Below are positions 1-64,000 of a stretch of 64,000 nt of DNA, piece after piece. Origin of the DNA: an uncultured Gammaproteobacteria bacterium (GTDB taxonomy: Bacteria > Patescibacteriota > Patescibacteriia > S139-126). Each line of letters opens with the position of its first letter. Position 1 is the stretch's first letter. The translations under genes were made by a program, and so were the position numbers. The notes beneath the pieces were generated by a model. That model was not told the DNA's origin and did no database searches. It was given only the letters and a program-made list of their open reading frames with translations. Location: assembly GCA_964493305.1 (NCBI GenBank), contig CAZBLW010000002.1, positions 142,812 through 206,811 on the forward strand, written 5' to 3'.

Positions 1-785
1 AAAATATACTGAAGCTGATGGACGGCGAAAAAGCTGACATGTGTTTTACAGATCCTCCGTATATTCTTGATTACCTTCATACAAAGTATAAGGGCAAGGG
101 TACAGGCTTCGGGTTCAAACGCAACAGAAAATATCTCGGTACCGACGTTCTTCCTCCCGACTTTACTGAAAGGTGGATGGCAAATATTGCTAAGATCGCC
201 AAACCTGATTTTCACATCATTGTCTACGAGAACTGGAAAAACATCCGAACTATTTGGGGCGAGATGGAAAAATACTGGAAGGTAAAAAACATGCTGGTCT
301 GGCATTTGCCGAATCGTACGCAGGGGTTTGCTTCCAAATACAGATTTTTCTCCAAGCACGACATTGCCATGGTCGGAACTTCAAAGAAAATACGGTTTAA
401 CCTTGAACCGGAAATAGAAGAACTGCAAAACGAATACGAAACCGCGCTTTATGCGATTGCCGGAAAACCTCAATGGGAAGGCTACGAGAAAGGTAAAAGA
501 ATCTGTCCTACTGATTTTATTGAATACAAAGCGGCTGATGAGAAAAATTCCGGACAAGGTGTGGTATTCGGCACTAAACCTATTGAGATCCTTATTCCCT
601 ACATTAAGGTGCTTACCAAGCGCGGCGACTTAATCGTTGAGCCATTCGGCGGATCAGGAAGCACTCTGATTGCGGCCGAGAAAATGAAGCGAAAGTGCTT
701 TGTCATAGAGAAATCGCCAGTATACACAGAGGTGATCATTCATCGCTGGGAAAAATTAACTGGGATTAAAGCTAAAAAGCTATGA
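1..785 (+). CDS. DNA methyltransferase, 5'-partial (C-terminal methylase part of a ParB-domain/methyltransferase fusion; N6A/N4C class)
   Basis: DPPY catalytic motif (motif IV) and C-terminal FGGSGST AdoMet motif. Reading frame stays open to window position 3. Roughly 65-70% identity to the full-length paralogue at 5173..6501, which has an N-terminal ParB domain. Confidence 0.8.
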   Translation, partial: NILKLMDGEKADMCFTDPPYILDYLHTKYKGKGTGFGFKRNRKYLGTDVLPPDFTERWMANIAKIAKPDFHIIVYENWKNIRTIWGEMEKYWKVKNMLVWHLPNRTQGFASKYRFFSKHDIAMVGTSKKIRFNLEPEIEELQNEYETALYAIAGKPQWEGYEKGKRICPTDFIEYKAADEKNSGQGVVFGTKPIEILIPYIKVLTKRGDLIVEPFGGSGSTLIAAEKMKRKCFVIEKSPVYTEVIIHRWEKLTGIKAKKL

Positions 786-1150
786 ACAATGCCAAAAAGA
801 GAAAGACAATCAAAACGCGTCAGGCAAAAGAAAAAGCGGTTTTGATTGAACAGCTGAAGAAATATCCGATTCAGTTGTTGGCCTGCGAAAAAGCAGGCAT
901 AGGAAAAGCCACTTATTATCGATGGCGGAACGAAGATCCGAAATTCGCCAAAGCAATCGAAGAAGCAATGGCTGAGGGTGATGAATTTATCAACGACATG
1001 AGCGAACATCAACTGTTGTCATTGATAAAAGAAAAATTCTGGCCGGCAGTTCATTACCGTCTTGAAAAGCGTCATCCGAAGTACAACAAAACAAAGGTCG
1101 AAATTAATTTACCGCTGGATGTTGAATTTCAGCATCATCAAAAAAATTAA
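782..1150 (+). CDS. Terminase small subunit-like HTH protein
   Basis: HTH with GKATYYRWR motif. Sits immediately upstream of and overlapping the terminase large subunit gene. Paralogue at 6503..7021. Confidence 0.45.
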   Translation: MNNAKKRKTIKTRQAKEKAVLIEQLKKYPIQLLACEKAGIGKATYYRWRNEDPKFAKAIEEAMAEGDEFINDMSEHQLLSLIKEKFWPAVHYRLEKRHPKYNKTKVEINLPLDVEFQHHQKN

Positions 1151-1154
1151 ATCT

Positions 1155-2426
1155 ATGTCTGAAAAATACTTAAGCTTATACAAGCCGAGAACTTGGGCAA
1201 TCCCGTTCCACGAAACCGACAAGCGTTGGATGGTGCTTGTGGTTCATCGACGGGCCGGAAAAACAACCGCGGCTCTAAATTACCTGATATACGATGCGAT
1301 AAAGAAACCCGAAACAAAATACGCGTATATAGCCCCGACCTACAAGATGGCTAAAAGCGTTGCCTGGGGTATTTTGAAAAGATACACAAGATTTCCGGGT
1401 GTAATATGCAAAGAATCTGAATTGACGGTAAATTTCCCCGGAGGATCAAAGATAACGCTGTATGGCGCGGAAAACCCGGATCGGTTAAGAGGGATAGGGC
1501 TAAATGGTGTCGTATTTGACGAATACGGCATGCAACCAGCCAACATATTCACGGAAGTTATCCGTCCGACACTTCTTGAAAACGGCGGATATGGAATCTG
1601 GATCGGAACACCGAAAGGCAGGAATGAATTTTATCTGTTGTATGAAATGCGTAAAAACGACAGCGAATGGTTTACCTGTCATTTGACCGTGGATGACACT
1701 GGAGTTATTGATCAGAAAGAAATAGAGAACTCAAAAAACACAATGTCGCACGAAGAATTCATGCAGGAACTTTACTGCTCGTTCAACTCTTCCATAAAGG
1801 GTGCTGTTTATGCGGCACAGCTTGAGAGGGCAAGGAATGATAACCGGATAGGAACAGTTCCTTGGCAACGCGAGCATAAGGTGTTTACGGTTTGGGATAT
1901 CGGCGTTGGACCGGCAATGGCTATCGGCTTCTATCAGCGCATTGGCGCAAGAATGCATATGATAGATTACTGGCAAGGAACCGAGAATGACGGAATCGAT
2001 CAGGCGGTTCAGGCCGTGAAAAGAAAAGAATATATTTATGGATTGCATTTTGCTCCGCACGATATCAACGCCCGGGAAACCAGTACCGGAAAAACAAGAA
2101 TCGATTTCGCCAAAGACTTGGGATTGCCATTCAGTGTTATTGAACTGAATAAAGTAGATGACGGAATTCAGATGGGGCAATTCATGTTCGACAGATTAAT
2201 GATCGATAAAGAAAAATGCGCACTTTGGATTGATGCGATTTCCGAGTACAAAAGGGAATGGGACGAGAAAAGAAATATGTTCAGAGAAATTCCGTATCAC
2301 AACTGGACTTCCCACGCCGCCGATGTTCACCGCTATGCGGCTGTCGTAGAGAACAGAATGGATGATGGCTATGATGATTATCCCGATATACCCGTGAAAG
2401 AGATTAGCTATGATCCGTACTGGTAA
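1155..2426 (+). CDS. Phage terminase large subunit (ATPase + nuclease domains)
   Basis: Walker A HRRAGKTT and a FTVWDIG nuclease-domain motif typical of TerL. Start chosen at the internal ATG (MSEKYL) after the upstream gene's stop, because the ORF-track start at 1062 overlaps the upstream gene. Confidence 0.75.
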   Translation: MSEKYLSLYKPRTWAIPFHETDKRWMVLVVHRRAGKTTAALNYLIYDAIKKPETKYAYIAPTYKMAKSVAWGILKRYTRFPGVICKESELTVNFPGGSKITLYGAENPDRLRGIGLNGVVFDEYGMQPANIFTEVIRPTLLENGGYGIWIGTPKGRNEFYLLYEMRKNDSEWFTCHLTVDDTGVIDQKEIENSKNTMSHEEFMQELYCSFNSSIKGAVYAAQLERARNDNRIGTVPWQREHKVFTVWDIGVGPAMAIGFYQRIGARMHMIDYWQGTENDGIDQAVQAVKRKEYIYGLHFAPHDINARETSTGKTRIDFAKDLGLPFSVIELNKVDDGIQMGQFMFDRLMIDKEKCALWIDAISEYKREWDEKRNMFREIPYHNWTSHAADVHRYAAVVENRMDDGYDDYPDIPVKEISYDPYW

Positions 2427-2456
2427 ATAAGGGATTTTGAGGGCAAAAAGTTATCA

Positions 2457-2507
2457 ACTCGGGACGCTCTGGACTCCTGGTGAGGGTTGCGTCATCCATT
2501 GTGTTGT
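2457..2507 (+). repeat. Conserved sequence upstream of recombinase copy 1 (candidate att core or operator)
   Basis: 22-bp identical core actcgggacgctctggactcct (2457..2478) plus ~25 bp of ~75% similarity. The same sequence is found at 20347..20396 upstream of recombinase copy 2. Confidence 0.6.
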
Positions 2508-3848
2508 ATGGAAAATACAACATTTACGGCTGGTTTGGGGAGTATTAAGAGGCAGACTGTCCAACCCCAGCCGACCAAAATCAAATACTGCCTCTATGCA
2601 AGGAAATCGACCGAGAGCGAGGAGCGGCAAGTCCTCTCTATTGATAGTCAAGTCAAAGAGATGATGCAGCTCGCCGAACGCGAAGGTCTTGATATCGCCG
2701 AAATCAAACGCGAATCGCATTCGGCAAAAGAAACCGGACAAAGGCCGATCTTCAATGAAATCGTTGAAGAAATCAAACAGGGAAAATTCAACGGCATTTT
2801 AACTTGGGCGCCTGACCGTATTTCCAGAAACGCCGGGGATCTTGGGAAAATAGTTGACCTGATGGATGCAAAACTTTTGCAGGAAATTCGCACTTACGGT
2901 CAGCGGTTTAGCGATTCTCCAAATGAAAAATTTTTGCTGATGATTTTAGGATCGCAGGCAAAACTCGAAAACGACAACCGAGGCATTAACGTAAAACGCG
3001 GACTGAGGACAAGAGTTGAAATGGGATTATGGCCGGGCGTAGCACCCCTTGGATATCTCAATCAAAAACTAATGGATAAAAAGTGCCAGATTATTGTTGA
3101 TCCTGCACGGTCGCCGATGGTAAAGAAAATGTTTGAAAAAGTGGCATACGAACACTACTCAGGCAGAAAGATTTACAACTGGCTCAAATTTGAGCTGAAT
3201 TTTCATACACGCGGAAACAAACCGTTAACACTGTCCGGGGTTTACCGCATACTCGATAATCCGTTTTATTACGGACCATTTGAATATCCAAAAGACAGCG
3301 GTAACTGGTACCAAGGCAAACACCAGCCATTGATTACCCAAGAGCTGTTTGAAAAAGCTCAGGCTCAGTTAAAACGCGACCAAACAGTCAGAGAGAATAA
3401 AGAATTTGCTTTTACAAAACTGTTTACCTGCGGCTACTGCGGATCAGGAATCTCGGCAGAAGAAAAATGGAAAGCACTCAAAGATGGGACATCGGCGCAT
3501 TACATTTACTACGGCTGCAGTCGGGCAAGGGATCGAAACTGCAAAAACAAATACATCCGGGAGGAAGAATTGATTGATGAACTTTTGAAGATTATAGACA
3601 AAGTGAATATCAATGAGTTGGGCATGAGGCAGAAGCTTGAGGATGAGATTAGGCGGTTCAACAAATTACAGAAAATCGTAAACGGCAGAACCGGGCAGGC
3701 ATTAGTCGAGGAAAACGAAGTGAATATACGACAATATGCAAAATATCTTTTGAAAGAAGGCAGCGTGTCAGATAAACGCGAACTGCTGGCGAACTTAAGA
3801 AGCAGATTGAATTATAAAGACAAAAAAATAACCTTGATTGAGGAATAG
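2508..3848 (+). CDS. Large serine recombinase (resolvase/integrase family)
   Basis: N-terminal YARKSTESEERQ...SIDSQ resolvase catalytic domain with the Ser nucleophile. Recombinase domain and C-terminal zinc ribbon (CGYCGS...YYGCSRARDRNC). Start placed at the ATG (MENTTF) that aligns with the paralogue's ATG. The ORF track extends the frame to 2487. Confidence 0.85.
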   Translation: MENTTFTAGLGSIKRQTVQPQPTKIKYCLYARKSTESEERQVLSIDSQVKEMMQLAEREGLDIAEIKRESHSAKETGQRPIFNEIVEEIKQGKFNGILTWAPDRISRNAGDLGKIVDLMDAKLLQEIRTYGQRFSDSPNEKFLLMILGSQAKLENDNRGINVKRGLRTRVEMGLWPGVAPLGYLNQKLMDKKCQIIVDPARSPMVKKMFEKVAYEHYSGRKIYNWLKFELNFHTRGNKPLTLSGVYRILDNPFYYGPFEYPKDSGNWYQGKHQPLITQELFEKAQAQLKRDQTVRENKEFAFTKLFTCGYCGSGISAEEKWKALKDGTSAHYIYYGCSRARDRNCKNKYIREEELIDELLKIIDKVNINELGMRQKLEDEIRRFNKLQKIVNGRTGQALVEENEVNIRQYAKYLLKEGSVSDKRELLANLRSRLNYKDKKITLIEE

Positions 3849-3855
3849 ATCAAAA

Positions 3856-3890
3856 CAAAAAAGAGCGATACGAATCGTTCTTTTTTGTTC
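3856..3890 (+). terminator. Rho-independent terminator-like hairpin after recombinase 1
   Basis: Near-palindrome gagcgatacgaatcgttc followed by a T-run. Confidence 0.45.
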
Positions 3891-3896
3891 AACTTT

Positions 3897-3966
3897 TTAT
3901 AGGCACTCGGGTCGCTGACCGCTCTCGATTACTCGGGTCATGCCGATAAAAAATTGTCTTGGCGGT
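3897..3966. repeat. Imperfect direct repeat of the tRNA-Ser-proximal junction (attL/attR-like), with a degenerate tRNA 3'-end-like fragment at 3958..3990
   Basis: ttat-aggcactcgggtcgc and ccgataaaaaattgtcttggcgg match 23328..23347 and 23376..23397. The second copy abuts the 3' end of tRNA-Ser. Confidence 0.6.
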
Positions 3967-4329
3967 GATCTCGGGTTAAGTACCCGTGACCTCAATGTTT
4001 ATAAGAGTATTTTAGCACGAAAATAGCTAGACTGACTAGGCATGTGGGTCGGGGTCTGATTTAACCAAAATGCGACAAATGCGACAGTACTTAGGACTTC
4101 TGCTTTTCGGCCTTTCCAATGGCTCTTGCTTGGGCTGTTAAGCCCAATCTAGTTAGGCGTAATATGGATATTCCAAACTCGTTTGCCTCCTCTTTACTAA
4201 GATTTTGGCCATAATCTCGCTTAATAATTCTTTGAAGATCTTGGATCGTTTTCTTTTTTAACCGCATATTATTATTGGTTACTAATAAATTATAAAAATT
4301 TCTAACGCCATTTATAGGATCGCGTAAAA

Positions 4330-5034
4330 GTGATAAAATGTAAATATATGGCCGAGAATTTAATTAAAATAGACGACTTCTCCCAAGAAACACGCAATAA
4401 GATTGTGGAGATTTTAGATATCATTTTATACAAACTTGAGTTATTTCTCGTCACCAATAATGATGCTGAAAAAACTGACCACATTGAAACACCTTTCTTT
4501 TACAAAGAGTATAAACATCTTAGTTTGCACGATGTTAAAAAAGTAACTGAGATTTTAGAAAAGCATTTTGGAAGGCTTGGCTTTAAATTTCCCTTGAGAG
4601 GTATTGATAAAACAAAAGCGACCGCGTCTTGGAAAAACCTTTATGACGAAATTAAAAACTTTCGTGATTCCTTAAAATCCAAGAGGCCGATTCTTTCTGG
4701 TGACAATATAGTAGATATTTTAATTGTAAAACCAAACACCGACAGCAATAATTATTTGGTCGTTGTAAATCAAAAATTCAATACACCTATAAAAGCAGAT
4801 CGCGCTAAACCATCATGGGAATTGTTGTTTCAAATTGCAACCGACAAAGAAGTTACCTATTCCGATAATCATAAAACCAGTTTAGATTTTTTTAACTCAA
4901 ATAAGAGATGTAAGATCTATACTCAAACTGGTTTATCTCTAACTAAAATATTACAAAGAGAAAGTCGAAATATTGTGCCGGCTGTTAGGATTGGGATCAT
5001 AACCGAAAAAGCGTACAAACAAAAAATCGCTTAA
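4330..5034 (+). CDS. Hypothetical protein
   Basis: 234-aa ORF in AT-rich cargo. No recognisable motifs. Confidence 0.4.
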   Translation: MIKCKYMAENLIKIDDFSQETRNKIVEILDIILYKLELFLVTNNDAEKTDHIETPFFYKEYKHLSLHDVKKVTEILEKHFGRLGFKFPLRGIDKTKATASWKNLYDEIKNFRDSLKSKRPILSGDNIVDILIVKPNTDSNNYLVVVNQKFNTPIKADRAKPSWELLFQIATDKEVTYSDNHKTSLDFFNSNKRCKIYTQTGLSLTKILQRESRNIVPAVRIGIITEKAYKQKIA

Positions 5035-5060
5035 GCCAACTTAAAAAGTGGATAAATATG

Positions 5061-5092
5061 AGACCGCTTGAAATAAGCGGTTTTTTCGTATT
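5061..5092 (+). terminator. Rho-independent terminator
   Basis: Hairpin accgcttgaaataagcggt followed by TTTTTT. Confidence 0.6.
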
Positions 5093-5172
5093 TAAAAAAC
5101 ATCATTTCGGCCTAAATTAAGCTCTTTTTTCTTGAAATACTAAAGGTATTAATAAGTTAATCAAATAAAATT

Positions 5173-6501
5173 ATGAGCGACACAAAACTCACAATCGTGG
5201 AAGTTCCGATCAATGAACTTCGGGCATCGGAGTATAACCCAAGAAAACACTCCAAAGAGCAAGCAGATCAACTTAAAGAATCTATAAAACGATTCGGGAT
5301 GGTTGATCCAGTAATTTGTAATATTGCGCCAGACCGCAAAAACGTAATCATCGGCGGCCATTTTAGAGTTGAAGTAGCCAAAGAAATGGGCATGGTAAAT
5401 GTACCAGTGGTCTACGTTCAAATCACTGACCTAGATAAAGAAAAAGAGTTGAATCTTCGCCTAAACAAAAATGTGGGAGAATTTGATCTCGAGTTGCTAG
5501 CAGAATTTGACGAAGCATTTTTAAAAGACGTTGGATTTACCAGCGAAGATATTGATAACATATTCCCGACCGAGGAAAGTGTTGAGATATTTGATATACA
5601 AGGTGAGCTAACAAAAATAGGAATAGATAATATTACCGTTCAAAAAGGAGACATTTATGAGTTAGATGGATCAAGATTAATGTGTGGTGATTCAACCATA
5701 GAATCAGACATGAACACCCTAATGAAAGACGTTAAAGCCGACATGTGCTTTACAGATCCACCATACATTCTAGATTATCTCAAAGGTAAAACCAAACAAA
5801 AAGATGGAGTGACTACAGGTTTTGGTGCTAAAAAAAATCGTCGTTACCTTGAGACCGATGTTTTGCCGGACAACTTTACCGAATTATGGATGAAAAATAT
5901 CAGTAATATAGCCAAAGAAAATTTCGCAATTATCGTATACGAAAACTGGAAAAATATTCGCACCATTTGGAATGAAATGGAAAAGTATTGGCGAGTAAAA
6001 AATATGATTGTATGGCATTTGCCTAACAGGGTCCAAGGGTTCTCCTCTAAATATAGATTTTTCAATAAACATGATATTGCAATAACTGGAGCGACTGATA
6101 GATTTGTTCTAAATGATGAGGACGAGGACGAATTACTTGAAAACGAATACGAAACAGCCCTTTACGCAATAAGTGGTAAACCACACTGGGAATCATATGA
6201 GAAAGGCAAAAAGATTTGCCCGACCGACTTTATTGAGTTCAAGTCGGCTGATGAAAAATCGTCAGGACAAGGAGTAATTTTCGGCACCAAGCCAACCGAG
6301 ATATTAATTCCATACATTAAAGTACTTACAAAGAGAGATGATTTGATTGTAGAGCCATTCGGCGGAAGCGGATCAACATTAATCGCCTCAATTAAAATGC
6401 ATCGCCGCTGTTACCTCATGGAGAAGTGTCCTACCTACGCGCAAGTAATACTAAAACGCTGGGAAAAAGAGACTGGCAAAAAACCGATAAAGATAAACTA
6501 G
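5173..6501 (+). CDS. ParB-like nuclease domain / DNA methyltransferase fusion protein
   Basis: N-terminal ParB/Srx-like domain (EVPINELRASEYNPRKHS...VICNIAPDRKNVIIGGHFRVEVAKEMG). C-terminal methyltransferase with DPPY and FGGSGST motifs. This is the typical phage packaging-module ParB-methylase. Confidence 0.85.
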   Translation: MSDTKLTIVEVPINELRASEYNPRKHSKEQADQLKESIKRFGMVDPVICNIAPDRKNVIIGGHFRVEVAKEMGMVNVPVVYVQITDLDKEKELNLRLNKNVGEFDLELLAEFDEAFLKDVGFTSEDIDNIFPTEESVEIFDIQGELTKIGIDNITVQKGDIYELDGSRLMCGDSTIESDMNTLMKDVKADMCFTDPPYILDYLKGKTKQKDGVTTGFGAKKNRRYLETDVLPDNFTELWMKNISNIAKENFAIIVYENWKNIRTIWNEMEKYWRVKNMIVWHLPNRVQGFSSKYRFFNKHDIAITGATDRFVLNDEDEDELLENEYETALYAISGKPHWESYEKGKKICPTDFIEFKSADEKSSGQGVIFGTKPTEILIPYIKVLTKRDDLIVEPFGGSGSTLIASIKMHRRCYLMEKCPTYAQVILKRWEKETGKKPIKIN

Positions 6502-6502
6502 T

Positions 6503-7021
6503 ATGATCAGGGGCAAGATTAAACAAAAATTACTCAAAGAAATTGAAAAATTCGGCAATGTATATTTGTCTTGCCAAAAAATTGGAGTTGATAAAGCGAC
6601 TTACTATCGCTGGAAAGATAATGATGAAGAATTTAAAAAGCGAGCAGAAAGAGCCGAAGAAATTGGTCGGGAAAATATAGGTGAAGTGGCTGAGTATAGC
6701 CTTTTGCAAAACATAAAAGAAAAGAACCAACGAGCTATTGAGTTTGCTTTGGTTAATGTTTCAAAGAAATACAAACAAGACAGGACTACTAATGTCATAT
6801 TCATGCACAAAAAAGATATAATTCCAGACGTACCTCAAAAAACGATCGAGGACATGCTTGATGAGTATGCAGAAAGACGAAGGATTGAATCTATTGGCAC
6901 TGTGGGCTCAAAACACGAGATGGATAAGCCGCCAGTAATGCTTCAAGAGAATCAAACGCTTTCAGATAATCAGAACTCAAATTCTGCCATTCAGGACATG
7001 AAGCTGGATAGTAGTACTTAG
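6503..7021 (+). CDS. Terminase small subunit-like HTH protein (paralogue of 782..1150)
   Basis: KATYYRWKDNDEEFKK HTH motif in the same position relative to the ParB-methyltransferase gene. Its 3' end overlaps the convergent nuclease gene by 131 bp. Confidence 0.4.
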   Translation: MIRGKIKQKLLKEIEKFGNVYLSCQKIGVDKATYYRWKDNDEEFKKRAERAEEIGRENIGEVAEYSLLQNIKEKNQRAIEFALVNVSKKYKQDRTTNVIFMHKKDIIPDVPQKTIEDMLDEYAERRRIESIGTVGSKHEMDKPPVMLQENQTLSDNQNSNSAIQDMKLDSST

Positions 7022-7943
7022 AAGTTCGATATGACGAAGTATAATATTTGCCGGTTGTTTGAGAGCTTGCTGAAGTTTGAGACGAAGATGAATCAGTTGC
7101 ACTTGAAGTCGTGTCGCCATTGCAGGTATCAAGAGACCATAAGCCTCTCAGATTTTCTTGAGCTGATTTCTGAGCCGCCTTAAAGTTTGCTTGATATTTA
7201 TATGGCGTGTTGTATGTGTATTCGTGAGCATAACCTTGTTCAATCATGTATTTGTTGTAGAACAAACCATCTTCGCGATAAATATATGCAAGGCGACGAT
7301 TGTATTTATCAAATTCACCTTGAGTTGAATCTTTTTCAATTCTAACTTTCTTGCCGATCAATAATTCTTTAGCTTTATTTGAAGCTTCTTTACCAAAACA
7401 TTGAACTGGTTTTCTTGGATCGACTACCTCTGGAGTATCCATGCCGATTAAGCGTAATGTCTCAATCGTACCGCCTATATTCACCTTTATAGTGTCGCCA
7501 TCTACAACGCTTGAAACGGAATAATATTCATATTGTGAATTATTTTGAATTGCTGGAGTCGGAACTGTAGTTGTCTTTTCTGTTTGAGTCGTCTGAACAT
7601 TTTTAGTTTGTTGAGCTTCTGTCTTGGGTTGCTCCTCTGCTGTTGTAGTAGGATGATTTTCAATGACTACCTCAGGGTTATTGATTTGCGTTGATTCCTT
7701 GTTTTCACTTTCAACAGAAGCACTCTCATTGCTGATTGGCTTTTCTGTTTTCGGAGTAGTTATACCGATACCAAAGAAAGAAACAATTATTATTGCAGAA
7801 CAAACAATCGCAATGGTTTTCCTTTTAGGAATAATTTTAATTGCCCGTTTAAAAACAGACGGCTTAATTAATCCGACAATTAAAGAGATGATTGATAGCA
7901 ATAATGTTAATAAAAATATGTAGGTCATATGGTTGGAAAACAA
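6891..7943 (-). CDS. Membrane-anchored thermonuclease (staphylococcal nuclease/SNase-like domain) with an S/T-rich C-terminal tail
   Basis: N-terminal TM segment and T/Q-rich linker. SNase motifs VVDGDTIKV...LRLIGMDTPE...YNRRLAYIY. Confidence 0.7.
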   Translation of the reverse strand: MFSNHMTYIFLLTLLLSIISLIVGLIKPSVFKRAIKIIPKRKTIAIVCSAIIIVSFFGIGITTPKTEKPISNESASVESENKESTQINNPEVVIENHPTTTAEEQPKTEAQQTKNVQTTQTEKTTTVPTPAIQNNSQYEYYSVSSVVDGDTIKVNIGGTIETLRLIGMDTPEVVDPRKPVQCFGKEASNKAKELLIGKKVRIEKDSTQGEFDKYNRRLAYIYREDGLFYNKYMIEQGYAHEYTYNTPYKYQANFKAAQKSAQENLRGLWSLDTCNGDTTSSATDSSSSQTSASSQTTGKYYTSSYRTSKYYYPASCPEWQNLSSDYLKAFDSLEALLAAYPSRVLSPQCQ

Positions 7944-7944
7944 A

Positions 7945-7972
7945 AAACCAGCTGTCTTATAGCTGGCGATAG
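7945..7972 (-). terminator. Rho-independent terminator (minus-strand orientation)
   Basis: ccagctgtcttatagctgg hairpin. Read on the minus strand it is followed by TTTTTTG. Confidence 0.5.
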
Positions 7973-7978
7973 AGATAT

Positions 7979-8165
7979 GTGTGGATACACAGAACCCCGC
8001 GCCAGCTAGACCTTACGGTCCCATACCAGTTTCCCGATATGACCCATGGAAGAGTCGCTGAACGCGGGGTTCAGTATCTTCGTTGGGTTTTCCCGACCAT
8101 ATCCTTTGGGGAAACCAAAGGGGTTAGGTCGCTGGCCTTTCGACCAGTAATATTAAATTGTTAAG
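7979..8165 (-). ncRNA. Candidate structured non-coding RNA (unclassified)
   Basis: About 190 nt of locally GC-rich sequence in an AT-rich intergenic region, with nested inverted repeats: gaaccccgcg/cgcggggttc (10 bp), cctttgg/ccaaagg around a ggaaa loop, cgacc/ggtcg, and gccagc..gacc/ggtc..gctggc. A minus-strand intrinsic terminator lies immediately downstream. Strand and identity are uncertain. Confidence 0.25.
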
Positions 8166-8331
8166 TACATTTTACCAGAAAATCCAAAGGATTTAAAGGC
8201 CTCTGTACTTTAGCTTAATAACAGGGGTTTGCGAAGTCGAGTTACCAACAGCTAAATTCTGTGAATATTGGAATTTAATATGTCCATATTTTTGATTTTG
8301 TGATAAAATAATTATAGAGAAATTCAATCTT

Positions 8332-8958
8332 ATGAAGATAAAAATGTCTTATCAAATTACACCAACAAATGACTCAATGATACGAGTTGTTTTGAGAAAA
8401 AAATTAGAGAAAAAACACGCTAAGGATAAACACGTTAGAATTATAGATGAATTAGGATTGCATCATGGTGATGCAAGGGTTGATATTGCCGTGGTGAATG
8501 GTGTTATGCATGGATATGAAATAAAAAGTGATCAAGACACTCTATTTAGGTTACCTGAACAAATTCAAGTATATAATTCTGTGTTTGATAAAATGACACT
8601 CGTAGTTGGTAAAAGTCATTTATACGAAGCAATAAAGATTGTTCCTGATTGGTGGGGCGTCGTAGTCGCGAAAACAGATACTAATGGAAATGTTATTTTT
8701 AACACTATCAGGAAAGAGGAAACCAATAAGGCGCAAAATCAGTTGTCTGTAGCAAGACTTCTTTGGAGAGAGGAAGCCCTTAGAATTCTCGAGGATATTG
8801 ACGAAGCAAAGGGATTACGTTCCAAGCCTAGAGATTTAATTTATACTAAATTATCTACTGTTTTAGATCAGAAAACTTTAAACAAAAAAGTTAGAGAGAC
8901 AATTTTCTTTAGGACAGATTGGCGATCTGAGTCGCCGCTACTGTCATATGGTGGTTAA
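8332..8958 (+). CDS. Hypothetical protein with PD-(D/E)xK nuclease-like motif (possibly sce7726-like)
   Basis: GDARVDIAVV...GYEIKSD matches the D...ExK arrangement of the restriction-endonuclease fold. 208 aa. The family assignment is from memory and unverified. Confidence 0.4.
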   Translation: MKIKMSYQITPTNDSMIRVVLRKKLEKKHAKDKHVRIIDELGLHHGDARVDIAVVNGVMHGYEIKSDQDTLFRLPEQIQVYNSVFDKMTLVVGKSHLYEAIKIVPDWWGVVVAKTDTNGNVIFNTIRKEETNKAQNQLSVARLLWREEALRILEDIDEAKGLRSKPRDLIYTKLSTVLDQKTLNKKVRETIFFRTDWRSESPLLSYGG

Positions 8959-10027
8959 TGCCAGCCACTAACCATGTTTCCGTGCTTCCAGTGCCTTTAA
9001 TATCTACTCCTTTATTTTTTTCTTCCATATATTTAGGAAAATGTTTAGCTTTTTCGGCAATATGTTTATCGCCTGAGCTAAAATCTTCACCATAATATCG
9101 ATTGTCTTTTATTAATTCAGCGGCACTAGCTAAATATAATTCGAATTTTTGTCTTTTTCCTTTCATTATTAACCAATTTTCATCCAGTGTATATTTTATA
9201 CTTGAGGTGGGATGAAAGAATTGAGAGATTTCTTCATATATAGGATATTGAATAGTATAATCGGAAAAGGACGGCTTTCTTTGAACACTTGCATTAGAAT
9301 ATAGTTCCTTCCATTTTTTCCATTCAATACGAGGAATCAGGTTCTCTTCATCAATTTTGCATTGCGACAAGTCTTTTGGAAAAGCGCTACCAGAGAAAAT
9401 AAAAGTTCTCCATTTTAATAAATCAACAATATTTTGACTGAGTTCAAAATATTTTTTATATTTTTCCCCATCTCCCTCAAGCTCTTTTATATCCACCAAT
9501 AAGTCGATGCTGTTTTTATCTATCTTGTTTTTTGAAATAAAATCGGCAATGTCGCTATTTAATTTAGTTAAATCAGAAAAATCTGAACATACTAATCGTA
9601 AGCAAAGACCGCTTTTTATTTCATTGGCCAATGAGCAGACTGTGTCTTTTATCTCAGCATCATCATTTAAATGAACAACTGGAATAAAGATAGCCTGTTT
9701 TTTATTACCTGCCATTAAAATTGATTTTATGCTATCAATTTTTAGTTCGGTGGTGAACAATAAACTAAAATCAACAAAAATAGGACTCTTACCCCAAACT
9801 TCAATTATTCTATCCGGGATCAAGGGTAGTAGTTTTTTGAATTTTGTTACAACGCTCTCCAAAGTATCCTGGGGTTTTTGTTTCGGCATAACAAATTGGA
9901 TCAGTGGGGTAATATTTTTTTTATTTTCCTCAGCCAAACTCTCTAAAGCTCCTTGTTCGGCTCGTTTCCATTTCAATATTGGTATGTAGTGTTTCGAATT
10001 AAACATATTATTTAGTCCATTTTTCAT
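8909..10027 (-). CDS. Hypothetical protein, third gene of the higB / XRE-ImmA operon (possibly Beta-protein/sce7725-like)
   Basis: 372-aa ORF whose start overlaps the stop of the upstream peptidase gene by 20 bp. No confident motif. Its size and its adjacency to the PD-(D/E)xK protein resemble the sce7725/sce7726 pair, but that match is from memory. Confidence 0.35.
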   Translation of the reverse strand: MKNGLNNMFNSKHYIPILKWKRAEQGALESLAEENKKNITPLIQFVMPKQKPQDTLESVVTKFKKLLPLIPDRIIEVWGKSPIFVDFSLLFTTELKIDSIKSILMAGNKKQAIFIPVVHLNDDAEIKDTVCSLANEIKSGLCLRLVCSDFSDLTKLNSDIADFISKNKIDKNSIDLLVDIKELEGDGEKYKKYFELSQNIVDLLKWRTFIFSGSAFPKDLSQCKIDEENLIPRIEWKKWKELYSNASVQRKPSFSDYTIQYPIYEEISQFFHPTSSIKYTLDENWLIMKGKRQKFELYLASAAELIKDNRYYGEDFSSGDKHIAEKAKHFPKYMEEKNKGVDIKGTGSTETWLVAGINHHMTVAATQIANLS

Positions 10028-11240
10028 CAGGAAAGTAATTTCTTACTTTAGCCTCGTTGATAATTTTATTAAGATAAACGTATTTGTTGCCTTTGTGTCT
10101 AATTTGACCAGCAATAATGGCAACATGCACCCCCAGTTCTTTAGCGAGGCTATTTGCCGCCATTGAAGACGGAATTAGTCTTGCTGGACTGATTTCCCAT
10201 TTAGCTTTAGGCAACAACGATTCTTCGGCCAAGAAATCTGCCTCTTTTTCTTTTTCATCCAAATCAACTGGAGTTGTTTCTAATTCGTCATAGAACAAAC
10301 TAACATCTTGATTGTAGTGCAATGAAATATGAGCCAATTCGTGCATTAATGTAAACCAGAAATTATCTAGGCGGTCATATCTTAAAGTTAATCCAATAAT
10401 AGGATTTTCTTTGTTGACTAGAATCGCGGCTCCGTCTAAATACGTTTTAGAAAAATGAGGTTCGACCACCAAAATAATACCGATATCCTTAAGGTGTTTT
10501 TGCGCTAAAATAACCCCACCTTCTTTAGAACTTAATTTTACAAATTCTTGCATAAAATTAAGATCGACGGTGCCATCTTTGTATTTTTTTGTAGCTTTTA
10601 TTTTTTTAGCTTTTTGAATTACGCGATTTGACCAAGCGATTAACGCTCTTTTATCTGTAAGAGGAGACGATCTATAGTTTGATTTACGTAGCATTACTGC
10701 CATTTGTGGCTGAGCGCCAATTGAAGAAAAGAAATCTTTAAGCAAATCTAGTTTGCTAGATTTTTTAAGTGATTTATCACCAAAGTAGCCACGAGATTCC
10801 ATTTCTGTGACCAAACGATTATCCCAACCTTGATATTCGGAATTACTTTCTATCTCAGGTTTTCTTATTAAGACTTTTGCTGGAATTCCAAGCCCAACTT
10901 CTAAAGCCCTTACCATTTCTAGGGTGAGTGGACGTTTGCCTGAAAGTATTTCGGAGACTCTTCCTCTGCTTCCAATATATGGTATTAAGTCGGCAGGTTT
11001 AAGATCAGCTTGCTCCATTCTAAATTTAATTGCATCAATAGGATTAGGAAACGTTTCTGGCAAAGTGCGGGATTCATAGTCTTGAACGAGAGCGCTAAGC
11101 AAAGAAAGTTGTTCGCCTTCATCAGAATTAGGATCGGGGTCATGGCTTAATAGCACTTTGATTAAATCAAGCGCTTCTTTGTAGTCTGATTCAGTTTTTA
11201 TAAATTTAATTTTGCTCATATTTTTTAATTTAAATTCCAT
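10008..11240 (-). CDS. HigA-like XRE-family HTH fused to an ImmA/IrrE-family zinc metallopeptidase
   Basis: N-terminal HigA-type antitoxin HTH. C-terminal HEXXH (LMHELAHISLH) of the ImmA/IrrE (DUF955) peptidases. Overlaps the higB stop by 16 bp. Confidence 0.7.
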   Translation of the reverse strand: MEFKLKNMSKIKFIKTESDYKEALDLIKVLLSHDPDPNSDEGEQLSLLSALVQDYESRTLPETFPNPIDAIKFRMEQADLKPADLIPYIGSRGRVSEILSGKRPLTLEMVRALEVGLGIPAKVLIRKPEIESNSEYQGWDNRLVTEMESRGYFGDKSLKKSSKLDLLKDFFSSIGAQPQMAVMLRKSNYRSSPLTDKRALIAWSNRVIQKAKKIKATKKYKDGTVDLNFMQEFVKLSSKEGGVILAQKHLKDIGIILVVEPHFSKTYLDGAAILVNKENPIIGLTLRYDRLDNFWFTLMHELAHISLHYNQDVSLFYDELETTPVDLDEKEKEADFLAEESLLPKAKWEISPARLIPSSMAANSLAKELGVHVAIIAGQIRHKGNKYVYLNKIINEAKVRNYFPDEKWTK

Positions 11241-11512
11241 TTATCATATTCTTTATGAGTACCAATTTTTTCAACTAAAATTATCTTATTTTTATAATTG
11301 ACCGTGGTCAGCAACCTATACTTATTCCAACAAAAATTAAATACAACTTGCAGACCACCGACGAAGCTTGCCTTAGGATACCTCGACTTTAATTGGTGGG
11401 GAGTATCCCATTGAGCTTCCTCAACTTCCGCTTCCCATGACTCAATACTAGGCTTAGCATCGGCGTGTCTAGCTTTAAAATCGTGCAGTGTTGTTTTTCC
11501 TAGTAACTTCAT
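11225..11512 (-). CDS. higB: HigB-family type II toxin (RelE/ParE superfamily mRNA interferase)
   Basis: C-terminal ...VNYKNKIILVEKIGTHKEYDKW resembles the E. coli HigB/YgjN signature (...CYIREVMTHKEYD). 95 aa. First gene of the operon. Confidence 0.6.
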   Translation of the reverse strand: MKLLGKTTLHDFKARHADAKPSIESWEAEVEEAQWDTPHQLKSRYPKASFVGGLQVVFNFCWNKYRLLTTVNYKNKIILVEKIGTHKEYDKWNLN

Positions 11513-11595
11513 GTTTATTAATAATTACATTATGATATGCTCCCATATTGGGAATGATATACCATGTAATTAAATAAGTCAATAGGTTGCCCCAA

Positions 11596-11625
11596 AAATA
11601 CAAAATAACGCCGATACTGGCGTTA
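11596..11625 (-). terminator. Bidirectional rho-independent terminator ending the R-M operon
   Basis: aataacgcc-gatact-ggcgttatt hairpin flanked by A/T runs. Confidence 0.55.
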
Positions 11626-11654
11626 TTTTGTATAAAATTAACTGAATTTTTAGA

Positions 11655-12224
11655 TTATATAAACTTTATTCCGCTCCTCTTTAACTCATTTCTTATCTCA
11701 AGATAATCAGGCATCATCTTGGCGACCAAATTCCAAAACTTTTGTGAATGATTAAACTCTTTCAAGTGACAAAGCTCATGGACGATAATGTAATCGGCCA
11801 ACCTTTCGGGAAGCAGAGCAATTTTATAGTTAAAATTCAAATTACCTTTTCTTGAACAGCTACCCCAGCGAGTCTTCTGATTTTTAATATTAATCTTGTT
11901 GAATTTAAAGCCGTAAGTTTTGTTGAAATATTCAATTCGTTTTTCAGCCAAAGCCAACGCCTGATCTTTATATTCCGCGTAATCTTTTTTTGTACCTTTC
12001 GCAAACACCTGTCCAGAAATACTTTTAAAATAATCCAACTTATCAAGTATCCACTGCGATTTTCTAATTATGAATTGCTCAATGATATTCTCATTCATAT
12101 TCCGCGGAGCAGTTACCACAAAATTACCATCGCAATAGATAGCCAATCTCATTCGTCGAGCTCGCTTGCTCACCTTAAGGGTGTATTCTACTTTCTTTTT
12201 ATGTAGCTCGATTTTCTTCTTCAT
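11655..12224 (-). CDS. DUF45/YgjP-family (M48-like, WLM) zinc metallohydrolase
   Basis: HEXXH motif IVHELCHLKEFNHS. This family is commonly encoded next to type I hsdR genes. Gene start abuts the hsdR stop. Confidence 0.7.
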   Translation of the reverse strand: MKKKIELHKKKVEYTLKVSKRARRMRLAIYCDGNFVVTAPRNMNENIIEQFIIRKSQWILDKLDYFKSISGQVFAKGTKKDYAEYKDQALALAEKRIEYFNKTYGFKFNKINIKNQKTRWGSCSRKGNLNFNYKIALLPERLADYIIVHELCHLKEFNHSQKFWNLVAKMMPDYLEIRNELKRSGIKFI

Positions 12225-12226
12225 AA

Positions 12227-15139
12227 TTAAAATCGCTTAATCACTACATCCACTAATCTATTAAGATATTTGTGGAAATCAGAAACTTTTATTTTATCTT
12301 TGTAGTCTTTGAGAATTAATTCTTGCAGAGTTCGTTTTGCTTCTTTCAAAAATTCTTCTCTCTTAGATGAATCTTGCCAGTTTTCATCGAGAACATCTTC
12401 AAGTCGTGCGGCCATTTCTTTTACAAATTCCTTAACAATATCCTTATCAGATTCGCTGATAAATTCATCAGAGATTACAAATAGGCCGTATTCGCGGAGA
12501 GTGTAGCCCAATTCTTTAGCTTCTTCGGTCTTTGTCTTTATATCGTTTAGAAGTTCATAGTAGCGCTTTATTCTTTCTGCCAAATCAATCTGGTGCTTTT
12601 CAAATTCAACACGGATCGCGATAAGTCGCTCACTAAATTTCTTAAATGCCGGATGAGTATCAATGTTAATTGAAATCTCACGCTTTAACATCTTTTCAAG
12701 ATTAAGAGCCTTCTCTTCTTCGGGAAGTTTATCAAGCTTATTCAAAGTAGCTAAGTCGTGGATATTTAGTTCTCGGAAGTTTTTAGTGATACCTTCGTAG
12801 TCAATCTTCTGTTGAATTAAGCTCTTTATTTTCTCTCCGTATTCAGCAAGAGAAAAGGCGTCTACATCATCAATTTGGAATTCTTTGACGAACGCTAAAT
12901 AAAAACTGGTGATCCATTCAAACTTGCGTAGATATTCCATCAAGAATGGATCGGGTGAAAGAATCTCAAAAAGCATTTTTAGTCTGCCATATTTGTCTTT
13001 GAAGTATTGCTGTTTGCTTTGATTTTCAATAAATATCTTCAAGCATCGGCGTAAATTATCGATTGACGGATCTTCAATATTAACCCCGACGAACAATTCC
13101 ATTATTTCGCCAATAACTTTGGAGAATTCTTCTTTAAGGCGGTTGATATCCACCATCGCACTATCAACCACACTCTCATCAAAATTAAGAGCGTCGTAAA
13201 GATTTTTAGTCACGCCGTAGTAATCAATAATCTTGCCGCATCCTTTGTTTGGAAATACTCGATTTGTACGGGCGATCGCTTGAAGTAGGTTGTGATCACG
13301 AAGCGGTTTGTCCAAATACATCACTTGTTCAACTGGAGCATCAAAACCAGTTAAAAGCATGTCGCAGACAAGTAAGAATTTAAGTGGATGATTTGGATCT
13401 TTGAATTGATCAATAATTTTCTCTCGCTTCTGTTTATTAGTATTATATTTTTTCAAATCGTCGCTTTCGCTGTTCGGATCGCCTGGGGAGTAGACAACCT
13501 CTAACCATTCAGCAGGGACAAGCTTATCAAAAAGTTGTTTGTATTTAGCTGTGGCTTCGCGGTCATAACAAACCACTTGAGCCTTGAATCCGTTTGGCAA
13601 AACATAAAGCTTGTAATGCTCAATAATATCTTGAGCAACCGCCTCCATTCTTTTATCTAACTTAACAAGAGCTTCTTTTTTGCCGTATTTTTTAGTGAGT
13701 AATTCTTTTTGCTTGTCATTCAAGTCAACAGTTAATTCGTTGAATTGCTTGTCTACTTTTTCCTCATCAATAAAAAATTTGGAGAGACGAGCTTCGTATG
13801 TAACCGGCAAAGTAGCACCATCATCAATAGCCTGCTGAATAGAATAGTAATCAAGATATCGTTCGCCCTCTTCGCCAAAGTTTCTGTGAGTATTGAGGGT
13901 TAGCTTATCAATCGGCGTTCCTGTAAACCCAAAGAAGAATGCATCTTTAAAAGCATTACGCATCTTAATGGCCGAAATGCCTTCGTTATCTCGGTGGGCT
14001 TCATCAGAAAGCACAATAACATTGCCATCAATATTTTCTATATCTTCCAATTCGCTAAATTTCTGAATGGTTGAAATAAAGATACCTCGGTCGGCTCCTT
14101 TGATTTTCTTTTCAAGGTCTTTGCGTGATTCTATTCTGACGAGATTTTGTCCGCCCCAGCTTTCAAATTCTTCGTACACCTGATCATCAAGATCAATACG
14201 GTCAATCAAAATAAACACCTTAGGATTTTTTAGTTCTGGATTATAGCGAAGTTTCCAAGCAGTGAAAAACATTGTTAAGGTTTTACCAGATCCCTGAGTG
14301 TGCCAAATCAAACCTTTCTTTCTCTCGCCATCCTGAACACGAGCCACTATTTTATTGGCCGCGTAAAATTGCTGGTATCTAGTGATTTTCTTTGTGACTC
14401 CATCTTTCTTTTTCTCAAAAACTATAAAGTTTTTAATAAGATCAAGAATCTGCTTTTGATCCAGCAAAAAGAAAAGCGTGGAATCAAGTTCTTCTTCAAA
14501 TTTCTTCTCTTTTACCTGAGGGTCTTCACGCCACGCAAGGAAGTACTGTTTTGGGGAATAAGTCGTTCCATAAACGGTTTTAAGGCCATCGGTGGCGATA
14601 TTTAGACAGTTGGGTAGGAATAACTTAGGTGCTACTTTCTCATATCGCTTTAGCTGGTCAATAGCGTTCTCGAAACTGACACTGCTTGAAGCGGTGGGGC
14701 TTTTGGCCTCTATGTCACAAACCGGCAGACCATTAAGGAAAATCATCACATCAGGTCGAATGTTTTCAGTTACCCCTTCAAAATAGAATTGATTGGTAAC
14801 AACAAAGTGATTATTTTCAGGATTATCAAAATCAACAATCTTATAGTCACGGAAGTTGCCAGTGTTTGGATCTTTCAAATTGATACCATTTCGCGTCGCG
14901 AGCAAGAAAGCTTCATTTGTATCAAGCTTCTTAACTTCGCGCACCACACTTTGTGCAACAGTATCATCAACATCGTTTATTTTCTTAACTGCTTCTAAGA
15001 GATGGGTGGTGATAATAAACTCGGTTTCAAAAGCGCGAAGTTTGGAAAATTCTTCGGCCGGAATGTATTCATAGCCGAGCTTTTCTCGTATGAATTTTAT
15101 TATGTGATATTCAATTGTGTATTGTTCGTTAAATTTCAT
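12227..15139 (-). CDS. hsdR: Type I restriction enzyme R subunit (HsdR)
   Basis: SF2 helicase motifs HTQGSGKT (Walker A), DEAHR and QAIARTNR. 970 aa, typical HsdR size. Confidence 0.9.
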   Translation of the reverse strand: MKFNEQYTIEYHIIKFIREKLGYEYIPAEEFSKLRAFETEFIITTHLLEAVKKINDVDDTVAQSVVREVKKLDTNEAFLLATRNGINLKDPNTGNFRDYKIVDFDNPENNHFVVTNQFYFEGVTENIRPDVMIFLNGLPVCDIEAKSPTASSSVSFENAIDQLKRYEKVAPKLFLPNCLNIATDGLKTVYGTTYSPKQYFLAWREDPQVKEKKFEEELDSTLFFLLDQKQILDLIKNFIVFEKKKDGVTKKITRYQQFYAANKIVARVQDGERKKGLIWHTQGSGKTLTMFFTAWKLRYNPELKNPKVFILIDRIDLDDQVYEEFESWGGQNLVRIESRKDLEKKIKGADRGIFISTIQKFSELEDIENIDGNVIVLSDEAHRDNEGISAIKMRNAFKDAFFFGFTGTPIDKLTLNTHRNFGEEGERYLDYYSIQQAIDDGATLPVTYEARLSKFFIDEEKVDKQFNELTVDLNDKQKELLTKKYGKKEALVKLDKRMEAVAQDIIEHYKLYVLPNGFKAQVVCYDREATAKYKQLFDKLVPAEWLEVVYSPGDPNSESDDLKKYNTNKQKREKIIDQFKDPNHPLKFLLVCDMLLTGFDAPVEQVMYLDKPLRDHNLLQAIARTNRVFPNKGCGKIIDYYGVTKNLYDALNFDESVVDSAMVDINRLKEEFSKVIGEIMELFVGVNIEDPSIDNLRRCLKIFIENQSKQQYFKDKYGRLKMLFEILSPDPFLMEYLRKFEWITSFYLAFVKEFQIDDVDAFSLAEYGEKIKSLIQQKIDYEGITKNFRELNIHDLATLNKLDKLPEEEKALNLEKMLKREISINIDTHPAFKKFSERLIAIRVEFEKHQIDLAERIKRYYELLNDIKTKTEEAKELGYTLREYGLFVISDEFISESDKDIVKEFVKEMAARLEDVLDENWQDSSKREEFLKEAKRTLQELILKDYKDKIKVSDFHKYLNRLVDVVIKRF

Positions 15140-17322
15140 ATATTACTAATTCCTTCTAATTTCTTATAATGAAGCGGATCCAAGATTTTTACCAACTGAA
15201 ATGCTTCTTGAATTCGTTGATGGGCATTCGTTAATATTGAGTCATCAATTGATTCGGGATCGATGAATCCATGGGACCCATGATTGATAAAACGATACAT
15301 TTCCAGAGGATTAGCGCTAAAGGGGTTAGTCTCTTTTTCAGTAGTTTTAGTGGCTGACGAATATGCGCTTTCAAGAGTAGACCGCAAATCTCCAGTCGTA
15401 GAAAATTTGAATTCCAGAAAAGTTTCTAACCAGCGACGTAATAAATTAACAACCAAATGAGCATCTTCTAGATCACATGTATCCTTGTGTTTTGCCAAGA
15501 CGCTAAAAACATAATAATAATCTGACCTATGATCTCTGAGTAAGGGGTGTATGGCTTCAATAATGCATCCATTGCTTGTAGCCGCGAAACTAAACAATCT
15601 AACATCGCCACTTCCTATTTTTGATCTGAAATGCTCTCTTAGGTGGCCTAAAAAGTCTAAGTTGTGTGTTAATACAAAATATTGTCGCCCAGCATGATTT
15701 TTTATTTCATTTACAATAATTGAAAAAATTTGAAATATAGCTTGCTTATCTAAACTTGATACAGGATCATCAATCACAACAACACCGTCATCGGGAAGTT
15801 TATTTTGAGCATCGTTAATCGAATAAATGAAATAAGCCAGTGCAATAAAATTCTTCTCTCCTTCACTTAAACTAGAAAACGCACAGTTTGTTTCATCTCT
15901 TTTTAAGGCATATCCCTTACCATCATCAGCATCGGTAATTTCTATTTTTCTATAGGGGAATACGACTTTAAAGAGACGATTTAATGCTTGAGCTGGTTCA
16001 AGTGTATTTTTTACTTTTTGCTTTAATTCTTTAACTTGTGTATCTAATTTAGAAATCTCAAGAGTTATGGCTGACCTTTGATCTGTGGCTTTTGCAAAAA
16101 GCTCCTTTGCTCTGGCATATTCTTCGTATTGCTGTGCAACGAAATGTGTCTCAATAGCATAAGCAACAGAGGTAGCATCAGTTGAAGTTGGGTTTGTCAT
16201 TGGGGTTAATTTTGTTATATCGAGAGTATATGCAGTTTTTATCACGGAGATGGAAGTTCTCTTCTCTTTCAGGATCACTGCTAAGGCATCAAATATAGCT
16301 CTAACAAAATCAACATTTTGCTGTTGAGATTTGGATAATGAATCTAATTTAGCAAAACTGGTGGTATATCCTTCAATAATCTTTAAATATTCATCAATTG
16401 AGTTTATTGTCTTAACGACTTCGTCTGAAAAATGCTTGATTAGCTCTTCTGTGTTTGAAATATCAGAATTACAAAATAAACATTTCGCGAGTGGTTTTTC
16501 TTGATTAAAATGCAAACTGACACCCTGTTTAATCCAGCCAGTTTGGGTTTCATTTAGATCATCTATTCTTTTTGAGTGGACTTGTACTGGTTGTGATCCT
16601 AACCCATTATTTATATTTTCAATATTATCGATAAGCCATTTAGCGGCATTAGCTATTTCATTGTCATTTTTCGCCAACCTTTCAGTATTCATTAACTGAC
16701 CTTTTAATGAATCAACGTCTGCGCGTATTAATTCGGCGTGACTTTTAATTTTTCCATCAGCTATCTTTTTCTCTATATCTGCGATCCGCTTCTCAAAATC
16801 AGTTTTTGAATAACTGGCATAAGTACCAGCACCCACGAGTTGTTTCTTTATACTGTTTATTCCACCGACTTCTTTAATTACAACTGCGGTAGCGCTAGCA
16901 ATGTCATCGTGTTTTGTTGGTAGAATTATTTTATTTAATTCATCCTTTTTATCTTTTAATTTTTGTTCTTCAGCGTCGTAGCTCACCGCTTCTTTGCCAG
17001 CAAAAAAGATATAAGGAATTGTTGAACTTCCACGCAACGTTTCTTCAATATAGTTGCCATTAAAAATTCTTATATTGTTTTTTGTTAAATTTAAATCACA
17101 GGTATCGGTAATTTGCGAGGATTCAGTTTTAATCTTAAAGGTACAGCTATTTTCAATAATTCCATTTTCAAGACTACGCAACACATTTGAAAAAGTAGTT
17201 TTACCTGATCCGTTCCATCCAAAAAGTAAATTAACCCCATCAGCAAAATCAACCAAGGTTGGACCCCAGGAATAATTATGAAATCTTGCATGATTAAGTT
17301 TTTCGACTTTTTGAATCTTCAT
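15136..17322 (-). CDS. RloC/PrrC-like ABC-type ATPase (candidate anticodon nuclease) embedded in the type I R-M operon
   Basis: Walker A GWNGSGKTT, Walker B/D-loop VVVIDDPVSSLD and H-loop THN. A ~450-aa coiled-coil-like insert contains a CxxC motif (CLFCNSD), which is zinc-hook-like as in RloC. Its position between hsdS and hsdR matches prr locus architecture. C-terminal R-x3-E and His residues are consistent with an ACNase domain. Confidence 0.5.
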   Translation of the reverse strand: MKIQKVEKLNHARFHNYSWGPTLVDFADGVNLLFGWNGSGKTTFSNVLRSLENGIIENSCTFKIKTESSQITDTCDLNLTKNNIRIFNGNYIEETLRGSSTIPYIFFAGKEAVSYDAEEQKLKDKKDELNKIILPTKHDDIASATAVVIKEVGGINSIKKQLVGAGTYASYSKTDFEKRIADIEKKIADGKIKSHAELIRADVDSLKGQLMNTERLAKNDNEIANAAKWLIDNIENINNGLGSQPVQVHSKRIDDLNETQTGWIKQGVSLHFNQEKPLAKCLFCNSDISNTEELIKHFSDEVVKTINSIDEYLKIIEGYTTSFAKLDSLSKSQQQNVDFVRAIFDALAVILKEKRTSISVIKTAYTLDITKLTPMTNPTSTDATSVAYAIETHFVAQQYEEYARAKELFAKATDQRSAITLEISKLDTQVKELKQKVKNTLEPAQALNRLFKVVFPYRKIEITDADDGKGYALKRDETNCAFSSLSEGEKNFIALAYFIYSINDAQNKLPDDGVVVIDDPVSSLDKQAIFQIFSIIVNEIKNHAGRQYFVLTHNLDFLGHLREHFRSKIGSGDVRLFSFAATSNGCIIEAIHPLLRDHRSDYYYVFSVLAKHKDTCDLEDAHLVVNLLRRWLETFLEFKFSTTGDLRSTLESAYSSATKTTEKETNPFSANPLEMYRFINHGSHGFIDPESIDDSILTNAHQRIQEAFQLVKILDPLHYKKLEGISNI

Positions 17323-17330
17323 ATGCTTTT

Positions 17331-18539
17331 CTATTTGTTTGGTTTTACCCTAACCTTACCGCTCAACAAATCCTGCATCAGACCTTTTTTTAGCTTTATT
17401 AATGTCTCTTTGTACTTGGTATTAACTGAAATTTTTTCATCTGTTGAAGAAAGAATATCAGCAATCTTTTTTTGTTCGTTTTTCGGTGGCACTTTGATCA
17501 AAAGTGGATTTAATTTTTCTAGATTTATATTTTTCTGAGCAGATTGGGTGGAAATACTATTCAAGTATTCCTTTTGTGTTCGGAGATAATATTCTAGATA
17601 TATGGGATCAATTATTTCTGAGGGAGTAATACCTATCAAGCTATCTGGAAAGCATGAATCAAATTGTAATATTCCAGTGTCACCAATATTTGCCGCGATA
17701 GTAATAACTATTGTACCTTTCTTAAATAATCTGCTAACAGATAACCCTTTTTCATTTAGAGTTTGAGTATATGAAGAAATTTTGCCATTTGAATTAACAA
17801 CATCTCCTGTTTGAATAAAAGGAATATTGCCCCCATAAAATTCAGGAGCATTACGTGGTCGATGAGAAAACTTTCCACGCTCTACAGTCGCAATTTCAGA
17901 TAATTTTAAAATGTTCCATTCCTCGGGAATGGTGCCAATTGCTGTCTTTTTAAAATTTTTATGCCCAATACCCCTTATAAGGAGATCCTGCATCAATCCA
18001 TTTTTTAACTCTGTTGTTTGTTCTATGATGGAGTCTATTTTTTTAACCTCATCATCAACAGATGTTAATATCTCTACAATTCTCTTTTGCTCAGTCAAAG
18101 ACGGTTCCAAAACCTCGTACATTTTTCGTATCACACTTGGGTGTGCTTTTGTTTGATAGTCGAACTTAAAAAAAGAGTGCTCCCAGTCCAAAAGAAAAAA
18201 TAAGTACTTGTATATCAATCTGTCTTTTTTAAGAATACGTAATATTCCACTAACATTGGTCACTGAAAACTTATGTTTTGGTCGGTAAAAAAAATTACCA
18301 CCTCCATCAACTGACCACGTTATTAACTCTTCATCAAACATGAAAGGGTTGTATCTTCCAAACAAGGCTTCCTTATGAACTGAAGAAGAATATATGGGAT
18401 TATCACCTGGATTATTCCGAATATCATTTTTTGAAATTACATTTCCACGCGTTAATTCAATAACACCCGATGCAATATAATCATCGAGAAGCGAATGCCT
18501 CCAGTCATTGGGTATTGTTTTTTGATCTATTGCTCGCAT
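17331..18539 (-). CDS. hsdS: Type I R-M specificity subunit (HsdS)
   Basis: Two TRD halves each followed by the conserved LMQDLL repeat regions (KNGLMQDLLIRG, KKGLMQDLLSGKV). Confidence 0.85.
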   Translation of the reverse strand: MRAIDQKTIPNDWRHSLLDDYIASGVIELTRGNVISKNDIRNNPGDNPIYSSSVHKEALFGRYNPFMFDEELITWSVDGGGNFFYRPKHKFSVTNVSGILRILKKDRLIYKYLFFLLDWEHSFFKFDYQTKAHPSVIRKMYEVLEPSLTEQKRIVEILTSVDDEVKKIDSIIEQTTELKNGLMQDLLIRGIGHKNFKKTAIGTIPEEWNILKLSEIATVERGKFSHRPRNAPEFYGGNIPFIQTGDVVNSNGKISSYTQTLNEKGLSVSRLFKKGTIVITIAANIGDTGILQFDSCFPDSLIGITPSEIIDPIYLEYYLRTQKEYLNSISTQSAQKNINLEKLNPLLIKVPPKNEQKKIADILSSTDEKISVNTKYKETLIKLKKGLMQDLLSGKVRVKPNK

Positions 18540-18540
18540 G

Positions 18541-20286
18541 TTAATAATTTAATTCAGAAAGAAAACCGTCTAATTTCTTATTTATTGATTCGCGCTCTTT
18601 TTCAAGAGATTTCAGTTCCGTCCATACAGTTTTTACGTTTATAAATTCTTTATCTTCTGATGAATCAATATACTGACTTATGTTTAAGTTGTAATCATTT
18701 TCAGTGATTTCCTTTATATCAACTACCCGAGTATATTTTTCAATATCGGAATATCCATCGTATGCTTTTACGATTTTATTTATATCTTGTGGTCGTAAAG
18801 AATTCTGATTTTTTCCCTCAAGAAAATCTTTTTCTGCATCAATAATCAAAACCTTATTCTTTTTGTTTTCTGGCTTGTTTTTATTGAGGATAAGAATAGC
18901 CGCTGGGATGCCCGTGCCATAGAAAAGTTTAGCTGGTAAAGCAATAACAGCTTCAATTAAATCATTCTTAAGAATTTGCTCACGAATACGACCTTCGGCA
19001 CCACTACGGAATAAAACACCATGCGGAAGAACAATGCCAGCTCGGCCGTTTACATTCATCGATTTAATAATATGCAAAACAAAAGCATAGTCGGCATTTT
19101 TTTCTGGAGGCATATCATAACCTTCAAGTCGACCATATTTATTTGTCTTAAATATTTCTGATTCCCAGTCCTTGATCGAGTAGGGTGGATTTGCAACGCA
19201 GATATCAAATGTTTGCAAATTGCCATTTTGTGTTAGAAATTGAGGATTCGCGATTGTATCGCCACGACGAATATCAGCACTATCAAGACCGTGCAAAAAC
19301 ATATTAATTTTTGCAATAGCAAAAGTACTGATATTTAATTCTTGTCCGTAGAGATAAAGTGTTTTAGCAATTTTCTCGCCAGATTTTTGCTTTAGATAGT
19401 CGTATGCTTCAAGCAGGAAACCGCCTGATCCAGCCGTTGGGTCATAAATGTGATCTTTTTGATGAGGCTTTAAAATTCCGATGATAACTTTTTCAACTTC
19501 ACGAGGTGTGTAGAACTCTCCACCTTTTTTCCCTGCATCTGCGGCGAATTGTTTAATGAGATATTCATAGGCATCACCTAAAAGATCGGAACTGATATAG
19601 GTGTTACCAAAATTATATTGAGAAAAATGATTGATAAGTCTTTGAAGTGTTTCGTTTGGAAAACGATCTCTGTTTGAGAAATCAAGATCATCAAAAATTT
19701 TGTCCAGTTTCGGACTATTGGCATTAGCAAGTTTTTCAAAAATATCATTTAACTTTTGACCGATACTTTCCGCTTGTTCGGTAATAACATTCCATCTACA
19801 ATCTTTTGGAACTTGAAAACGGTGGTTATAGTCAGCGCCGGCAATTGTCTTATCGTTATACTCTTTCATTATCGACTCGTACTCTTCGTCCCACACATCA
19901 CTCATTCTTTTATAAAACAAAAGCCCGAAGATGTATTTTTTATAATCCGAGCTGTCTATTTTTCCTCGAAGGATGTCGGCACTCTTCCAAAGAAAAGCTT
20001 CAAGCTGAGGTAAGGTAAGTTTGCTACCCATTTTATCCACGATCGCTTGAATATCCTGTGGGCGATATTTGCGATCTTTGCGTGGACCAACTCTAAGGGG
20101 AACAAGTGTGCCGTCCTTTTCCCAGTTTCTTAAAGTATCTTGGTGGATGCTAAAAATCTCTGCTACCTGACCGATAGAGAGTAACTCTGGCATTCCTTTG
20201 AGTTTTTCTTGGATGTCTTTTCTCATATTGTTTAATATAAGTCTATCAGACTCCAAATATAAAGTCAAATGTTCATAGGTTTTCAT
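18541..20286 (-). CDS. hsdM: Type I R-M methyltransferase subunit (HsdM) with N-terminal excisionase/MerR-type HTH extension
   Basis: HsdM N-terminal domain (LEAFLWKSADILRG) and N6-adenine methyltransferase motif NPPY (VANPPYS). An extra ~85-aa N-terminus has an HTH_17-like sequence (LSIGQVAEIFSIHQDTLRNWEKDGTLVPLRVG). Confidence 0.9.
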   Translation of the reverse strand: MKTYEHLTLYLESDRLILNNMRKDIQEKLKGMPELLSIGQVAEIFSIHQDTLRNWEKDGTLVPLRVGPRKDRKYRPQDIQAIVDKMGSKLTLPQLEAFLWKSADILRGKIDSSDYKKYIFGLLFYKRMSDVWDEEYESIMKEYNDKTIAGADYNHRFQVPKDCRWNVITEQAESIGQKLNDIFEKLANANSPKLDKIFDDLDFSNRDRFPNETLQRLINHFSQYNFGNTYISSDLLGDAYEYLIKQFAADAGKKGGEFYTPREVEKVIIGILKPHQKDHIYDPTAGSGGFLLEAYDYLKQKSGEKIAKTLYLYGQELNISTFAIAKINMFLHGLDSADIRRGDTIANPQFLTQNGNLQTFDICVANPPYSIKDWESEIFKTNKYGRLEGYDMPPEKNADYAFVLHIIKSMNVNGRAGIVLPHGVLFRSGAEGRIREQILKNDLIEAVIALPAKLFYGTGIPAAILILNKNKPENKKNKVLIIDAEKDFLEGKNQNSLRPQDINKIVKAYDGYSDIEKYTRVVDIKEITENDYNLNISQYIDSSEDKEFINVKTVWTELKSLEKERESINKKLDGFLSELNY

Positions 20287-20346
20287 AGGTCTGTATAGTA
20301 GCTTAACCCTGAAAATACGGGTAATTTACTTGTCTACAGGTTATCT

Positions 20347-20396
20347 ACTCGGGACGCTCTGGACTCCTTTGGGGATTGGCGTCATTCATTAGATAT
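20347..20396 (+). repeat. Conserved sequence upstream of recombinase copy 2 (second copy of 2457..2507)
   Basis: Identical 22-mer actcgggacgctctggactcct at 20347..20368. Confidence 0.6.
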
Positions 20397-21722
20397 ATGA
20401 AAATAACAGCCCCAAAGGGCTATGAGGTGGCCCAAATACAGCCTCAAACGGTCAAAGTTAGGTATTGCCTGTATGCCCGTAAATCAACAGAATCGGAGGA
20501 AAGACAGGTACTTTCCATTGATTCGCAGATAAAAGAGATGCTTCAGCTCGCTGAAAGAGAGAATTTGGAGGTGGTTTGTATGAAGCGTGAGAGTCATTCA
20601 GCCAAGGAAACTGGACAAAGACCGGTCTTTAACGAGATCATTGAAGAAATACGAGTCAAGAAGTATAACGCTATCCTCACCTGGGCACCCGATCGTATTT
20701 CAAGAAATGCCGGGGACTTAGGAAAGATTGTGGATTTGATGGATGCAGGACTTCTACAAGAAATCAGAACCTACGGACAAAAGTTTTCAAACAATCCAAA
20801 TGAAAAATTCTTGCTGATGATTCTTGGATCACAGGCAAAACTTGAAAATGATAACAGAGGCGTAAATGTAAAACGCGGACTACGAACAAGAGTGGAAATG
20901 GGATTGTGGCCAGGAGTGGCACCGCTCGGATATTTGAATCAAAACTTAATGGATAAGAAATGCCAAGTGATTATTGATCCGCAACGTGCGTCGACAATTA
21001 AGAAAATGTTTGAGAAAGTGGCGTATGAACATTACTCAGGTAGAAAACTATATAATTGGTTACGCCATGAACTTAATTTCTATACCCGAGGAAACAAACC
21101 ATTAACACTGAGTGGAATATATAGAATCTTGGATAATCACTTCTATTACGGAACGTTTGAATCGCCGAAAGGTAGTGGTAATTGGTATCAAGGAAAACAC
21201 GCACCGATCATAACACAAGAATTATTTGAAAAAGCTCAAGCGCAACTAAAACGAGATAATATACAGCGCGAAAATAAAGAATTTGCCTTTACTAAACTAT
21301 TCACTTGCGGATACTGTGGAAGTGGAATATCTGCCGAAGAAAAATGGAAACAACTCAAAGATGGAACGCACGCAAAATACATCTACTACTCTTGTAGTAG
21401 AGCGAGAGATAGAAACTGTAAAAATCACTATATACGAGAAGAAGATTTAATAACCGAATTACTTAAAATACTGGATAAAGTAAACATTAATGAGTTGGGT
21501 ATGAGACAAAAATTGGAAGATGAGATAGCGAGATTCAATATTTTTCAAAGATCGGTACTTGGTGCAACGGAAAAGATTAAAAATAACCAAGATACTGATA
21601 TACGAAACTTCGCCAAGTATATTTTGAAAGAAGGTACAGTTGGCGAGAAAAGAGAGCTACTGGCGAATCTGAGATCGAGAATAATTTACAAAGACAAACA
21701 ACTTACGCTGATTGAGGAATAA
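20397..21722 (+). CDS. Large serine recombinase (paralogue of 2508..3848)
   Basis: The same domain set as copy 1: resolvase domain, recombinase domain and zinc ribbon. About 80% aa identity. ATG start chosen by alignment with copy 1. The ORF-track start at 20376 is a TTG. Confidence 0.85.
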   Translation: MKITAPKGYEVAQIQPQTVKVRYCLYARKSTESEERQVLSIDSQIKEMLQLAERENLEVVCMKRESHSAKETGQRPVFNEIIEEIRVKKYNAILTWAPDRISRNAGDLGKIVDLMDAGLLQEIRTYGQKFSNNPNEKFLLMILGSQAKLENDNRGVNVKRGLRTRVEMGLWPGVAPLGYLNQNLMDKKCQVIIDPQRASTIKKMFEKVAYEHYSGRKLYNWLRHELNFYTRGNKPLTLSGIYRILDNHFYYGTFESPKGSGNWYQGKHAPIITQELFEKAQAQLKRDNIQRENKEFAFTKLFTCGYCGSGISAEEKWKQLKDGTHAKYIYYSCSRARDRNCKNHYIREEDLITELLKILDKVNINELGMRQKLEDEIARFNIFQRSVLGATEKIKNNQDTDIRNFAKYILKEGTVGEKRELLANLRSRIIYKDKQLTLIEE

Positions 21723-21761
21723 TAAAAATACACGAGTTGATCGTGTATTTTATTTAACTAT

Positions 21762-22229
21762 TTAGATATGTATAGCTTGCTTAATAGCTGATTCTAGTTC
21801 GCTTGGAACATCTGTTCCTATGCGATAAATTTTTCCATTTCTCATGATTATTTCTACCGCATCAAAACCAGAAACATTGTAAATACATATACGTGGCCAA
21901 AACCAAACCCTCAAACCCCAGCCGTAATACCAATGATTCTTTACTTGCTTGACTGATGCAATTTCACTTAATAGAAACTTTTTTCTAAAAAGTCCATAAC
22001 CAAATTTAATTCCAATATATTTTTCATCAATAGATACCGTTAGCGTTGTAACTGATGAAAGAGTAAACAAAATTAAAACCATTATGGCCGTAACGAGAAA
22101 ATTTGCGCCAGAATCAGTAGATGGTGGCTCAGATCTTACCGTATACTGAGCCCATGCAAAAAGAACCAGCACAGCTAATGTGACTATTATCATCAGGTAT
22201 CCAATTTGAGTGTGTTTATATGAAGTCAT
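21762..22229 (-). CDS. Hypothetical membrane protein (two TM + possible bacterial PH-like domain)
   Basis: ORF with two hydrophobic segments. No catalytic motifs. Confidence 0.35.
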   Translation of the reverse strand: MTSYKHTQIGYLMIIVTLAVLVLFAWAQYTVRSEPPSTDSGANFLVTAIMVLILFTLSSVTTLTVSIDEKYIGIKFGYGLFRKKFLLSEIASVKQVKNHWYYGWGLRVWFWPRICIYNVSGFDAVEIIMRNGKIYRIGTDVPSELESAIKQAIHI

Positions 22230-22232
22230 ATT

Positions 22233-23042
22233 TTAATTAATTGTCTGCACTATCCGATCAACAGTGGAATCAATATCAAAAGCTTCTCTTTCATTGGTGC
22301 ATGCTTTTCTTGGTTCCTCGTCGTAATTATTACAATTAGGATATTGTAGAGTAAAATTAATTTTTATAAGTTTGCCATTCTTAGCGATAGTGTAAACATA
22401 GGAGGAATAAACACTACCGGCCGCACCCTCGTTTTTTATGTTTACACAATAAGTTCTGTCATCAACCATCCTCTCCGAAGTTATATCCGACATACTACTT
22501 ACTTCCTGTGGTGTAGTTTTACATGAATATGTTCCAGTCTCAATTTTTATACTCGGTGGCCATTCCGTAACGCTTACATATTTCGCCAATAACTCTTTCG
22601 GATATTGAAACGTTATGCCCTGATCATTAGTGGTCGTTGTCCATAGATTATGGTTGGAATTATTGTTGTTTTCAGTAATAGTCCAGAGCGAATAATAGCG
22701 ACTGTAATATCTGTGAGTAGCAACGGCGGTTTGTCCTGTTGTAGACTTAAAAAAATAACCGGAACCCATTTGCTCGGTGAATTCGTATCCCTTGGCTTTC
22801 ATAAAATCATGTATCACAGTCCCGTTTTTACTTTCGGTCATAAATTTGCTATCCGAACCCGACAACTTCACGATATCACTATCGCTAAATTTTAATTTAA
22901 CTATGCCCTTAATCTGTGGCCAAGGATTGCCTTCTTGAAAAATTACTGAGGAATATAAAGATAGAAAAATACCTGCAATTAAAATGATTGCGGAGACAAG
23001 CAATAATATCTTTTTATTTTTTGAGGAATGTTCAAAAATCAT
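22233..23042 (-). CDS. Hypothetical membrane-anchored/secreted protein
   Basis: N-terminal hydrophobic anchor. N/T/S-rich and Cys-containing extracytoplasmic region. Confidence 0.35.
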   Translation of the reverse strand: MIFEHSSKNKKILLLVSAIILIAGIFLSLYSSVIFQEGNPWPQIKGIVKLKFSDSDIVKLSGSDSKFMTESKNGTVIHDFMKAKGYEFTEQMGSGYFFKSTTGQTAVATHRYYSRYYSLWTITENNNNSNHNLWTTTTNDQGITFQYPKELLAKYVSVTEWPPSIKIETGTYSCKTTPQEVSSMSDITSERMVDDRTYCVNIKNEGAAGSVYSSYVYTIAKNGKLIKINFTLQYPNCNNYDEEPRKACTNEREAFDIDSTVDRIVQTIN

Positions 23043-23047
23043 AGTGA

Positions 23048-23230
23048 CTATTTTTTATTCTTGCCTCTGATCACAATAACAACAGTGGCAATAATTAGAA
23101 TAAGACCTATTCCTTGTAATCCAGGGCTATCGTCAAATTCACCAAATACAATAAAAAATACTCCCAATAATATTGCTAAAACTTTTGGGATCCAATATAA
23201 GATCTTGGTTTTTATATTAGAGTTGTTCAT
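23048..23230 (-). CDS. Small hypothetical membrane protein
   Basis: 60-aa ORF with two hydrophobic helices. Confidence 0.25.
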   Translation of the reverse strand: MNNSNIKTKILYWIPKVLAILLGVFFIVFGEFDDSPGLQGIGLILIIATVVIVIRGKNKK

Positions 23231-23327
23231 TCACTTATATTATATCTCAAAAATTGACTTTATTAAAGAACCACTTTTTTACAAAAATAAAAATAGCGAT
23301 CACAAAGTCGTTGTTTTTATTTACAAT

Positions 23328-23397
23328 TTATTAGGCACTCGGGTCGCACATTCGTCATAGACAAATGGGTTGACTCCGATAATAAATTGTCTTGGCG
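23328..23397. repeat. tRNA-proximal copy of the att-like direct repeat
   Basis: Matches 3897..3966 at both ends. Overlaps the 3' end of tRNA-Ser. Confidence 0.6.
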
Positions 23398-23485
23398 GAG
23401 AGGGAGGGATTCGAACCCTCGATAGGGATTTAAACTCCTATAACAGGTTAGCAACCTGCCGCCTTCAGCCACTCGGCCACCTCTC
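23392..23485 (-). tRNA. tRNA-Ser (anticodon GCT), class II with long variable arm, CCA encoded
   Basis: Reverse complement folds into a cloverleaf: GGAGAGG acceptor, anticodon loop UUGCUAA, T-arm GAGGGUUCGAAUCCCUC, 3' CCUCUCCGCCA. Confidence 0.8.
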
Positions 23486-23562
23486 CGTAATTAGAATATT
23501 GAATCTAGAATAAAGAATATTATTAAAATACCAGGTTATTGTAATGAAAAATATTATTGGTG

Positions 23563-24222
23563 TCAATTTTTAGCCAATACCAGCCCGATTACTTTGATTG
23601 CTCCATTTTGTCGTAAAACTTTAGCTGCTTCATTAAGACTCACCCCAGTCGTAACTACATCATCAACTAAAAGTATTTTTTTGCCAATAATTTTTTGTTT
23701 ATCTACTATCGTAAAAACACCACTGATATTTTTTAAGCGTTTTATTATATTTAGTTTAGTTTGATGTTTGGTGTATTTTTTTCTGATCAAAGTTTCACCA
23801 ACCACTGGTATATTTAAGTATTGGCCAATAAATTCGGCCAAAATTTTACTTTGATTGAAACCTCTTTCCAAATAGCGCCGTCGGTGCAGAGGCAGGGGAA
23901 TAATTATAAAATCAGCTAAAGTGTGGTTTAATTTATTTTTTTTCAAATAGCTAACCGTCAAACTAGCCAAAATTTCTCCCAAGTGTTCTTGGTAGTGAAA
24001 TTTAAAAAGGTCAATAAGTCTAGCTAAGATTTTATTGGCATAGAAACTAGTTACATGGACTTGATCCAAGTAGTCCTGAAATCTAATTTTTTCCGGAGGC
24101 TGACTTGATCTAATGGGAATTTGTTTTAGACAGTGAGGACAGATAAATTCGCCCAAAACTTGACAGCCCAAACATTCTTTTGGGAAGAAAAGAGATTGTA
24201 AAAATGAAAAAAAATTTTTCAT
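23563..24222 (-). CDS. comF: ComF family protein (phosphoribosyltransferase domain with N-terminal zinc finger)
   Basis: CLGCQ...CPHC zinc finger and PRTase motif ILLVDDVVTTGVS. Confidence 0.7.
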   Translation of the reverse strand: MKNFFSFLQSLFFPKECLGCQVLGEFICPHCLKQIPIRSSQPPEKIRFQDYLDQVHVTSFYANKILARLIDLFKFHYQEHLGEILASLTVSYLKKNKLNHTLADFIIIPLPLHRRRYLERGFNQSKILAEFIGQYLNIPVVGETLIRKKYTKHQTKLNIIKRLKNISGVFTIVDKQKIIGKKILLVDDVVTTGVSLNEAAKVLRQNGAIKVIGLVLAKN

Positions 24223-24230
24223 TAACCTTA

Positions 24231-26702
24231 TTATTTTATTGCCAGTTTTTTGTTACGTAGGGAGATGTGGAAGGTTTTTTTATCAGCATGTTGCAAAAAA
24301 GCATCAGCCAACAATTGTCCTAAATATTTTTCTATGTTTCGTCTGATTTCTCTAGCGCCTTTGTTTTCACCCGCACTGATGTTAGCCAAATAATTTATGA
24401 CCGAGGGAGTAAAATTTATAGTGAGTTGTCGTTGTTGTAAATTGCTGATAAGTTCAGCCATTTGCAATTTAACAATTCTCTTTAAGCTGGTTTGGTCTAA
24501 AGGATTGAAAACTAAGATTTTATCTAAGCGATTTAGTAGTTCTGGTTTAAACTCTTGTTCCAATTCTTGAATGACCTGTTGTTTGACTTGTTGGGTAGAA
24601 AATTTTTGGCCTTTTTTATCTTGATCAAAGCCAAAAGTTTGGGCTTGATTGAATTTGTCTGAAGCTAAGTTGGACGTCATAACAATAATACTGTGTTTGA
24701 AATTTATTTTTCTACCCTCAGCATCAGTCAAATTACCTTCATCCAAAATTTGCAATAGTAGATTGAAGACATCGGGATGTCCTTTTTCTATTTCATCAAA
24801 AAGTATGACGGTATAAGGACGACGTCTGACTGCATCAGTTATTTTTCCGCCTTCTTTGTAGCCAACATAGCCAGCTGGAGCACCGATTAGTTTGGATATA
24901 TTGAAACTTTCGGAAAATTCTGACATATCGATTCTAATCAGCGCTTGTTCACTACCAAAGTATTCACTGGCCAAACGTTTGGCTAATTCAGTTTTACCAA
25001 CTCCTGATGGACCCAAGAACAGAAAACTACCAATTGGTTTATTTTGTGTAGCTAATCCCAGTTGCGCTCTTTTGATAACCGCACAAACTTCAGCTATTAC
25101 TTCATTTTGTCCAATAATATATTTGTTGAGATTTTTTTCCAAATTGGCAATTCTTAAATCAGTTTGTTGATTTAAATAGGTTAAAGGGATGTTGGTTATC
25201 TGAGTAACTACTTGACTGATATCTAATCCAGTAATTTTCGGTTTTTGTGGTGGGTTGGCAACAAGTTTTTTTTCTATAGTTTGGTATTCTTTTTTAAATT
25301 TATATTCCTCATCTTTCAACTTTATCGCCAAGTCATAGTTTTCTTCAGTGATAGCTTGATATTTACGTTGGGTCACGTCTTTGATTTTGTCTGCCAAAGC
25401 AAATAATTTTTTTTGTAAATTTGAATGTTTATGTCTGATTTTTGCCCGGCTAGCAGCTTCATCTATCAAATCAATGGCTTTGTCAGGTAAAAATTTTTCT
25501 GGTTGATATCTGATAGATAGATCAACCGCCAATCGTAGGGCTTCATCCAGGATTTCTACTTGGTGAAACGATTCATAATATTGTTTTAAGCCTTGTAAAA
25601 TTGCAATAGTCTGTTCGCGATCAGGCTCATTTACTTGAATGGTTTGAAAGCGACGTTCCAAGGCTGGATCTGATTCGATATATTTTCTATATTCATTCAT
25701 AGTGGTAGCACCGATACATCTTATTTCGCCGCGGGCTAGGGCGGGTTTAATAATATTGGCCGCATCCATAGTGCCGCCGGTAGTTGAACCAGCGCCAATT
25801 ATATTGTGCAATTCATCGATAAAGATAATAATGTCCGGATTTTGTTTTATTTCCTCTAAAACGTTTTTTAGTCTGGCTTCAAATTCGCCCCGGTACATGG
25901 TACCGGCTAACATCAATCCTAAATCCAAACTAAGAATTTTTTTGTTTTTCAAAATTTCCGGAACATCACCCAAGGATATTTTTTTGGCCAACCCTTCAAC
26001 TATAGCAGTTTTACCTACGCCGGGATCACCCAAGAGTAAAGGGTTGTTTTTATTGCGTCGTGAGAGAATTTGAATCAGACGATCAATTTCAGTTTGTCGG
26101 CCAATCACCGGGTCAATCCGTTCTTGGATTTGCTGATTGGTTAGATCGGTAGAAAATAGTTCCAACAAACTTTTTTCTCTGGTTAGATTTTTTTGTTCAA
26201 ACATTTTTTCATCTTGCATTGGTCCTCCCATAAGATCGGAAAAAACATCATTAATATCAGAAAAATTTGAAGTTGAATGCAAAACCGCTTCTAAATTGTT
26301 TTTTAGTCTGGCAAAAGAAATGTTTTTATTTTTAAATAGTGTCAATATTTTATCATCCGGCATAATTATCAAAGCCATGAGCAAATGTTCAGTGCCCACA
26401 TAAAGGTGACGATACTCAAAAGCTAAATTTAGCATTTTGGTAATAATTTTTTGAGCATCAGCTGAAAGTTCCAAAGTGATGATGCGATTGTTCAACGGCT
26501 GATCAGAAGCCGTGGTGTTTTCTGCCAAGCCGTTTTTGTGTAGTATTTCGGCCGCTAGACTACCGGGTTGTTTGAGAATTCCTTGCAACAGATGAATTGG
26601 CTCCACAGCAGTTAGGTTTTCTTGTTTAGCCAAGAATCCCGCAATTTTTAAGACGTTTTTTAGATGTTTGGTAAATTTGTTGAATATATCGGAAGTAAGC
26701 AT
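24231..26702 (-). CDS. ATP-dependent Clp chaperone ATPase subunit (ClpC/ClpB family, two AAA+ domains)
   Basis: Clp_N domain. NBD1 LLGDPGVGKTAIVEGLA. NBD2 FLFLGPSGVGKTELAKRLA. 823 aa. Confidence 0.85.
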   Translation of the reverse strand: MLTSDIFNKFTKHLKNVLKIAGFLAKQENLTAVEPIHLLQGILKQPGSLAAEILHKNGLAENTTASDQPLNNRIITLELSADAQKIITKMLNLAFEYRHLYVGTEHLLMALIIMPDDKILTLFKNKNISFARLKNNLEAVLHSTSNFSDINDVFSDLMGGPMQDEKMFEQKNLTREKSLLELFSTDLTNQQIQERIDPVIGRQTEIDRLIQILSRRNKNNPLLLGDPGVGKTAIVEGLAKKISLGDVPEILKNKKILSLDLGLMLAGTMYRGEFEARLKNVLEEIKQNPDIIIFIDELHNIIGAGSTTGGTMDAANIIKPALARGEIRCIGATTMNEYRKYIESDPALERRFQTIQVNEPDREQTIAILQGLKQYYESFHQVEILDEALRLAVDLSIRYQPEKFLPDKAIDLIDEAASRAKIRHKHSNLQKKLFALADKIKDVTQRKYQAITEENYDLAIKLKDEEYKFKKEYQTIEKKLVANPPQKPKITGLDISQVVTQITNIPLTYLNQQTDLRIANLEKNLNKYIIGQNEVIAEVCAVIKRAQLGLATQNKPIGSFLFLGPSGVGKTELAKRLASEYFGSEQALIRIDMSEFSESFNISKLIGAPAGYVGYKEGGKITDAVRRRPYTVILFDEIEKGHPDVFNLLLQILDEGNLTDAEGRKINFKHSIIVMTSNLASDKFNQAQTFGFDQDKKGQKFSTQQVKQQVIQELEQEFKPELLNRLDKILVFNPLDQTSLKRIVKLQMAELISNLQQRQLTINFTPSVINYLANISAGENKGAREIRRNIEKYLGQLLADAFLQHADKKTFHISLRNKKLAIK

Positions 26703-26765
26703 ATAAATAAATTAGTTTTGGTATAAAGATTATAGAAAAATATAGCTATTTTGGCAATCAATATA

Positions 26766-26793
26766 AAAAAACCCTGAAATGTATCAGGGTTTT
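26766..26793 (-). terminator. Rho-independent terminator after htpX
   Basis: aaaccctga..tcagggttt hairpin. Read on the minus strand it is followed by a T-run. Confidence 0.5.
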
Positions 26794-27667
26794 ATGCCAT
26801 GTTTCGTAAAGCTTTTATACGGTCTTCAATAGGCGGATGAGTTGAAAATAGTTTAGTTATAGCTGCCTTATTACTAAATGGATTAGCAATATACAGATGA
26901 GCAGTAGCTTTGTTGGCGCGTTTGATGTCTGGTTGGTAAGAGATTTTTTCTAGCGCCCTAGCTAAACCTTCTGGGTATCTAGTTAGTAGTGCTCCCGAAG
27001 CATCAGCTAGAAATTCTCTTTTTCTGGAAATGGCCAATTTTATCAATTCAGCAAATAGGGGAGAAAGTATTGCTAGCACTAGTCCAACCAAAGCAAAAAT
27101 TGCCCCGTTGTTTTGTCTATTGTTAGAGCTGCGAAAAAAATTGAAACGTAAAAACCAATCAGCCAGCAAAGTCACGACGCCCACCAAAACAATCACTAGC
27201 ATCATTAGTCTAATATCATAATTTTTTATGTGTGATAATTCGTGAGCAATTACTCCTTCCAGCTCTTCATTTTCTAAAGCTTGGATAATACCAGTAGTCA
27301 AAGCAATTGAGGCGTGTTCTGGGTCTCGGCCAGTAGCAAAAGCATTTAAAGCAGAATCATTGATGATGTAAACTTTAGGTATAGGAACCCCGGCAGTGAT
27401 TGCCAGGTTTTCTACCAAGCGATAAACATAAGGATTGTCGTTTTGCGCGATGGGTCCAACGGCACCAGCTGTTTTTAGAGCTATAGTATCACCTTTATAA
27501 TAGCTAGTTAAAGTCATCACAATTGATACAACCACTGCTACAATCAAGCCATTGTAACCATAACCAGTCGCTTGACCGATTACATAACCCAAAAAGATTA
27601 CCAAAATAGTAAAAATGGTAACTAAGAGTAGACTTTTTCTTTTATTGGTATCAATTTGGGAATACAC
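26792..27667 (-). CDS. htpX: Zinc metalloprotease HtpX (M48)
   Basis: HEXXH HELSHI, multiple TM segments, typical size. Confidence 0.85.
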   Translation of the reverse strand: MYSQIDTNKRKSLLLVTIFTILVIFLGYVIGQATGYGYNGLIVAVVVSIVMTLTSYYKGDTIALKTAGAVGPIAQNDNPYVYRLVENLAITAGVPIPKVYIINDSALNAFATGRDPEHASIALTTGIIQALENEELEGVIAHELSHIKNYDIRLMMLVIVLVGVVTLLADWFLRFNFFRSSNNRQNNGAIFALVGLVLAILSPLFAELIKLAISRKREFLADASGALLTRYPEGLARALEKISYQPDIKRANKATAHLYIANPFSNKAAITKLFSTHPPIEDRIKALRNMA

Positions 27668-27761
27668 AAAAAATTATAAATTTTAAATTATCCCGCCACT
27701 TCAATATATTATAATAAAGCGGGATCCCGCCAAGGCGGTGATAAATTTTACAACAGATAAA

Positions 27762-28316
27762 TTAGAATTGGACTTTGACGTTGTCGCGCTCTTTAGCTTC
27801 AGCCACTTCAAAAAATTCGCGTGATTTGAAACCCAAAGTACCAGCTATGATATTGTTGGGAAAAACTTGAATTTTGGTGTTGAAATCTCTGACCATGCCA
27901 TTATAAAAACGTCTAGCTGCTTGGATTTTATTTTCGGTGTCAGATAGTTCATCTTGCAGTTTGGCAAAATTTTCACTAGCTCTGAGCTGTGGGTAGTTTT
28001 CCGCCACCGCAAATAGTGACTTCAAAGTGTCTGAGAGCATATTTTCTGCCTCGGCTTTATCTTTTAGAGAACCAGCTTGCATAGCTTTGGATCTGGCTTC
28101 AGTTACTTTGGTAAACAATTCTTTTTCATGAGTAGCATAACCTTTGACTGTTTCTACCAAATTGGGAATCAAGTCATAACGCCGTTTAAGTTGGACATCA
28201 ATATCACTCCAAGCTTCATCGACGCGATTTTTTAGTCTGATTAAACTGTTGTAGATGCCAATTAGCCACAGAACTATGGCTACTAAGACACCAACGAGAA
28301 TAAATGTTGTTTGCAT
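27762..28316 (-). CDS. lemA: LemA family protein
   Basis: N-terminal TM followed by the characteristic LemA helical domain. Sits upstream of htpX as is common. Confidence 0.75.
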
Positions 28317-28322
28317 ATGTTT

Positions 28323-28949
28323 TTAATTATTAATTATTTTACTTTGATAATGGGTGGTCTCAACATAAAGGGCGGCGTAAGAATCGCTATTGATCATCTG
28401 TTGCGCTCGGACATTGATATTGTCATCTATTTTTAGATCACTTAGCTTACCTTTACTATTTGAGGTTTTAACATCAACCGGATCGGGCGAATTGGCATCA
28501 GCATAGGTTTGACTGATAGTAGTAATTTGGATATCAGTTTTTTCATCAACATAAACTTTGTAAAGTTTTTCTTCAAAAGTCATGTCCAGAAAAGAGAAAC
28601 TAGAGTCAGTCAAATTTATCTCAGTAATTCTACCCGAACGATTGTAGGCCGGAGAAATATCAGGATTAGTAATAATCTTTTCATTAATCAGCGGTTCTGG
28701 TAAATCAAATTGTGCTAGGTCAGTATTGGGAGCTATTTGTTCAATCAGTTTTTGTTTATCAGTTTTTTGCGTATCAGTGTCAAATTCCAGTTGATTGGTA
28801 GTAGTTGTTGGGTTGGCAGATTGATTGTTACTGGGCTTATTTAGCAGATTGTTTTTTTGCCAAGTTAAAAACAAAATCAGCACAACTAGTATTACCACCA
28901 AAGCAGTAGTCATATAAATTATTTTTTTTTGTTGACTTTCCAGGGGCAT
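28323..28949 (-). CDS. Hypothetical membrane-anchored protein
   Basis: N-terminal TM followed by a Q/N/T-rich linker. Confidence 0.35.
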   Translation of the reverse strand: MPLESQQKKIIYMTTALVVILVVLILFLTWQKNNLLNKPSNNQSANPTTTTNQLEFDTDTQKTDKQKLIEQIAPNTDLAQFDLPEPLINEKIITNPDISPAYNRSGRITEINLTDSSFSFLDMTFEEKLYKVYVDEKTDIQITTISQTYADANSPDPVDVKTSNSKGKLSDLKIDDNINVRAQQMINSDSYAALYVETTHYQSKIINN

Positions 28950-29010
28950 TGATTTTATTTTTTTACGATTTTATTGTATAATTTATATAGCTTTAAGTCA
29001 ATTAAAAAAC

Positions 29011-32000
29011 ATGAAAAAAATATATTTTTTAATCACTTTATTGTTTGGTTTTAGTATTGGTTTATTTATTTTTTCATATCAAGAAGTAAAAGCTCAAGTA
29101 GGTACAGGCAATCAGTGTTATGCGGGTACTTGGATGCAACCGACCTGCAATCCGGTTACTTCGGATCCAAGTTCTTGCAATATTCTGCCACCACTTTTTT
29201 CTGGGGCAGCTTGTGATCAACACACTGGCTATTTGCGTGTGCAAGATGAAGCCAATGGAACTGCTCAAGCTAATTGGACCCAATTATTTCCGGGAAAGAT
29301 TTTAGTTGGTGATGTTGCTGGTGGTTGGGTTACACCCGGAGGTAGTATTGAAATTTATGGCCCAGTGGTATCGGGAAATTTTGCTCTGGCTACTGATGTA
29401 CCAGTTGGTTTCAAAGAATCTGGTGATTTTGCTGCTCAGCGTGACATTTATGCCGGTGGTTCATTACGGGTAGCTGGGAATTCAAGTTTTTATGGCTCGA
29501 TCAATGCTTACAATAGAGTAAATATTACTGCTTCAGCCAATACTGGTAATTTGATGACGATTACCAATTCAGCTGGTATAGGAACCAATGCTACTACTGT
29601 GGCAATTATTCAAACACCTGGAAGTGTTGGTAATATTTTAAGTTTGGATACAGCCGACAATAACAGAGTTTATGTAGATCAGCTTGGTTATCTCAATGCC
29701 ACCAAGGATTTTCAAATCAGGATAGATACTGACAATAATTTCACCCAAAATTATTTTCGTATCAATGACGGTGCCAATGCTACTGTGTTTCAAGTTGCCG
29801 AAGATGGTAGCGCGCAAATTGCTGGTGATGCTAGTGTAGCTAAAAATTTGTCGGCTGGTTCAATAGTAGCCAATAGCCCTAGTGCTGGTAGGGGAAAAAT
29901 TTGGGGAAACTTTACTGATTTGAATAACAACAACTGCTCAGCTGATCAGCTGTTGGTTTATCGGGGAGCGCCTTTTACGCCTGGTTGGTACTGTGTTTCA
30001 GCTACCAATGTTGGTACCACTACGGTGGGAAATTTATTGCAGACCTTGCAAGCTGGCGCTGATGCTTCAAGTTTTGCTGGTGCCGTTTCTATAGGTACTG
30101 ATTCCAATGGGTTTACATTAGTTGGTCCAGAAGTTGGCGTATCAGGGCCAGTAAATTTTATTATAAAAAATCGGGAAAATGTTAATTTGAATAATCAATT
30201 GATGGGTGCAATATACTTTAGTGACGCTTATAATTTTATTTCGCAAGCAAAAATAGAAGTAGCAAGAGGTGCTTCTGGTAGTGGCGGTGATTATCCCACT
30301 AAAATGTCTTTTTGGACTACACCAGATGGATCTTCCGTTGCTCAAGAAAGATTAACAATTTTAGCCAATGGTAATGTTGGTATTGGTAACACCTTCCCAA
30401 ATTCAAAGTTGAATATTAATGTGCCGGTTAATACAGAAGGCATTAAAATAGTAAATAACAATTATTCTCCTTTGGTGATTAGAAATAATGCTGATGTATT
30501 TGACTTATTTCGTGTTAATGAAACAGGCAATGTAACAGCTTATGGTACTATCAGAGGTCGTTTTACTGATGGCGATGGTAATCTTTGTGCTAACAACCAA
30601 ATATTGGTTTACAATAGCGGTACTAGTAAGTGGGTTTGTAGCAACAGTATTCCTGGAGGATCGCAAGATTTATTATCAGTTTTAGGTGCAGGTTCCAATG
30701 CTTCAACTTATACCGCCAATACCAGCATCGGTGGAAATTTAGGACTAGGTGGTATTTCCAATCCAACTTACTCAATACATCTAAGTAAAAGTGCCACTTC
30801 TAACGGTTATGGCTCATTGGCTCTGGAAACTGCCGCTACAGGACGTAATTCATATATTGAAATAAGGAATTCCGACACCAGTCAGATACCATACATTGAT
30901 TTAACCAAAGGTTGGACTGGTGGCAATACACCTGACTTTAGCGGTCGCATTGCTTATTGGAGTGATAATGATTTTCAAATTATCCAGGCCAACAACAATC
31001 CTTTAAGTTTTTGGACAAACAATACTAAACGCATGACTATTGCTGGCAATGGTTTCGTTGGTATTGGTATAGACCCAACCAGCATGTTCCAGATAAATGG
31101 TGCGGCTGGTACGGGATGGAACTCAGGACTGAAAATTACTCGCGCTGACCAAATAGGTGCTGATTTTCGTATCAATGTTACTACTGGAGACACCTTGTTT
31201 AGGAATTTTTCAGCTGGGACGGGTTATGCATTTAGAAATTCAGCTGATGCGAGCTTATTGAATATTTTAAGTGATGGTAAAGTAGGCATCGGTTATAATC
31301 CACCAACATCTAAATTAACCGTTGGGCCTACAAACAATGTAGAAGGGGTTAGAATTATCAGTAGTAATTACTCACCATTAATTATAAGAAATACAGCCAA
31401 TGATAAAGATATATTTAGAATTAAACAAAATGGTGAGCTTACTCATTTTATAAATGGTTCTCCCGCTATGAGTATGGATACAAATTTAGTTTTATCCGTA
31501 AACAATAAAGTTAAAACAAATATTGTCGAGACGCAATTATTAACCCATTATGAGGACACTGGTACTAATTCAACTTACTATACTTGGGGTGATGATGGTT
31601 TGGATTTTTGTGGTTCAGGCCCAGCTTATTTGGATTGTCAGGACACGAAATTAGCCAGAGTTATTTTTGATTATATTAGTAATTTTTTTAAAATTTCACA
31701 AGCTTTAGCTGAACCAGTAAGAGAGTTTGAAAATAGTGCTCCAACTAATGCCGCGCCATGTAATGTTGGTGATGTTACGTTATATACTGCTCCATCACAA
31801 CCAAAAATTTATTTTAACTGTAGTGATAATTGGGATCAGACCGCTCCTTATATTTCATATCGTTTATGTCAAGCCACCACTTCTACACCAAGTGAAGTAA
31901 CTAAAATTCAGTTTGAAGGCACGCCAGGACTAGCAAAACCTGGTTTAACCAAAGTTAAAGACAATTTAGTGGTAGAGCAAAATTTATGGGGTAACGGTAT

Positions 32001-32130
32001 AACAAGTGGTTGTCATAATGTAGGAACGAGTGGCGTTCCTACAAAACAATGTCCTGATGGAGAATTTATGGCTGGTATCAATATAGTTACTAATATGTAT
32101 GATAGTACAATTATTTGTTGTCCGTTATAG
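29011..32130 (+). CDS. Large secreted repeat protein (tail-fibre-like/adhesin-like beta-repeat surface protein)
   Basis: Signal peptide. Internal repeats containing a GNVGIG...P.SKL.V motif. Repeated paired-Cys modules (C..DQLLVYRG...WYCVS, C.NNQILVYNSG..WVCSNS). Cys-rich C-terminus. Confidence 0.55.
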   Translation: MKKIYFLITLLFGFSIGLFIFSYQEVKAQVGTGNQCYAGTWMQPTCNPVTSDPSSCNILPPLFSGAACDQHTGYLRVQDEANGTAQANWTQLFPGKILVGDVAGGWVTPGGSIEIYGPVVSGNFALATDVPVGFKESGDFAAQRDIYAGGSLRVAGNSSFYGSINAYNRVNITASANTGNLMTITNSAGIGTNATTVAIIQTPGSVGNILSLDTADNNRVYVDQLGYLNATKDFQIRIDTDNNFTQNYFRINDGANATVFQVAEDGSAQIAGDASVAKNLSAGSIVANSPSAGRGKIWGNFTDLNNNNCSADQLLVYRGAPFTPGWYCVSATNVGTTTVGNLLQTLQAGADASSFAGAVSIGTDSNGFTLVGPEVGVSGPVNFIIKNRENVNLNNQLMGAIYFSDAYNFISQAKIEVARGASGSGGDYPTKMSFWTTPDGSSVAQERLTILANGNVGIGNTFPNSKLNINVPVNTEGIKIVNNNYSPLVIRNNADVFDLFRVNETGNVTAYGTIRGRFTDGDGNLCANNQILVYNSGTSKWVCSNSIPGGSQDLLSVLGAGSNASTYTANTSIGGNLGLGGISNPTYSIHLSKSATSNGYGSLALETAATGRNSYIEIRNSDTSQIPYIDLTKGWTGGNTPDFSGRIAYWSDNDFQIIQANNNPLSFWTNNTKRMTIAGNGFVGIGIDPTSMFQINGAAGTGWNSGLKITRADQIGADFRINVTTGDTLFRNFSAGTGYAFRNSADASLLNILSDGKVGIGYNPPTSKLTVGPTNNVEGVRIISSNYSPLIIRNTANDKDIFRIKQNGELTHFINGSPAMSMDTNLVLSVNNKVKTNIVETQLLTHYEDTGTNSTYYTWGDDGLDFCGSGPAYLDCQDTKLARVIFDYISNFFKISQALAEPVREFENSAPTNAAPCNVGDVTLYTAPSQPKIYFNCSDNWDQTAPYISYRLCQATTSTPSEVTKIQFEGTPGLAKPGLTKVKDNLVVEQNLWGNGITSGCHNVGTSGVPTKQCPDGEFMAGINIVTNMYDSTIICCPL

Positions 32131-32146
32131 ATTTTGATTAATAATA

Positions 32147-32178
32147 AACCCTTTTCTAAATGAAAAGGGTTTTTTATT
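32147..32178. terminator. Bidirectional terminator between convergent genes
   Basis: aaccctttt-ctaaatg-aaaagggtt hairpin followed by a T-run. Confidence 0.6.
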
Positions 32179-33062
32179 TATCTAAGAAGTGTCATTTTTT
32201 TGGTCAGTTTTTGACCGTTAGCAGAGAGGATATAGAAATAATTACCGCTAGGTAATTGTAAAGAGTTGAACTCATATTCATATGTACCATAAGGTAATTC
32301 TTGATTGACCAAAGTGGCTACAGGTTGTCCCAATATATTATAGACAGTGAGATTAGTGAAATTTGAGATAGGAATAGTGAATCTTATTTTAGTACTGGGG
32401 TTGAAAGGATTAGGATAGTTTTGTAACAACGAATAGTTGTCAGGTATGGGATTTTCTATATTTTCCAATCCAGAAAGTATATCGCCAAATCCACAATACA
32501 GAATGGGTGTGCCACCATAGTTTTGATAGTACCACGTATCTAGTAAAATCGTATTGTTTTGTTGAGCGTAAAGTAGTTGGAGTACGCAAGTATCTATTGT
32601 TGCACTATCGGCGGGAAATGGTTGTCCAGTAGTTACACTAGTCCATGAATGGTTTTCAATTTTTAACCAGTTATTAAAAATATTTGTTGAACTATAAATT
32701 GGATAATACCATTCATTTTCGTGTTTTATTATTAATACTACATACGTAAAAGGAACGTTTGATTTAATAATAAAATGACAATTTACTAATTGCATAGTTA
32801 TCGGCTGGGGTAAGATACAATTGAGAAAATGGTAACCCGATCCATTATAAGAAATATCTGCTTGTAAGCTATATTGGTTGTTATAACCTGGTATGATCGG
32901 TATATTTGTATTTACATCTGAGCATGCAGATAAAGTAGAATTGTCATTGGTAGAAAACGGTGTAATATTAGATGATTGCCAGCCAAAAATTCCTTGAGCA
33001 TTTAATTGGAATGAAATTATACTTAAAAGTATAATTATTGATGTAATTATTATTTTTTTCAT
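32178..33062 (-). CDS. Secreted protein with T9SS-type (Por_Secre_tail-like) C-terminal sorting domain
   Basis: Signal peptide. C-terminal LLQNYPNPFNPSTKIRF...VYNILGQPVATL...SGNYFYIL...KKMTLLR matches the type A CTD consensus. Confidence 0.55.
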   Translation of the reverse strand: MKKIIITSIIILLSIISFQLNAQGIFGWQSSNITPFSTNDNSTLSACSDVNTNIPIIPGYNNQYSLQADISYNGSGYHFLNCILPQPITMQLVNCHFIIKSNVPFTYVVLIIKHENEWYYPIYSSTNIFNNWLKIENHSWTSVTTGQPFPADSATIDTCVLQLLYAQQNNTILLDTWYYQNYGGTPILYCGFGDILSGLENIENPIPDNYSLLQNYPNPFNPSTKIRFTIPISNFTNLTVYNILGQPVATLVNQELPYGTYEYEFNSLQLPSGNYFYILSANGQKLTKKMTLLR

Positions 33063-33196
33063 GACAAGCCTCCTTTGGGCAATTATTTGAAAATACTTTA
33101 TTTAATTTTGAAAGTTCATAATGTAATTAAATAATACCATATTAAGCAAGAAAAATTAATGTTTGTCAATATTTAAAAATATAAATTATTTATTAA

Positions 33197-33220
33197 AAAC
33201 CGCCATAGTTATGGCGGTTT
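33197..33220. terminator. Palindromic terminator
   Basis: aaaccgccat-agtt-atggcggttt. Confidence 0.55.
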
Positions 33221-33223
33221 ATT

Positions 33224-34294
33224 TTAGGAATTTAATATCCCTAAGACGAGTTCGTCTATCAGTTCTTGAACTGAAAGAATTTTATTGACTCGGTGCACAT
33301 TGGCACCAGCAAAAATTAAACCTTCATCTATTTTCCCTTTGAAAGAGTCAACGAGTTTTACAGCTATACAATAGCCAGCTTGATCTCTTTCACAAGAGTC
33401 GATGCAGTGATAAGGACAAATAGTTTTGGTAGGTTTGTCTTCGTTTAATTTTTTCAAGAAGGGATTCATAATCGCGCGTCCCGGCATACCCACTGGGCTT
33501 TTGATAATCATAATATCTTCTGGTTTGGCATTAATATAGGCTTGTTTAAATTCTTCTGCTACTGGGCATTCACGGGTGGCTACAAAACGAGTTGCCAGTT
33601 GTGCTCCACTAGCACCAAGAGAAAGAAAATGAGCAATATCATTGCCAGTATAAATTCCCCCAGCTACGATAAGGGGGATTTTTCTGCCAATTTTTTGTTC
33701 ATAAGGCTCAATGATTTTTATGGTGTCTAGTAAAATTTTTTCCAAATTATAATTAACCGGATCAGCCAGTTGTTCCAAAGAGAAGCCTAAATGCCCACCA
33801 GCTAGAGGGCCTTCTATAATGAAAGCATCAGGAGTTCGCTTATATCTTTCCCAGTAAGTGATAATAATTTTGGCAAGGCGTGCAGAACTAATGATTGGCA
33901 CTAAAGCCACGTCTGGGTCGGGTACAATTTCCGGTAGGGTTTTAGGAATACCCGCACCATAAACAATTATATGAGCACCAGCCGCAACGGCGGTTTTGAT
34001 AAGTTCATTTCTATTGGATAGTACTCCCATAACATTGATCGCAAACGGTTGCGAGGTGAGACTTTGTAGAGTGGTAATATTTTTTAGCAATGAATCATTG
34101 GAAATTCTGATATAATCAGCGGCTTTGACGCCTTTATAAAGGTCCATCAGACCAATAGTAGTTAATGTACCCAAACAATCAGCCTGGGCCACAGCTGCTA
34201 CCAGTGTTGGTCCGGTAATCCGAACACCCATTGAACCCATAACAATTGGCAACCGAAAAGTATGTTGCCCAATAGTAAGTTTTGGTATTTTCAT
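33224..34294 (-). CDS. Nitronate monooxygenase / FabK-like FMN-dependent oxidoreductase
   Basis: NMO-family signature GASGAQLATRFVATRE and glycine-rich FMN-binding segments. Confidence 0.7.
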   Translation of the reverse strand: MKIPKLTIGQHTFRLPIVMGSMGVRITGPTLVAAVAQADCLGTLTTIGLMDLYKGVKAADYIRISNDSLLKNITTLQSLTSQPFAINVMGVLSNRNELIKTAVAAGAHIIVYGAGIPKTLPEIVPDPDVALVPIISSARLAKIIITYWERYKRTPDAFIIEGPLAGGHLGFSLEQLADPVNYNLEKILLDTIKIIEPYEQKIGRKIPLIVAGGIYTGNDIAHFLSLGASGAQLATRFVATRECPVAEEFKQAYINAKPEDIMIIKSPVGMPGRAIMNPFLKKLNEDKPTKTICPYHCIDSCERDQAGYCIAVKLVDSFKGKIDEGLIFAGANVHRVNKILSVQELIDELVLGILNS

Positions 34295-34599
34295 GATATA
34301 ACTTCCTTGTATTTTGATGTTTTTAATGTAAAATTGCCTTTAGTTTGTCATTAATTAAATTACTGGTCAAGCAGTAGATTTGACATTATTTTAAAAAATG
34401 TTAAACTGGTTTTACAATTTTATATACCTTTAGTATGTGTATCGATAAGTTTATTTTTGCCTTTGGAACGATACGCAGAAGCAATAAGGAATCTCTAAGC
34501 CCTTATTGGGCTTTTTTTGATAAATTTTTAAAGTTTGGTTTTTGATTTTTATTTACAATTATTTAAAAATTAAAAATTAAAAATTAAAAATTGTAATTT

Positions 34600-35028
34600 A
34601 TGCCCACAATTCACCAATTGATTAGAAAGCCGAGAAAAACTCAAAAAGTAAAATCAAAGTCTCCGGCTTTGCAATCAACTTTCAATGTTTTACGTCGTCA
34701 TCGTACCAAACTGCCTAAAGGTAGTGCTTTTAAGCGCGGAGTTTGTGTTAAAGTGACCACGACTACACCAAAGAAACCAAATTCAGCTTTGCGCAAAATT
34801 GCCAGAGTTAGATTGTCCAATGGGATGGAAGTAACAGCTTATATACCAGGCGAAGGACACAATTTACAAGAACACAGTGTGGTGATGATTCGCGGTGGTC
34901 GTGTCAAAGATTTGCCAGGTGTGCGTTATAAAGTTGTACGCGGTGTGTTTGATACTCAAGGTGTACAAAATCGTAAACAGAGCCGATCTCGTTATGGCGC
35001 CAAACGCCCCAAAGAGGCTAAAAAATAG
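34600..35028 (+). CDS. rpsL: 30S ribosomal protein S12
   Basis: [13 protein letters not shown]... and [10 protein letters not shown] motifs. Confidence 0.95.
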
Positions 35029-35072
35029 TTAACTACTTCTAATTTTTATTCTTAATTCTAAATTCAAATATT

Positions 35073-35552
35073 ATGCGTGGAAAAAGAGCACCCAAAAGAA
35101 AAATTGATCCAGATCCAAAGTATCATTCTTTGGAAGTGGCAAAATTTATCAATCATATTATGTTGGGCGGTAAAAAAACGGTTGCGCAAAAAATTATTTA
35201 TGACTGTTTTGATTTAATGGCAGCCAAGACCAAACAAAAACCCTTAGATTTATTTGAAAAAGCTGTGCGCAGTGTGGCGCCAGTGGTGGAAGTAAAAGGA
35301 AGACGGGTTGGTGGCGCCAACTATCAAGTACCAATTCCTGTAACTGGAGAGCGAAAAAACAATCTAGCTTTTCGCTGGTTAATCGAAGCCGCTCGCAATA
35401 AAAAAGGTCGCTCAATGTCAGCTAAGCTAGCTGAAGAAATGTTAGCTGCCATCAACAACGAAGGCGATGCTATCAAGAAAAAACAGGATGTTCAAAGGAT
35501 GGCCGAAGCTAACCGAGCTTTTGCTCATTTTGCCAATTTTATCAAACGATAA
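35073..35552 (+). CDS. rpsG: 30S ribosomal protein S7
   Basis: Typical S7 sequence, positioned after rpsL. Confidence 0.95.
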   Translation: MRGKRAPKRKIDPDPKYHSLEVAKFINHIMLGGKKTVAQKIIYDCFDLMAAKTKQKPLDLFEKAVRSVAPVVEVKGRRVGGANYQVPIPVTGERKNNLAFRWLIEAARNKKGRSMSAKLAEEMLAAINNEGDAIKKKQDVQRMAEANRAFAHFANFIKR

Positions 35553-35582
35553 ATTAATTTAAATTATAAATTATAAAAAAAT

Positions 35583-37679
35583 ATGGCTAGGGAATACAGT
35601 TTAGAAAAAACCAGAAATATCGGGATTATCGCCCATATTGATGCGGGTAAAACCACCGTGTCAGAAAGAGTTTTGTATTATACTGGTAAAAAACATAAAA
35701 TTGGTGAGGTGCACGAGGGTCAAGCAGAAATGGATTGGATGGAACAAGAGCGCGAACGTGGCATCACTATTACTTCAGCAGCCACTACTTGTTTTTGGAA
35801 AGACTGTCGGATCAATATCATCGACACTCCGGGACACGTGGATTTTACAGCTGAAGTTGAGCGGAGTTTGCGAGTATTGGATGGTGGTGTCGTCGTCTTT
35901 GATGGCGTCGCCGGTGTGGAATCACAATCAGAAACTGTTTGGCGCCAAGCGGATAAGTACAATGTTCCGCGCATTGCTTTTATCAATAAAATGGATAGAA
36001 TGGGTGCGGATTTTTATTATGATCTAAAAACCATTCATGAACGTTTAACCAAACATGCTCATCCCATTCAGTTGCCTATAGGTGCAGCCGAAACTTTTCA
36101 AGGATTAATAGATTTATTGGAGCAAAAAGCTTTTTACTACCGTGATGATTTGGGTGTAAATATTGATGAAGCTGAAATTCCGGCTGACATGCAGGACAAA
36201 GTTGTCGAATTCCGAGCTCAGTTGATTGAAGCGATTGTAGAAAATGATGAAGAATTAATGCACCAGTATTTGGAAGGTAAAGAAATTTCGATTGAGGATT
36301 TACGCCGAGTTTTAAGACAGGCAACAATTGAAAGTAAAATCGTCCCAGTACTTTGTGGTAGTGCTTTAAAAAACAAAGGAGTCCAACGCATGTTGGATGC
36401 CGTGATTTATTATTTGCCATCACCATTGGATGTTGATTCCCCCTTGGCCCATGATGTTGATGATACTACTAAAGAAGTGCCAATTGTTATTGGAGATGAT
36501 AAACCGTTGGCGGGTTTGGCTTTCAAAATTGCGACTGACCCTTATGTTGGCAGACTTACTTTTTATCGTATTTATAGTGGTACTATCAAATCTGGTAGTT
36601 ATGTTTTAAACAATACCACCGGTGATAAGGAAAGAATTAGTCGTCTGTTACGAATGCATGCCAATCACCGAGAAGAAATCGACGAAGCTTATGCCGGTGA
36701 AATAGCGGCTATTGTCGGATTGAAAAATACGACTACTGGCGATACTTTGACTGATGTTGATCATCCATTGTTGTTAGAAAAAATCGAGTTTCCTGAGCCA
36801 GTTATTTCTATTGCCGTGGAACCGAAAACTAAACAGGATCAAGAAAAAATGGGTATTGCTTTGCAAAGATTAGCTGAAGAAGATCCGACCTTCAGGGTCA
36901 AAACCGATGAAGAAACTGGTCAGATGATTATTTCTGGTATGGGAGAACTTCATCTTGATATTATTGTGGACCGCATGAAGCGTGAATTTAAGGTTGAAGC
37001 CAATATTGGTAAACCCCAAGTGGCTTACAAAGAAACAATTAAAACTCAAGCTGAAGCCGAAGGTAAATATATTAGACAATCAGGTGGACGTGGTCAGTAT
37101 GGTCATTGTTGGGTTAGAGTGGAGCCCAATGAAGCTGGTAAAGGTTATGAATTTATTGATCAGATTAAAGGTGGTGTCATCCCCAGAGAATATATCCCCG
37201 CGATTGATAAAGGTATCAAAGAGGCTTTGGAAAACGGAGTCTTGGCAGGATATCCAGTTATTGATGTCAAAGCCACGGTTTATGATGGATCTTATCATGA
37301 AGTTGACTCTTCGGAAGCGGCTTTCAAAATCGCTGGTAGTAAAGCTTTTCAAGATGCATTTAAAAAAGCCAGTCCAATTTTATTGGAGCCAATTGAAAAA
37401 ATTGAAGTGGTTGTTCCCGAAGAATATATGGGTGATGTTATTGGTGATTTAAATGCCAAGCGTGGTCAAATTTTGGAAATGATTGATCGTGGTAACAACA
37501 AAGTAATCTATGCTAATGTCCCGTTGGCTTCAATGTTTGGTTATGTCACTACTTTACGTTCGATGACCCAAGGACGTGGTACTTCTACTATGGAGTTTGC
37601 CCATTATGCTGAAGTGCCCAGCAATGTAGCCAAAGAGATTATTGAGGGTAATTCCACCAAGATTAAAAAAGACGCTTAA
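35583..37679 (+). CDS. fusA: Elongation factor G
   Basis: GTPase motifs AHIDAGKTT and DTPGHVDF. 698 aa. Confidence 0.95.
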
Positions 37680-37700
37680 TTATTTATTAAATAATATTCT

Positions 37701-37988
37701 ATGGATTGGCATAATATTATTACTACACTAAAAAAAATTGGTCGGGAGTTGGTGGTGATGGATCAATCTGATACCTATGTCTTGATGACTCTCGAACGAT
37801 TCAATGAGCTAGTCGATCAGGGTAAAGATGTACGCCATCTCAGTGAGGAAGAATTGATTCAGCAAATAAACCAACAAGTGGCTGATTGGCGAGCTAACCA
37901 GGACCAGTGGTCAGATGCTGTCAAGTCAGAAAAGCCTTTGAAAACTGACCTTGATGACGATACTTTCTATATCGAACCAGTTGAATAA
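37701..37988 (+). CDS. Small acidic hypothetical protein
   Basis: 95-aa ORF between fusA and tuf. No motifs. Confidence 0.35.
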   Translation: MDWHNIITTLKKIGRELVVMDQSDTYVLMTLERFNELVDQGKDVRHLSEEELIQQINQQVADWRANQDQWSDAVKSEKPLKTDLDDDTFYIEPVE

Positions 37989-38093
37989 GTTTCCACATGT
38001 TTTCAATAGATTATGCAAAATTGATTAATTTTGCCTAATATTAGATAAAAAAATATTATTTAGGGCAGTATTTTTGAGTCCAGCTAAAATACT

Positions 38094-38130
38094 TGCCAAA
38101 TAAAAATAAGTTTGTTATAATCACCAAGCG
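38094..38130 (+). promoter_or_regulatory. Sigma70-like promoter for tuf
   Basis: TTGCCA, a 17-bp spacer, then TATAAT. A structured leader with nested inverted repeats lies downstream. Confidence 0.5.
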
Positions 38131-38237
38131 TATTTATAAAATTTAATCATTTAATTATTAAGTTTTTCAATTAACGGCTGGGTAAAACCCACAACTAATA
38201 TTTACAGTTTGGGGCCGTTAATAAGGTAATAAACAAT

Positions 38238-39428
38238 ATGGCAGAAATGTTTGATCGTTCCAAGGAACACGTCAATGTTGGTACTATTGGTCACGTTGAC
38301 CATGGTAAAACAACTTTAACCGCTGCAATGTTGACTGTACTTGGTGCCAAGGGTTTTGCAGCCCAAACAAAAACCGTAGACCAAATTGACAACGCTCCCG
38401 AAGAAAAAGAGCGTGGTATTACTATTGCTACTGCTCACGTTGAATATCAAAGTGAGAAAAGACATTATGCACACGTTGACTGTCCCGGACACGCTGACTA
38501 CGTAAAAAATATGATTACCGGAGCGGCTCAAATGGATGGTGCTATTTTGGTAGTAGCAGCCACTGATGGTCCAATGCCTCAGACTCGTGAACACATCTTA
38601 CTTGCCAAGCAAGTCGGTGTGCCTTATATTGTCGTATTTTTAAACAAAACTGATCAAGTTGACGATCCTGAGTTGGTTGATTTGGTAGAAGAAGAGGTAA
38701 GAGATTTATTGAAAAAATATGAATTCCCTGGTGACAAAACTCCTATCATTAGAGGTAGTGCTTTGAAAGCTTTGGAAAATCCCAATGATGAAGCGGCTTC
38801 CAAGCCAATTATGGATTTGGTCAAAGCTTTGGATGAATATATTCCTACCCCGGTGAGAGAAATTGATAAACCATTTTTGATGCCAATTGAAGATATTTTC
38901 TCCATTGAAGGAAGAGGTACAGTTGTCACTGGTAGAATTGAACGTGGTATTGTTAAAGTCAATGAAGAAGTTGAAATCGTCGGACTCAGAGACACTCAAA
39001 AGACCACTGTCACTGGCGTGGAAATGTTTAACAAGACCTTAGACCAAGGTCAAGCTGGTGATAATGCCGGTATTTTGTTACGCGGTGTCAAAAAAGAAGA
39101 TGTTGAAAGAGGCCAAGTTTTATGCAAACCCGGTTCAATTACTCCTCATACTGAATTTGAAGCTGAAGTTTATATTTTATCCAAAGAAGAAGGTGGTAGA
39201 CACACTCCTTTCTTCAAAGGTTATAAACCACAGTTTTATATCAGAACTACTGATGTAACCGGTGATGTTATTTTGCCTGAAGGTACTGAGATGGTAATGC
39301 CCGGTGATACTGTCAATTTAAAGGTCACTTTGATTTCACCAGTTGCTATGGAAGAAAAAATGAGATTTGCTATTCGTGAAGGTGGTCGAACAGTAGGAGC
39401 TGGAGCAGTGACTAAGATTATAAAATAA
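38238..39428 (+). CDS. tuf: Elongation factor Tu
   Basis: [18 protein letters not shown] and NKTD motifs. Confidence 0.95.
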
Positions 39429-39502
39429 TTGATTACACTAATTCCCGCCAAGTTATTTGGCGGGATTAACGTGGAATTAATAATAAAGAAATTGTTAAAA
39501 GT

Positions 39503-39856
39503 ATGACCGAACAAAAAACTAAGAAAGCCACACTGACCGGTGAAGAAGAGGTAAAACCCCGTATTCGTATCAAGATCAAGGCTTATGATCACAAAATTAT
39601 TGATCAAGCGGCCAAGAAAATTATTGAAACTGCGGAAAGAAATGGTTCGAGTGTAGTCGGCCCAGTACCATTGCCTACTGCCAAGAGAAAATTTACGGTA
39701 CTAAATTCCACATTTGTTCATAAAGATTCCCGTGACCAGTATGAAATGCGTATTCATAAGAGATTGATTGATATTAGTCAACCCAACGCTAAAACAGTTG
39801 AAGCACTGTCCAGTCTAAATTTACCAGCGGGAGTTGATATTGAAATAAAAATGTAA
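39503..39856 (+). CDS. rpsJ: 30S ribosomal protein S10 (with N-terminal extension)
   Basis: [16 protein letters not shown] core. Confidence 0.9.
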
Positions 39857-40051
39857 CCCTATTGTCTGGTAAAGGTCCAACTTTGGAAACCTATCAGACC
39901 AATAGTTAGTTATATAAGAAAGGATTAACATTTTAAAAAAATTTGAGAACAATCAGGGTTTGTTTCTCAAAACCGATTCCGCGTTTACTTCTAAATTTTT
40001 TGGAATTAGACGTGGGAGCGGTTTTTACTTATCCCAAGAAATAGCAAACAT

Positions 40052-40894
40052 ATGCAAGACAAATCAGAAAAATTTATTATCGGTCTAAAGCGTGGTATGA
40101 CCCAGCTATTTTTAGATAATGGTGAAGCTGTACCAGTGACGATGGTTGAGGCTGGTCCTTGCCAAGTAGTGCAAGTAAAGACCAAAGCCAATGACGGCTA
40201 CAGCGCCGTGCAGTTAAGTTTTGGTCAAAAACGTAAGTTGACCAAATCTTTATTGGGACATCTAAAAGGTTTATTGCCTGGCCGTTATTTAACTGAATTT
40301 AAAATAACTAGTGAAGAATTGGCAGCTAAACTCCAACGGGGTTTAGAAATCAAAACCGATAGTTTTAGTGAAGGTGATTTGGTTAAAGTTGTAGGTACCA
40401 GTAAGGGTAAAGGTTTTCAAGGTGTAGTTAGACGACACGGCTTTCACGGAAGTCCAGCAACTCATGGTCATAAAGATCAATTACGGATGCCTGGTTCTAT
40501 TGGTGCTGGCGGTGTGCAACATGTCTTTAAAGGTACTAAAATGGGCGGACGCATGGGTCATGATCAAGTAACCGTAGCCAATTTGCAGATTGTAAAAATT
40601 GATTCAGAGAATAATTTATTATATCTTAAGGGAGCTGTACCGGGAATTCGGGGTGGTATGATCAAGATAATTGGTAGTGGTGAATTAAAATTACATCAAC
40701 CAAACACTACCCAAATAGCTGATCAACCAGCTGCGGCTGCTACAACTGATACCAAAGTTGCTGAAGAAAAACCAGTTGTTGATTCAGCGACTATAACCGC
40801 TGATACCAAAGTTGAATCAACCCCAACTCCAGAGGTCAATCAACCAAGTGATAAACCGGAAGTTGTTACCAATACCGAATCAATTGAAAAATAG
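40052..40894 (+). CDS. rplC: 50S ribosomal protein L3 (with low-complexity C-terminal extension)
   Basis: L3 core. Operon position. Confidence 0.9.
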   Translation: MQDKSEKFIIGLKRGMTQLFLDNGEAVPVTMVEAGPCQVVQVKTKANDGYSAVQLSFGQKRKLTKSLLGHLKGLLPGRYLTEFKITSEELAAKLQRGLEIKTDSFSEGDLVKVVGTSKGKGFQGVVRRHGFHGSPATHGHKDQLRMPGSIGAGGVQHVFKGTKMGGRMGHDQVTVANLQIVKIDSENNLLYLKGAVPGIRGGMIKIIGSGELKLHQPNTTQIADQPAAAATTDTKVAEEKPVVDSATITADTKVESTPTPEVNQPSDKPEVVTNTESIEK

Positions 40895-40897
40895 TTT

Positions 40898-41536
40898 ATG
40901 ACAGATATTAAAATATACAATCAATCTGGAAAAGAAATTAAAAGCGCAACTTTGTCAGTGCAAGTTTTTGGAGTAGAAGTAAAACCAGCTTTGGTAGCTG
41001 AAGTGGCTGTTGCCCTGTCAGCTAACCAACGACAGCCCTTGGCTCATACCAAAGGTAGGAGCGAGGTAAGAGGTGGCGGTCGCAAGCCGTGGAAACAAAA
41101 AGGGACTGGACGGGCCAGACACGGTTCAATCAGATCACCTTTGTGGATTGGCGGTGGTGTTACTTTTGGACCAACTAATAATCAAAATTTTACCAAAAAA
41201 ATAAATAAAAAAGTTAAAGCCCAAGCTATCCGAATGGTACTAACCGATCGGGCTAAACAGAACAATTTAATAATTTTTGATGATTTAAAATTTTCCGATA
41301 TAAAAACCAAAGCTGTGGCTGATTGGTTGCAAATAAAACCATTGGCCAATAAAAAAGTTTTGTTGGTTTTAGAGCGTTTTGATAAAAATATTGATAGATC
41401 TGCCCGCAATTTGCCCCAGGTCCAGGTTACCACTTTAGACAGTTTGAATTTATTGTCTTTGCTGGCTTATCCTTATTTGGTTATGACCGAGTCTACTTTG
41501 GAAAAATTAGTCAAAAAGTATAGCAATTCCATATGA
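40898..41536 (+). CDS. rplD: 50S ribosomal protein L4
   Basis: L4 core. Operon position. Confidence 0.9.
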   Translation: MTDIKIYNQSGKEIKSATLSVQVFGVEVKPALVAEVAVALSANQRQPLAHTKGRSEVRGGGRKPWKQKGTGRARHGSIRSPLWIGGGVTFGPTNNQNFTKKINKKVKAQAIRMVLTDRAKQNNLIIFDDLKFSDIKTKAVADWLQIKPLANKKVLLVLERFDKNIDRSARNLPQVQVTTLDSLNLLSLLAYPYLVMTESTLEKLVKKYSNSI

Positions 41537-41955
41537 GTATAAAAGATTTATTTACTAAACAAGATCAAACTCAGCAGTCAAAGGTTAAACCAGTAACTGC
41601 TAAGTCAGCTAATGTACCGGCCAAAAAATCTGAGTCAGCTGGGGAAGTTGCTATGTCTAAAAAGATAGCCGCTATGTCTCATCGGGTTTTAATTAAACCA
41701 TTGGTTACAGAAAAAGGAGCTAAACAAACTGAACAGAATAAATATTTTTTTATGGTAGCACCGCAAGCCAATAAAGTTATGATTAAACAAGCCATGATGG
41801 AAACTTATGGTATCAAACCGCAAACCGTAAATATTTTACAGGTAAAGGGTAAAAAGGTTAAATTTGGTCGTCGCGAAGGTATGCGCAAAGATTGGAAAAA
41901 AGCGATTATCACCCTACCTGCCGGCAAGAGTATTGATGTATATAAAGGAGTATAA
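41533..41955 (+). CDS. rplW: 50S ribosomal protein L23 (N-terminal extension)
   Basis: LIKPLVTEK...FMV...NK L23 core. Confidence 0.85.
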   Translation: MSIKDLFTKQDQTQQSKVKPVTAKSANVPAKKSESAGEVAMSKKIAAMSHRVLIKPLVTEKGAKQTEQNKYFFMVAPQANKVMIKQAMMETYGIKPQTVNILQVKGKKVKFGRREGMRKDWKKAIITLPAGKSIDVYKGV

Positions 41956-41956
41956 T

Positions 41957-42790
41957 ATGGCAATAATTAAATACAAACCAACTTCAGCAGGTCGTCGTAT
42001 TTCCTCGGTTAATAAACAGGTATTAGTTAAAGCTGATTTAAAAAAGTTGAAAGTTAAAAAAATCAGAACTACTGGTCGCAACAACCAAGGAAAAATTACT
42101 ATTCGTCATCGGGGTGGTGGAGTTAAGCAGCATTATCGGGTAGTTGATTTCAAGCGAGATAAGTTTGATATACCAGCCAGAGTTATTGAATTGTGTTATG
42201 ATCCGAATCGCAGCGCCAATTTGGCACTCTTGCAGTATGCTGATGGAGTAAAAACTTATATTGTAGCTCCAGATGGTTTACAAGCTGGTCAAAAAGTAAT
42301 AGCAAGTCAAAATAGTGTGGAAATAAAGATTGGCAATAACCTGCCGTTACGATTTATTCCTGATGGACAAGCTATCAACAATGTTGAACTTTATACTGGA
42401 GGTGGTGCCAAACTAGGACGATCGGCTGGAAATATGATTGTTTTGATGGCCAAAGAAAACGGCTTTGCTCAATTGAAGATGCCTTCGGGCGAAGTTCGTT
42501 TAGTACCTGATAATTGTCGTGCTACAATTGGTTCAGTAAGTAATACCGAACATCGTAATGTGCGTTGGGGAAAAGCCGGCCGGACACGTTATCGCAATAT
42601 TAAACCAACTGTCAGAGGTAAAGCGATGAATCCGGTTGATCATCCTCATGGTGGTGGTGAAGGTAATCAACCAATTGGCTTGAAACATCCTAAGACTCCT
42701 TGGGGTAAACCAGCTTTGGGAGTTAAGACCAGGAAACAAAAACACAGTGATCGTTTAATTATCAAAAGAAGAGTAGCTAAGAAAAAATAA
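41957..42790 (+). CDS. rplB: 50S ribosomal protein L2
   Basis: [14 protein letters not shown] start. HPHGGGEG motif. ORF-track start at 41864 rejected because it overlaps rplW. Confidence 0.9.
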
Positions 42791-42798
42791 TAAATTAT

Positions 42799-43098
42799 AT
42801 GAGTAGAAGTTTAAAAAAAGGACCATTTATTGATGATAAGCTATTGAAAAAGATAGCCAAAGCAAAACAGAGCGGTGATAAAAAACCGATCAAGACTTGG
42901 TCAAGAGATTCAATGATTGTACCAGAAATGGTAGGTTTTAATTTAGCCGTTCACAATGGTAAAAATCACTTACCAGTTTTTATAGTAGAAAATATGGTTG
43001 GTCATAAGCTAGGTGAATTTGCTCCAACCAGAAAATTTTATAAACACGGTGGTAAAATGCAAAAAGAACAAGAGAAGGCCGCCACTGAAACCAAATAA
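42799..43098 (+). CDS. rpsS: 30S ribosomal protein S19
   Basis: [10 protein letters not shown] start. Confidence 0.9.
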
Positions 43099-43101
43099 TA
43101 T

Positions 43102-43647
43102 ATGAGTCAAACAACCGTTAAAGCAGTATTAAAATATTCTCGTTTATCTCCTCGTAAAGCCCGGATGATAGCTACTTTAGTGCGCGGTAAAAAAGCCACT
43201 GTAGCTGAAGCCCAACTCAAATGGCGCGCCGGAAAAGTTGCTCCGATATTGTTGAAGTTGTTACAAAGCGCTATGGCCAATGCTGTTCACAATTTTAAAT
43301 TGGAAAAAGAAGGTTTGGTTATTAAATCACTGACCGTGGATAGTGGCCCAGTTTTAAAAAGATATACCCCCAAGGCTTTTGGTCGAGCAACACCGATTAG
43401 AAAACCAACTAGCCATATTAATATTGTTTTAATTAGTACCAAAGAACCGGTTAAAAAAGATAAAGTCACAGCGGAACAAGACAAGTCAAAGCAGGTAGGT
43501 GAAAAAAAAGCAGATAATCAAACGGTAACAAATAAAAAAGTAGATAAAAAAATAAGCAAAAAAGATAAACCAGTAACGACAGCACCAGCTGGCAAAAAAT
43601 TAACTGCCAACAAACCAATTAGCAAAACTACTAAGCAAAAAGTTTAA
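43102..43647 (+). CDS. rplV: 50S ribosomal protein L22 (K-rich C-terminal extension)
   Basis: L22 core. Operon position. Confidence 0.9.
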   Translation: MSQTTVKAVLKYSRLSPRKARMIATLVRGKKATVAEAQLKWRAGKVAPILLKLLQSAMANAVHNFKLEKEGLVIKSLTVDSGPVLKRYTPKAFGRATPIRKPTSHINIVLISTKEPVKKDKVTAEQDKSKQVGEKKADNQTVTNKKVDKKISKKDKPVTTAPAGKKLTANKPISKTTKQKV

Positions 43648-43658
43648 AGTAATATTAT

Positions 43659-44324
43659 ATGGGACAGAAAGTAAATCCAAAAATATTTCGTACTAATATC
43701 ATTTTTTCCTGGTCATCTAAATGGTTTAGTCAACACAATTATGCTGAAAATCTGCAGCAGGATATTAAGTTGCGAAAATTTTTACGTAATAAATTGAAAG
43801 AAGCAGCTTTAGCTAAAATCGAAATTGAGCGTTCAGTAGGCAAGTTGGATATAAATTTATATACCGCTAAACCAGGTTTAATTATTGGTAAAGGCGGTAA
43901 AGCAGTGGAGGATTTGAAAAAAGAGCTACAGCAAAAGATAATTCATAACCCTAAATTGCAGATTAATATCAATATCAAAGAAGTAGATAAGCCCAACTTA
44001 TCGGCGGAAATAATGGTTCAACAGATGGCTCAAGAAATTGAAAAGCGGGTTCCATTTAGACGAGTAATGAAACGTACTATTGATATGATTTTGAAAGCTG
44101 GAGCTAAAGGTGTGAAAGTGCAGGTATCCGGTCGATTGAACGGTGCTGAAATTGCTCGTACGGAAACATTAGCGGAGGGAAAAATTCCTTTACATACCAT
44201 GCGTGCCAATATTGATTATTCTCGCGGTGTCGCAGTTACTACTTATGGTACTATTGGTATTAAAGTTTGGATTTATACCGGCGAAGTATTTAAAGCCAAA
44301 GAACAAGAAATAAACAATAATTAA
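43659..44324 (+). CDS. rpsC: 30S ribosomal protein S3
   Basis: MGQKVNP start. KH domain. Confidence 0.9.
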
Positions 44325-44325
44325 T

Positions 44326-44736
44326 ATGTTAGCACCAAAAAAAGTAAAACATAGAAAATGGCAACGAGGACGTATCCGGGGTAATGCTACTAGCGGTGAC
44401 CGTTTACATTTTGGTAGTTTTGGTTTAAAATCTCAGGAACCACGTTGGGTTAGTTCTAGACAAATTGAAGCTGCTAGACGAGCGATGACTAGATATGTAC
44501 AAAGAGGAGCAAAAATTTGGATTAGAATTTTTCCTGATAAACCTATTACCAGCAAAGGCAATGAAATTCCTATGGGTAAAGGTAAAGGGGCACCTGATCA
44601 TTTTGTAGCCGTAGTTAAGCCCGGCACTATGATTTTTGAAATGGAAGGCATTGATGAAAAGACCGCTCGAGAAGCGATGAGATTGGCTGCTCATAAATTG
44701 CCTTGTAAAACCAAGTTTGTGACCAAGAATTTATAA
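44326..44736 (+). CDS. rplP: 50S ribosomal protein L16
   Basis: L16 core. Confidence 0.9.
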
Positions 44737-44740
44737 AAAT

Positions 44741-44971
44741 ATGGATTTAAAAGAATTAAAAACTAAAAGCATAGCAGAATTGCAAAAGTTATTGTCCGAA
44801 GAACGGGCCCGATGGCGAGATTTGCGTTTTCAGGTAGCCGCCGAGCAGCATAAACAAGTTCACGAACTGAAACAGAGTCGCTTGACTATTGCTCGGATTT
44901 TGACTTTATTGAAACAGTTGCATAAAGATTCATCTCAAGTTAAAACTGAGTCCAATAAAACGGAAAAATAA
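44741..44971 (+). CDS. rpmC: 50S ribosomal protein L29
   Basis: L29 helical core. Position. Confidence 0.8.
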   Translation: MDLKELKTKSIAELQKLLSEERARWRDLRFQVAAEQHKQVHELKQSRLTIARILTLLKQLHKDSSQVKTESNKTEK

Positions 44972-44991
44972 TTTAACTATAATTAATCAAT

Positions 44992-45267
44992 ATGGTAGAA
45001 GAAAAAAATACAAATGAGAAAAAGATGGTTAGAAGTTTTACTGGTACCGTAGTTTCAGCGGCAATGGATAAAACCGTAGTAGTGCAGGTAGCTGATATTA
45101 AGATTCATCCCAAATATCGCAAACGTTATCAAGTTTCCAAAAAATATCACGCTCATGATGCAAAGAATGAATATCAAGTTGGTGACGAGGTTGTGATTGT
45201 AGAAGTTAGGCCAATGGCCAAAACCAAAAAATGGCGAGTAGTAAGTAAAATAAATAAACAAGTATGA
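44992..45267 (+). CDS. rpsQ: 30S ribosomal protein S17
   Basis: S17 OB-fold core. Confidence 0.85.
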
Positions 45268-45635
45268 TTCAAGTCGGAACAAGATTAAAAGTAGCTGATA
45301 ATTCTGGTGCCCGCGAGGTCCAGTGTATTAGAATTTTAGGCGCCTCTTATCGACGTTATGCCGGTATTGGTGATTTGATAATTGTGGCGACTAAAAATGC
45401 CCAACCCCATTCACAAGTTAAAAAAGGCGAAGTCCTAACAGCAGTAGTGGTGAGAACTAAACAAAGTATTAAACGCAAAGATGGTTCTGCCTTGCGCTTT
45501 GATGAAAACGCCGTGGTGATTATTGATAAAAAATCCAAGGAACCCAAAGCGTCACGTATTTTTGGACCAGTGGCTAGAGAATTACGCAATAAAGGTTTTA
45601 TGAAAATTATATCATTAGCACCTGAAGTATTATAA
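45264..45635 (+). CDS. rplN: 50S ribosomal protein L14
   Basis: [16 protein letters not shown] start. Confidence 0.9.
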
Positions 45636-45639
45636 ATAT

Positions 45640-45948
45640 ATGAAATTCAAAAAGAATGACAATGTCAAAGTAATAGTCGGTAAAGATAAGGGTAAACAAG
45701 GTAAAATTACCCAGGTCTTTCCGGTGGAGAAAAAAGTTGTCGTAGAAGGTGTAAATGTGGCCAAAAAACATCTGCGTCCTCGTAAACAAGGCGAAGGCGG
45801 TCAGGTAATAGAATTTTTTGCTCCGTTATTGATCAATAAAGTTCAATTAGTTTGTCCCAAGTGTGGTAAGTTAACCAGAATTGGAATCAATATCACACCA
45901 GAAGGCAAAAAAACCAGAGTTTGTAAAAAATGTAAAGCTAGTATTTAA
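45640..45948 (+). CDS. rplX: 50S ribosomal protein L24 (C-terminal zinc-ribbon extension)
   Basis: KOW motif. C-terminal CPKCG...CKKC. Confidence 0.85.
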   Translation: MKFKKNDNVKVIVGKDKGKQGKITQVFPVEKKVVVEGVNVAKKHLRPRKQGEGGQVIEFFAPLLINKVQLVCPKCGKLTRIGINITPEGKKTRVCKKCKASI

Positions 45949-45950
45949 AT

Positions 45951-46493
45951 ATGAATAAATTACAACAAGAATTTAATAAAACCATCAGACCAGCTTTGTT
46001 TAAAGAATTGGGTTTAAAAAGTATTATGGCTGTACCACGTTTGCAAAAAGTTATCTTGAACGTGGGTGTGGGCAAAGGATTGAAAGATGAAAAATATGTT
46101 GACGCAGTTGAATCGACCATTGTACGTATCACTGGTCAAAAACCAGTTCGTACCAAAGCCAAAAAATCAATTGCCGCTTTCAAAATTAGAGAAGGCAATA
46201 CCGTTGGTTTAAAAGTAACTTTACGAGGTCGGAGAATGTACGATTTTGTTGAAAAATTGATCAATGTTAGTTTACCTCGGGTACGTGATTTTCAGGGATT
46301 GAAAACCAACAGTTTTGATGGACAGGGTAATTATACTTTGGGTATTAAGGAACACATAATTTTTCCTGAGATAAAAGCTGATGAGGTAGAAAATTTACAT
46401 GGTTTAGAAATAATTATTGTTACTTCTACTGACCAGGATGAATTAGCTAAAAAATTGTTGACAGCATTACATTTTCCTTTTAATAAAAAATAA
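45951..46493 (+). CDS. rplE: 50S ribosomal protein L5
   Basis: L5 core. Confidence 0.9.
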
Positions 46494-46497
46494 ATTT

Positions 46498-46692
46498 ATG
46501 GCTACGAAAGCACAAATTGCTAAATCAAATAGATCAATTACTAAACCAAAATTTTCCACCCGAGTGGTTCGACGTTGTTGGCGTTGCGGTCGTAAACGTT
46601 CTTATATGCGTGATTTTAAGATATGCCGCATTTGTTTTAGAGAGTTAGCCGCCAAAGGTGATTTACCAGGAGTTACTAAAAGTAGTTGGTAG
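46498..46692 (+). CDS. rpsZ: 30S ribosomal protein S14 type Z (zinc-binding)
   Basis: 64 aa with CWRCG...CRIC. Confidence 0.85.
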
Positions 46693-46732
46693 TTTATAAA
46701 TTAAAGAATAAATTAAATTTAAAAGATTCAAT

Positions 46733-47119
46733 ATGACAGATCCTATCGCAGATATGCTTACCAGAATTAGAAACGCTTTGCGCGTAAATAAAAGCGAAGT
46801 AACTATCCCTTACTCAAAATTGAAGGTAAGAATTGCCGAAATTTTGAAAAACGAAGGGTATATTAGTAGTTACAGTGAACAGATAGAAAATCGTCAATTA
46901 AAGTTAAAATTGAAATATCAATCTGATGGTCGATCAGCTATAAATTCGTTGCGCCGAATTTCCAAACCAGGCAGACGAGTTTATTGTCAGGCTGACAAAT
47001 TACCTAGAGTATTGAATAATTTAGGTATTGCTATCATATCTACTCCTGCCGGTTTAATGACTGTTGCTGATGCGAAAAAGAATAAAATTGGCGGAGAAAT
47101 TATTTGTGAAATATATTAA
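46733..47119 (+). CDS. rpsH: 30S ribosomal protein S8
   Basis: MTDPIADMLTRIRN start. Confidence 0.9.
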   Translation: MTDPIADMLTRIRNALRVNKSEVTIPYSKLKVRIAEILKNEGYISSYSEQIENRQLKLKLKYQSDGRSAINSLRRISKPGRRVYCQADKLPRVLNNLGIAIISTPAGLMTVADAKKNKIGGEIICEIY

Positions 47120-47121
47120 TT

Positions 47122-47667
47122 ATGAGCAGATTAGCCAAAAAACCAATTATTATACCCAGCGGAGTAACAGTTGCAATTTCCGATAAGTTATACGTGGTCA
47201 AAGGTCCCAAAGGTGAGCTATCCAAACCTAAGGTACCTAAAGTTAAAATAGAACAAACTGAGCAACAGCTTGTTTTACAAGTTGCTAATTTGGAAAAAAG
47301 TGAAGAACGCGCTTTCTTGGGCACAGCGGTGCGGGTGATACAAAATATGATTATCGGTGTTACCCAAGGTTATACTAAAAAGTTAGAAATAAATGGTGTT
47401 GGTTATCGAGCAGAAATGAAGGGAAAAAATTTAGTATTGAATGTTGGTTATTCGCACCCGGTTGAGTTTAAGGAAACACCAGGTATTACTTTGCAAGTTG
47501 AAAAAAATGTTATTACCGTTAGTGGTATTGATAAGGTATTAGTCGGTCAAGTGGCTGCCAATATTAGAAAAATAAGAAAACCCGAGCCTTATAAAGGAAA
47601 AGGTATTAAATATAGTGATGAGGTTATTATTCGTAAAGAAGGCAAACAAGTTAAAGCTCAAGCTTAA
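47122..47667 (+). CDS. rplF: 50S ribosomal protein L6
   Basis: MSRLAKKPI start. Two-domain L6. Confidence 0.9.
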   Translation: MSRLAKKPIIIPSGVTVAISDKLYVVKGPKGELSKPKVPKVKIEQTEQQLVLQVANLEKSEERAFLGTAVRVIQNMIIGVTQGYTKKLEINGVGYRAEMKGKNLVLNVGYSHPVEFKETPGITLQVEKNVITVSGIDKVLVGQVAANIRKIRKPEPYKGKGIKYSDEVIIRKEGKQVKAQA

Positions 47668-47677
47668 ATAAAATTTT

Positions 47678-48016
47678 ATGTTAAAGAAACAATTATTAAG
47701 AAAACATCGACACAATCGAGTACGAGCCAAAGTTAAGGGTACAAACCAAAGACCTAGGTTGGTGGTTTTTCGTAGCTTAAAGCACATCGAAGTTCAAGTT
47801 ATTGATGACACTAAAGGCGTGACTATTTTGTCTAGCCGTGATTTAAAAATGAAAGGAGCTAAGTTATTAAGGGCGGAAAAAATTGGTACCGAAATTGCCA
47901 AAGCTTGTTTAGCTAAAAAAATAACCACAGTAGTTTTTGATCGCAATGGTTATAAATTTCAAGGCAGAGTCAAAGCGTTAGCTGAAGCTGCTCGTAAGGA
48001 AGGATTAATTTTTTAA
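47678..48016 (+). CDS. rplR: 50S ribosomal protein L18
   Basis: L18 core. Confidence 0.85.
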   Translation: MLKKQLLRKHRHNRVRAKVKGTNQRPRLVVFRSLKHIEVQVIDDTKGVTILSSRDLKMKGAKLLRAEKIGTEIAKACLAKKITTVVFDRNGYKFQGRVKALAEAARKEGLIF

Positions 48017-48021
48017 TATTT

Positions 48022-48537
48022 ATGGTGAATAAAACTGACAACAAAAAAAATAATAAACCGGTTGAGATAGTTAAATCAGCTGAAGAGTTTGAGCAAAAAA
48101 TTATTGATCTAGCCAGAGTCACTAGAGTAATGGCTGGTGGTAAGCGTATGCGTTTTCGCGCTTGTGTAGTTATTGGCAACAAACGCGGTCAAATTGGTTA
48201 TGCTATTGCTAAGGGAGCCGATGTTACTTTAGCGGTCAATAAAGCCGTGGCCAAAGCTAAAAAGCATTTGTTGACAGTCAATATCTATCAGGAAACTATT
48301 CCTCATGAAGTTAGGTTGAAATACAAAGCGGCTAACATCATTTTAAAACCAGCACCATTGGGAACCGGAGTAAAAGCCGGTGGAGCTGTTCGAGAAGTTT
48401 TGGCTTTATCAGGTATTCCCAATGTCGTGGCCAAAATTTTAGGTTCAAACAACAAAATCAATAACGTCAAAGCTACCTTTTTGGCATTACAAAGTTTGAA
48501 AAAATCTTCTGGCAATAGACAACTAACAGATAAATAA
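48022..48537 (+). CDS. rpsE: 30S ribosomal protein S5
   Basis: S5 dsRBD core. Confidence 0.9.
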   Translation: MVNKTDNKKNNKPVEIVKSAEEFEQKIIDLARVTRVMAGGKRMRFRACVVIGNKRGQIGYAIAKGADVTLAVNKAVAKAKKHLLTVNIYQETIPHEVRLKYKAANIILKPAPLGTGVKAGGAVREVLALSGIPNVVAKILGSNNKINNVKATFLALQSLKKSSGNRQLTDK

Positions 48538-48542
48538 TTTTT

Positions 48543-49004
48543 ATGTTGACTTTAAATAATTTAGTAAAAACTACTCCCAAAAAATCCAAACGTTTAGGCC
48601 GTGGAAACGCTAGTCGGGGCAATTATTCGGGTCGCGGTATGAAAGGACAAAAGGCAAGAAGCGGTGTGGGTGGTTTGAAACAGAAAGGTATTAAATCTTG
48701 GTTGATGAAAGTACCAAAGAATCGAGGTTTTGCCAGTCCCAATTTAGCCAAAGAAAATGTATCATTACAACAGTTAGAAATTCATTTTTCTGACGGTGAT
48801 AAGGTAACTCCATTTATCCTTAAACGTAAAGGCTTAATCGATAATCATAAGGCTGGGATCAAGATAATAGGTAATGGCAAGTTAACAAAAAAATTGACTG
48901 TCCAGGTACACGCACTAAGTGCCAATGCCAAACAGGTCATTACCAAAGCCGGAGGTAGTGTTGAATTGATAGTTAAGAAAAAAATTGAAAAAAAATCTAA
49001 ATAA
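48543..49004 (+). CDS. rplO: 50S ribosomal protein L15 (no L30 gene precedes it)
   Basis: KRLGRGNASRGNYSGRG motif. Only a 5-bp gap to rpsE. Confidence 0.85.
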   Translation: MLTLNNLVKTTPKKSKRLGRGNASRGNYSGRGMKGQKARSGVGGLKQKGIKSWLMKVPKNRGFASPNLAKENVSLQQLEIHFSDGDKVTPFILKRKGLIDNHKAGIKIIGNGKLTKKLTVQVHALSANAKQVITKAGGSVELIVKKKIEKKSK

Positions 49005-49010
49005 TTTCTT

Positions 49011-50297
49011 ATGAATTGGTGGCAAAGAATTCAACAGGTATGGCAGACAAAAGAGGTTCGCAATGACATCTTATTTGTTTTATTGATCTTAGTTATTTTT
49101 AGAGTTGGTGCGCATATACCAATTCCTGGCATAGATACCGGAAATTTGCGAGATTTTTTTGCTTCCAATCAAATATTGGGATTGTTGAATCTTTTTTCTG
49201 GCGGTGGTTTGGAAAATTTTTCTATCATGATGTTAGGCGTTGGTCCTTACATTACTTCCTCAATCATCTTTCAACTATTGGTCATGATTGTACCCAAGCT
49301 TGAAGAACTATCCAAAGAAGGTGAGAACGGGCAAAGAAAAATCAATCAGTACACTCGTTGGGCAACTATTCCCTTAGCTGTTTTACAAGCCTATGGTTTT
49401 ATAACCTTGATGCAGCGCCAGGGTGGTAGTATTGGTTTATTGGGTGAATTAACTTTATTTCAATACGTAACTGCGATTGTGACCGTTACTGCTGGGACCA
49501 TGCTATTAACTTGGTTGGGTGATTTGATTTCCGAACGGCATATTGGCAATGGCGTGTCATTACTTATTTTTGCTGGTATTGTTGCTGGTTTACCCACTGC
49601 TCTACAGCAAACATTATTGGCTTTTGATATTTCTCAATTGACCACCATGATTTTATTTGGTGTTATAGCTTTGATTACGGTGGTGGGCGTGGTGTTTATT
49701 ACTGAGGGACAAAGACAAATACCAGTGACTTATGCTAGACGAGTACGCGGCATGAAGCAGTATGGTGGTACAAATACTCATTTACCCTTACGGGTCAATC
49801 AAGGGGGAGTAATTCCAATTATTTTTGCAATTTCAGTAATCATATTTCCTTCCATGATTGCCCAATTTTTTGTACAAGCTAAAAGCGCTTGGCTAGCAAA
49901 TGGAGCGGAAAATATTATTCAACTATTCAATAATCAAATTTTTTACGGAGTTTTTTATTTTATTTTGGTTGTAGCTTTTACTTATTTTTATTCAGCGGTG
50001 GTATTTAAACCAGACCAAGTTGCTGAAAATTTACAAAAACAAGGTGGCTTCATCCCGGGTATTAGACCAGGTCGCCCGACCGCCGAGTATTTACAAGCTA
50101 CGGTCAATCGTATCAATTTAACTGGATCAGCTTTTTTGGGTATTATTGCTGTTTTACCTCTCATCTTGAAGGCTTACTCCGGTTTGAATACCCTGGTAGT
50201 CGGTGGTACCTCATTGTTGATCGTAGTTTCGGTGGTTATTGAGTCGGTCAAGAAAGTTGAGGCCCAACTGGAAATGCATGATTATGATGCTTATTAA
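49011..50297 (+). CDS. secY: Preprotein translocase SecY
   Basis: 10-TM SecY. Operon position. Confidence 0.9.
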   Translation: MNWWQRIQQVWQTKEVRNDILFVLLILVIFRVGAHIPIPGIDTGNLRDFFASNQILGLLNLFSGGGLENFSIMMLGVGPYITSSIIFQLLVMIVPKLEELSKEGENGQRKINQYTRWATIPLAVLQAYGFITLMQRQGGSIGLLGELTLFQYVTAIVTVTAGTMLLTWLGDLISERHIGNGVSLLIFAGIVAGLPTALQQTLLAFDISQLTTMILFGVIALITVVGVVFITEGQRQIPVTYARRVRGMKQYGGTNTHLPLRVNQGGVIPIIFAISVIIFPSMIAQFFVQAKSAWLANGAENIIQLFNNQIFYGVFYFILVVAFTYFYSAVVFKPDQVAENLQKQGGFIPGIRPGRPTAEYLQATVNRINLTGSAFLGIIAVLPLILKAYSGLNTLVVGGTSLLIVVSVVIESVKKVEAQLEMHDYDAY

Positions 50298-50310
50298 GTT
50301 CTTTTATTTT

Positions 50311-50339
50311 GCCCCGACGTTAGGTCGGGGCGTTTTTTA
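50311..50339 (+). terminator. Rho-independent terminator after secY
   Basis: gccccgac-gttag-gtcggggc hairpin followed by TTTTTT. Confidence 0.7.
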
Positions 50340-50391
50340 TTTTTAGTAAAATTAGTTACAATATAATAAGATAAATTAATCATCCAAAAAA

Positions 50392-51033
50392 ATGTATAAT
50401 ATCGTTATTATTGGACCGCAAGGTTCAGGAAAAGGCACTCAAGCTGATTTAATTGCGGCTAAGTATTATCTAGCCAACATTTCCACTGGAGTGATGTTTC
50501 GCGAGGCAGTAAAAAACCAAACAGATTTAGGTCAGGCGGTTAAGGCGATTATTGATCGGGGTGATTTGGTACCTGATGACTTAACCAACGAATTGGTAAA
50601 AGAACGCTTACACAAACCAGATTGTGACAGCGGTTTTATTCTTGATGGTTATCCGAGAAATTTATTGCAAGCGGAGTATTTGTTAACCCATCAAACTATT
50701 ACTCATGTTTTGGAAATATGGATTTCTGATGAAGAAGCTATTAAAAGGATTTCTGGTCGTCGTGTTTGTAATTGTGGAGCTACTTATCATATTTTATACA
50801 ATCCACCTAAACAAAATGGTATTTGTGATCGTTGTGGCGGTAAATTAATGCAACGAGATGATGATGTAGAAAAGTCAGTTAAACAAAGATTAAAAATTTA
50901 TCATCAACAAACCGAATCTATTATCAGCTTTTTTCAAAAAAAAGGTTTACATTATCGTATAAATGGTGAGCAAAGAATACCTGATGTCGCTGATGATGTT
51001 TATTCAATATTAGATAAGTCCCATGATAGTTAA
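50392..51033 (+). CDS. adk: Adenylate kinase (zinc-finger lid)
   Basis: GPQGSGKGTQ P-loop. CNCG...CDRCG lid. Confidence 0.9.
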   Translation: MYNIVIIGPQGSGKGTQADLIAAKYYLANISTGVMFREAVKNQTDLGQAVKAIIDRGDLVPDDLTNELVKERLHKPDCDSGFILDGYPRNLLQAEYLLTHQTITHVLEIWISDEEAIKRISGRRVCNCGATYHILYNPPKQNGICDRCGGKLMQRDDDVEKSVKQRLKIYHQQTESIISFFQKKGLHYRINGEQRIPDVADDVYSILDKSHDS

Positions 51034-51772
51034 ATCAGATTCAGATTTAAAAAAATTGCAAGCGGGTGGTAAAATACTGTCTCAAGTTTTACAACTAGTA
51101 TCAACTCAAGTAGCAGTAGGTATAACTACCAGAGAATTGGACGAGATAGCTAGAAAAGCCATTAAAAGTTTTGCGGCGCAGCCATCATTTTTGGATTTTG
51201 AAGGTTATCCAGCCGCACTTTGTACTTCAGTTAATGATCAGTTGGTTCACGGTATACCCAGTGATTATCAATTGCAAACAGGGGATATTATTGGCATTGA
51301 TTGTGGGGTGTGGTATGAAGGTTTTTGTACCGATATGGCTCTAACTGTGGGCGTGGGTAAAATAGACTCAGTATCACAAAAGTTGATAACCGTTACTAAA
51401 CAATCACTAAGTGAAGGTTTAAAAAAAATTAAAGCCCAGCGCACGACTGGTGATTATGGAGCTGCTGTGCAGCAATATGTCGAACAACAAGGTTTTAGTG
51501 TGATTAGAGGGCTAGTTGGTCATGGTGTTGGTCTGGCTGTGCACGAAGAGCCCCGGATACCAAATTTTGGTTCTAAAGGTAAAGGAGAAGTTCTAACTGA
51601 AGGATTGGTGATAGCCTTGGAGCCCATGGTAGCCATTGGTTCTTATCAAGTTGAGACATTGACTGATGGTTGGACTATAGTTATGAGTGATGGCAGTCGC
51701 TCGGCTCATTTTGAGTTAACTGTTATGGTAACACCTGCTGGTTACGAGCTGATAACCCCACCAATTTGGTAA
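51023..51772 (+). CDS. map: Methionine aminopeptidase type I
   Basis: Pita-bread fold metal ligands (D..D..H..E..E pattern). Confidence 0.9.
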   Translation: MIVKSDSDLKKLQAGGKILSQVLQLVSTQVAVGITTRELDEIARKAIKSFAAQPSFLDFEGYPAALCTSVNDQLVHGIPSDYQLQTGDIIGIDCGVWYEGFCTDMALTVGVGKIDSVSQKLITVTKQSLSEGLKKIKAQRTTGDYGAAVQQYVEQQGFSVIRGLVGHGVGLAVHEEPRIPNFGSKGKGEVLTEGLVIALEPMVAIGSYQVETLTDGWTIVMSDGSRSAHFELTVMVTPAGYELITPPIW

Positions 51773-51787
51773 TTCTAAATTTATTAC

Positions 51788-52165
51788 ATGAAAATATTGG
51801 GAATTGATTATGGGACAAAAAAAATTGGTTTGAGCTTAGCCGCTGGTAAATTAGCTTTACCTTGGAAAATTTTGGATAATTTTTCTTCCCCAGCTGAAGT
51901 TGTTACCAGAATTACTGAAATAATTGCACAAGAGAAAATTGACACTGTAGTCATTGGTTGGCCTGTATCCTTGTCAGGTAAAATAGCCAAACAAGCAACT
52001 ACCGTCCAAAATTTTATTACACTATTGCAACAGTCAGTTGATATTCCAATTTTACAAATGGATGAAAGATATTCGAGTCAAATGGCCCAGAAGCAAAACA
52101 GTGGTAAATTTGATGATGCGCAAGCCGCTGCCAATATCTTACAAACTTTTTTAGACAAGCAATAA
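51788..52165 (+). CDS. ruvX: RuvX/YqgF Holliday-junction resolvase-like pre-16S rRNA nuclease
   Basis: MKILGIDYGTKKIGLSLA N-terminus. Confidence 0.7.
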   Translation: MKILGIDYGTKKIGLSLAAGKLALPWKILDNFSSPAEVVTRITEIIAQEKIDTVVIGWPVSLSGKIAKQATTVQNFITLLQQSVDIPILQMDERYSSQMAQKQNSGKFDDAQAAANILQTFLDKQ

Positions 52166-52168
52166 TTT

Positions 52169-53251
52169 ATGTGGCGTGATACTATTTGGTTTTATATTAT
52201 ACCTTTTCTGACTGCTGTGTTGGTAGTTCAGCCCTTAGTTTGGTTGGTTCGAAAATTTGCTTATCGGTTCAAGATTTTGGACTGGCCAGATAGTGGTCGA
52301 AAATTACACCAACGGCCAATTCCGTTAATGGGTGGGGTGGCTTTGGGATTAGGTTTTATTTTTTGTCTTGGTTTATTTTTACGTTTTAATTTTTTACTGG
52401 ATGGAAGATTACAGTGGCCATACATTTTAGCCCTAGTAATTGCTACTTTTCTGCTAATATTAGGCGGAATTTTAGATGATAAATATCGTCTTTTACCTTG
52501 GCAACAATTTGTTTGGCCACTACTTGCTGTAGTGGTTATTTTGCTTAGCGGCATCCAGGTTCATTTTATAACCAATCCTTTAGGCGGTATTTTACCTCTT
52601 GATGCTTGGCAGATTGACTGGGGAAATTTTAAATTTGCTCCCATATCTTTGGGTTTATCTTTTATCTGGTTGCTGGGAATGATTTATACCACCAAATTTT
52701 TAGATGGCCTTGATGGTTTGGTTTCTGGTATGACTTTTTTGGGTGCTACTTTTATATTTTTTGTTTCTTTGGCTTGGGATATTCCTTATTCGGGAACATC
52801 TGTTTTAGCTTTACTGGTAGCTGGTTTGATGTTTGGTTTTTTATGGTGGAATTTTTTTCCAGCAAAAATATTTTTGGGTGAAACAGGCTCTACTTTAGCC
52901 GGTTTATGGTTGGGGGTGTTGGCAATCATTTCGGGAGGTAAAATTGCTACCGCTTTATTGGTAATGGGTTTACCTATTTTGGATGTAGTCTGGGTAATTA
53001 TGCGTCGTATTTGGGAAAAAACTTCTCCGACCAAAGGCGATCGTAAACATCTCCATTTTAGATTACTTGATGTTGGTTTTTCTCACCGCCAGGCGGTTTT
53101 GTTTTTGTATTTATTGGCCACTTTATTTGGATCAGTGGCTCTATTTCAAAATTCCAAAGGTAAATTAATTTTATTTTTGATTTTACTTGCCGTTATGGCC
53201 ATTATTGGCTCTGTGTTGGTTTTGGTTTATAAAAAAAATGAGACAAAGTAA
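52169..53251 (+). CDS. Glycosyltransferase family 4 polyprenyl-phosphate sugar-1-phosphate transferase (MraY/WecA-like)
   Basis: Multi-TM protein. PIPLMGG and DDKYRL motifs. Confidence 0.65.
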   Translation: MWRDTIWFYIIPFLTAVLVVQPLVWLVRKFAYRFKILDWPDSGRKLHQRPIPLMGGVALGLGFIFCLGLFLRFNFLLDGRLQWPYILALVIATFLLILGGILDDKYRLLPWQQFVWPLLAVVVILLSGIQVHFITNPLGGILPLDAWQIDWGNFKFAPISLGLSFIWLLGMIYTTKFLDGLDGLVSGMTFLGATFIFFVSLAWDIPYSGTSVLALLVAGLMFGFLWWNFFPAKIFLGETGSTLAGLWLGVLAIISGGKIATALLVMGLPILDVVWVIMRRIWEKTSPTKGDRKHLHFRLLDVGFSHRQAVLFLYLLATLFGSVALFQNSKGKLILFLILLAVMAIIGSVLVLVYKKNETK

Positions 53252-53702
53252 ATTTATAATTTTTATATTTTTATTTTTTATCCTAACCGGTTGTTTTGCT
53301 AAACCAGCAGCTGACTCGACTGCTCTACCTAAGCCAACAGAGATTAAGTCAGTAGTGATAGGTGGACAAACTATCAGTGTTGAATTAGCTATTACCAAAG
53401 AAGAACAAGTCCAAGGTTTAGCCAATAGAGAAGCAATACCGGAAAATCATGGCATGTTATTTGTTTATCCCAATTATCAAATGTCTGGTTTTTGGATGAA
53501 GGGTATGCAGTTTCCTTTGGATATTATTTGGATTAAAGATGAACGTATCGTTGGTTGGGTAAGCGCTCAACCAGTGTCCGCCTCTGAGGAATTAGAAATT
53601 TATTATCCGCCAGAACCAGTTGATAAAGTATTGGAATTAAATTTTAGTTTAGTAGAAAAAAATAATTGGCAAATAGGAGAAAAAGTTATTTTTAATTATT
53701 GA
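53238..53702 (+). CDS. DUF192 domain lipoprotein
   Basis: Lipobox LTGC. DUF192-like MLFVYP...GFWMKGMQFPLDIIWI. Internal ATG chosen over the overlapping ORF-track start at 53187. Confidence 0.55.
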   Translation: MRQSKFIIFIFLFFILTGCFAKPAADSTALPKPTEIKSVVIGGQTISVELAITKEEQVQGLANREAIPENHGMLFVYPNYQMSGFWMKGMQFPLDIIWIKDERIVGWVSAQPVSASEELEIYYPPEPVDKVLELNFSLVEKNNWQIGEKVIFNY

Positions 53703-53749
53703 CAAAATCTTTATAATATGATATAATTATATAATATTTAATTATATTT

Positions 53750-55384
53750 ATGGAAAAAAATTTTTCTAGTTTAGAAAAAATTAAAAAATTAAAGAAAGAA
53801 TCAGCAGAGAAAAAAGATTTAATTGAGCAAACAAAAAAAATTCAAACCGAAAAAGAAGAAAGCGCAAAATTTGATTTGTATAATACAGCAAAAGATAAAT
53901 TGGAATTTTTAAAAACTAGAAAACTTGATATTGAAAAGCGTTTAGAAGAAATTTCTCATCGTCGTAATGAGATTATGAATATTGGTCATCAAGCTCGTGT
54001 TGAAGCAGCAGCAGATCCAGAAGTAGAAGCAGTATTGCACACCCCAGAAGGATTTAATGAAGTATTTGCTACAGAAAAAGATGAGTGGCAAGTTTTGCGT
54101 AGCGAAGTAGATAATCTCAATCAAGAGTTGAAAGAATTATCGTTAAATATTTCTGAGCAAGAAGTATTAGTCAGTAACTTATATACAGACACCAAGGAAG
54201 GTAGAGAATTATTGGCTCAACAGGCGGCTGAGGAAAAAAATGAGAAATTAACCAATCTTAAAAAACAACTAGCGCCAGAATTAAAAGATTCAATTTATTA
54301 TTACAATAATAACTTATCTCAATCCACTCGTTGGTCCCAAGGATTACATGATACTTTTACTTCCACAGATGATTGGCGCCACAATATAGATTCTTTGGCC
54401 TATATACATTTACGGGGTATTCCTCGAATTTTAGCATCAGACCAAGCCGAAGCAAAAGCAGCTAATACCAATACTAATATTGGTTACGAAGCATTTGCTG
54501 ATTTAATGTATGAAAAGTTGGGCACAATAAAAAGTGAATATGAGTCCAAAAATGTTGTTACTGAAGTTAAACAAGAAATGGCTAGTCGTTTAGAACGTTC
54601 TCTATTTAAAAATAAATACAATGATGAATTGGATAAAATAACATCTATGCAAAGAGTAAATAATTTTATTGAAAAGAATAAAGATGATATTCAATTAGCA
54701 CAAGAAAAATTACAAACTTCTTTGCAGGCATTAAAAGATCAGTTAAACAGTATATTCACCCAAGCTGAACAAAGTGAGGAATATAAAAATAAATTTTCTG
54801 ATTTGAATTTAGAACAATATAGACAACTTATTCCTGAAGCTGAAAAAATAGAAATTAATTTATATAACTACAGTTCTCATCGTATTGAAGTGCCAATGGT
54901 GAAACAGTTAGCAGAAAAATTAGCCATTGCCAGGAATAAATTGGACAAAGATATTGAGATGATCAATAAGGAAATATTTGAAAAAAATAATAAATTGATT
55001 AAATTTGGCTTAGATAAATTACGTAAAGAGAAAGAAAATCTTGAAAACAAACGTGAATTTTTATCACAACTTGTAAGTAAAGTAGTTGAGAGTGAATATA
55101 ATATTCCTGATTTTTATCCTCACGGAAAAGAAAAAAATTTAGCCTTGCTAAACAAATTAGGAAATTTGATTCACAGTTTTAATATGACCTATCCTCATAA
55201 AGATTTGTTTAATAAAAACGCAATCCCTGATTTTAATGTGAATTTAACCAAAGAAAGAATATTTGGCCAGATGAAAATGATAGATTTTTCAGAGGAACAA
55301 CGGGAAGTTTTACTAAAAAAAGAAGAGTTGGATAAGGCAGTAAAAACCGCTTCCCAGCTTTGGGAAGAAAAATTAAAATCATAA
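53750..55384 (+). CDS. Hypothetical coiled-coil protein
   Basis: 544 aa, E/K/L-rich heptad-like sequence. No enzymatic motifs. Confidence 0.4.
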   Translation: MEKNFSSLEKIKKLKKESAEKKDLIEQTKKIQTEKEESAKFDLYNTAKDKLEFLKTRKLDIEKRLEEISHRRNEIMNIGHQARVEAAADPEVEAVLHTPEGFNEVFATEKDEWQVLRSEVDNLNQELKELSLNISEQEVLVSNLYTDTKEGRELLAQQAAEEKNEKLTNLKKQLAPELKDSIYYYNNNLSQSTRWSQGLHDTFTSTDDWRHNIDSLAYIHLRGIPRILASDQAEAKAANTNTNIGYEAFADLMYEKLGTIKSEYESKNVVTEVKQEMASRLERSLFKNKYNDELDKITSMQRVNNFIEKNKDDIQLAQEKLQTSLQALKDQLNSIFTQAEQSEEYKNKFSDLNLEQYRQLIPEAEKIEINLYNYSSHRIEVPMVKQLAEKLAIARNKLDKDIEMINKEIFEKNNKLIKFGLDKLRKEKENLENKREFLSQLVSKVVESEYNIPDFYPHGKEKNLALLNKLGNLIHSFNMTYPHKDLFNKNAIPDFNVNLTKERIFGQMKMIDFSEEQREVLLKKEELDKAVKTASQLWEEKLKS

Positions 55385-55455
55385 GCAAAATCATTAGTAT
55401 TGACAGTAATATTAATTTTGTTATAATTTCTATACTATTTTTAAATTATTAAAAT

Positions 55456-55767
55456 ATGAATTTAGCAGTTATCAAGACCGGTGGTAAACAATACGTGGTT
55501 ACTCAAGGTCAAAAATTGAAAGTTGAAAAATTGCCAGTCAATGTTAAAGACAAAGTTGAATTGGCCGAAGTTTTATTGTTGGGTGATGAAAAAAAATTAC
55601 AAATTGGTACACCGTTTTTAGCTAATGCCAAGGTTACTGCCACAGTTTTAGCACAAGGCAAGTCAGACAAAGTAGTTGGCCATCATTATAAACCCAAAAC
55701 TCGAAATAAGAAAAAATTTGGTCATCGTCAACCTTATAGCGAGCTGGAAATTACTAAACTAGGTTAA
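55456..55767 (+). CDS. rplU: 50S ribosomal protein L21
   Basis: MNLAVIKTGGKQYVV start. Confidence 0.85.
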   Translation: MNLAVIKTGGKQYVVTQGQKLKVEKLPVNVKDKVELAEVLLLGDEKKLQIGTPFLANAKVTATVLAQGKSDKVVGHHYKPKTRNKKKFGHRQPYSELEITKLG

Positions 55768-55782
55768 TAATACAATTTTAAA

Positions 55783-55812
55783 AGCCCCAATCTATGGGGC
55801 TTTTTTATTTTT
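55783..55812. terminator. Bidirectional terminator between rplU and recR
   Basis: agcccca-atcta-tggggct followed by a T-run. Confidence 0.65.
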
Positions 55813-55822
55813 TAAATTTTGA

Positions 55823-56431
55823 TTATTTTAATTGTTGCCGATTGTCTAAAGCTTCAGCCAGTGTAATATCGTCAGTGTATTCTAAATCAGCTCCAACCGG
55901 CAGACCTCTAGCAAGCTTGGTCATTTTCATCTGCAAGGGTGAGAGTATTTTTTGTAGATAGAGAGCAGTAGTTTCGCCACTGATATCTGGATTGAAAGCC
56001 AAGATAATTTCTTTAAATTTAGGATTAGCAGCTTTAATTCGTTCTAGAAGTTCAGGGATTTTAATTTCTTGGGGCCCCAAATTTTGCAATGGTTCTAAAC
56101 AACCATCCAGAATAAAATACAAACCTCGGTAGTGACCAGTTTTTTCTATCGAACGTTGTTCAGTATAACCGCTCACAATACACAACATATGCTTATCGCG
56201 ATCCGTAGCCTGGCAAATATTACAGGGTGACTGTTCGGTAAAATTGCGACAGAATTGACAACGTGTTAAGTTGGTTTGTAAATTTATTAGATTATCTCCC
56301 AAATCAGCTAATAAGCTATTGGGCTGTTGTAACAAATAAAAAACTATTCTAGCCGCTGTGCGCGGGCCGACTGAGGGTAGCTTAGCAAAAGCATCAATAA
56401 CTTTTTGAATAATAGCCGGATAATCTGCCAT
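55823..56431 (-). CDS. recR: Recombination protein RecR
   Basis: C4 zinc finger CQFC...CNIC. Toprim domain. Confidence 0.85.
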   Translation of the reverse strand: MADYPAIIQKVIDAFAKLPSVGPRTAARIVFYLLQQPNSLLADLGDNLINLQTNLTRCQFCRNFTEQSPCNICQATDRDKHMLCIVSGYTEQRSIEKTGHYRGLYFILDGCLEPLQNLGPQEIKIPELLERIKAANPKFKEIILAFNPDISGETTALYLQKILSPLQMKMTKLARGLPVGADLEYTDDITLAEALDNRQQLK

Positions 56432-56434
56432 ATT

Positions 56435-56731
56435 TTATTTTAGATTAGGCAGGCTGTAGCCAGAGTCTTTTATTTTTTTGGCCATGACACGATGAATTTT
56501 TTTTATCAACTCTTCGTGTGCTTTGATAATGTTTTTTTCCAATTGTTGTTTCTTATCGCGACTTAAGAGTTCACTATCTATTTCACAGGCGGTCAGATTT
56601 TGGTTGCCATCCATTTTCAATTTAACACCACCATAATTTACCTCTTCACTTTCTTGGCCAAGAGTTTTTTGCATCTCTTTGGCTTGAGAACGTAGTTCTT
56701 TAATTTGATTTAGTTTGGAGAACATTGACAT
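56435..56731 (-). CDS. ybaB: Nucleoid-associated protein YbaB/EbfC
   Basis: 98-aa YbaB-type sequence immediately upstream of recR. Confidence 0.8.
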   Translation of the reverse strand: MSMFSKLNQIKELRSQAKEMQKTLGQESEEVNYGGVKLKMDGNQNLTACEIDSELLSRDKKQQLEKNIIKAHEELIKKIHRVMAKKIKDSGYSLPNLK

Positions 56732-56803
56732 ATAAATTTTAGAATTATGAATTATGAACTATGAATTATGATATTAACAACATAATTCATATTTCACTAT
56801 TCA

Positions 56804-58177
56804 TTATTCAAAATCTGGTTGGGGAGTGTCCGAGCGGGCTTTGTTTTCAAATCTAACTTTTTCTTCATTGAAGACCAGTTCTAACCAACCAGTAGGACCA
56901 TTGCGATGTTTGGCAATAATTATTTCGGCAATATTTCTTTTATCCGGATCTGTTTCGTCTCGTTTGTACATATATTCGCGATAAATAAATAATACCACAT
57001 CAGCATCTTGTTCAATGGAACCAGATTCACGTAAATGAGCCAGTTTTGGTTTGGGTGGGCGTTCGGTTTCCACTGCCCGTGATAATTGCGACAGAGCTAG
57101 TACTGGTACATTTAATTCTCTAGCTAAGGCCTTGAGTGCCCGAGAAATTTCACTAACTTCTTGTACGCGATTGTCAGAATTTTTACTTCGTCCTTCCATA
57201 AGTTGTAAATAATCAATCATAATCAATTCCAATCCGTGCTCAGCTTTTAACCTTCTCGCTTTGGTACGAAGCTCCATAATATTGGCAGTAGCACTATCAT
57301 CAATAAAAATTGGTGCTTCTGATAAAACTGACATAGCGTGACCAATTCTAGGAAAGTCATCATCTTCTTCGCGGTCCGACAGACGGCCGGTACGCATACG
57401 CCATAAATCAACCCCAGCTTCAGCACAGAGCATACGATCAACTAATTGTTCCTTACTCATTTCCAAGGAAAAAATACCCACGGGATGTCCAGCTTTGCCA
57501 ATTTGTCTGGCAATATCAAGGGCAAGTGTAGTTTTTCCCATTGAAGGACGAGCAGCCAGTATAATAAGATCTGACTTTTGTAAACCAGCCAACTTACTAT
57601 CCAAATCATAGTAGCCAGTTGGTAGTCCTCTAATACGTCCACCTTCACGATGCATTTCGTCAATTCGTTCAAAAGTGTCATCCAATATTGATCTTACTGG
57701 AATAAAGTTTTGTTTCAGGTGTTTCTGAGAAATTTGAAATATTTTTTGTTCAGCTTCATCTAGTAGTGCATCAACTTTTTCTTCTTCACTAAAACCAAGT
57801 GCTGTAATTTCTTGTGCGGCTCTAATTAATTTGCGCAGGGCCGCTTTTTTTTGCACAATCTGGGCGTAAGATAAAATATTACTGGAGGTAACTACTGAGT
57901 TAGTAAGTTCAGCCAAGTAAGCACGACCACCAATTTTTTCTAAAATTTGTTTTTCTTGCAAACGATTGGTCAAGCTCAACAAATCAATTGGTTCCCGTTC
58001 GCTATAAAGCTCTAACATGGTTTCAAAAATTTGTTGATGAGATTCTTTATAAAAATCATCACTCGATATAGTATCAGCGATTTTGGAGATAGCTTCTTGA
58101 TCAATCAAAATTGATCCCAAAACATTGGTTTCCGCTTCTAGATTTTGGGGTGGAAGTTTGTTTAAGTCATCAGACAT
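56804..58177 (-). CDS. dnaB: Replicative DNA helicase DnaB
   Basis: N-terminal DnaB domain and RecA-like domain with Walker A PSMGKT and the IDYLQLM motif. Confidence 0.9.
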   Translation of the reverse strand: MSDDLNKLPPQNLEAETNVLGSILIDQEAISKIADTISSDDFYKESHQQIFETMLELYSEREPIDLLSLTNRLQEKQILEKIGGRAYLAELTNSVVTSSNILSYAQIVQKKAALRKLIRAAQEITALGFSEEEKVDALLDEAEQKIFQISQKHLKQNFIPVRSILDDTFERIDEMHREGGRIRGLPTGYYDLDSKLAGLQKSDLIILAARPSMGKTTLALDIARQIGKAGHPVGIFSLEMSKEQLVDRMLCAEAGVDLWRMRTGRLSDREEDDDFPRIGHAMSVLSEAPIFIDDSATANIMELRTKARRLKAEHGLELIMIDYLQLMEGRSKNSDNRVQEVSEISRALKALARELNVPVLALSQLSRAVETERPPKPKLAHLRESGSIEQDADVVLFIYREYMYKRDETDPDKRNIAEIIIAKHRNGPTGWLELVFNEEKVRFENKARSDTPQPDFE

Positions 58178-58309
58178 AGTAGTATCTTACTGGAAAAAAA
58201 CCAATTTTTCAAGACAATATTTTACAGAGGAAATCCACTTGTCATTCACATTTTTAATGCTAAGATATATTCAAAGATCATTAAAAAACAATAAACAAAG
58301 GAGTCAGTC

Positions 58310-59350
58310 ATGAAAAAAACCTATTTTTTAATTCGTTTATGGTTATTGGCCTTGAGTGTTGTGGTAGTCGGGCAAAGTATCGTGCTGTTTAATTTATCTA
58401 AAACCAATCAAACCCTTGAGTCTACCAGTAGCGAACGTTTTACCTCTATGGAAAATTTAATCGATACCTTGTGGTCAGATTTTTATCTGCAGAATATTAA
58501 TATTCCGGAAAAAATTGTTTTTGCCGATAAGGAAATTTATTTGGATGAAGTAATTAGAGAAGAATTATGGCAGCGAGTTATGCGTTTTCAAAGTGAACGT
58601 TGGCGGTGGCCAATGTTGAATTATCGTTTAGATAAATATGCTTTTGTCTTTGATACTTTGCAAGCGATGTCAGCTCCGGCTGATTTGAAATATGTGGCTA
58701 TTCAAGAAAGCTTTTTAAATCCCAGAGCAATTTCTTGGGCGCAAGCTGCTGGTTTTTGGCAATTTATTCAATCAACCGGGAGAAAATTTGGTTTAAAAAT
58801 CGATTGGTATATTGACCAACGTTATAATCCTGGTTATGCCACTATAGCCGCAGTCAAATTTTTCAATTATTTATTGCAACGATTTGATGGCGATTGGGCT
58901 TTATCAGCTGCTGCTTATAACGCTGGTGAAAGTAGAATTTTGCAAAGTATAAAATTGCAAGGCACGGATAACTATTTTGGTTTGATTTTAAATAAAGAAA
59001 CAACCGATTACTTTATAAATATTTTGACTTGGAAGATTGTTATGGAAAAAGCAGATAATTTTGTCCGCAGATTTAAACCGCAGGTGGATTTTTCCATACC
59101 TACTGTCGAGGTTAAATTAACTTTATTACATCCCCTTAAAGCCAAGGATATGTTGGTAGTTTTTAAAAATAGTTATCGAGTATGGCGAAGTTTAAACCCT
59201 ATGTATGTTAGAGACCAAGTGCCCACAGGCAGTCATTTAATTCGTGTTCCTAAAGAAAATTTAACTATTTTCAATCAGATATTGGCAAGCAAAAAAGCAT
59301 TTTATGTAGTGGTTGATGCTGAACAAAACACACGAGATTTAGGTGGTTAA
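58310..59350 (+). CDS. Lytic transglycosylase (SLT domain) with N-terminal membrane anchor
   Basis: SLT catalytic motif QESF...AAGFWQFI and AYNAGE. Confidence 0.7.
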   Translation: MKKTYFLIRLWLLALSVVVVGQSIVLFNLSKTNQTLESTSSERFTSMENLIDTLWSDFYLQNINIPEKIVFADKEIYLDEVIREELWQRVMRFQSERWRWPMLNYRLDKYAFVFDTLQAMSAPADLKYVAIQESFLNPRAISWAQAAGFWQFIQSTGRKFGLKIDWYIDQRYNPGYATIAAVKFFNYLLQRFDGDWALSAAAYNAGESRILQSIKLQGTDNYFGLILNKETTDYFINILTWKIVMEKADNFVRRFKPQVDFSIPTVEVKLTLLHPLKAKDMLVVFKNSYRVWRSLNPMYVRDQVPTGSHLIRVPKENLTIFNQILASKKAFYVVVDAEQNTRDLGG

Positions 59351-59371
59351 AAACCATTCATTATTTCATCA

Positions 59372-59399
59372 ACCCAAGACAAATTGTCTTGGGTTTTTC
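59372..59399 (+). terminator. Rho-independent terminator
   Basis: acccaagac-aaatt-gtcttgggt followed by TTTTT. Confidence 0.6.
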
Positions 59400-59543
59400 T
59401 CTTGCCAAAATTATCTAAGTTTGATATATTATGTTTTGTTATCAAGTTAGGATACAGGATATAGGAGATAGGGTTTTAGGATTAATTACAAAATTAAAAT
59501 AAATTAGTAATTAATAATTAGTAATTAGTCATTTTACTTTTAT

Positions 59544-59619
59544 GGGTCGTTAGCTCAGTTGGTAGAGCGCCAGGCTTTTAACCTGGGCGTCACAGGTTCG
59601 AATCCTGTACGACCCACCA
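59544..59619 (+). tRNA. tRNA-Lys (anticodon TTT), CCA encoded
   Basis: Cloverleaf: GGGTCGT acceptor, D-arm GCTCAGTTGGTAGAGC, anticodon loop CTTTTAA, T-arm ACAGGTTCGAATCCTGT, 3' ACGACCCACCA. Confidence 0.85.
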
Positions 59620-59626
59620 CTGTTTA

Positions 59627-59660
59627 CTCCACCCTAATTATCAGGGTGTTTTTTTATTGA
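59627..59660 (+). terminator. Terminator after tRNA-Lys
   Basis: caccct-aattatc-agggtg followed by a T-run. Confidence 0.55.
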
Positions 59661-59743
59661 CAAAATTAATATTTTTGCTAGCATAAGTAAATTGCGATCT
59701 TTTATAATTAACAAAAATAAACACAAATTGACGGAGGTCATTC

Positions 59744-61123
59744 TTGGAAAATCTATCTTTTTCTTGGTTGGTTATTTTGCCTTTTGCTTTTATGCTCGGC
59801 ATAATTGCCATTTTTCCTTTATGGAAAAAAACTACCCACAGTTGGGAAAAAAATTTATTTAAGCTATCACTAGCTTTAGTATTAGGTATCCCGGTAGCTA
59901 TTTGGATGTTAGTAATTGGTCAAAGCCAAGCGGTTATTCATGCGCTAGTTGAATACGGTCAGTTTATTATCTTACTTACAACTTTATTTGTTATTTCTGG
60001 CAATGTTTTTTTGCAAGGCGATATTGAGGCCACACCAATAACCAATGTAAAATTTTTAGCTGTCGGCGGAATCCTAGCTTCTTTTATTGGTACTACTGGA
60101 GCAGCCATGATACTAATTAGACCCTTGCTCAATACCAACAAAGAAAGAAAGTATGTAGTTCATACGGTGGTATTTTTTATTTTTATTGTGGCTAATTGTG
60201 GTGGACTACTTACTCCTTTGGGTGATCCACCTTTGTTTTTGGGTATGCTCAGAGGCGTGCCTTTTAGTTGGACGTTTAATCTATGGTTAGAATGGTTATT
60301 TGTAGTCGGAATATTGTTGTTATTGTATTTTTTAATGGACGGTTATTATTATCAACATGAACCAACAAGCAATATCATCAGAGATCAAACTAATATCTTA
60401 CCAATCAAGTTGATTGGAAAAAGAAATTTATTGCTGTTGTTTGGAGTAGTTTTAGCCGTTGCTTTTGCTCCATCAATTGATTTGACTGCTTATCATCATA
60501 GCCATGATATGGCCAAGCTTATACCAGTTAGAGAAATAGTTATGGGACTTCTGATATTATTATCTCTACGTGGTCCCCAGGTAGCTCGCCGACAAAATGA
60601 ATTCAATTATCACGCCATTCAAGAGGTAGCCGCTTTGTTTATTGGTATATTCCTTACCATGATTCCCGCCCTGATGTTTTTACGGCAAATTGCTCCCACT
60701 TTACCATTAAACGAAATAACTTTTTTTATTTTTACTGGCGGTTTGAGTTCAGTACTTGATAACGCCCCAACTTATTTAACTTTTTTTGAAATGGCTCAAG
60801 CAATGGGCGGTGAACCAGCGGTAGCTGGTGTTTACGAACCGTATTTGATTTCCATTTCTTTGGGAGCAGTATTTTGTGGAGCGATGACCTATATTGGCAA
60901 TGGTCCAAATTTTATGGTTAAAGCCATAGCTGAAGAAAGAAATATTAATATGCCTTCTTTTGTAGGTTATTTAAAGTGGTCACTAACTATTTTAGTTCCT
61001 TTGTTTACTGCGCTGGTAATGATATTTATTGCTGGTGGTTGGTGGATGGTGATTGGCTCTAGTTTTTTGACACTTTATATTTTGTTCTTTTTTTATTTGA
61101 GTTATCAAAAAAAACGCGTATAG
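59744..61123 (+). CDS. Polytopic membrane transporter (ArsB/NhaD-like ion transporter superfamily, tentative)
   Basis: 459 aa with about 11-13 hydrophobic segments. Family call is from overall architecture only. Confidence 0.35.
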   Translation: MENLSFSWLVILPFAFMLGIIAIFPLWKKTTHSWEKNLFKLSLALVLGIPVAIWMLVIGQSQAVIHALVEYGQFIILLTTLFVISGNVFLQGDIEATPITNVKFLAVGGILASFIGTTGAAMILIRPLLNTNKERKYVVHTVVFFIFIVANCGGLLTPLGDPPLFLGMLRGVPFSWTFNLWLEWLFVVGILLLLYFLMDGYYYQHEPTSNIIRDQTNILPIKLIGKRNLLLLFGVVLAVAFAPSIDLTAYHHSHDMAKLIPVREIVMGLLILLSLRGPQVARRQNEFNYHAIQEVAALFIGIFLTMIPALMFLRQIAPTLPLNEITFFIFTGGLSSVLDNAPTYLTFFEMAQAMGGEPAVAGVYEPYLISISLGAVFCGAMTYIGNGPNFMVKAIAEERNINMPSFVGYLKWSLTILVPLFTALVMIFIAGGWWMVIGSSFLTLYILFFFYLSYQKKRV

Positions 61124-61200
61124 TGAAATCTCAGCCCTGATCAATCAGGGCTTTTTTATTTGTTTTTAAATTATATGTTATACTTTATTTAGAAAATATT

Positions 61201-63954
61201 ATGGATAAAACAATTTTACAAAAAGATTTTCATAGTTTGGAAACTGACCAAGTCATAGAAATTTTGGCTAGTTCAATATATGGTTTAGCAAATGATGAAG
61301 TTGCTGCCAGGTTGAAGAATTTTGGAACCAATGTTTTACCAGAGCAAAAAAAGACGTCGAAGTTGCTGATGTTTTTTTCCCAATTCAATAGCTTGTTAGT
61401 TTATTTATTGTTGGGAGCGGCGGTTTTGTCATTTTATTTTGATCATCTGGTTGATGCAGTAGTTATTTTTATTGTGGTGATATTTAATGCTGTTTTTGGT
61501 TTTGTACAAGAGTATCGTTCGGCCAAAGCAATTGCTGCTTTGAAAAAATTAGTCAAAGATACAATCCGAGTTTTACGCAATGGCCAACAGATTGAGATTG
61601 AGGTGGCCCAGTTAGTTCCCGGCGATATTATGCTGGTGGCAGAAGGTGATAAATTACCGGCTGATGGGCGGGTAATTGAAGCTAAGAATTTACTTATCAA
61701 TGAAGCTTCACTGACTGGGGAATCTTTGCCACAAAGAAAGTCAGCGGCTGAGGTTAAACCCAAAACCGCCCTGCAAGAAAGAACCAATATGATTTATAGC
61801 GGCACAGTAGTGGTAGCCGGTGAGGGTAAAGTTATAGTTACTGCCACTGGGATGTATACTGAGTTAGGAAAAATAGCTACGCAAGTACAAAGTTCCAAAA
61901 AAGGTAAAAGTCATTTTATGGACAAAGTTGATCACTTGGGTAAACAATTGGCAATTATTGCTATAATTGGTTCTTTATTGGTAGTTTTAATCGGCTGGTT
62001 CAATGATTTTGCTTGGTTTGATTTATTGTTATTTGGTATTGCCTCAGCCGTATCCGGTATTCCTGAGGGTTTGCCAGTAGTATTGGTAGTAGTTTTGGCA
62101 ATTGGTGTACAAAGGATGGCTAAGCGTCAAGCTATTGTTAAACATCTGGCCTCGGTAGAACCATTGGGAATGGTCGATGTCATCTGTACTGACAAGACCG
62201 GTACGTTGACTAAAAATGTTATGACGGTGACGAATATTTTTTATGGTGGTAAGGATGTAGCTGTCAGCGGCACGGGTTATAAATTGGTGGGAGATTTTTG
62301 GTTGGATAAAAATAAAATTGTACCCCTGACTGATCCTTGGTTATCACGTATCTTGCTGGCTGGTTCAATCGTACATCATTCTTCTTTGGTATTGAAATCA
62401 GATGAAGACAATAAAGAAGAAGCGGCAGCGGTGGTGGGCGATCCCACTGAGGTAGCTTTGATGATTGCTGCTCACAAGGCCGGACTTAGTAAGGAACAAT
62501 TGTTGGTTGATAATAAAGTAATAGATAATTTGCCCTTCAATTCTGATTATAAATTTCAATCAGCTCTGGTAAGTAGTAAATTACCCGATGATTCTTGGGA
62601 AAACAATTTATATACCATTGGTGCTTTGGAGTCGTTATGGCCACGTTGTAAAAAAATTTTATGGCAGGGTGAAGAAAAAAAGCTAAGCAAAGATTTAGCT
62701 GAACAATATAATAAAAAACATAAAGAATTGGCTCAAGCCGGCCATCGACTGATTGCCATTGGTTATAAAAAAGTTAGCATTAAACAAAGTGAAATCAATC
62801 ATGAAGATGTCGATAGTTTAACTCTACTTGGCTTATTTGCCATTATTGATCCGCCCAGGGAGGAGGTAAAAGTTGCTATTGAATTATGTCAACGAGCTGG
62901 CATCAGAGTGGTGATGATTACTGGTGACAACATCGATACGGCTACTGCCATTGGCAATCAAATTGGTTTGCTGCAAAAAAAGGATAACCCAGGGCAAGTT
63001 TATACTGATATGGAAATAGCTGATTTCAACGACAAACAGTTTGCTGAGATGGCTAGTAAGGTAAAAATTTTAGCTAGAGTATCGCCGACAACCAAAATGC
63101 GTCTTGTCAAAGCCCTTCAGGCTACAGGACACACTGTGGCAATGACCGGTGATGGAGTTAATGACGCCCCGGCTTTACAACAAGCTGATATAGGTGTAGC
63201 TATGGGTAAGGTAGGTACTGACGTTGCTCGAGAAGCAGCAGAGATTATATTGGCCGATGATAATTTTGCCACCTTAGTTAAAGCAGTTGAAGAAGGCAGA
63301 GCAGTATTCAATAACGTCAGAAGAACCTCGGCTTTTTTGGTAACTACCAACGTGGCTGAGTTTTTAACATTGATAGTCATGTTGTTATTGGGCGTTGGTA
63401 TGCCACTGTTACCAATTCAAATTTTGTGGCTGAATTTGGTGACCGATGGGTTTGCCGGCATTTCACTGGCTACGGAAAAAACTCACGGAGATGTATTGTA
63501 CCGAGAACCGTTTCCTCGGGGTACAAAAATTTTAAATAAAGAGGTATTTGATTTGATTTTTATTGTTGGTTTGTTGATGGTTATGTGTGCGATAGTAATT
63601 GGTTATCCTATCCTCAAAGCCGGTTTGCCTGAGTATGGTCGCAGTTTGATTTTTGCCAGTATGTCACTGTTGCAGTTGTGGAATGTCTATAACTTGCGAT
63701 CAATGAATAAATCTATTTGGCGAGTCGGTTGGTTCAACAACAATTATATTAATATCGGTATCCTAGCATCATTGTTTATGATGTTGGTAGTAATGTATGT
63801 TCCATTTTTACAAGACGTATTTTCTTTTGTGCCTTTAACCTTTAAGGATTGGTTGATGATTGTACCTCTGACTTTCTCGGTGGTCATCGGAGTGGAGATT
63901 TATAAATATTTTAAATTTTATGATAAACGTTTATTTAAAAAGACAGATGCTTGA
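61201..63954 (+). CDS. P-type cation-transporting ATPase (type II, Ca2+/Mg2+-type)
   Basis: DKTGTLT phosphorylation motif, TGDGVNDAPAL hinge motif, TGES actuator motif. 917 aa. Confidence 0.85.
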   Translation: MDKTILQKDFHSLETDQVIEILASSIYGLANDEVAARLKNFGTNVLPEQKKTSKLLMFFSQFNSLLVYLLLGAAVLSFYFDHLVDAVVIFIVVIFNAVFGFVQEYRSAKAIAALKKLVKDTIRVLRNGQQIEIEVAQLVPGDIMLVAEGDKLPADGRVIEAKNLLINEASLTGESLPQRKSAAEVKPKTALQERTNMIYSGTVVVAGEGKVIVTATGMYTELGKIATQVQSSKKGKSHFMDKVDHLGKQLAIIAIIGSLLVVLIGWFNDFAWFDLLLFGIASAVSGIPEGLPVVLVVVLAIGVQRMAKRQAIVKHLASVEPLGMVDVICTDKTGTLTKNVMTVTNIFYGGKDVAVSGTGYKLVGDFWLDKNKIVPLTDPWLSRILLAGSIVHHSSLVLKSDEDNKEEAAAVVGDPTEVALMIAAHKAGLSKEQLLVDNKVIDNLPFNSDYKFQSALVSSKLPDDSWENNLYTIGALESLWPRCKKILWQGEEKKLSKDLAEQYNKKHKELAQAGHRLIAIGYKKVSIKQSEINHEDVDSLTLLGLFAIIDPPREEVKVAIELCQRAGIRVVMITGDNIDTATAIGNQIGLLQKKDNPGQVYTDMEIADFNDKQFAEMASKVKILARVSPTTKMRLVKALQATGHTVAMTGDGVNDAPALQQADIGVAMGKVGTDVAREAAEIILADDNFATLVKAVEEGRAVFNNVRRTSAFLVTTNVAEFLTLIVMLLLGVGMPLLPIQILWLNLVTDGFAGISLATEKTHGDVLYREPFPRGTKILNKEVFDLIFIVGLLMVMCAIVIGYPILKAGLPEYGRSLIFASMSLLQLWNVYNLRSMNKSIWRVGWFNNNYINIGILASLFMMLVVMYVPFLQDVFSFVPLTFKDWLMIVPLTFSVVIGVEIYKYFKFYDKRLFKKTDA

Positions 63955-64000
63955 CCAAGTAAAAAATTTTTGCTATAATTAATATATGGTGAGACAAATA

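Follow-up and report, generated by a model that had tools for sequence, protein, structure and literature searches.

The 22-mer ACTCGGGACGCTCTGGACTCCT that precedes two large serine recombinase genes is probably part of a conserved signal for expression of the integrase gene and not a recombination site. Comparison with empty sites places the att crossover elsewhere, in a 15-bp repeat, AAATTGTCTTGGCGG, which follows each recombinase gene and is located at a tRNA-Ser 3' end. The window, i.e., the whole 64,000-nt stretch of DNA that was analysed, contains two related phage-like elements (A and B) integrated in tandem at this 3' end.

Two related elements in tandem at tRNA-Ser

The two genes, here called recA (2508–3848, + strand, 446 aa) and recB (20397–21722, + strand, 441 aa), encode bona fide large serine recombinases. 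Both proteins contain Resolvase (PF00239), Recombinase (PF07508) and Zn_ribbon_recom (PF13408) domains in that order (Pfam) and match the phrog_95 integrase. The catalytic serine motif (Y30, A31, R32, K33 and S34) and the four cysteines of the zinc ribbon (C308, C311, C337 and C345) are invariant in 22 members of the recombinase family, and the nearest solved structure is that of SPbeta YokA/SprA (9dxh; E 2.3e-12, residues 30–378). The first-pass annotation had estimated about 80% protein identity, roughly 30% divergence of the coding DNA and a different GC content; we measured 81% amino acid identity, 70.1% DNA identity and GC contents of 43.2% (recA) and 38.4% (recB). The longest exact run in the alignment of the two coding sequences is 15 nt. 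A terminator-like hairpin is located 3' of recA (3854–3889, + strand).

The integration target is tRNA-Ser(GCT) (23393–23486, − strand), whose 3' end (CCGCCA) overlaps the 15-bp repeat. The crossover interval defined by the empty-site comparison is this repeat, at 3951–3965 and 23384–23398. An arm, CCGATAAWAAATTGTCTTGGCGG, located 3' of each recombinase gene, adjoins the tRNA-Ser 3' end. In the P-arm region of element A (3903–3965, + strand), ACTCGGGTC boxes (3905 and 3931) precede the core arm CCGATAAAAAATTGTCTTGGCGG (3943–3965), and that of element B (23335–23398, + strand) contains GGCACTCGGGTCGC (23335–23348) and the core arm CCGATAATAAATTGTCTTGGCGG (23376–23398). Across genomes, the P arm adjoins tRNA-Ser in about 40 of 44 loci. 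In two contigs with an identical recA (L248 and L249), the P arm of element A is joined straight to tRNA-Ser, without element B, which identifies 3966–23398 as a second element inserted in tandem. These element-B-free junctions lie at AAATTGTCTTGGCGG and not at the 22-mer, where the first-pass annotation had suggested searching for empty sites, and the att arms are 3' of each recombinase gene; att sites away from the conserved stretch were an outcome that it had itself named as speaking against its proposal. No empty site was found through the terL relatives; the nearest of them also have a recombinase gene, which is adjacent in L168/L109 and L108 and about 9.6 kb away in L170/L112.

Element B (3966–23398, + strand) is a phage- or satellite-like integrative element of 19,433 bp located between element A and tRNA-Ser. 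It carries, in order, a ParB-methylase gene, a small terminase-like gene, an SNase gene, the LOOT RNA, a defence block, recB and two or three ORFs of unknown function. Its left end (P'; 3966–4110, + strand), with a T-arm-like hairpin CTCGGGTTAAGTACCCG (3970–3986), AGGCATGTGGGTCGGG (4038–4053) and AATGCGACA direct repeats, shares homology with the left ends found in both the L065 units and the L021 neighbour. Both elements have the features of tRNA-targeting integrative elements, namely an integrase gene near one end, abutment on a tRNA 3' end and 15-bp direct repeats, and each recombinase gene is near the tRNA-proximal end of its own element. Thus, attB is likely the 3' end of tRNA-Ser, and the attP arms are likely CCGATAAWAAATTGTCTTGGCGG and the T-arm-like P'. 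The predicted junction of the excised circle of element B is GACTCCGATAATAAATTGTCTTGGCGGTGATCTCGGG, and the predicted element-B-free site is CATGCCGATAAAAAATTGTCTTGGCGGAGAGGGAGG.

The part of element B between 8254 and 20340, a block of 12 kb, is missing from L006. It contains genes for a P4_cII-like ORF, Beta_protein, IrrE/HigB, YgjP, type I R-M hsdR, AAA_13, hsdS and hsdM. Compared with L006, this defence block separates box D (AGTTACCAACAGCT) from TTATCTACTCGGG exactly at their boundary, and a further box-D-like copy, ACTTGTCTACAGG, is present at its right end. A solo box D module (8196–8255, with TTGCGAAGTCGAGTTACCAACAGCT) is located between divergent promoters; in L006, the solo box D directly adjoins the 22-mer motif. 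The two 22-mers had been described as bracketing about 17.9 kb of defence cargo, which recombination between them could delete or circularise. A discrete defence-carrying unit between recombinase-linked repeats does exist, but the unit is 3966–23398; the defence island of the window should accordingly be annotated as cargo that belongs to a tandem-inserted 19.4-kb element and not as a segment bracketed by the 22-mers.

A bipartite core ahead of recombinase genes

In the whole 64-kb window, exact copies of the 22-mer occur only at 2457–2478 and 20347–20368, both on the + strand, and no third copy was found even with up to three mismatches (shuffled sequences are expected to contain none). The copies end 29 nt (recA) and 28 nt (recB) before the ATG, in agreement with the direct orientation and the distance of about 30 bp reported in the first-pass annotation. 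The partial similarity noted beyond the 22-mer was also recovered: the upstream regions are alike from GTTATC (2450 and 20340) through to the ATG, with 82% identity over 51 nt. The conserved region upstream of recA (2450–2507, + strand) begins with a box-D-like GTTATCAAC (2450–2458, + strand), followed by box 1 (CTGGAC, 2469–2474), a free spacer of 14 nt (2475–2488) and box 2 (GCGTCAT, 2489–2495), 12 nt from the ATG at 2508. The conserved region upstream of recB (20326–20396, + strand) has the same arrangement, with box-D-like copies at 20326–20348, box 1 (CTGGAC) at 20359–20364, a 14-nt spacer at 20365–20378 and box 2 (GCGTCAT) at 20379–20385, 11 nt from the ATG at 20397.

Taken alone, an exact 22-mer shared by two sequences that are 70% identical is not very improbable; its significance comes from conservation across genomes rather than from identity within the window alone. 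The exact 22-mer was found in 26 species-level genomes, mostly Patescibacteria, and a homologous recombinase gene was downstream every time. When loci were picked by protein similarity only, the 22-mer itself was often degenerate, and the constant part was a bipartite core: CT(G/A)GAC, 14 nt of free sequence, GCGTCAT and then mostly 10–12 nt to the start codon. CTGGAC and GCGTCAT were present in 99 of 149 unique recombinase upstream regions, separated by 14 nt in 93 regions and by 13 nt in the other 6, with near-invariant boxes and a spacer of free sequence. The segments beside this rigid core vary in length (0 or 7–9 nt, and 10–12 nt). In distant subfamilies (44–60% amino acid identity), box 1 and a spacer of 13–14 nt are kept, and box 2 becomes GCGGTAC, GGGCATC or CTGGCAT. 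Upstream of the core are one or two direct-repeat boxes (AGTTAYCWAC), and the subfamily of the window has an additional copy of the first box, GGGACGCTCT, which is the first half of the 22-mer. This first half resembles the att-arm ACTCGGGTCGC boxes and, judging by that resemblance, might be bound by the recombinase or by an accessory protein. The terL-motif-recA and hsdM-motif-recB arrangements are syntenic blocks conserved across genomes. Such a core, set against coding DNA of approximately 70% identity, bears out the earlier view that the selective conservation implies function.

The core is not confined to recombinase genes. It was matched 126 times in 1.55 Mb, with 110 matches preceding recombinase genes and most of the remaining 16 followed by another gene in the same orientation. 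Specifically, a protein family of 107–111 aa follows the core seven times, with a GTG start 10 nt past box 2, and other such genes are a phrog_33624 ORF, a 177-aa ORF and a Macro-like ORF. A few matches have only a short or degenerate ORF or a recombinase remnant downstream, or a recombinase gene that was missed at a contig end. In L002, the motif is located ahead of the LOOT RNA, and GCGTCAT sits where other LOOT copies have a TATAAT-type −10 box.

Several other explanations of the conserved stretch were rejected. A minus-strand micro-ORF (M-T-x-x-x-x-G-V-Q-S-V-P-S) and an in-frame TTG extension of the recombinase gene are both contradicted by a 1-nt difference in spacer length and by stop codons in several loci. 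When reverse-complemented, the 22-mer agrees with a 5' portion of tRNA-Ser (AGAG..CCGAGT) at 10 of 14 positions, outside the att interval, and this match was treated as chance. Box D did not match the Ser anticodon loop.

Readings of the upstream motif

Most probably, the motif serves the integrase gene as a promoter/operator with a rigid spacer. CTGGAC would be a −35-like box and GCGTCAT a −10-like box, read by a non-housekeeping sigma factor or a transcription factor, and the upstream repeats might be operator or activator sites. Together, the boxes and repeats would ensure that the integrase gene, along with a few co-regulated genes of the element, is controlled in an element-specific way. 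Action at the level of transcription is suggested because the motif replaces the −10 position ahead of the LOOT RNA in L002. Promoters of alternative (ECF) sigma factors typically combine stringent boxes and a rigid spacer (bioRxiv 10.1101/534826), and the motif likewise has two stringently conserved boxes and a rigid spacer. However, the boxes are unlike sigma-70 hexamers; none of the latter, at a distance of 16–18 nt, were found within 2450–2507 or 20340–20396, and the nearest sigma-70-like sites are upstream of the motif at 2347–2375 and 20272–20299. Additionally, with GGAC-N15-CGTC, the motif is 1–3 nt shorter than the ECF-type GGAAC-N16/17-CGTC or GTT, and no gene for a sigma factor was noticed when the annotated ORFs of the two elements were inspected. 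A sigma-54 promoter (GG-N10-GC) was rejected because of its wrong spacing. If GCGTCAT is the −10 box, the mRNA leaders are merely 3–5 nt long, which sits uneasily with the GTG start of the 107-aa gene. Immediately ahead of the motif, terminator-like hairpins were not significantly enriched (8 of 114 versus 13 of 342 controls), and an upstream terminator was thus rejected as indirect proof of a promoter. The regulatory site, which the first-pass annotation had offered as its second option, is nevertheless favoured, with the core tied to gene starts that include those of non-recombinase genes.

A reading that overlaps with the promoter and differs solely in what reads the DNA is an operator for the recombinase itself, a directionality factor or an element repressor. 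Such a protein would bind through ACTCGGGACGC and repress or activate the integrase gene, coupling its expression to the state of the att site. Element A carries a LexA-like repressor. ACTCGGG(A/T)CGC occurs at 2457, 3905, 20347 and 23337, with a 4-fold enrichment, on one strand and beside the recombinase genes; GGGTCGGG is also present in the P' region, and box 2 varies with the recombinase subfamily, all of which fit this operator. It seems rather unlikely to us since the ACTCGGGACGCT half is absent from many members that keep the core (e.g., L065, L082, L089 and L110), and unrelated genes and one RNA gene are also preceded by the motif. Moreover, when scanned with a core-P-arm position weight matrix built from 57 P arms, forward or reverse-complemented, the upstream regions scored no better than random windows. 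On this evidence, a dyad pairing the P arm with the upstream motif (CCGA..ATAA..TGT versus ACAGGTTATCTACTCGG), seen by eye, was rejected as a general feature. If the sigma-70-like sites at 2347–2375 and 20272–20299 are used, the motif is transcribed, and it could then be a structured 5'-UTR RNA or translational operator, for example through a GACGC...GCGUC hairpin in which CUCC pairs with the G-rich spacer. Compensatory-looking hairpins are present in a few sequences (L056, L096, L111 and L097). We consider this quite unlikely: RNAalifold returned a single 5-bp helix with 0 compensatory pairs, the partner of the invariant strand is itself variable, and the motif also precedes a non-coding RNA. 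Interior hairpins, although attractive singly in L096, L056, L011 and L111, were rejected, their stability relative to shuffled sequences being close to zero over 69 unique sequences (mean z −0.30, median −0.02). Rfam gave no match to the motif, whether the cut-off was the gathering threshold or E<=1, bar one chance match of 12 bits. Pairing of the LOOT RNA with the recombinase leader was also rejected, as the duplex energies (z 0.07 and −1.7) were not significant.

It appears very unlikely that the recombinase uses the motif as half of an att site, or as an additional attI-like one, to delete or circularise the DNA between copies or to capture cargo beside its gene. The empty-site comparison puts the crossover elsewhere, and the motif is internal to the L065 elements, which are tandem units of 2.93 kb with a unit junction approximately 280 nt upstream of the motif; this depth from the left element end is 16.4 kb in the window. 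The dyad symmetry that the first-pass annotation had thought worth looking for is absent, with only a 5-bp GACGC/GCGTC pair between asymmetric inner and outer flanks, and the motif is held at a fixed distance and orientation to start codons, also of non-recombinase genes. Its proposal that the 22-mer could be the core of an att site is consequently not supported. An observation on the side of recombination is the 12-kb block, whose exact placement between box D and the 22-mer, as seen by comparison with L006, would be explained if box D and ACTCGGGACGC formed a second recombinase-recognised site at which cargo is captured or exchanged beside the integrase gene. Solo box D copies flank some cargo and occur elsewhere too, and the left flank of hsdM-linked loci looks, by eye, faintly like the P arm (weakly by matrix). 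If such a second site existed, a large serine recombinase would be operating a platform similar to an integron, a proposal that we consider highly doubtful. The sequences after the solo box D copies are unrelated to one another, and on the other strand these copies closely precede the promoter region of leftward genes (e.g., LOOT), so that homologous exchange between repeated promoter modules explains the 12-kb indel. Finally, the identity could be a remnant of recent horizontal spread of one recombinase cassette and have no function. The family is indeed very mobile, with 67–92% amino acid identity between different Patescibacteria classes, but this explanation is extremely improbable given flanking coding DNA with so short an exact run, constant boxes around a randomised 14-nt spacer, and a box 1 and spacing that hold down to 44% amino acid identity.

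Comparison with known systems and significance

As in the phage large serine integrase systems (phiC31, Bxb1, A118/LI and SPbeta SprA), the att site adjoins the gene and the identity between partners is short (15 bp here). However, the site as mapped follows the gene and is distinct from the 22-mer, and the P' half mimics a tRNA T-arm rather than mirroring the P half. To our knowledge, a tRNA-Ser 3' end is an unusual target for characterised serine integrases. Two related elements head to tail at one tRNA, with the integrase gene tRNA-proximal, resemble tandem genomic islands that accrete at one attB in a tRNA gene and P4-like satellites, as do the defence cargo near the integrase gene and the ORF with a P4_cII domain; unlike in these, the integrase is a serine and not a tyrosine recombinase, and the hosts are Patescibacteria. 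Variable cargo immediately 5' of the recombinase gene and beside a conserved site recalls the integron (intI-attI-cassettes), whereas no repeated attC-like sites are evident at the cargo ends, the recombinase belongs to a different family, and the motif behaves as a gene-start signal.

Among regulatory regions, the lambda integrase promoter P_I is activated by CII through direct repeats that flank the −35 box. The motif likewise is a control region directly ahead of the integrase gene, with direct repeats (AGTTAYCWAC, period of about 12) before a promoter-like core, but it has no sequence similarity to P_I and no sigma-70 hexamers. GGAC and CGTC resemble the boxes of ECF promoters (GGAAC, rigid spacer, CGTC/GTT), from which the motif differs in its shorter spacing, the lack of AAC and the lack of a sigma gene found in the elements. 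CTGGAC-N14-GCGTCAT is a candidate for a new class of promoter/operator specific to these mobile elements.

We found no paper on serine recombinases in Patescibacteria. The large serine integrase family described here is very widespread in these bacteria and so far undescribed, and its likely attachment sites are now defined; such enzyme-site pairs are raw material for genome-engineering tools in bacteria that are very hard to manipulate. The integrase, the 107-aa protein of unknown function and, once, an orphan LOOT RNA form a putative regulon, and the motif they share gives an entry point for studying how these elements commit to moving.

Two serine recombinase genes in tandem elements

The 22-mer ACTCGGGACGCTCTGGACTCCT has two exact copies in the window (2457-2478 and 20347-20368, both on the plus strand), and no third copy was found there with up to three mismatches; none is expected by chance. 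The copies end 29 nt before the ATG of recA (2508-3848) and 28 nt before that of recB (20397-21722). By every feature tested, both gene products belong to the large serine recombinase family, including the domain order Resolvase, Recombinase and zinc ribbon, and the nearest solved structure to the family is the SPbeta integrase YokA/SprA. RecA and RecB are 81% identical as proteins and 70.1% as DNA, with GC contents of 43.2% and 38.4%, respectively, and a longest exact run of 15 nt in the coding alignment. Upstream, the similarity spans GTTATC to the ATG. Since copies, gene positions, identities and upstream similarity were all verified, the first-pass annotation was correct in describing a shared site about 30 bp before two genes of roughly 80% protein identity, 30% nucleotide divergence and different GC content, with partial similarity beyond the 22-mer.

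The genes belong to two related phage- or satellite-like elements, A and B, located head to tail at a tRNA-Ser(GCT) gene (23393-23486, minus strand). These are tandem tRNA-targeting integrative elements, a known kind. Element A reaches past the left window edge; its gene order, read from a contig of the same strain, is a LexA/S24-type repressor, two restriction-modification (R-M) systems, a ParB-methylase, small and large terminase, the conserved region 5' of the recombinase gene (the motif), recA and the P arm, the att-side sequence 3' of the recombinase gene. Element B (3966-23398) starts with the P' end, its opposite, left end, followed by small ORFs, a ParB-methylase, a small terminase-like gene, an SNase and a LOOT RNA (RF03000). 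A 12-kb block (8254-20340) comes next; it comprises a P4_cII-like ORF, Beta_protein, IrrE/HigB, YgjP and a type I R-M operon into which an AAA_13 ATPase gene is inserted. To its right are the motif and recB, then two or three uncharacterised ORFs and the P arm.

The ORF at 8332-8958 (plus strand) matches phrog_984 and has a Phage_P4_cII domain in the precomputed Pfam annotation; alongside packaging genes limited to terminases, it suggests that element B is satellite-like rather than a full prophage. Within the R-M operon (hsdM, hsdS and hsdR; 12227-20286, minus strand), the AAA_13 gene, of the RloC/PrrC-like ATPase family, lies between hsdS and hsdR; in the comparison locus L006, it stands alone between recB and the tRNA. 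The LOOT RNA (8008-8130, minus strand) is a frequent passenger of these elements, with 28 copies in the fetched loci, usually divergent from the recombinase gene and a few hundred nucleotides 5' of it.

Attachment sites at tRNA genes

The same series of a terminator, GGCACTCGGGTCGC and CCGATAAWAAATTGTCTTGGCGG was found 3' of recA (3849-3965) and beside tRNA-Ser (23290-23398), and the similarity ends at TGGCGG (in reverse complement CCGCCA, the 3' end of the tRNA). The fetched loci contain 63 instances of this P arm, which adjoins tRNA-Ser of various anticodons in about 40 of the 44 loci checked and tRNA-Asp in two. In L248 and L249, from assemblies of other samples with a RecA protein sequence identical to that of the window, the element A P arm is joined straight to tRNA-Ser (...CCGATAAAAAATTGTCTTGGCGG followed directly by AGAGGGAGGGATTCGAACC), whereas in the window it continues into TGATCTCGGGTTAAG. 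Therefore, 3966-23398 (19,433 bp) is a discrete insertion. It is flanked by the 15-bp repeat AAATTGTCTTGGCGG at 3951-3965 and 23384-23398. The crossover must fall within this repeat, since the two sides differ (A/T) at 3950/23383.

The motif lies inside the elements. Two complete 2.93-kb tandem units in L065 each consist of a P' end, about 280 nt, box D (AGTTAYCWAC) with a short motif, the recombinase gene, one ORF and the P arm, so the unit junction lies about 280 nt from the motif. These units and a unit in L021 have left ends homologous to that of element B (3966-4110), all sharing a T-arm-like hairpin and AGGCATGTGGGTCGGG and AATGNGACA repeats. Additionally, the motif lies within the syntenic blocks terL-motif-recA (L014, L108 and L168/L109) and hsdM-motif-recB (six genomes, 83-88% nucleotide identity). 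No dyad symmetry beyond 5 bp was present in the alignment of 66 distinct copies of the motif region, and a P arm weight matrix found no match to the upstream region in either orientation. By the criteria tested, the motif is not a serine-integrase att site. The proposal that the 22-mer is the att core is thus contradicted by the 3'-side junction, the element-B-free sites, the internal position and the syntenic blocks. Likewise, the excisable unit is not the 17.9 kb between the two 22-mers, as had been suggested, but 3966-23398, bounded by P-arm repeats.

Several further observations concern these sites. The P' end hairpin of element B, CTCGGGTTAAGTACCCG (3970-3986; L021 254-270, minus strand), can be aligned in register with the target tRNA-Ser T-arm (GGG.T..G.ACCC) and is therefore a T-arm mimic in attP. 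To our knowledge, both a serine integrase targeting a tRNA 3' end and a P' half mimicking a T-arm are unusual. The L065 array (5580-13344) is compact. Its two 2.93-kb units contain little besides a serine recombinase gene and a single ORF, and are followed by two units that lack a recombinase; P-arm repeats separate all units, and the array lies ahead of a tRNA 3' end missed by ARAGORN. With the exception of L247, all public contigs with identical RecA or RecB (L248-L251) end inside the P-arm/tRNA-Ser repeat; either assemblies are broken by the repeat or element B is polymorphic in these populations. ARAGORN also called tRNA-Ser with the unusual anticodon ACT beside elements in L017 (2291-2378), L029 (8232-8319), L047 (9818-9907), L053 (10839-10928) and L056 (8513-8602); divergent from it are tRNA-Ser(GCT) in L017 and L053 and tRNA-Ser(CGA) in L029.

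Anatomy and spread of the upstream motif

Based on the alignment of 66 distinct copies, the region begins with box D, often as two direct copies about 12 nt apart. The halves of the 22-mer, GGGACGCTCT and GGACTCCT, follow and resemble two tandem copies of one box of about 10 nt. A variable stretch of about 8 nt comes next, then TTGCGTCATYMATK, and a further 5-7 nt lead to the ATG. The first half of the 22-mer is absent from many family members (for example, L065, L082, L089 and L110), and the universal part is a bipartite core, CT(G/A)GAC (box 1)-N14-GCGTCAT (box 2), present in 99 of 149 unique recombinase upstream regions. Its spacer is 14 nt in 93 of these and 13 nt in 6, and is essentially free in sequence, with adjoining segments that vary in length; GCGTCAT mostly ends 10-12 nt before the ATG. 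Box 1 and the spacing of 13-14 nt persist in subfamilies at 44-60% amino acid identity, with box 2 replaced by GCGGTAC, CTGGTAC, GGGCATC or CTGGCAT. Solo box D modules (window 8196-8230; L008, L020, L124 and L130) carry a hairpin 5' of box D with the conserved loop GTACYTTAGCTTA and a stem that differs by locus (CCTCTGT/ACAGGGG, CTCG/CGAG and TATCT/AGATA).

In a scan of one genome per species, the exact 22-mer was found in 26 genomes, nearly all Patescibacteria, including Saccharibacteria, Paceibacteria, Magasanikbacteria and others. Every copy is found directly 5' of a gene for a homologous recombinase, at 19-29 nt from the first ORF-opening ATG, which bears out the earlier argument from selective conservation to function; neutral conservation is unlikely. 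The recombinases are 67-92% identical to RecA, with an invariant catalytic serine motif and four invariant zinc-ribbon cysteines. The family has at least 580 metagenome matches and 61 viral contigs, and our literature search found nothing on it. Loci picked only for protein similarity often have a degenerate 22-mer; a profile of the upstream region found 113 sites in 106 sources, almost all immediately 5' of the recombinase ORF. Six IMG/VR viral contigs each carry two diverged recombinase copies (L115/L117, L123/L131, L133/L137, L111/L145, L148/L151 and L165/L166), so the arrangement in the window is recurrent. In L015 (6921-6992, minus strand), a complete motif precedes what is left of a recombinase gene after a large internal deletion, the ATG being fused to about residue 274.

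A candidate promoter or operator

The core pattern had 126 matches in 1.55 Mb, 110 of them preceding a recombinase gene. Most of the other 16 are followed by another gene in the same orientation, and a few by only a short or degenerate ORF, a recombinase remnant or a recombinase gene missed at a contig end. Specifically, a 107-111-aa family (VDDIEAII.ASKHFKY) stands behind the core seven times, always with 10 nt from GCGTCAT to its GTG start; also found behind it are a phrog_33624 protein, a 177-aa ORF and a Macro-like ORF. The seven loci (L022 1113, L025 395 and 3764, L050 5246, L061 847, L062 3703 and L105 1723) are on recombinase-bearing contigs; the family has a weak PHROG match, is absent from the window and could be an integrase partner, such as a directionality factor. 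The L002 motif is followed by a LOOT RNA (3244-3379). In other LOOT copies, the conserved leader ACAAYTKAATA is preceded, at a distance of 8-10 nt, by an extended -10 (TGGTATAAT or TGGTAAAAT), whose place is taken by GCGTCAT in L002. This is the best evidence here that the motif may act in transcription, with box 2 as a -10-like element.

We infer, with moderate confidence, that the motif is an element-specific promoter/operator, which would control the integrase and a few partner genes, because the core precedes gene starts, replaces the LOOT -10 in L002, has ECF-like boxes and is accompanied by upstream direct repeats. Two stringent boxes around a rigid spacer of free sequence are the look of alternative or ECF sigma promoters (bioRxiv 10.1101/534826). 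GGAC...CGTC of the motif recalls the ECF boxes, with a spacing 1-3 nt shorter than in ECF promoters; the motif fits an alternative-sigma promoter in part. Regulated int promoters such as lambda P_I have activator or repressor sites, which the upstream direct repeats recall. Promoter scans found no sigma-70-like boxes in the motif, which by the criteria tested is neither a sigma-70 promoter nor a structured RNA, and no sigma factor gene was seen among the annotated ORFs of elements A and B. A further weak point of the promoter reading is that GCGTCAT as a -10 would leave the mRNAs near-leaderless. Of the two roles first proposed for the 22-mer, att core and regulatory site, the second is favoured: the sequence has a function, which is probably regulatory.

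An operator bound by the recombinase or an accessory factor is plausible for the subfamily-specific half of the 22-mer, as ACTCGGG(A/T)CGC is likewise present in the two P-arm regions (at 3905 and 23337) and another ACTCGGGTC lies at 3931. It is very improbable that the motif serves as a second recombination site, one that captures cargo. The one observation in its favour is the position of the 12-kb block, which is an indel between box D and the 22-mer, since the LOOT side runs straight into the motif and recB in L006. However, the sequences after solo box D copies are unrelated to each other, and on the other strand solo box D lies just 5' of the region where leftward genes, LOOT among them, have their promoters, so exchange between copies of a promoter module is the simpler account of the indel. 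An RNA element is unlikely: RNAalifold (66 sequences) keeps only a GACGC/GCGUC helix without compensatory change, the interior of 69 unique sequences folds no better than shuffles (mean z -0.30, median -0.02), the strand opposite the invariant left half is itself variable, and no Rfam family was matched at the gathering threshold or E<=1.

We regard the finding as a candidate integrase control region in a new, widespread family of elements. It is of value for providing a defined pair of integrase and att site for Patescibacteria, as well as a candidate control motif that is new and sharply delimited.

What the first reader, a model, noticed from the sequence alone, without database searches (positions are those of the whole stretch)
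3897..23485. tRNA-Ser(GCT) 3'-end integration site with an imperfect direct repeat 19.4 kb away: tandem integrated elements
The sequence abutting the 3' end of tRNA-Ser (23328..23397) is repeated at 3897..3966. Its two ends match (20/21 and 22/23 nt) and a ~28-nt middle diverges. The upstream copy continues into a degenerate tRNA 3'-end-like fragment: T-arm-like cggg/tacttaa/cccg followed by GATCACC-G-CCA.

This is the signature of site-specific integration into a tRNA gene. The second boundary marks where a further element, running from position 1 to 3966 and carrying TerL and a recombinase, has integrated in tandem. Everything from 1 to about 23391 therefore looks accessory, and GC content changes visibly at the boundaries.
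Basis: seen in the sequence. Interest (0 to 1): 0.6.

Follow-up and report, generated by a model that had tools for sequence, protein, structure and literature searches.

The report
Tandem serine-recombinase islands at tRNA-Ser
Two related mobile defence islands, each with its own large serine recombinase, sit one behind the other at the 3' end of a tRNA-Ser gene; this matters because serine recombinases were long thought not to target tRNA genes.

Summary
The repeat is real. TAGGCACTCGGGTCGC (16/16) and CCGATAAWAAATTGTCTTGGCGG (22/23) each occur only at about 3900-3965 and 23332-23398.

The tandem-integration reading is supported, with corrections.
- Both copies are the conserved right end of two related elements. 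Each ends with its own large serine recombinase: LSR1 2508-3848 and LSR2 20397-21722, 81% identical. No tyrosine integrase is present.
- E2 spans about 3962-23398 (19,433 bp). E1 spans from before position 1 to 3965.
- The tRNA-like piece at 3962-3990 is E2's own conserved left arm, not a displaced host fragment.
- In other assemblies, an identical E1 joins directly to a tRNA 3' end.
- A 78%-identical relative (L117) has an empty tRNA-Ser site, with homology starting exactly at 23393.
- In 61 of 80 related loci, mostly Patescibacteria, the recombinase is followed by an opposite-strand tRNA-Ser.
- Only GCGG is common to all junctions, which fits a serine-type short crossover.
- Cargo is anti-phage defence: PD-Lambda-2, and Type I R-M with a PrrC-like ATPase.
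- GC changes only at the E1/E2 boundary.

This looks like a new variant of a known kind: tRNA-targeting serine integrases that build tandem island arrays.

The parts
1..3965 (+). E1, right-hand 4 kb of an integrative island of at least 13 kb. GC is 43.4%. The left end lies off the window.
   Evidence: (L119, L124) extend it upstream through a LexA/S24 repressor, an Eco57I-like R-M, a C5 methyltransferase and an Alw26I-like restriction enzyme. One search shows contigs 100% identical to window 1-3965 that then join a tRNA 3' end.
18..785 (+). C-terminal part of the E1 ParB-N6/N4 DNA methyltransferase. The gene starts before the window.
   Evidence: Pfam N6_N4_Mtase, 1.4e-20. The full 438-aa gene with a ParB_N domain is seen in L119.
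782..1150 (+). E1 terminase small subunit-like protein.
   Evidence: PHROG terminase small subunit, 3.6e-08. Pfam HTH_Tnp_1_2.
1062..2426 (+). E1 terminase large subunit. The ORF list gives 1062-2426 (454 aa); the Logan gene call is 435 aa (L119 8612-9919, about window 1119-2426).
   Evidence: Pfam Terminase_6N, 2.6e-10. PHROG 2 terminase large subunit, 5e-34. 435-aa gene call.
2450..2500 (+). Conserved box upstream of LSR1 (repeat D6). It holds ACTCGGGAC and the inverted repeat GACGC..GCGTC. Probably the promoter, operator or 5' UTR of the recombinase gene.
   Evidence: 82% identical to 20340-20390. Motif hits. Sequence.
2508..3848 (+). LSR1, the large serine recombinase of E1 (446 aa).
   Evidence: Pfam Resolvase + Recombinase + Zn_ribbon_recom. 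The exact protein is on Logan contigs. Nearest relatives are L048 at 92% and L049 at 90%, against 81% to LSR2.
3882..3961 (+). E1 right end: terminator tail, GGGTC box A (3905-3913), variable hairpin, GGGTC box B (3931-3939), then CCGATAAAAAATTGTCTTG.
   Evidence: The same architecture appears in about 45 loci abutting tRNA-Ser. L041:11772-11829 is 95% identical and abuts tRNA-Ser(GGA).
3962..3965 (.). GCGG common core, copy 1, at the E1|E2 junction. This is the inferred crossover region.
   Evidence: GCGG is the only sequence shared by native left junctions, right junctions and tandem junctions. Identity of the E1-tRNA contigs to the window ends at 3965.
3966..4094 (+). E2 left end. It holds the tRNA T-arm/acceptor mimic (TGATCTCGGG-TTAAGTA-CCCG), a conserved 130-nt region, and two octamers ATGCGACA at 4070-4077 and 4079-4086.
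   Evidence: 87% identical to L005:246-378, where it abuts unrelated flank DNA. 75% identical to L016:8999-9112. The GGTTAAGTACC motif occurs in 16 places across the loci.
4091..4267 (-). 58-aa ORF at the E2 left end, function unknown.
   Evidence: Called gene in L119 and L127. Translation.
4348..5034 (+). 228-aa ORF, function unknown.
   Evidence: No Pfam, PHROG or PADLOC hit. Exact copies in L126 and L127.
5173..6501 (+). E2 ParB-N6/N4 DNA methyltransferase, a homologue of the E1 gene.
   Evidence: Pfam ParB_N + N6_N4_Mtase. Repeats D2 and D5. About 11-13 of the 80 loci match this region.
6503..7021 (+). E2 terminase small subunit-like protein. No large subunit follows it.
   Evidence: PHROG terminase small subunit, 7.8e-09.
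6891..7943 (-). SNase-domain nuclease.
   Evidence: Pfam SNase, 1.4e-23. PADLOC SNc+LTD, 4e-44.
8008..8130 (-). LOOT RNA (Rfam RF03000), part of the conserved core of this element family.
   Evidence: 71.2 bits against a gathering score of 46.4. Also found about 160 nt upstream of the recombinase in L005 and L015.
8254..20339 (-). 12-kb defence cargo block, inserted between the LOOT region and the recombinase promoter box when compared with L005. Contents: P4 cII-like ORF 8332-8958 (+); PD-Lambda-2 C/B/A at 8909-10027, 10008-11240 and 11225-11512; YgjP 11655-12224; hsdR 12227-15139; PrrC-like/PDC-S06 ATPase 15136-17322; hsdS 17331-18539; hsdM 18541-20286.
   Evidence: Pfam. PADLOC. In L005 the sequence matching window 8253 abuts the D6 box directly.
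20340..20390 (+). Conserved box upstream of LSR2 (repeat D6).
20397..21722 (+). LSR2, the large serine recombinase of E2 (441 aa).
   Evidence: Pfam Resolvase + Recombinase + Zn_ribbon_recom. Closest solved structure is SPbeta SprA/YokA, E 1.6e-12.
21762..23230 (-). Three ORFs of unknown function between LSR2 and the right end: 21762-22229, 22233-23042 and 23048-23230.
   Evidence: Shared with L006 at 75%.
23314..23394 (+). E2 right end: GGGTC box A (23337-23345), hairpin CATTCGTC-ATA-GACAAATG, box B, then CCGATAATAAATTGTCTTG.
23395..23398 (.). GCGG common core, copy 2, at the E2|tRNA junction. On the tRNA strand this reads CCGC: the last two bases of the acceptor stem, the discriminator G, and the first C of CCA.
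23393..23486 (-). Intact tRNA-Ser(GCT), the integration target.
   Evidence: ARAGORN. Rfam. The sequence matches the tRNA at the empty site in L117.

Best explanation
Positions 1..23398 hold two related integrative islands in tandem at the 3' end of a tRNA-Ser(GCT) gene. Each island carries its own large serine recombinase (LSR) at the end facing the tRNA.

**Layout**
- E2 is 19,433 bp, from the GCGG core at 3962-3965 to the GCGG core at 23395-23398. It lies between E1 and the tRNA.
- E1 runs from before position 1 to 3965.

**Element ends**
- The right end is conserved: two GGGTC boxes flank a variable hairpin, followed by CCGATAnnAAATTGTCnnG.
- The left end is also conserved. It starts with GCGG and imitates the tRNA acceptor/T-arm in sequence spacing.

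**Inferred mechanism**
- The recombinase pairs the circular element's attP (right end + left end) with a site made of the tRNA-Ser 3' end plus whatever lies downstream.
- It exchanges strands inside GCGG.
- The element supplies the bases that follow the crossover on the tRNA strand (up to the discriminator, and the CCA end when it is encoded), so the tRNA gene stays intact.
- The downstream half of the target is not conserved and the tRNA half is regenerated. The site therefore stays usable, and new elements insert between the tRNA and the resident island. This builds tandem arrays.
- The E1|E2 junction therefore has the structure of an attP.

**Cargo and nature.** The cargo is mostly anti-phage defence. 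The shared backbone (repressor, ParB-methyltransferase, small terminase, with or without large terminase, SNase, LOOT RNA) suggests phage-derived or satellite-like islands.

**Shown versus inferred**
- Shown: element ends, presence/absence polymorphism of E2, the empty site in a relative, and the family-wide association with tRNA-Ser.
- Inferred: catalysis by the LSR, the exact crossover bases, the order of arrival, and the mode of transfer between cells.
For: 1. Two LSR genes with the full Resolvase + Recombinase + Zn-ribbon architecture lie in the same orientation and are 81% identical. No tyrosine integrase appears among the ORFs of 80 aa or more that were scanned in 1-23392.
2. A relative, L117, is syntenic at 78% from exactly window 23393 onward (tRNA-Ser, comF-like gene, clpB, M48 peptidase). 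On the other side of its tRNA it has a hairpin and ABC-transporter/MarR genes, which have no homologue in the window.
3. Contigs 100% identical to window 1-3965 (L120/L124 from SRR31189354, L121 from SRR35272830) continue into ...TTGTCTTGGCGG|AGAGGGAGGGATTCGAACCCTCG. That is E1 joined directly to a tRNA 3' end. The E1|E2 junction is reproduced in L119 and L125.
4. L005 carries a single homologous element. Its left end (87% to window 3962-4094) abuts unrelated DNA, and its right end abuts tRNA-Ser(GCT).
5. 61 of 80 genome loci with a relative of LSR2 have a tRNA-Ser on the opposite strand downstream. In 16 of them it lies 113-126 nt after the stop codon. None has a tRNA-Ser upstream. 73 of the 108 tRNAs in these loci are tRNA-Ser.
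6. About 45 right ends share the same architecture. Left-end mimics lie 0.4-9.7 kb upstream of the recombinase in 10 loci, and are fused to a right end in L016, L033, L090 and L127.
7. Flanks next to GCGG are unrelated in native left junctions. The 2-3 bases before CGG differ between elements at right junctions. This fits a very short crossover.
8. LSR1 and LSR2 each have closer relatives elsewhere, 92% and 98% respectively, with matching right-end subtypes. E1's GC is 7 points above both host and E2.
Against: - There is no direct evidence of excision or circular forms for these two elements.
- E1's left end and the host flank beyond it are outside the window and were not reached. The outer boundary of the whole insertion is therefore inferred from L117 only.
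- The E1-tRNA contigs stop 20-27 nt into the tRNA. It is not proven that they come from the same host or the same tRNA gene.
- Some Logan assemblies (SRR9016293/4) may come from the same reads as the window and would not be independent.
- I saw no clear dyad symmetry between the two arms of the inferred attP, which is unusual for LSR sites.
- Insertion into a site whose outer half is another element's arm is not standard LSR behaviour.
- The conserved right end reaches about 70 nt from the crossover, further than a typical LSR attP arm.
Confidence: 0.85

Rival explanations
1. The mobile unit is a minimal recombinase cassette: the upstream box, the LSR gene, optional small cargo, and the right end (2450..3965 and 20340..23398). 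It hops between or into pre-existing islands. On this view the rest of 3966-20339 is not part of the same element.
For: - Apart from the methyltransferase/small-terminase genes, homology between E1 and E2 is confined to this block.
- The motif ACTCGGGWC flanks both LSR genes on both sides: 5 hits against 0.19 expected.
- Near-identical recombinases (96-98%) sit beside different cargo in L003-L007.
- A 12-kb cargo block ends exactly at the upstream box.
Against: - E2 as a whole, from its left-end mimic onward, is what is missing in the E1-tRNA contigs.
- L005 has the same left end about 9.7 kb upstream of its recombinase, with the same backbone genes.
- Left-end mimics occur upstream of the recombinase in 10 loci, at varying distances.
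- The upstream box is continuous with the LOOT region in L005 and L015.
- Cargo differences are more simply explained by modular recombination inside the elements.
Confidence: 0.07
2. There is one composite island or prophage in which the recombinase gene and its downstream region were duplicated in place. The 3966 'boundary' would then be an internal duplication scar, not a junction between two elements.
For: - The two recombinases point the same way, and the repeat is a direct repeat.
- Both halves carry ParB-methyltransferase and small terminase homologues.
Against: - The recombinases are only 81% identical, and each has closer relatives in other genomes (92% and 98%) with matching right-end subtypes.
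- GC is 43.4% against 35.7%.
- E1 is found joined to a tRNA end without E2.
- An E2-type left end is found behind a third, different element in L127.
Confidence: 0.04
3. This is a classical tRNA-gene island made by a tyrosine integrase. The long direct repeat would be the duplicated att core, and the upstream tRNA-like piece a decayed displaced fragment of the host tRNA.
For: - The general pattern, an intact tRNA at one end and a tRNA-like fragment 19.4 kb away, is the signature used by Islander-type searches (PMC4383910).
Against: - No tyrosine integrase domain was found in any ORF scanned in 1-23392.
- Only GCGG is shared by all junction types.
- The 'fragment' has the loop TTAAGTA instead of a T-loop. 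It is conserved as such in elements from many different hosts, so it belongs to the element.
- The 70-nt repeat lies outside the tRNA and is element DNA.
Confidence: 0.02

Closest known systems
SCC / SCCmec cassettes of staphylococci (CcrAB/CcrC large serine recombinases)
   Same: - Large serine recombinases insert islands site-specifically at the 3' end of a conserved housekeeping gene without inactivating it.
- The site stays usable, so tandem arrays of independent cassettes build up.
- Many of those cassettes carry anti-phage defence genes (PMC11470126).
   Different: - The target here is a tRNA gene, not rlmH.
- Each element has one recombinase, not a CcrA/CcrB pair.
- The element arm imitates the tRNA end.
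- The hosts are mostly Patescibacteria MAGs.
- The backbone has phage packaging-type genes.
- Sequence relationship to Ccr proteins was not tested.
Phage and ICE large serine integrases (phiC31, Bxb1, A118, SPbeta SprA, TnpX)
   Same: - The Resolvase + Recombinase + zinc-ribbon architecture is the same.
- SPbeta SprA/YokA is the closest solved structure.
- The recombinase gene sits next to one attachment site.
- The sequence shared by the junctions is very short.
   Different: - According to the reviews read here, known examples target protein-coding genes or intergenic sites, often disrupting them (PMC5704250). They were stated not to specify tRNA genes (PMC4383910, 2014).
- Similarity to SprA is weak (E 1.6e-12).
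- No dyad symmetry was evident in the inferred attP.
- Conserved accessory boxes extend about 70 nt into the right arm.
tRNA-gene genomic islands of tyrosine integrases (Islander-type islands, tycheposons, PICI-like elements)
   Same: - Integration is at the 3' end of a tRNA gene, and the gene is restored by element sequence.
- Tandem arrays form at one tRNA gene.
- The islands carry defence and other cargo, small-terminase-type genes and a repressor (PMC4383910; 10.1101/2020.12.28.424599).
   Different: - The recombinase family is unrelated.
- There is no long tRNA-identical direct repeat; only GCGG plus a mimic that matches at 15 of 27 positions.
- One recombinase lineage uses all tRNA-Ser isoacceptors (anticodons gct, tga, gga, cga) across many host lineages.

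Membership tests
Large serine recombinase (serine integrase) elements | N-terminal resolvase catalytic domain followed by a Recombinase domain and a zinc-ribbon domain | tested here: met
   - LSR1: PF00239 1e-18, PF07508 5e-15, PF13408 2.2e-09.
- LSR2: PF00239 1e-17, PF07508 2.7e-13, PF13408 7.3e-10.
- PHROG 95 integrase, 2e-65.
- Weak match to SPbeta SprA.
Large serine recombinase (serine integrase) elements | Junctions share only a very short core (2-bp crossover) rather than a long direct repeat | tested here: inconclusive
   Only GCGG is common to native left junctions, right junctions and tandem junctions. This fits a short crossover, but the dinucleotide itself cannot be fixed from sequence.
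Large serine recombinase (serine integrase) elements | attP and attB of about 40-50 bp with imperfect dyad symmetry around the crossover | tested here: not met
   By eye, the right arm (CCGATAATAAATTGTCTTG) and the left arm (GCGGTGATCTCGGGTTAAGTACCC) show no clear inverted symmetry. No formal test was run.
Large serine recombinase (serine integrase) elements | Recombinase-catalysed integration and excision, with a directionality factor for excision | not testable with these tools
   There is only indirect evidence: E2 is present in some assemblies and absent in others. No directionality factor was identified.
tRNA-gene genomic islands (Islander definition) | Intact tRNA gene at one island end | tested here: met
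   tRNA-Ser(GCT) at 23393-23486. It matches the tRNA at the empty site in L117.
tRNA-gene genomic islands (Islander definition) | Displaced fragment of the same tRNA gene at the other end | tested here: not met
   The piece at 3962-3990 matches the tRNA end at only 15 of 27 positions. Its loop is TTAAGTA, and it is conserved as an element sequence in many hosts.
tRNA-gene genomic islands (Islander definition) | Tyrosine-family integrase gene on board | tested here: not met
   No Phage_integrase hit in any ORF scanned in 1-23392.
SCC-like tandem cassettes | Integration at the 3' end of rlmH by Ccr recombinases | tested here: not met
   The target is tRNA-Ser. No rlmH lies at the junction.
SCC-like tandem cassettes | Independent cassettes in tandem, separated by att-like sites and enriched in defence genes | tested here: met
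   - The E1|E2 junction is present in some assemblies, while E1 joins a tRNA end directly in others.
- Tandem junctions also occur in L016, L033, L090 and L127.
- Defence cargo is shown.
Intact prophage | Capsid, portal and tail genes | tested here: not met
   - In E2 there are no structural-gene hits in Pfam, or in PHROGs for the ORFs up to 10027.
- In E1 only the small and large terminase genes are seen within 13 kb. Its remainder was not seen.
Phage satellites (PICI / P4-like) | Integrase, repressor, packaging-redirection gene(s), no structural genes, dependence on a helper phage | tested here: inconclusive
   - A repressor (LexA/S24) is present in E1 and in L005.
- Small-terminase-like genes are present.
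- A P4 cII-like ORF is present.
- No replication module was recognised.
- Helper dependence cannot be tested here.

The most novel reading that the evidence does not exclude
This recombinase belongs to a large, previously undescribed clade of large serine integrases that specialise in the 3' ends of tRNA genes.
- The main target is tRNA-Ser, across all isoacceptors.
- A 98%-identical copy abuts tRNA-Asp.
- Relatives at 45-64% identity abut tRNA-Glu, Gln, Asp, Asn and Trp.

They would recognise essentially one half-site, the tRNA acceptor/T-arm, which the element's own left arm imitates. Because the tRNA half is regenerated on integration, they would assemble tandem arrays of defence islands. 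They would also move at up to 98% protein identity between distant Patescibacteria lineages, making them a main vehicle of gene exchange in these small-genome bacteria.
Probability: 0.45. Interest if true: 0.75.

Novelty: new variant of a known kind. Interest (0 to 1): 0.62.

Why it matters
- **It challenges a working rule.** The rule that only tyrosine integrases target tRNA genes is stated in PMC4383910. Island finders that rely on a tRNA-identical repeat plus a tyrosine integrase would miss these elements.
- **It is widespread.** Nearly all are Patescibacteria MAGs, and identity reaches 98% across lineages given different candidate-phylum names. That points to a major, active route of horizontal transfer of defence systems in bacteria with very small genomes.
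- **It is of practical interest.** A serine integrase whose target is a near-universal, short, conserved tRNA end is an attractive candidate for host-independent genome insertion.
- **It gives the LOOT RNA a genomic home**, inside a mobile element.

Tried and rejected
- **Consensus hairpin in the right end.** RNAalifold on 44 aligned right ends predicted no consensus structure, because the hairpin shifts register between sequences. Folding each 27-nt middle alone gave only a modest mean z of -1.2 in tRNA sense and -1.0 in recombinase sense. Hairpin potential is recorded as a weak observation, not a claim.
- **Exact-protein look-ups with the ORF listing start codons.** These failed for LSR2. 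My own ATG guess at 1155 for the large terminase also failed. Corrected ATG starts at 2508 and 20397 worked.
- **E1's left end.** I could not reach it. The furthest accessible flank, 11.7 kb upstream of LSR1, still lies inside E1.
- **Literature.** Searches found no description of a serine integrase targeting tRNA-Ser or of this family in Patescibacteria. They also found nothing useful on the LOOT RNA. Absence from this library is not proof of novelty.
- **Rejected readings.** I considered and rejected in-place duplication, a tyrosine-integrase island, and a recombinase-only cassette. Details are under the rival explanations.
- **Assembly chimera at the repeat.** Also considered and judged unlikely, because the E1|E2 junction recurs in a different run (L125, SRR31189353).

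Full report
**1. The observation**

ARAGORN and Rfam place an intact tRNA-Ser(GCT) on the minus strand at 23393-23486, so its 3' end is at 23393.

The sequence just outside that 3' end is repeated 19.4 kb upstream in two blocks:
- TAGGCACTCGGGTCGC at 3900-3915 and 23332-23347, 16/16 identical.
- CCGATAAWAAATTGTCTTGGCGG at 3943-3965 and 23376-23398, 22/23 identical.

Each pattern has only these two matches in the window, even with two mismatches allowed, and none in 100 shuffles. The repeat finder reports the same blocks as D12 and D8. The two blocks are one base out of register, and the roughly 27-nt middle differs.

After 3965 the upstream copy continues as GCGG-TGATCTCGGG-TTAAGTA-CCCG. This has the same spacing as the reverse complement of the tRNA end, GCGG-AGAGGGAGGG-ATTCGAA-CCC.

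**2. What surrounds it**

Immediately upstream of each repeat copy, on the plus strand, lies a large serine recombinase gene with Resolvase, Recombinase and zinc-ribbon domains:
- LSR1 at 2508-3848.
- LSR2 at 20397-21722, with three small unknown ORFs between it and the repeat.

The two proteins are 81% identical. A 51-nt box just upstream of each gene is also conserved (2450-2500 and 20340-20390, 82%). No tyrosine integrase domain appears in any ORF scanned in 1-23392.

The motif ACTCGGGWC occurs five times in the window against 0.19 expected. All five are on the plus strand, in the flanks of the two recombinase genes.

Gene content of the two elements:
- Left of 3966: the C-terminal part of a ParB-methyltransferase, a small terminase and a large terminase.
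- Between 3966 and 20340:
  - two unknown ORFs;
  - a homologous ParB-methyltransferase and a small-terminase-like gene;
  - an SNase-domain nuclease and a LOOT RNA (Rfam RF03000);
  - a P4 cII-like ORF;
  - a complete PD-Lambda-2 system (A, B and C);
  - YgjP;
  - a Type I restriction-modification system with a PrrC-like/PDC-S06 ATPase between hsdS and hsdR.

**3. Evidence from other genomes: the recombinase family targets tRNA-Ser**

The best 80 are 70-98% identical and come almost entirely from Patescibacteria MAGs carrying many different candidate-phylum names.
- In 61 of these 80 loci the recombinase is followed by a tRNA-Ser on the opposite strand (anticodons gct, tga, gga, cga and 'act'). 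In 16 loci the tRNA lies just 113-126 nt after the stop codon.
- No locus has a tRNA-Ser upstream. 73 of the 108 tRNAs in the loci are tRNA-Ser.
- Most of the 19 loci without one simply end soon after the gene.
- About 45 loci share the same right-end architecture next to the tRNA:
  - a terminator;
  - a GGGTC(G/A)C box;
  - a roughly 20-nt segment of variable sequence that often forms a hairpin;
  - a second GGGT box;
  - (C)CGATAnnAAATTGTCnnG, followed directly by CGGAG of the tRNA.

That also explains why its two ends match while its middle differs.

**4. The left end**

The segment 3962-4094 is 87% identical to L005:246-378. L005 is a 906-kb Magasanikbacteria contig, and this segment lies 9.7 kb upstream of that locus's recombinase and abuts unrelated DNA.

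L005 then carries, in order:
- the same ParB-methyltransferase, small-terminase-like gene, SNase and LOOT block, running straight into the recombinase's upstream box;
- the recombinase;
- a PrrC-like gene;
- the right end;
- tRNA-Ser(GCT).

So L005 holds a single element of the E2 type. Compared with it, window 8254-20339 is an extra 12-kb defence block.

The left-end motif GCGG(T/G)(G/C)-N8-TTAAGTACC occurs on the plus strand upstream of the recombinase in ten loci, at 0.4-9.7 kb. It is fused to a right end, giving a tandem junction, in L016, L033 and L090. The bases to the left of GCGG are unrelated in the native junctions.

The loop is TTAAGTA, not a T-loop, and it is conserved across elements from different hosts. 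The tRNA-like piece is therefore an element-borne mimic, not a decayed host fragment.

**5. Presence and absence of E2, and the empty site**

- Logan contigs carrying exactly LSR1 show two states. L119 (SRR9016294, 100% identical to window 1-13848) and L125 (SRR31189353) have the E1|E2 junction as in the window.
- L120/L124 (SRR31189354) and L121 (SRR35272830) are 100% identical to window 1-3965. They then continue AGAGGGAGGGATTCGAACCCTCG, which is a tRNA 3' end.
- L127 (SRR35272830) has an E2-type left end behind the right end of a third element that carries ArsR-thioredoxin-ArsP cargo.
- A metagenome contig, L117, is 78% identical to window 23393-28341, with homology starting exactly at the tRNA's CCA end. 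On the other side of its tRNA it has a hairpin and convergent ABC-transporter, FtsX and MarR genes, which have no homologue in the window.
- Logan contigs carrying the neighbouring comF-like gene end exactly at the discriminator base. This fits sequence heterogeneity at that point, but it could also reflect shared tRNA k-mers.

Together these results show three things. E2 is a discrete unit of 19,433 bp. E1 is a separate element. Everything left of 23393 is accessory.

**6. Crossover and mechanism (inferred)**

- Comparing E1|tRNA, E1|E2 and E2|tRNA limits the exchange to AAATTGTCTTGGCGG.
- Across loci only GCGG is constant. At right junctions the 2-3 bases before CGG differ between elements (TGG, ATG, AGG, CTG), and at native left junctions the flank is unrelated.
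- On the tRNA strand GCGG reads CCGC: the last two acceptor-stem bases, the discriminator G, and the first C of CCA. The non-palindromic GG is the most likely crossover dinucleotide for a serine recombinase. This rests on general knowledge of that family and was not tested here.
- The element replaces the last few tRNA bases, so the gene stays intact. The tRNA matches the one at the empty site in L117.
- The downstream half of the target is not conserved. A tRNA end followed by a resident element's right end should therefore still serve as a target, which would explain tandem arrays with the newest element next to the tRNA.
- The same final arrangement would also arise if E1 had instead inserted at E2's distal junction. 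The order of arrival is therefore not settled.

**7. Independent origin of the two elements**

- LSR1's nearest relatives in the loci are L048 (92%), L049 (90%), and L043 and L041 (89%). These carry the same right-end subtype, with two ACTCGGGTC boxes 26 nt apart. LSR2's nearest relatives are 96-98% identical.
- GC is 43.4% for E1, 35.7% for E2 and 36.4% for the host side.

An in-place duplication is therefore unlikely.

**8. Nature of the elements and the host**

- E1, extended through L124, carries a LexA/S24 repressor, an Eco57I-like R-M enzyme, a C5 methyltransferase, an Alw26I-like restriction enzyme, a ParB-methyltransferase, small and large terminases, and LSR1.
- No capsid, portal or tail genes were found in E2, nor in the 13 kb of E1 that could be seen.
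- I regard both as phage-derived or satellite-like defence islands. How they move between cells is unknown.
- On the host side there is a ribosomal protein operon in which S5 is followed directly by L15, with no L30 gene. As far as I know this is typical of Patescibacteria, and it fits the distribution of the recombinase family.

**9. Comparison with known systems**

- The recombinases meet the domain definition of large serine integrases. SPbeta SprA is the closest solved structure, though only weakly similar.
[quoted passage not shown] A 2017 review describes serine-recombinase elements as inserting within protein genes with very short repeats (PMC5704250).
- Seven literature searches found no description of this family. 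Large automated catalogues may nevertheless contain such cases.
- The closest functional analogue is SCC/SCCmec. There, Ccr serine recombinases insert at the 3' end of rlmH, and tandem cassettes enriched in defence genes accumulate (PMC11470126).
- More distant relatives of this recombinase (45-64% identical, from viral contigs) abut tRNA-Glu, Gln, Asp, Asn and Trp in the same geometry. A 98%-identical copy abuts tRNA-Asp, whose end is also TGGCGGA. The tRNA-targeting habit may therefore be a property of the whole clade.

**10. Verdict**

- The corrections concern the recombinase family, the meaning of the repeat (homologous element ends, not an att duplication), the origin of the tRNA-like piece (the element's own arm), and the GC claim.
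- Tandem islands at a tRNA gene are ordinary in themselves. The interest lies in the serine-recombinase mechanism, the tRNA-mimicking arm, and the very wide spread of the family in Patescibacteria.

Noticed in passing
window 8008-8130 (-); L005 9721-9842 (-); L015 9720-9840 (-): A LOOT RNA (Rfam RF03000; 71-83 bits against a gathering score of 46.4) is part of the conserved backbone of these elements. In L005 and L015 it lies about 160 nt upstream of the recombinase gene on the opposite strand, next to an SNase-domain nuclease gene. I found no useful literature on its function.
   Followed up: partly
window 8909-11512 (-): A complete three-gene PD-Lambda-2 anti-phage system: A is a HigB-like toxin (11225-11512), B is an M78 peptidase (10008-11240, PADLOC 1e-142), and C is the 'Beta protein' (8909-10027).
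   Followed up: partly
window 12227-20286 (-); L005 11399-13570: A Type I R-M operon (hsdM, hsdS, hsdR) has a 728-aa AAA_13 / PDC-S06 / PrrC-like ATPase between hsdS and hsdR, the layout of the E. coli prr locus. In L005 a 75%-identical copy of this ATPase gene sits alone between the recombinase and the right end.
   Followed up: partly
window 2450-2500 and 20340-20390: The conserved box upstream of both recombinase genes holds ACTCGGGAC, the same motif as the GGGTC boxes of the right end and the CTCGGGT of the left arm. It also holds an inverted repeat, GACGC..GCGTC. This may be an operator through which the recombinase regulates its own gene.
   Followed up: no
window 4070-4086; L016 about 9150-9170: Two octamers spaced 9 nt apart, ATGCGACA ATGCGACA, lie at the inner edge of the left end. 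In L016 both copies read ATGAGACA, so the two copies change together. They may be a protein-binding site, for example for a directionality factor.
   Followed up: no
window 23348-23366 and 3917-3939; alignment A1: The divergent middle of the right end often forms a 7-8 bp hairpin of different sequence in different elements. In several cases it is more stable on the tRNA-sense strand because of G-U pairs. The mean z-score is only -1.2, and no consensus structure was found.
   Followed up: partly
L004 1616-1771; L093, L104, L105, L108, L109, L113, L114: A recombinase 98% identical to LSR2 abuts a tRNA-Asp(GTC) whose 3' end also reads TGGCGGA. Relatives at 45-64% identity abut tRNA-Glu, Gln, Asp, Asn and Trp, some again about 125 nt after the stop codon. 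This suggests a whole clade of tRNA-targeting serine integrases.
   Followed up: partly
window 48022-49004: Ribosomal protein S5 is followed 5 nt later by L15 and then SecY, with no L30 gene. As far as I know this is typical of Patescibacteria (CPR). A protein with a Por_Secre_tail sorting domain lies at 32178-33062.
   Followed up: partly
L001 end, L002 end (= window 23396); L122/L123 ends (= window 23413/23421): Independent short-read assemblies break inside or exactly at the end of the tRNA-Ser gene from both sides. This is expected if several different sequences follow this tRNA end within the sampled population.
   Followed up: no
window 8332-8958 (+): An ORF matching PADLOC 'cll' (5e-29) and carrying a precomputed Pfam Phage_P4_cII hit, which hints at a link to P4-like satellites.
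   Followed up: no

Follow-up and report, generated by a model that had tools for sequence, protein, structure and literature searches.

Within the window (the whole stretch of 64,000 nucleotides that was analysed), four open reading frames (ORFs) were identified by ORF mapping and profile searches, at exactly the coordinates given in an earlier reading of the DNA letters without database searches (the sequence-only reading). Each had a strong family match and, for this reason, all four are regarded as genes and not as chance ORFs. Three are co-directional on the minus strand, namely gene A (HigB-like; 11225..11512, 95 aa), gene B (HigA-like HTH and M78 peptidase; 10008..11240, 410 aa) and gene C (β-family; 8909..10027, 372 aa). 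Gene D (sce7726 / Phage_P4_cII family; 8332..8958, 208 aa) lies on the plus strand and converges on gene C.

When the longest ORFs are taken, genes A and B overlap by 16 nt, genes B and C by 20 nt, and genes C and D by 50 nt at their 3’ ends, the last as previously described. The overlapping stop and start codons reported for the minus-strand genes hold for these longest ORFs, but not for the probable starts of genes B and C. Homologues, the PADLOC model of B (which aligns from residue 8) and an independent gene call (giving C as 365 aa) suggest that both genes really start at their eighth codon, with ATG at 11219 and 10006. Such starts would leave spacers of 5 nt (A/B) and 1 nt (B/C), so that with stop and start codons either overlapping or 1-5 nt apart the operon would still be tightly coupled. 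The start of gene D may be at 8344, giving a product of 204 aa that matches several database entries.

A promoter-like site (TTGACT-17-TATCAT, minus strand, 11554..11582) with ten of twelve consensus matches was found approximately 40 nt upstream of the higB-like start. It is a candidate for the operon promoter and for the operator region of the HigA-type HTH, as a consensus match only, with promoter-like sites in the region as a whole being no commoner than in shuffled sequence.

Products of the four genes

The product of gene A matched the Pfam family HigB_toxin (PF09907; 5e-24, 84.7 bits, cut-off 27) and, over its full length, the PADLOC model PD-Lambda-2_A (9.6e-36, residues 1-93 of 94), and was alignable to the solved E. 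coli HigB structures 5IFG and 5YCL. By homology it is a HigB-family toxin of the RelE type, for which a RelE fold would be expected, in agreement with the higB-like toxin of the sequence-only reading. No assignment of catalytic roles to residues of PF09907 HigB proteins was found in the accessible literature, and the signature was therefore judged by conservation relative to solved HigB. Alignment showed the signature to be intact (N59, Y65-R66, G84-T-H86-K-E88-Y89); absence of the conserved RelE/HigB residues would have spoken against the proposed module. Residues N59, R66, H86, E88 and Y89 coincide with the same residues in 5IFG and are at least 92% conserved among 77 sequences, and the signature is intact at every locus of the present clade.

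Gene B encodes, as judged from its sequence matches, an Xre-type HTH resembling HigA (approximately residues 7-120) joined to an ImmA/IrrE M78 metallopeptidase, as had been proposed. Its product matched PADLOC PD-Lambda-2_B (1.1e-142, residues 8-406 on model positions 1-399 of 402) and Pfam Peptidase_M78 (33.4 bits, cut-off 22), with a weak match to HTH_3, while the B-family profile matched the HigA antitoxin structure 5IFG_B (5.6e-14, residues 7-115). The HEXXH motif is present as HELAH at residues 300-304, with H300, E301 and H304 invariant among 27 homologues and H308 also invariant. Comparison with E. coli K-12 HigB-HigA (YgjN-YgjM; PDB 5IFG) showed that both loci have the toxin gene first and a PF09907 HigB with the conserved signature, and that the whole of HigA aligns with the first ~120 residues of B. 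They differ in that the antitoxin-like domain of B is fused to approximately 290 more residues, including the M78 metallopeptidase, and in that the A-B pair is embedded in a four-gene cassette.

ImmR/ImmA, DdrO/IrrE and CapH/CapP are repressor-protease switches in which an M78 HEXXH peptidase is likewise associated with an Xre-type HTH. They consist of two proteins, whereas HTH and peptidase are here joined in one 410-aa polypeptide; the peptidase domain gave weak PADLOC matches to capP and RmrA. No separate Xre repressor gene was found in the cassette among ORFs and Pfam domains, the HigA-homologous domain existing there only as part of the peptidase fusion.

The product of gene C was found to belong to the Pfam family Beta_protein (199.9 bits, cut-off 27), which is not a housekeeping family; a housekeeping match would have counted against the proposed module. 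It also matched PADLOC PD-Lambda-2_C (1.3e-39), phage P4 β (BLASTP 1e-10, full length, 21% identity) and the PADLOC model ‘beta’ (1.7e-8). From these matches gene C is a homologue of P4 β, and its predicted fold is a (β/α)8 TIM barrel. The tentative assignment of the 372-aa and 208-aa proteins to the Beta-protein/sce7725 and sce7726 families was thus borne out for Beta_protein and sce7726, but the sce7725 identity was dropped, as neither the 372-aa protein nor P4 β matched NCBIfam sce7725 (NF033831) even at E <= 1.

Gene D matched NCBIfam sce7726 (NF033832; 174.4 bits, cut-off 70), P4 cII (BLASTP 6e-16, 33% identity over 112 aa) and the PADLOC model ‘cll’ (5.2e-29). It is predicted to encode a PD-(D/E)xK nuclease with a restriction-endonuclease-like α/β core and a D...(D/E)xK motif; the predicted fold and the motif D51...E63-x-K65, invariant in 44 close and 18 distant homologues, agree with the PD-(D/E)xK-like motif noted previously. 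No discussion of PF14350, or of β and sce7726 as a unit, was found in the searchable literature. Phage Mx4 was observed to carry a homologue of D without β.

The 3’ ends of genes C and D share 50 nt of dual-coding sequence (8909..8958). Across 66 related loci the length of this overlap varies from 26 to 113 nt, and at 39 of them it is exactly 50 nt. Column identity within the overlap is 81%, whereas the flanks have 55-69%; conservation here is the highest of the region and is raised at all codon positions. A GC hairpin inside it (GGCGA-N6-TCGCC) was considered as a bidirectional terminator or RNA element and rejected: a T-run after the hairpin is absent on both strands, and the pairing is broken without compensation at other loci. 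The conservation of the overlap is for these reasons explained by protein dual-coding. No terminator-like site was found between C and D, the overlap leaving no space for one.

Relationship to PD-λ-2 and P4 gop-β-cII

The operon had been put forward as uncharacterised. It matched all three PADLOC PD-λ-2 models, each along its full length, and on these profile matches the three minus-strand genes are PD-λ-2 (‘PD-Lambda-2’ in both PADLOC and DefenseFinder), a known anti-phage system validated in E. coli against λvir (PMC9519451). The proposal that the genes form a defence module was therefore upheld, and its novelty was not. The E. coli system (from ECOR42) protects against λvir by abortive infection (Vassallo 2022; PMC9519451). 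In it B alone is toxic and is neutralised by A, while C is needed for defence and not for neutralisation (PMC9519451). Component C of PD-λ-2 has been described as ‘related to a P4 phage antitoxin’.

The locus shares with this prototype the three gene families, their order and orientation, the tight operon and a setting in mobile or defence islands, and its B is ~40-45% identical to that of the prototype. In the prototype clade, which comprises three E. coli genomes and Marinobacter, a cII-like gene is absent and C is followed by unrelated genes (for example SIR2, DRT9 or hypotheticals); searched with the D profile, the E. coli loci gave no match at E <= 10. As E. coli PD-λ-2 defends without a cII-like gene, at least one lineage can do without D. 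From component A of the prototype, R66 and the C-terminal THxEY of the HigB signature are also missing, whereas R…THxEY is intact here. Given that the prototype has no D and that its HigB lacks R66 and THxEY, the rule of a toxic B and an antidote A may not transfer to the present locus.

The second relative is the gop-β-cII locus of satellite phage P4 (Rousset 2022; DefenseFinder ‘Rst_gop_beta_cll’), in which β neutralises the toxin Gop. This locus protects against λ and P1, with a phage accessory gene as the trigger (PMC9122126; bioRxiv 10.1101/2023.04.06.535777). Both loci have β and cII homologues placed tail-to-tail (on the P4 map, β on the plus strand and cII on the minus strand) and a toxin-type gene immediately upstream of β in one operon. 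They differ in that Gop is replaced here by HigB and the HTH-peptidase fusion, in that P4 cII is longer than D (264 aa, with a C-terminal extension), and in that a 27-nt terminator lies between β and cII of P4 where the genes overlap here. With P4 Gop as the query, phmmer returned only P4 itself from the complete set of ORFs in the window and in 80 related loci, and no Gop homologue was found in 80 viral loci. Pairs of β and sce7726 (Phage_P4_cII) also stand alone in phages, prophages and plasmids, sharing both families with the present locus but without an upstream HigB or Xre-M78 gene. Such pairs are annotated, and no description of them as a system was found in the searchable literature.

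Synteny, spread and genomic neighbourhood

Related genomic loci were taken as the best-scoring 80 of at least 567, retrieved with patterns from the present clade, and synteny was counted at the 64 loci anchored on B that had enough flanking sequence. Gene A was present at 63 of these, C at 61 and D at 58; the last count (58/64) describes the present clade and not all PD-λ-2, as the loci were the best of at least 567 found with clade-derived patterns. Of the 61 genomic loci that have C, 58 also have D beside it, always in convergent orientation. The convergent arrangement, which had been thought atypical for this pair, is instead the norm, being found in P4 itself, at these 58 of 64 related genomic loci and at 77 of 78 viral loci. 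The stop and start codons of A, B and C are 1-20 nt apart in nearly all related loci. Conservation of the neighbourhood in other genomes, whose absence would have undermined the proposed module, was thus found to be strong.

A hidden, divergent D was looked for at the three exceptions (L068, L077 and L081) and rejected, the convergent ORFs there being an IS3 transposase, a DRT9 reverse transcriptase and an ORF without a family. The four genes co-vary (r 0.45-0.77), with C the most divergent and B the least. Co-evolution of C and D stronger than in the rest of the cassette was not seen by mirror-tree analysis (partial r = 0.03 controlling for B); the four genes simply travel together, inherited as a unit in the clade. 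This clade is widespread, ranging over Patescibacteria, Planctomycetota, Omnitrophota, Acidobacteriota, Bacteroidota and some Proteobacteria.

Parts of the cassette were also found separately. The β/cII pair occurs without A, B or Gop at 77 of 78 viral loci and on plasmids of E. coli, Rhodococcus and Bacillus, and the stand-alone pairs are convergent with a median 3’ overlap of 41 nt. Plasmids of Acinetobacter and Pseudoalteromonas carry the A-B pair without β, and the pair also lies, again without β, beside restriction-modification (R-M) genes. No phage-borne PD-λ-2 was found, tblastn of B against phage genomes returning only partial HTH or peptidase matches.

The genes surrounding the cassette are defence genes, namely a type I R-M system, a PDC-S06/AAA_13 ATPase, a DNA methyltransferase and an SNase. 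The type I R-M neighbour noted earlier is real (hsdM, hsdS, an AAA_13 ATPase, hsdR and a YgjP-like peptidase, 11655-20286). Its adjacency was rejected as a conserved feature, as it was found at only 5 of 80 related loci (the best 80 of at least 567). Two large serine recombinases, 81% identical to each other, bracket the island, and a terminase gene adjoins it. Related recombinases flank 11 of the same best 80 of at least 567 loci.

Interpretation of the cassette

The locus is best explained as a four-gene anti-phage cassette of the abortive-infection type, in which a PD-λ-2 operon is interlocked with a convergent gene for a P4-cII-like predicted PD-(D/E)xK nuclease; this reading is considered probable. 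What is new is a four-gene variant of an already known system, and with it a connection between two defence systems hitherto kept apart in the catalogues. Before infection, the HigA-like N-terminal domain of B would bind and silence HigB (A) and repress the operon promoter, and β (C) would restrain the effector or effectors, as β does for Gop in P4. Upon infection a phage product would be sensed, most likely by β, as it is the fastest-evolving component and is essential for defence in E. coli; this assignment draws on analogy as well as on the higher divergence of C. The M78 peptidase domain of B would then act as the switch, with cleavage in cis or in trans removing the HigA-type neutralisation. 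HigB so released would cleave ribosome-bound mRNA, and the cII-like nuclease would add a second, nucleic-acid-degrading activity. The convergent overlap would give the C and D mRNAs complementary 3’ ends, and antisense pairing or transcriptional interference could in this way tie the expression of the two genes together.

A broader joint reading, put forward tentatively and with less confidence, is that β/cII represents an autonomous two-gene core of immunity, widespread among phages, satellites, plasmids and bacteria. PD-λ-2, with HigB and HigA-M78 as its toxin or regulator front-end, and P4 gop-β-cII, with Gop in that place, would both be versions of this core. The E. coli prototype of PD-λ-2 would have arisen by reduction, with loss of the nuclease and of the HigB catalytic residues, and the conserved antisense overlap would be a regulatory device coupling the expression of C and D. 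At present the catalogues treat PD-λ-2 and gop-β-cII as distinct systems, and detection tools count a cII gene only where Gop is present. If the four-gene form is the usual one outside enterobacteria and β/cII is the shared core, annotations miss a component as well as many stand-alone phage β/cII pairs, and mechanistic work on the E. coli prototype has used an atypical member with a degenerate HigB and no nuclease. The nuclease would then be the obvious candidate effector and the TIM-barrel β a candidate sensor or inhibitor, making the mechanism directly testable. The advance is incremental, lying in the classification and dissection of defence systems and not in a new kind of biology.

A rival view is that two autonomous modules lie side by side. 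C-D would be a self-contained defence or toxin-antitoxin-like cassette (a nuclease effector with a TIM-barrel inhibitor or sensor), and A-B an independent type II toxin-antitoxin module that merely stabilises or regulates the island. The occurrence of β/cII without A, B and Gop in viruses and on plasmids, that of A-B without β, and the joining of the β/cII core to a different front module (Gop) in P4 all fit this view. It is opposed by the translational coupling of A, B and C in nearly all loci, by the complete four-gene set at 58 of the 64 loci of the clade with all four genes co-varying, and by the E. coli system, where defence needs C together with A and B (PMC9519451), tying β to A-B there. 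Two independent modules are seen as unlikely, though less so than the two readings that follow.

More doubtful is a role primarily for the mobile element, in which the cassette would provide an integrative element or a prophage with addiction or lysogeny control and would act against phage, if at all, only secondarily. The bracketing recombinases and their relatives at other loci, the adjoining terminase and the abundance of β/cII pairs in phages and in the P4 non-essential region are in keeping with it, as are the E. coli PD-λ-2 copies, which lie in integrase-bearing islands at ssrA and ffs. Against it, both studied relatives protect against phage when cloned off their element (PMC9519451, PMC9122126), and the neighbourhood here consists of defence genes. 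Roles in mobile-element maintenance and in host immunity are not mutually exclusive.

A last possibility, that D is an unrelated, solitary gene for a nuclease carried as a passenger beside a standard three-gene PD-λ-2 operon, is very improbable and in effect already refuted by the synteny statistics. In its favour, PD-λ-2 of E. coli and Marinobacter works, or at any rate occurs, without D, and the Mx4 homologue is found without β. Chance adjacency, however, cannot explain why D is paired with C, always convergently, at 58 of the 61 genomic loci and at 77 of the 78 viral loci, nor does a passenger fit a dual-coding overlap more strongly conserved than the flanking coding sequence. An untranslated antisense artefact in place of gene D is opposed by its conserved catalytic residues and confident predicted fold.

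Gene organization and identity of the cassette

Four genes were identified at 8332-11512 of the window, at exactly the coordinates proposed in the sequence-only reading: A (11225-11512, 95 aa), B (10008-11240, 410 aa) and C (8909-10027, 372 aa), all on the minus strand, and D (8332-8958, 208 aa) on the plus strand, convergent with C and overlapping it by 50 nt. The overlapping stop and start codons described for A-B-C hold with the longest ORFs (16 nt for A/B and 20 nt for B/C) but are replaced by spacers of 5 nt and 1 nt if B and C start seven codons later. These inner starts are suggested to be the true ones, since homologues measure 403-404 aa for B and 361-365 aa for C, the PADLOC model for B begins at residue 8, and an independent gene call gave 365 aa for C. 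Whichever starts are used, the overlaps of 16-20 nt or spacers of 1-5 nt indicate that A-B-C form a tightly coupled operon. A promoter-like site (TTGACT-17-TATCAT) was matched by sequence at 11582-11554 on the minus strand, while no terminator-like site was found between C and D.

Pfam searches placed A in the HigB toxin family (PF09907, 5e-24) and C in the Beta_protein family (1e-58), with B showing a Peptidase_M78 domain and a weak HTH_3 match. Using a B-family profile, the whole of the HigA antitoxin structure 5IFG_B was aligned to B residues 7-115 (5.6e-14), and B residues H300, E301, H304 and H308 were found to be invariant. All three gene products matched the PADLOC models of the anti-phage system PD-λ-2 (A, 9.6e-36; B, 1.1e-142 over its full length; C, 1.3e-39). 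Judged by sequence, the window locus possesses every feature of a PD-λ-2 system. PD-λ-2 was obtained by functional selection from E. coli ECOR42, its authors describing component 1 as resembling HigB, component 2 as a HigA-like Xre HTH fused to a peptidase, and component 3 as ‘related to a P4 phage antitoxin’; B was toxic alone and was rescued by A, with C needed for defence against λvir but dispensable for neutralization (PMC9519451). The three-gene operon, earlier taken to be uncharacterized, thus belongs to an established defence system with a phenotype demonstrated in E. coli (PADLOC matches; PMC9519451).

Gene product D was identified as a member of the NCBIfam sce7726_fam (174 bits, cut-off 70), and it also matched the newer Pfam family PF26915 ‘Phage_P4_cII’ and the PADLOC ‘cll’ model (5e-29). 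An earlier guess of an sce7725/sce7726 pair was thus right for D, but the locus has no sce7725 member. The PADLOC ‘beta’ and ‘cll’ models are those of the gop-β-cII system of satellite phage P4, and homology was confirmed by direct BLASTP matches of D to P4 cII (33% identity over 112 aa, 6e-16) and of C to P4 β (21% identity over the full length, 1e-10). The P4 system protects against phages λ and P1 (PMC9122126), with a phage accessory gene as its trigger (bioRxiv 10.1101/2023.04.06.535777). While β and cII are common to both loci, the Gop toxin is absent from that of the window. Both the β and cII families are already named in databases; a cII-like fourth gene in PD-λ-2 appears to be undescribed in the literature searched, in which no description of it, or of β/cII as a unit, was found. 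These results are of use for classifying such systems and designing mechanistic experiments, and do not represent a surprising new system.

The convergent β/cII pair in related genomes

The convergence of β and cII had been regarded as atypical in the sequence-only reading. This was mistaken, as the P4 reference genome itself carries gop and β on the plus strand and cII on the minus strand, tail to tail. Comparison was made with 80 loci with B homologues from species-representative genomes (the best 80 of at least 567, biased to the clade of the window), drawn from Patescibacteria, Planctomycetota, Omnitrophota, Acidobacteriota, Bacteroidota, Nitrospirota, Chloroflexota, Gammaproteobacteria and others, in which ORFs were called and iterative profiles made for A, B, C and D. 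Among those of the best 80 with enough flank (n = 64), A was present in 63, C in 61 and D in 58, with D, where present, always on the opposite strand and convergent with C. Synteny excludes D as a chance neighbour.

The C/D overlap was exactly 50 nt in 39 of 66 loci from the same best 80 of at least 567. Across 36 non-redundant loci with this 50-nt overlap, it was the most conserved stretch (81% column identity versus 55-69% for flanking coding sequence), with conservation raised at all three codon positions, the pattern expected where conserved C-termini are encoded on both strands. This ties C and D together physically, since shifting either truncates the other. The β ORF was split or shortened, with D intact, in loci L032, L069 and L073, which may be decaying copies or assembly errors.

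The main alternative to a single four-gene unit is a pair of autonomous modules, β/cII and HigB/HigA-M78, that merely travel together, and each was indeed found alone. HigB, Xre-M78 and Gop were all absent beside convergent, overlapping sce7726/β pairs on an E. coli phage-plasmid, on Rhodococcus and Bacillus cereus plasmids, on an Acinetobacter plasmid whose β is interrupted by an IS30 element, and in mycobacteriophage Mycofy1. Enterobacterial examples of β/cII-only pairs include those of pSTEC1024_3 and phage Rac-SA53. The β/cII pair of an Agrobacterium plasmid was preceded by a B-like Xre protein and a small gene of another kind, and phage Mx4 carried a D homologue alone. When viral contigs were searched using a broad alignment of D, 80 loci were retrieved, a partly redundant set; where there was room, a convergent β overlapped the 3’ end of D in 77 of 78 loci (49 of 50 non-redundant; median overlap 41 nt), and no A, B or Gop was found in the viral D loci. 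Plasmids of Acinetobacter and Pseudoalteromonas carried A-B pairs lacking β, and such pairs also lay next to R-M genes. On the other side, pairwise distances of all four proteins were found to correlate within the four-gene clade (r 0.45-0.77; divergence highest for C and lowest for B), which argues that the cassette moves as one unit.

HigB/Xre-M78 genes without β directly adjoined type I R-M or other restriction genes at L078:2210-4051, L074:3324-6215 and L083:1-3632, a setting seen in several genomes and one Pseudoalteromonas plasmid. The A-B module may thus be joined to other defence systems as well.

Differences from the prototype and proposed mode of action

The window locus differs from prototype PD-λ-2 in possessing D, which is missing from the prototype clade. 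Marinobacter locus L081, assigned to that clade as its PADLOC scores (B, 623 bits; C, 491 bits) are far above those of the window, lacks D and has a DRT9 gene after C. Three E. coli chromosomal PD-λ-2 loci, reached via L081 DNA and annotated as HigB, ImmA/IrrE and ‘beta family protein’, carry unrelated genes after C, with no match to D found in them using our own D profile at E ≤ 10. Furthermore, the defence-conferring ECOR42 insert extends only ~390 bp past the three genes, so A-B-C suffice in that lineage. The DRT9-type defence reverse transcriptase of Marinobacter sediminum (L081:8407-9981, minus strand; PADLOC 4e-213) is convergent on the β gene and occupies the position of the cII-like gene in the window's clade. 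The E. coli loci (L084, L085 and L086; chromosomes NZ_CP180604, NZ_CP107720 and NZ_CP029371) lie in small integrase-bearing islands adjoining ffs (SRP RNA), ssrA (tmRNA) or a TPP riboswitch, with SIR2-family genes adjoining two of them.

Another dissimilarity concerns A, which keeps the HigB signature in the window. All window-clade A proteins have N59, R66 and the C-terminal G-T-H86-x-E88-Y89, as do the plasmid copies from A-B-only loci and E. coli K-12 HigB of solved structure; in all four A proteins of the prototype clade, R66 and the entire C-terminal motif are missing. The original HigB-like call thus withstood a test of conserved residues. That prototype A is non-toxic and an antidote to B is consistent with its sequence being that of a degenerate HigB. 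As the window HigB, unlike that of the prototype, looks catalytically competent from its residues, the toxin and antidote roles published for the prototype may differ from those in the window locus.

Identity, architecture and intact catalytic signatures come from this analysis, and defence and abortive infection have been established in two relatives; the following mechanism is one that we infer. The HigA-like domain of B would neutralize HigB and repress the promoter, with one or more effectors held in check by β, as Gop is in P4. The likeliest sensor would be β, given that it evolves faster than the other components and that defence in E. coli depends on it. ImmA, IrrE and CapP are proteolytic switches acting on their separate repressors, and the M78 domain could be such a switch upon infection. 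HigB, once freed, would cleave ribosome-bound mRNA, and nucleic acid would be attacked by the cII-like predicted nuclease. The C/D overlap gives complementary 3’ mRNA ends that could couple expression of C and D. Structures assigned to the cassette proteins themselves are predictions.

Genomic surroundings

The neighbouring type I R-M system noted earlier is real and spans 11655-20286, with genes for hsdM, hsdS, an AAA_13/PDC-S06 ATPase, hsdR and a YgjP-like peptidase. The ATPase (15136-17322, minus strand, 728 aa; PADLOC candidate PDC-S06, 9e-96; weak PrrC match, 1e-9) sits between hsdS and hsdR, the site of the PrrC anticodon nuclease in the classical prr locus.

Two large serine recombinases in the same orientation (2487-3848 and 20376-21722, plus strand; 81% identical) bracket a ~16.5-kb island comprising a ParB-methyltransferase, SNase, LOOT RNA, the cassette, YgjP and the type I R-M system, with a terminase large-subunit gene (1062-2426) just upstream of the first. 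Homologous recombinases were found near 11 of the 80 related loci (best 80 of at least 567). This arrangement may reflect a pair of integrative elements in tandem or the remains of a prophage. The island also encodes two other candidates for defence or mobile-element functions: a fusion of a ParB_N domain with an N6/N4 DNA methyltransferase (5173-6501, plus strand) and a 350-aa SNase protein (6891-7943, minus strand), which combines a membrane/linker region at its N-terminus with a staphylococcal-nuclease domain (PADLOC C3a212 ‘SNc+LTD’, 4e-44).

Adjoining the cassette, the GC-rich gap between the SNase gene and D was found to contain a LOOT RNA (Rfam RF03000; 8008-8130, minus strand; 71.2 bits, gathering score 46.4), with a terminator-like hairpin after it (7967-7947, minus strand). 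The LOOT motif is reported from uncultivated candidate phyla, a range that fits the closest relatives of the cassette, which were found in Patescibacteria and other metagenome-assembled genomes.
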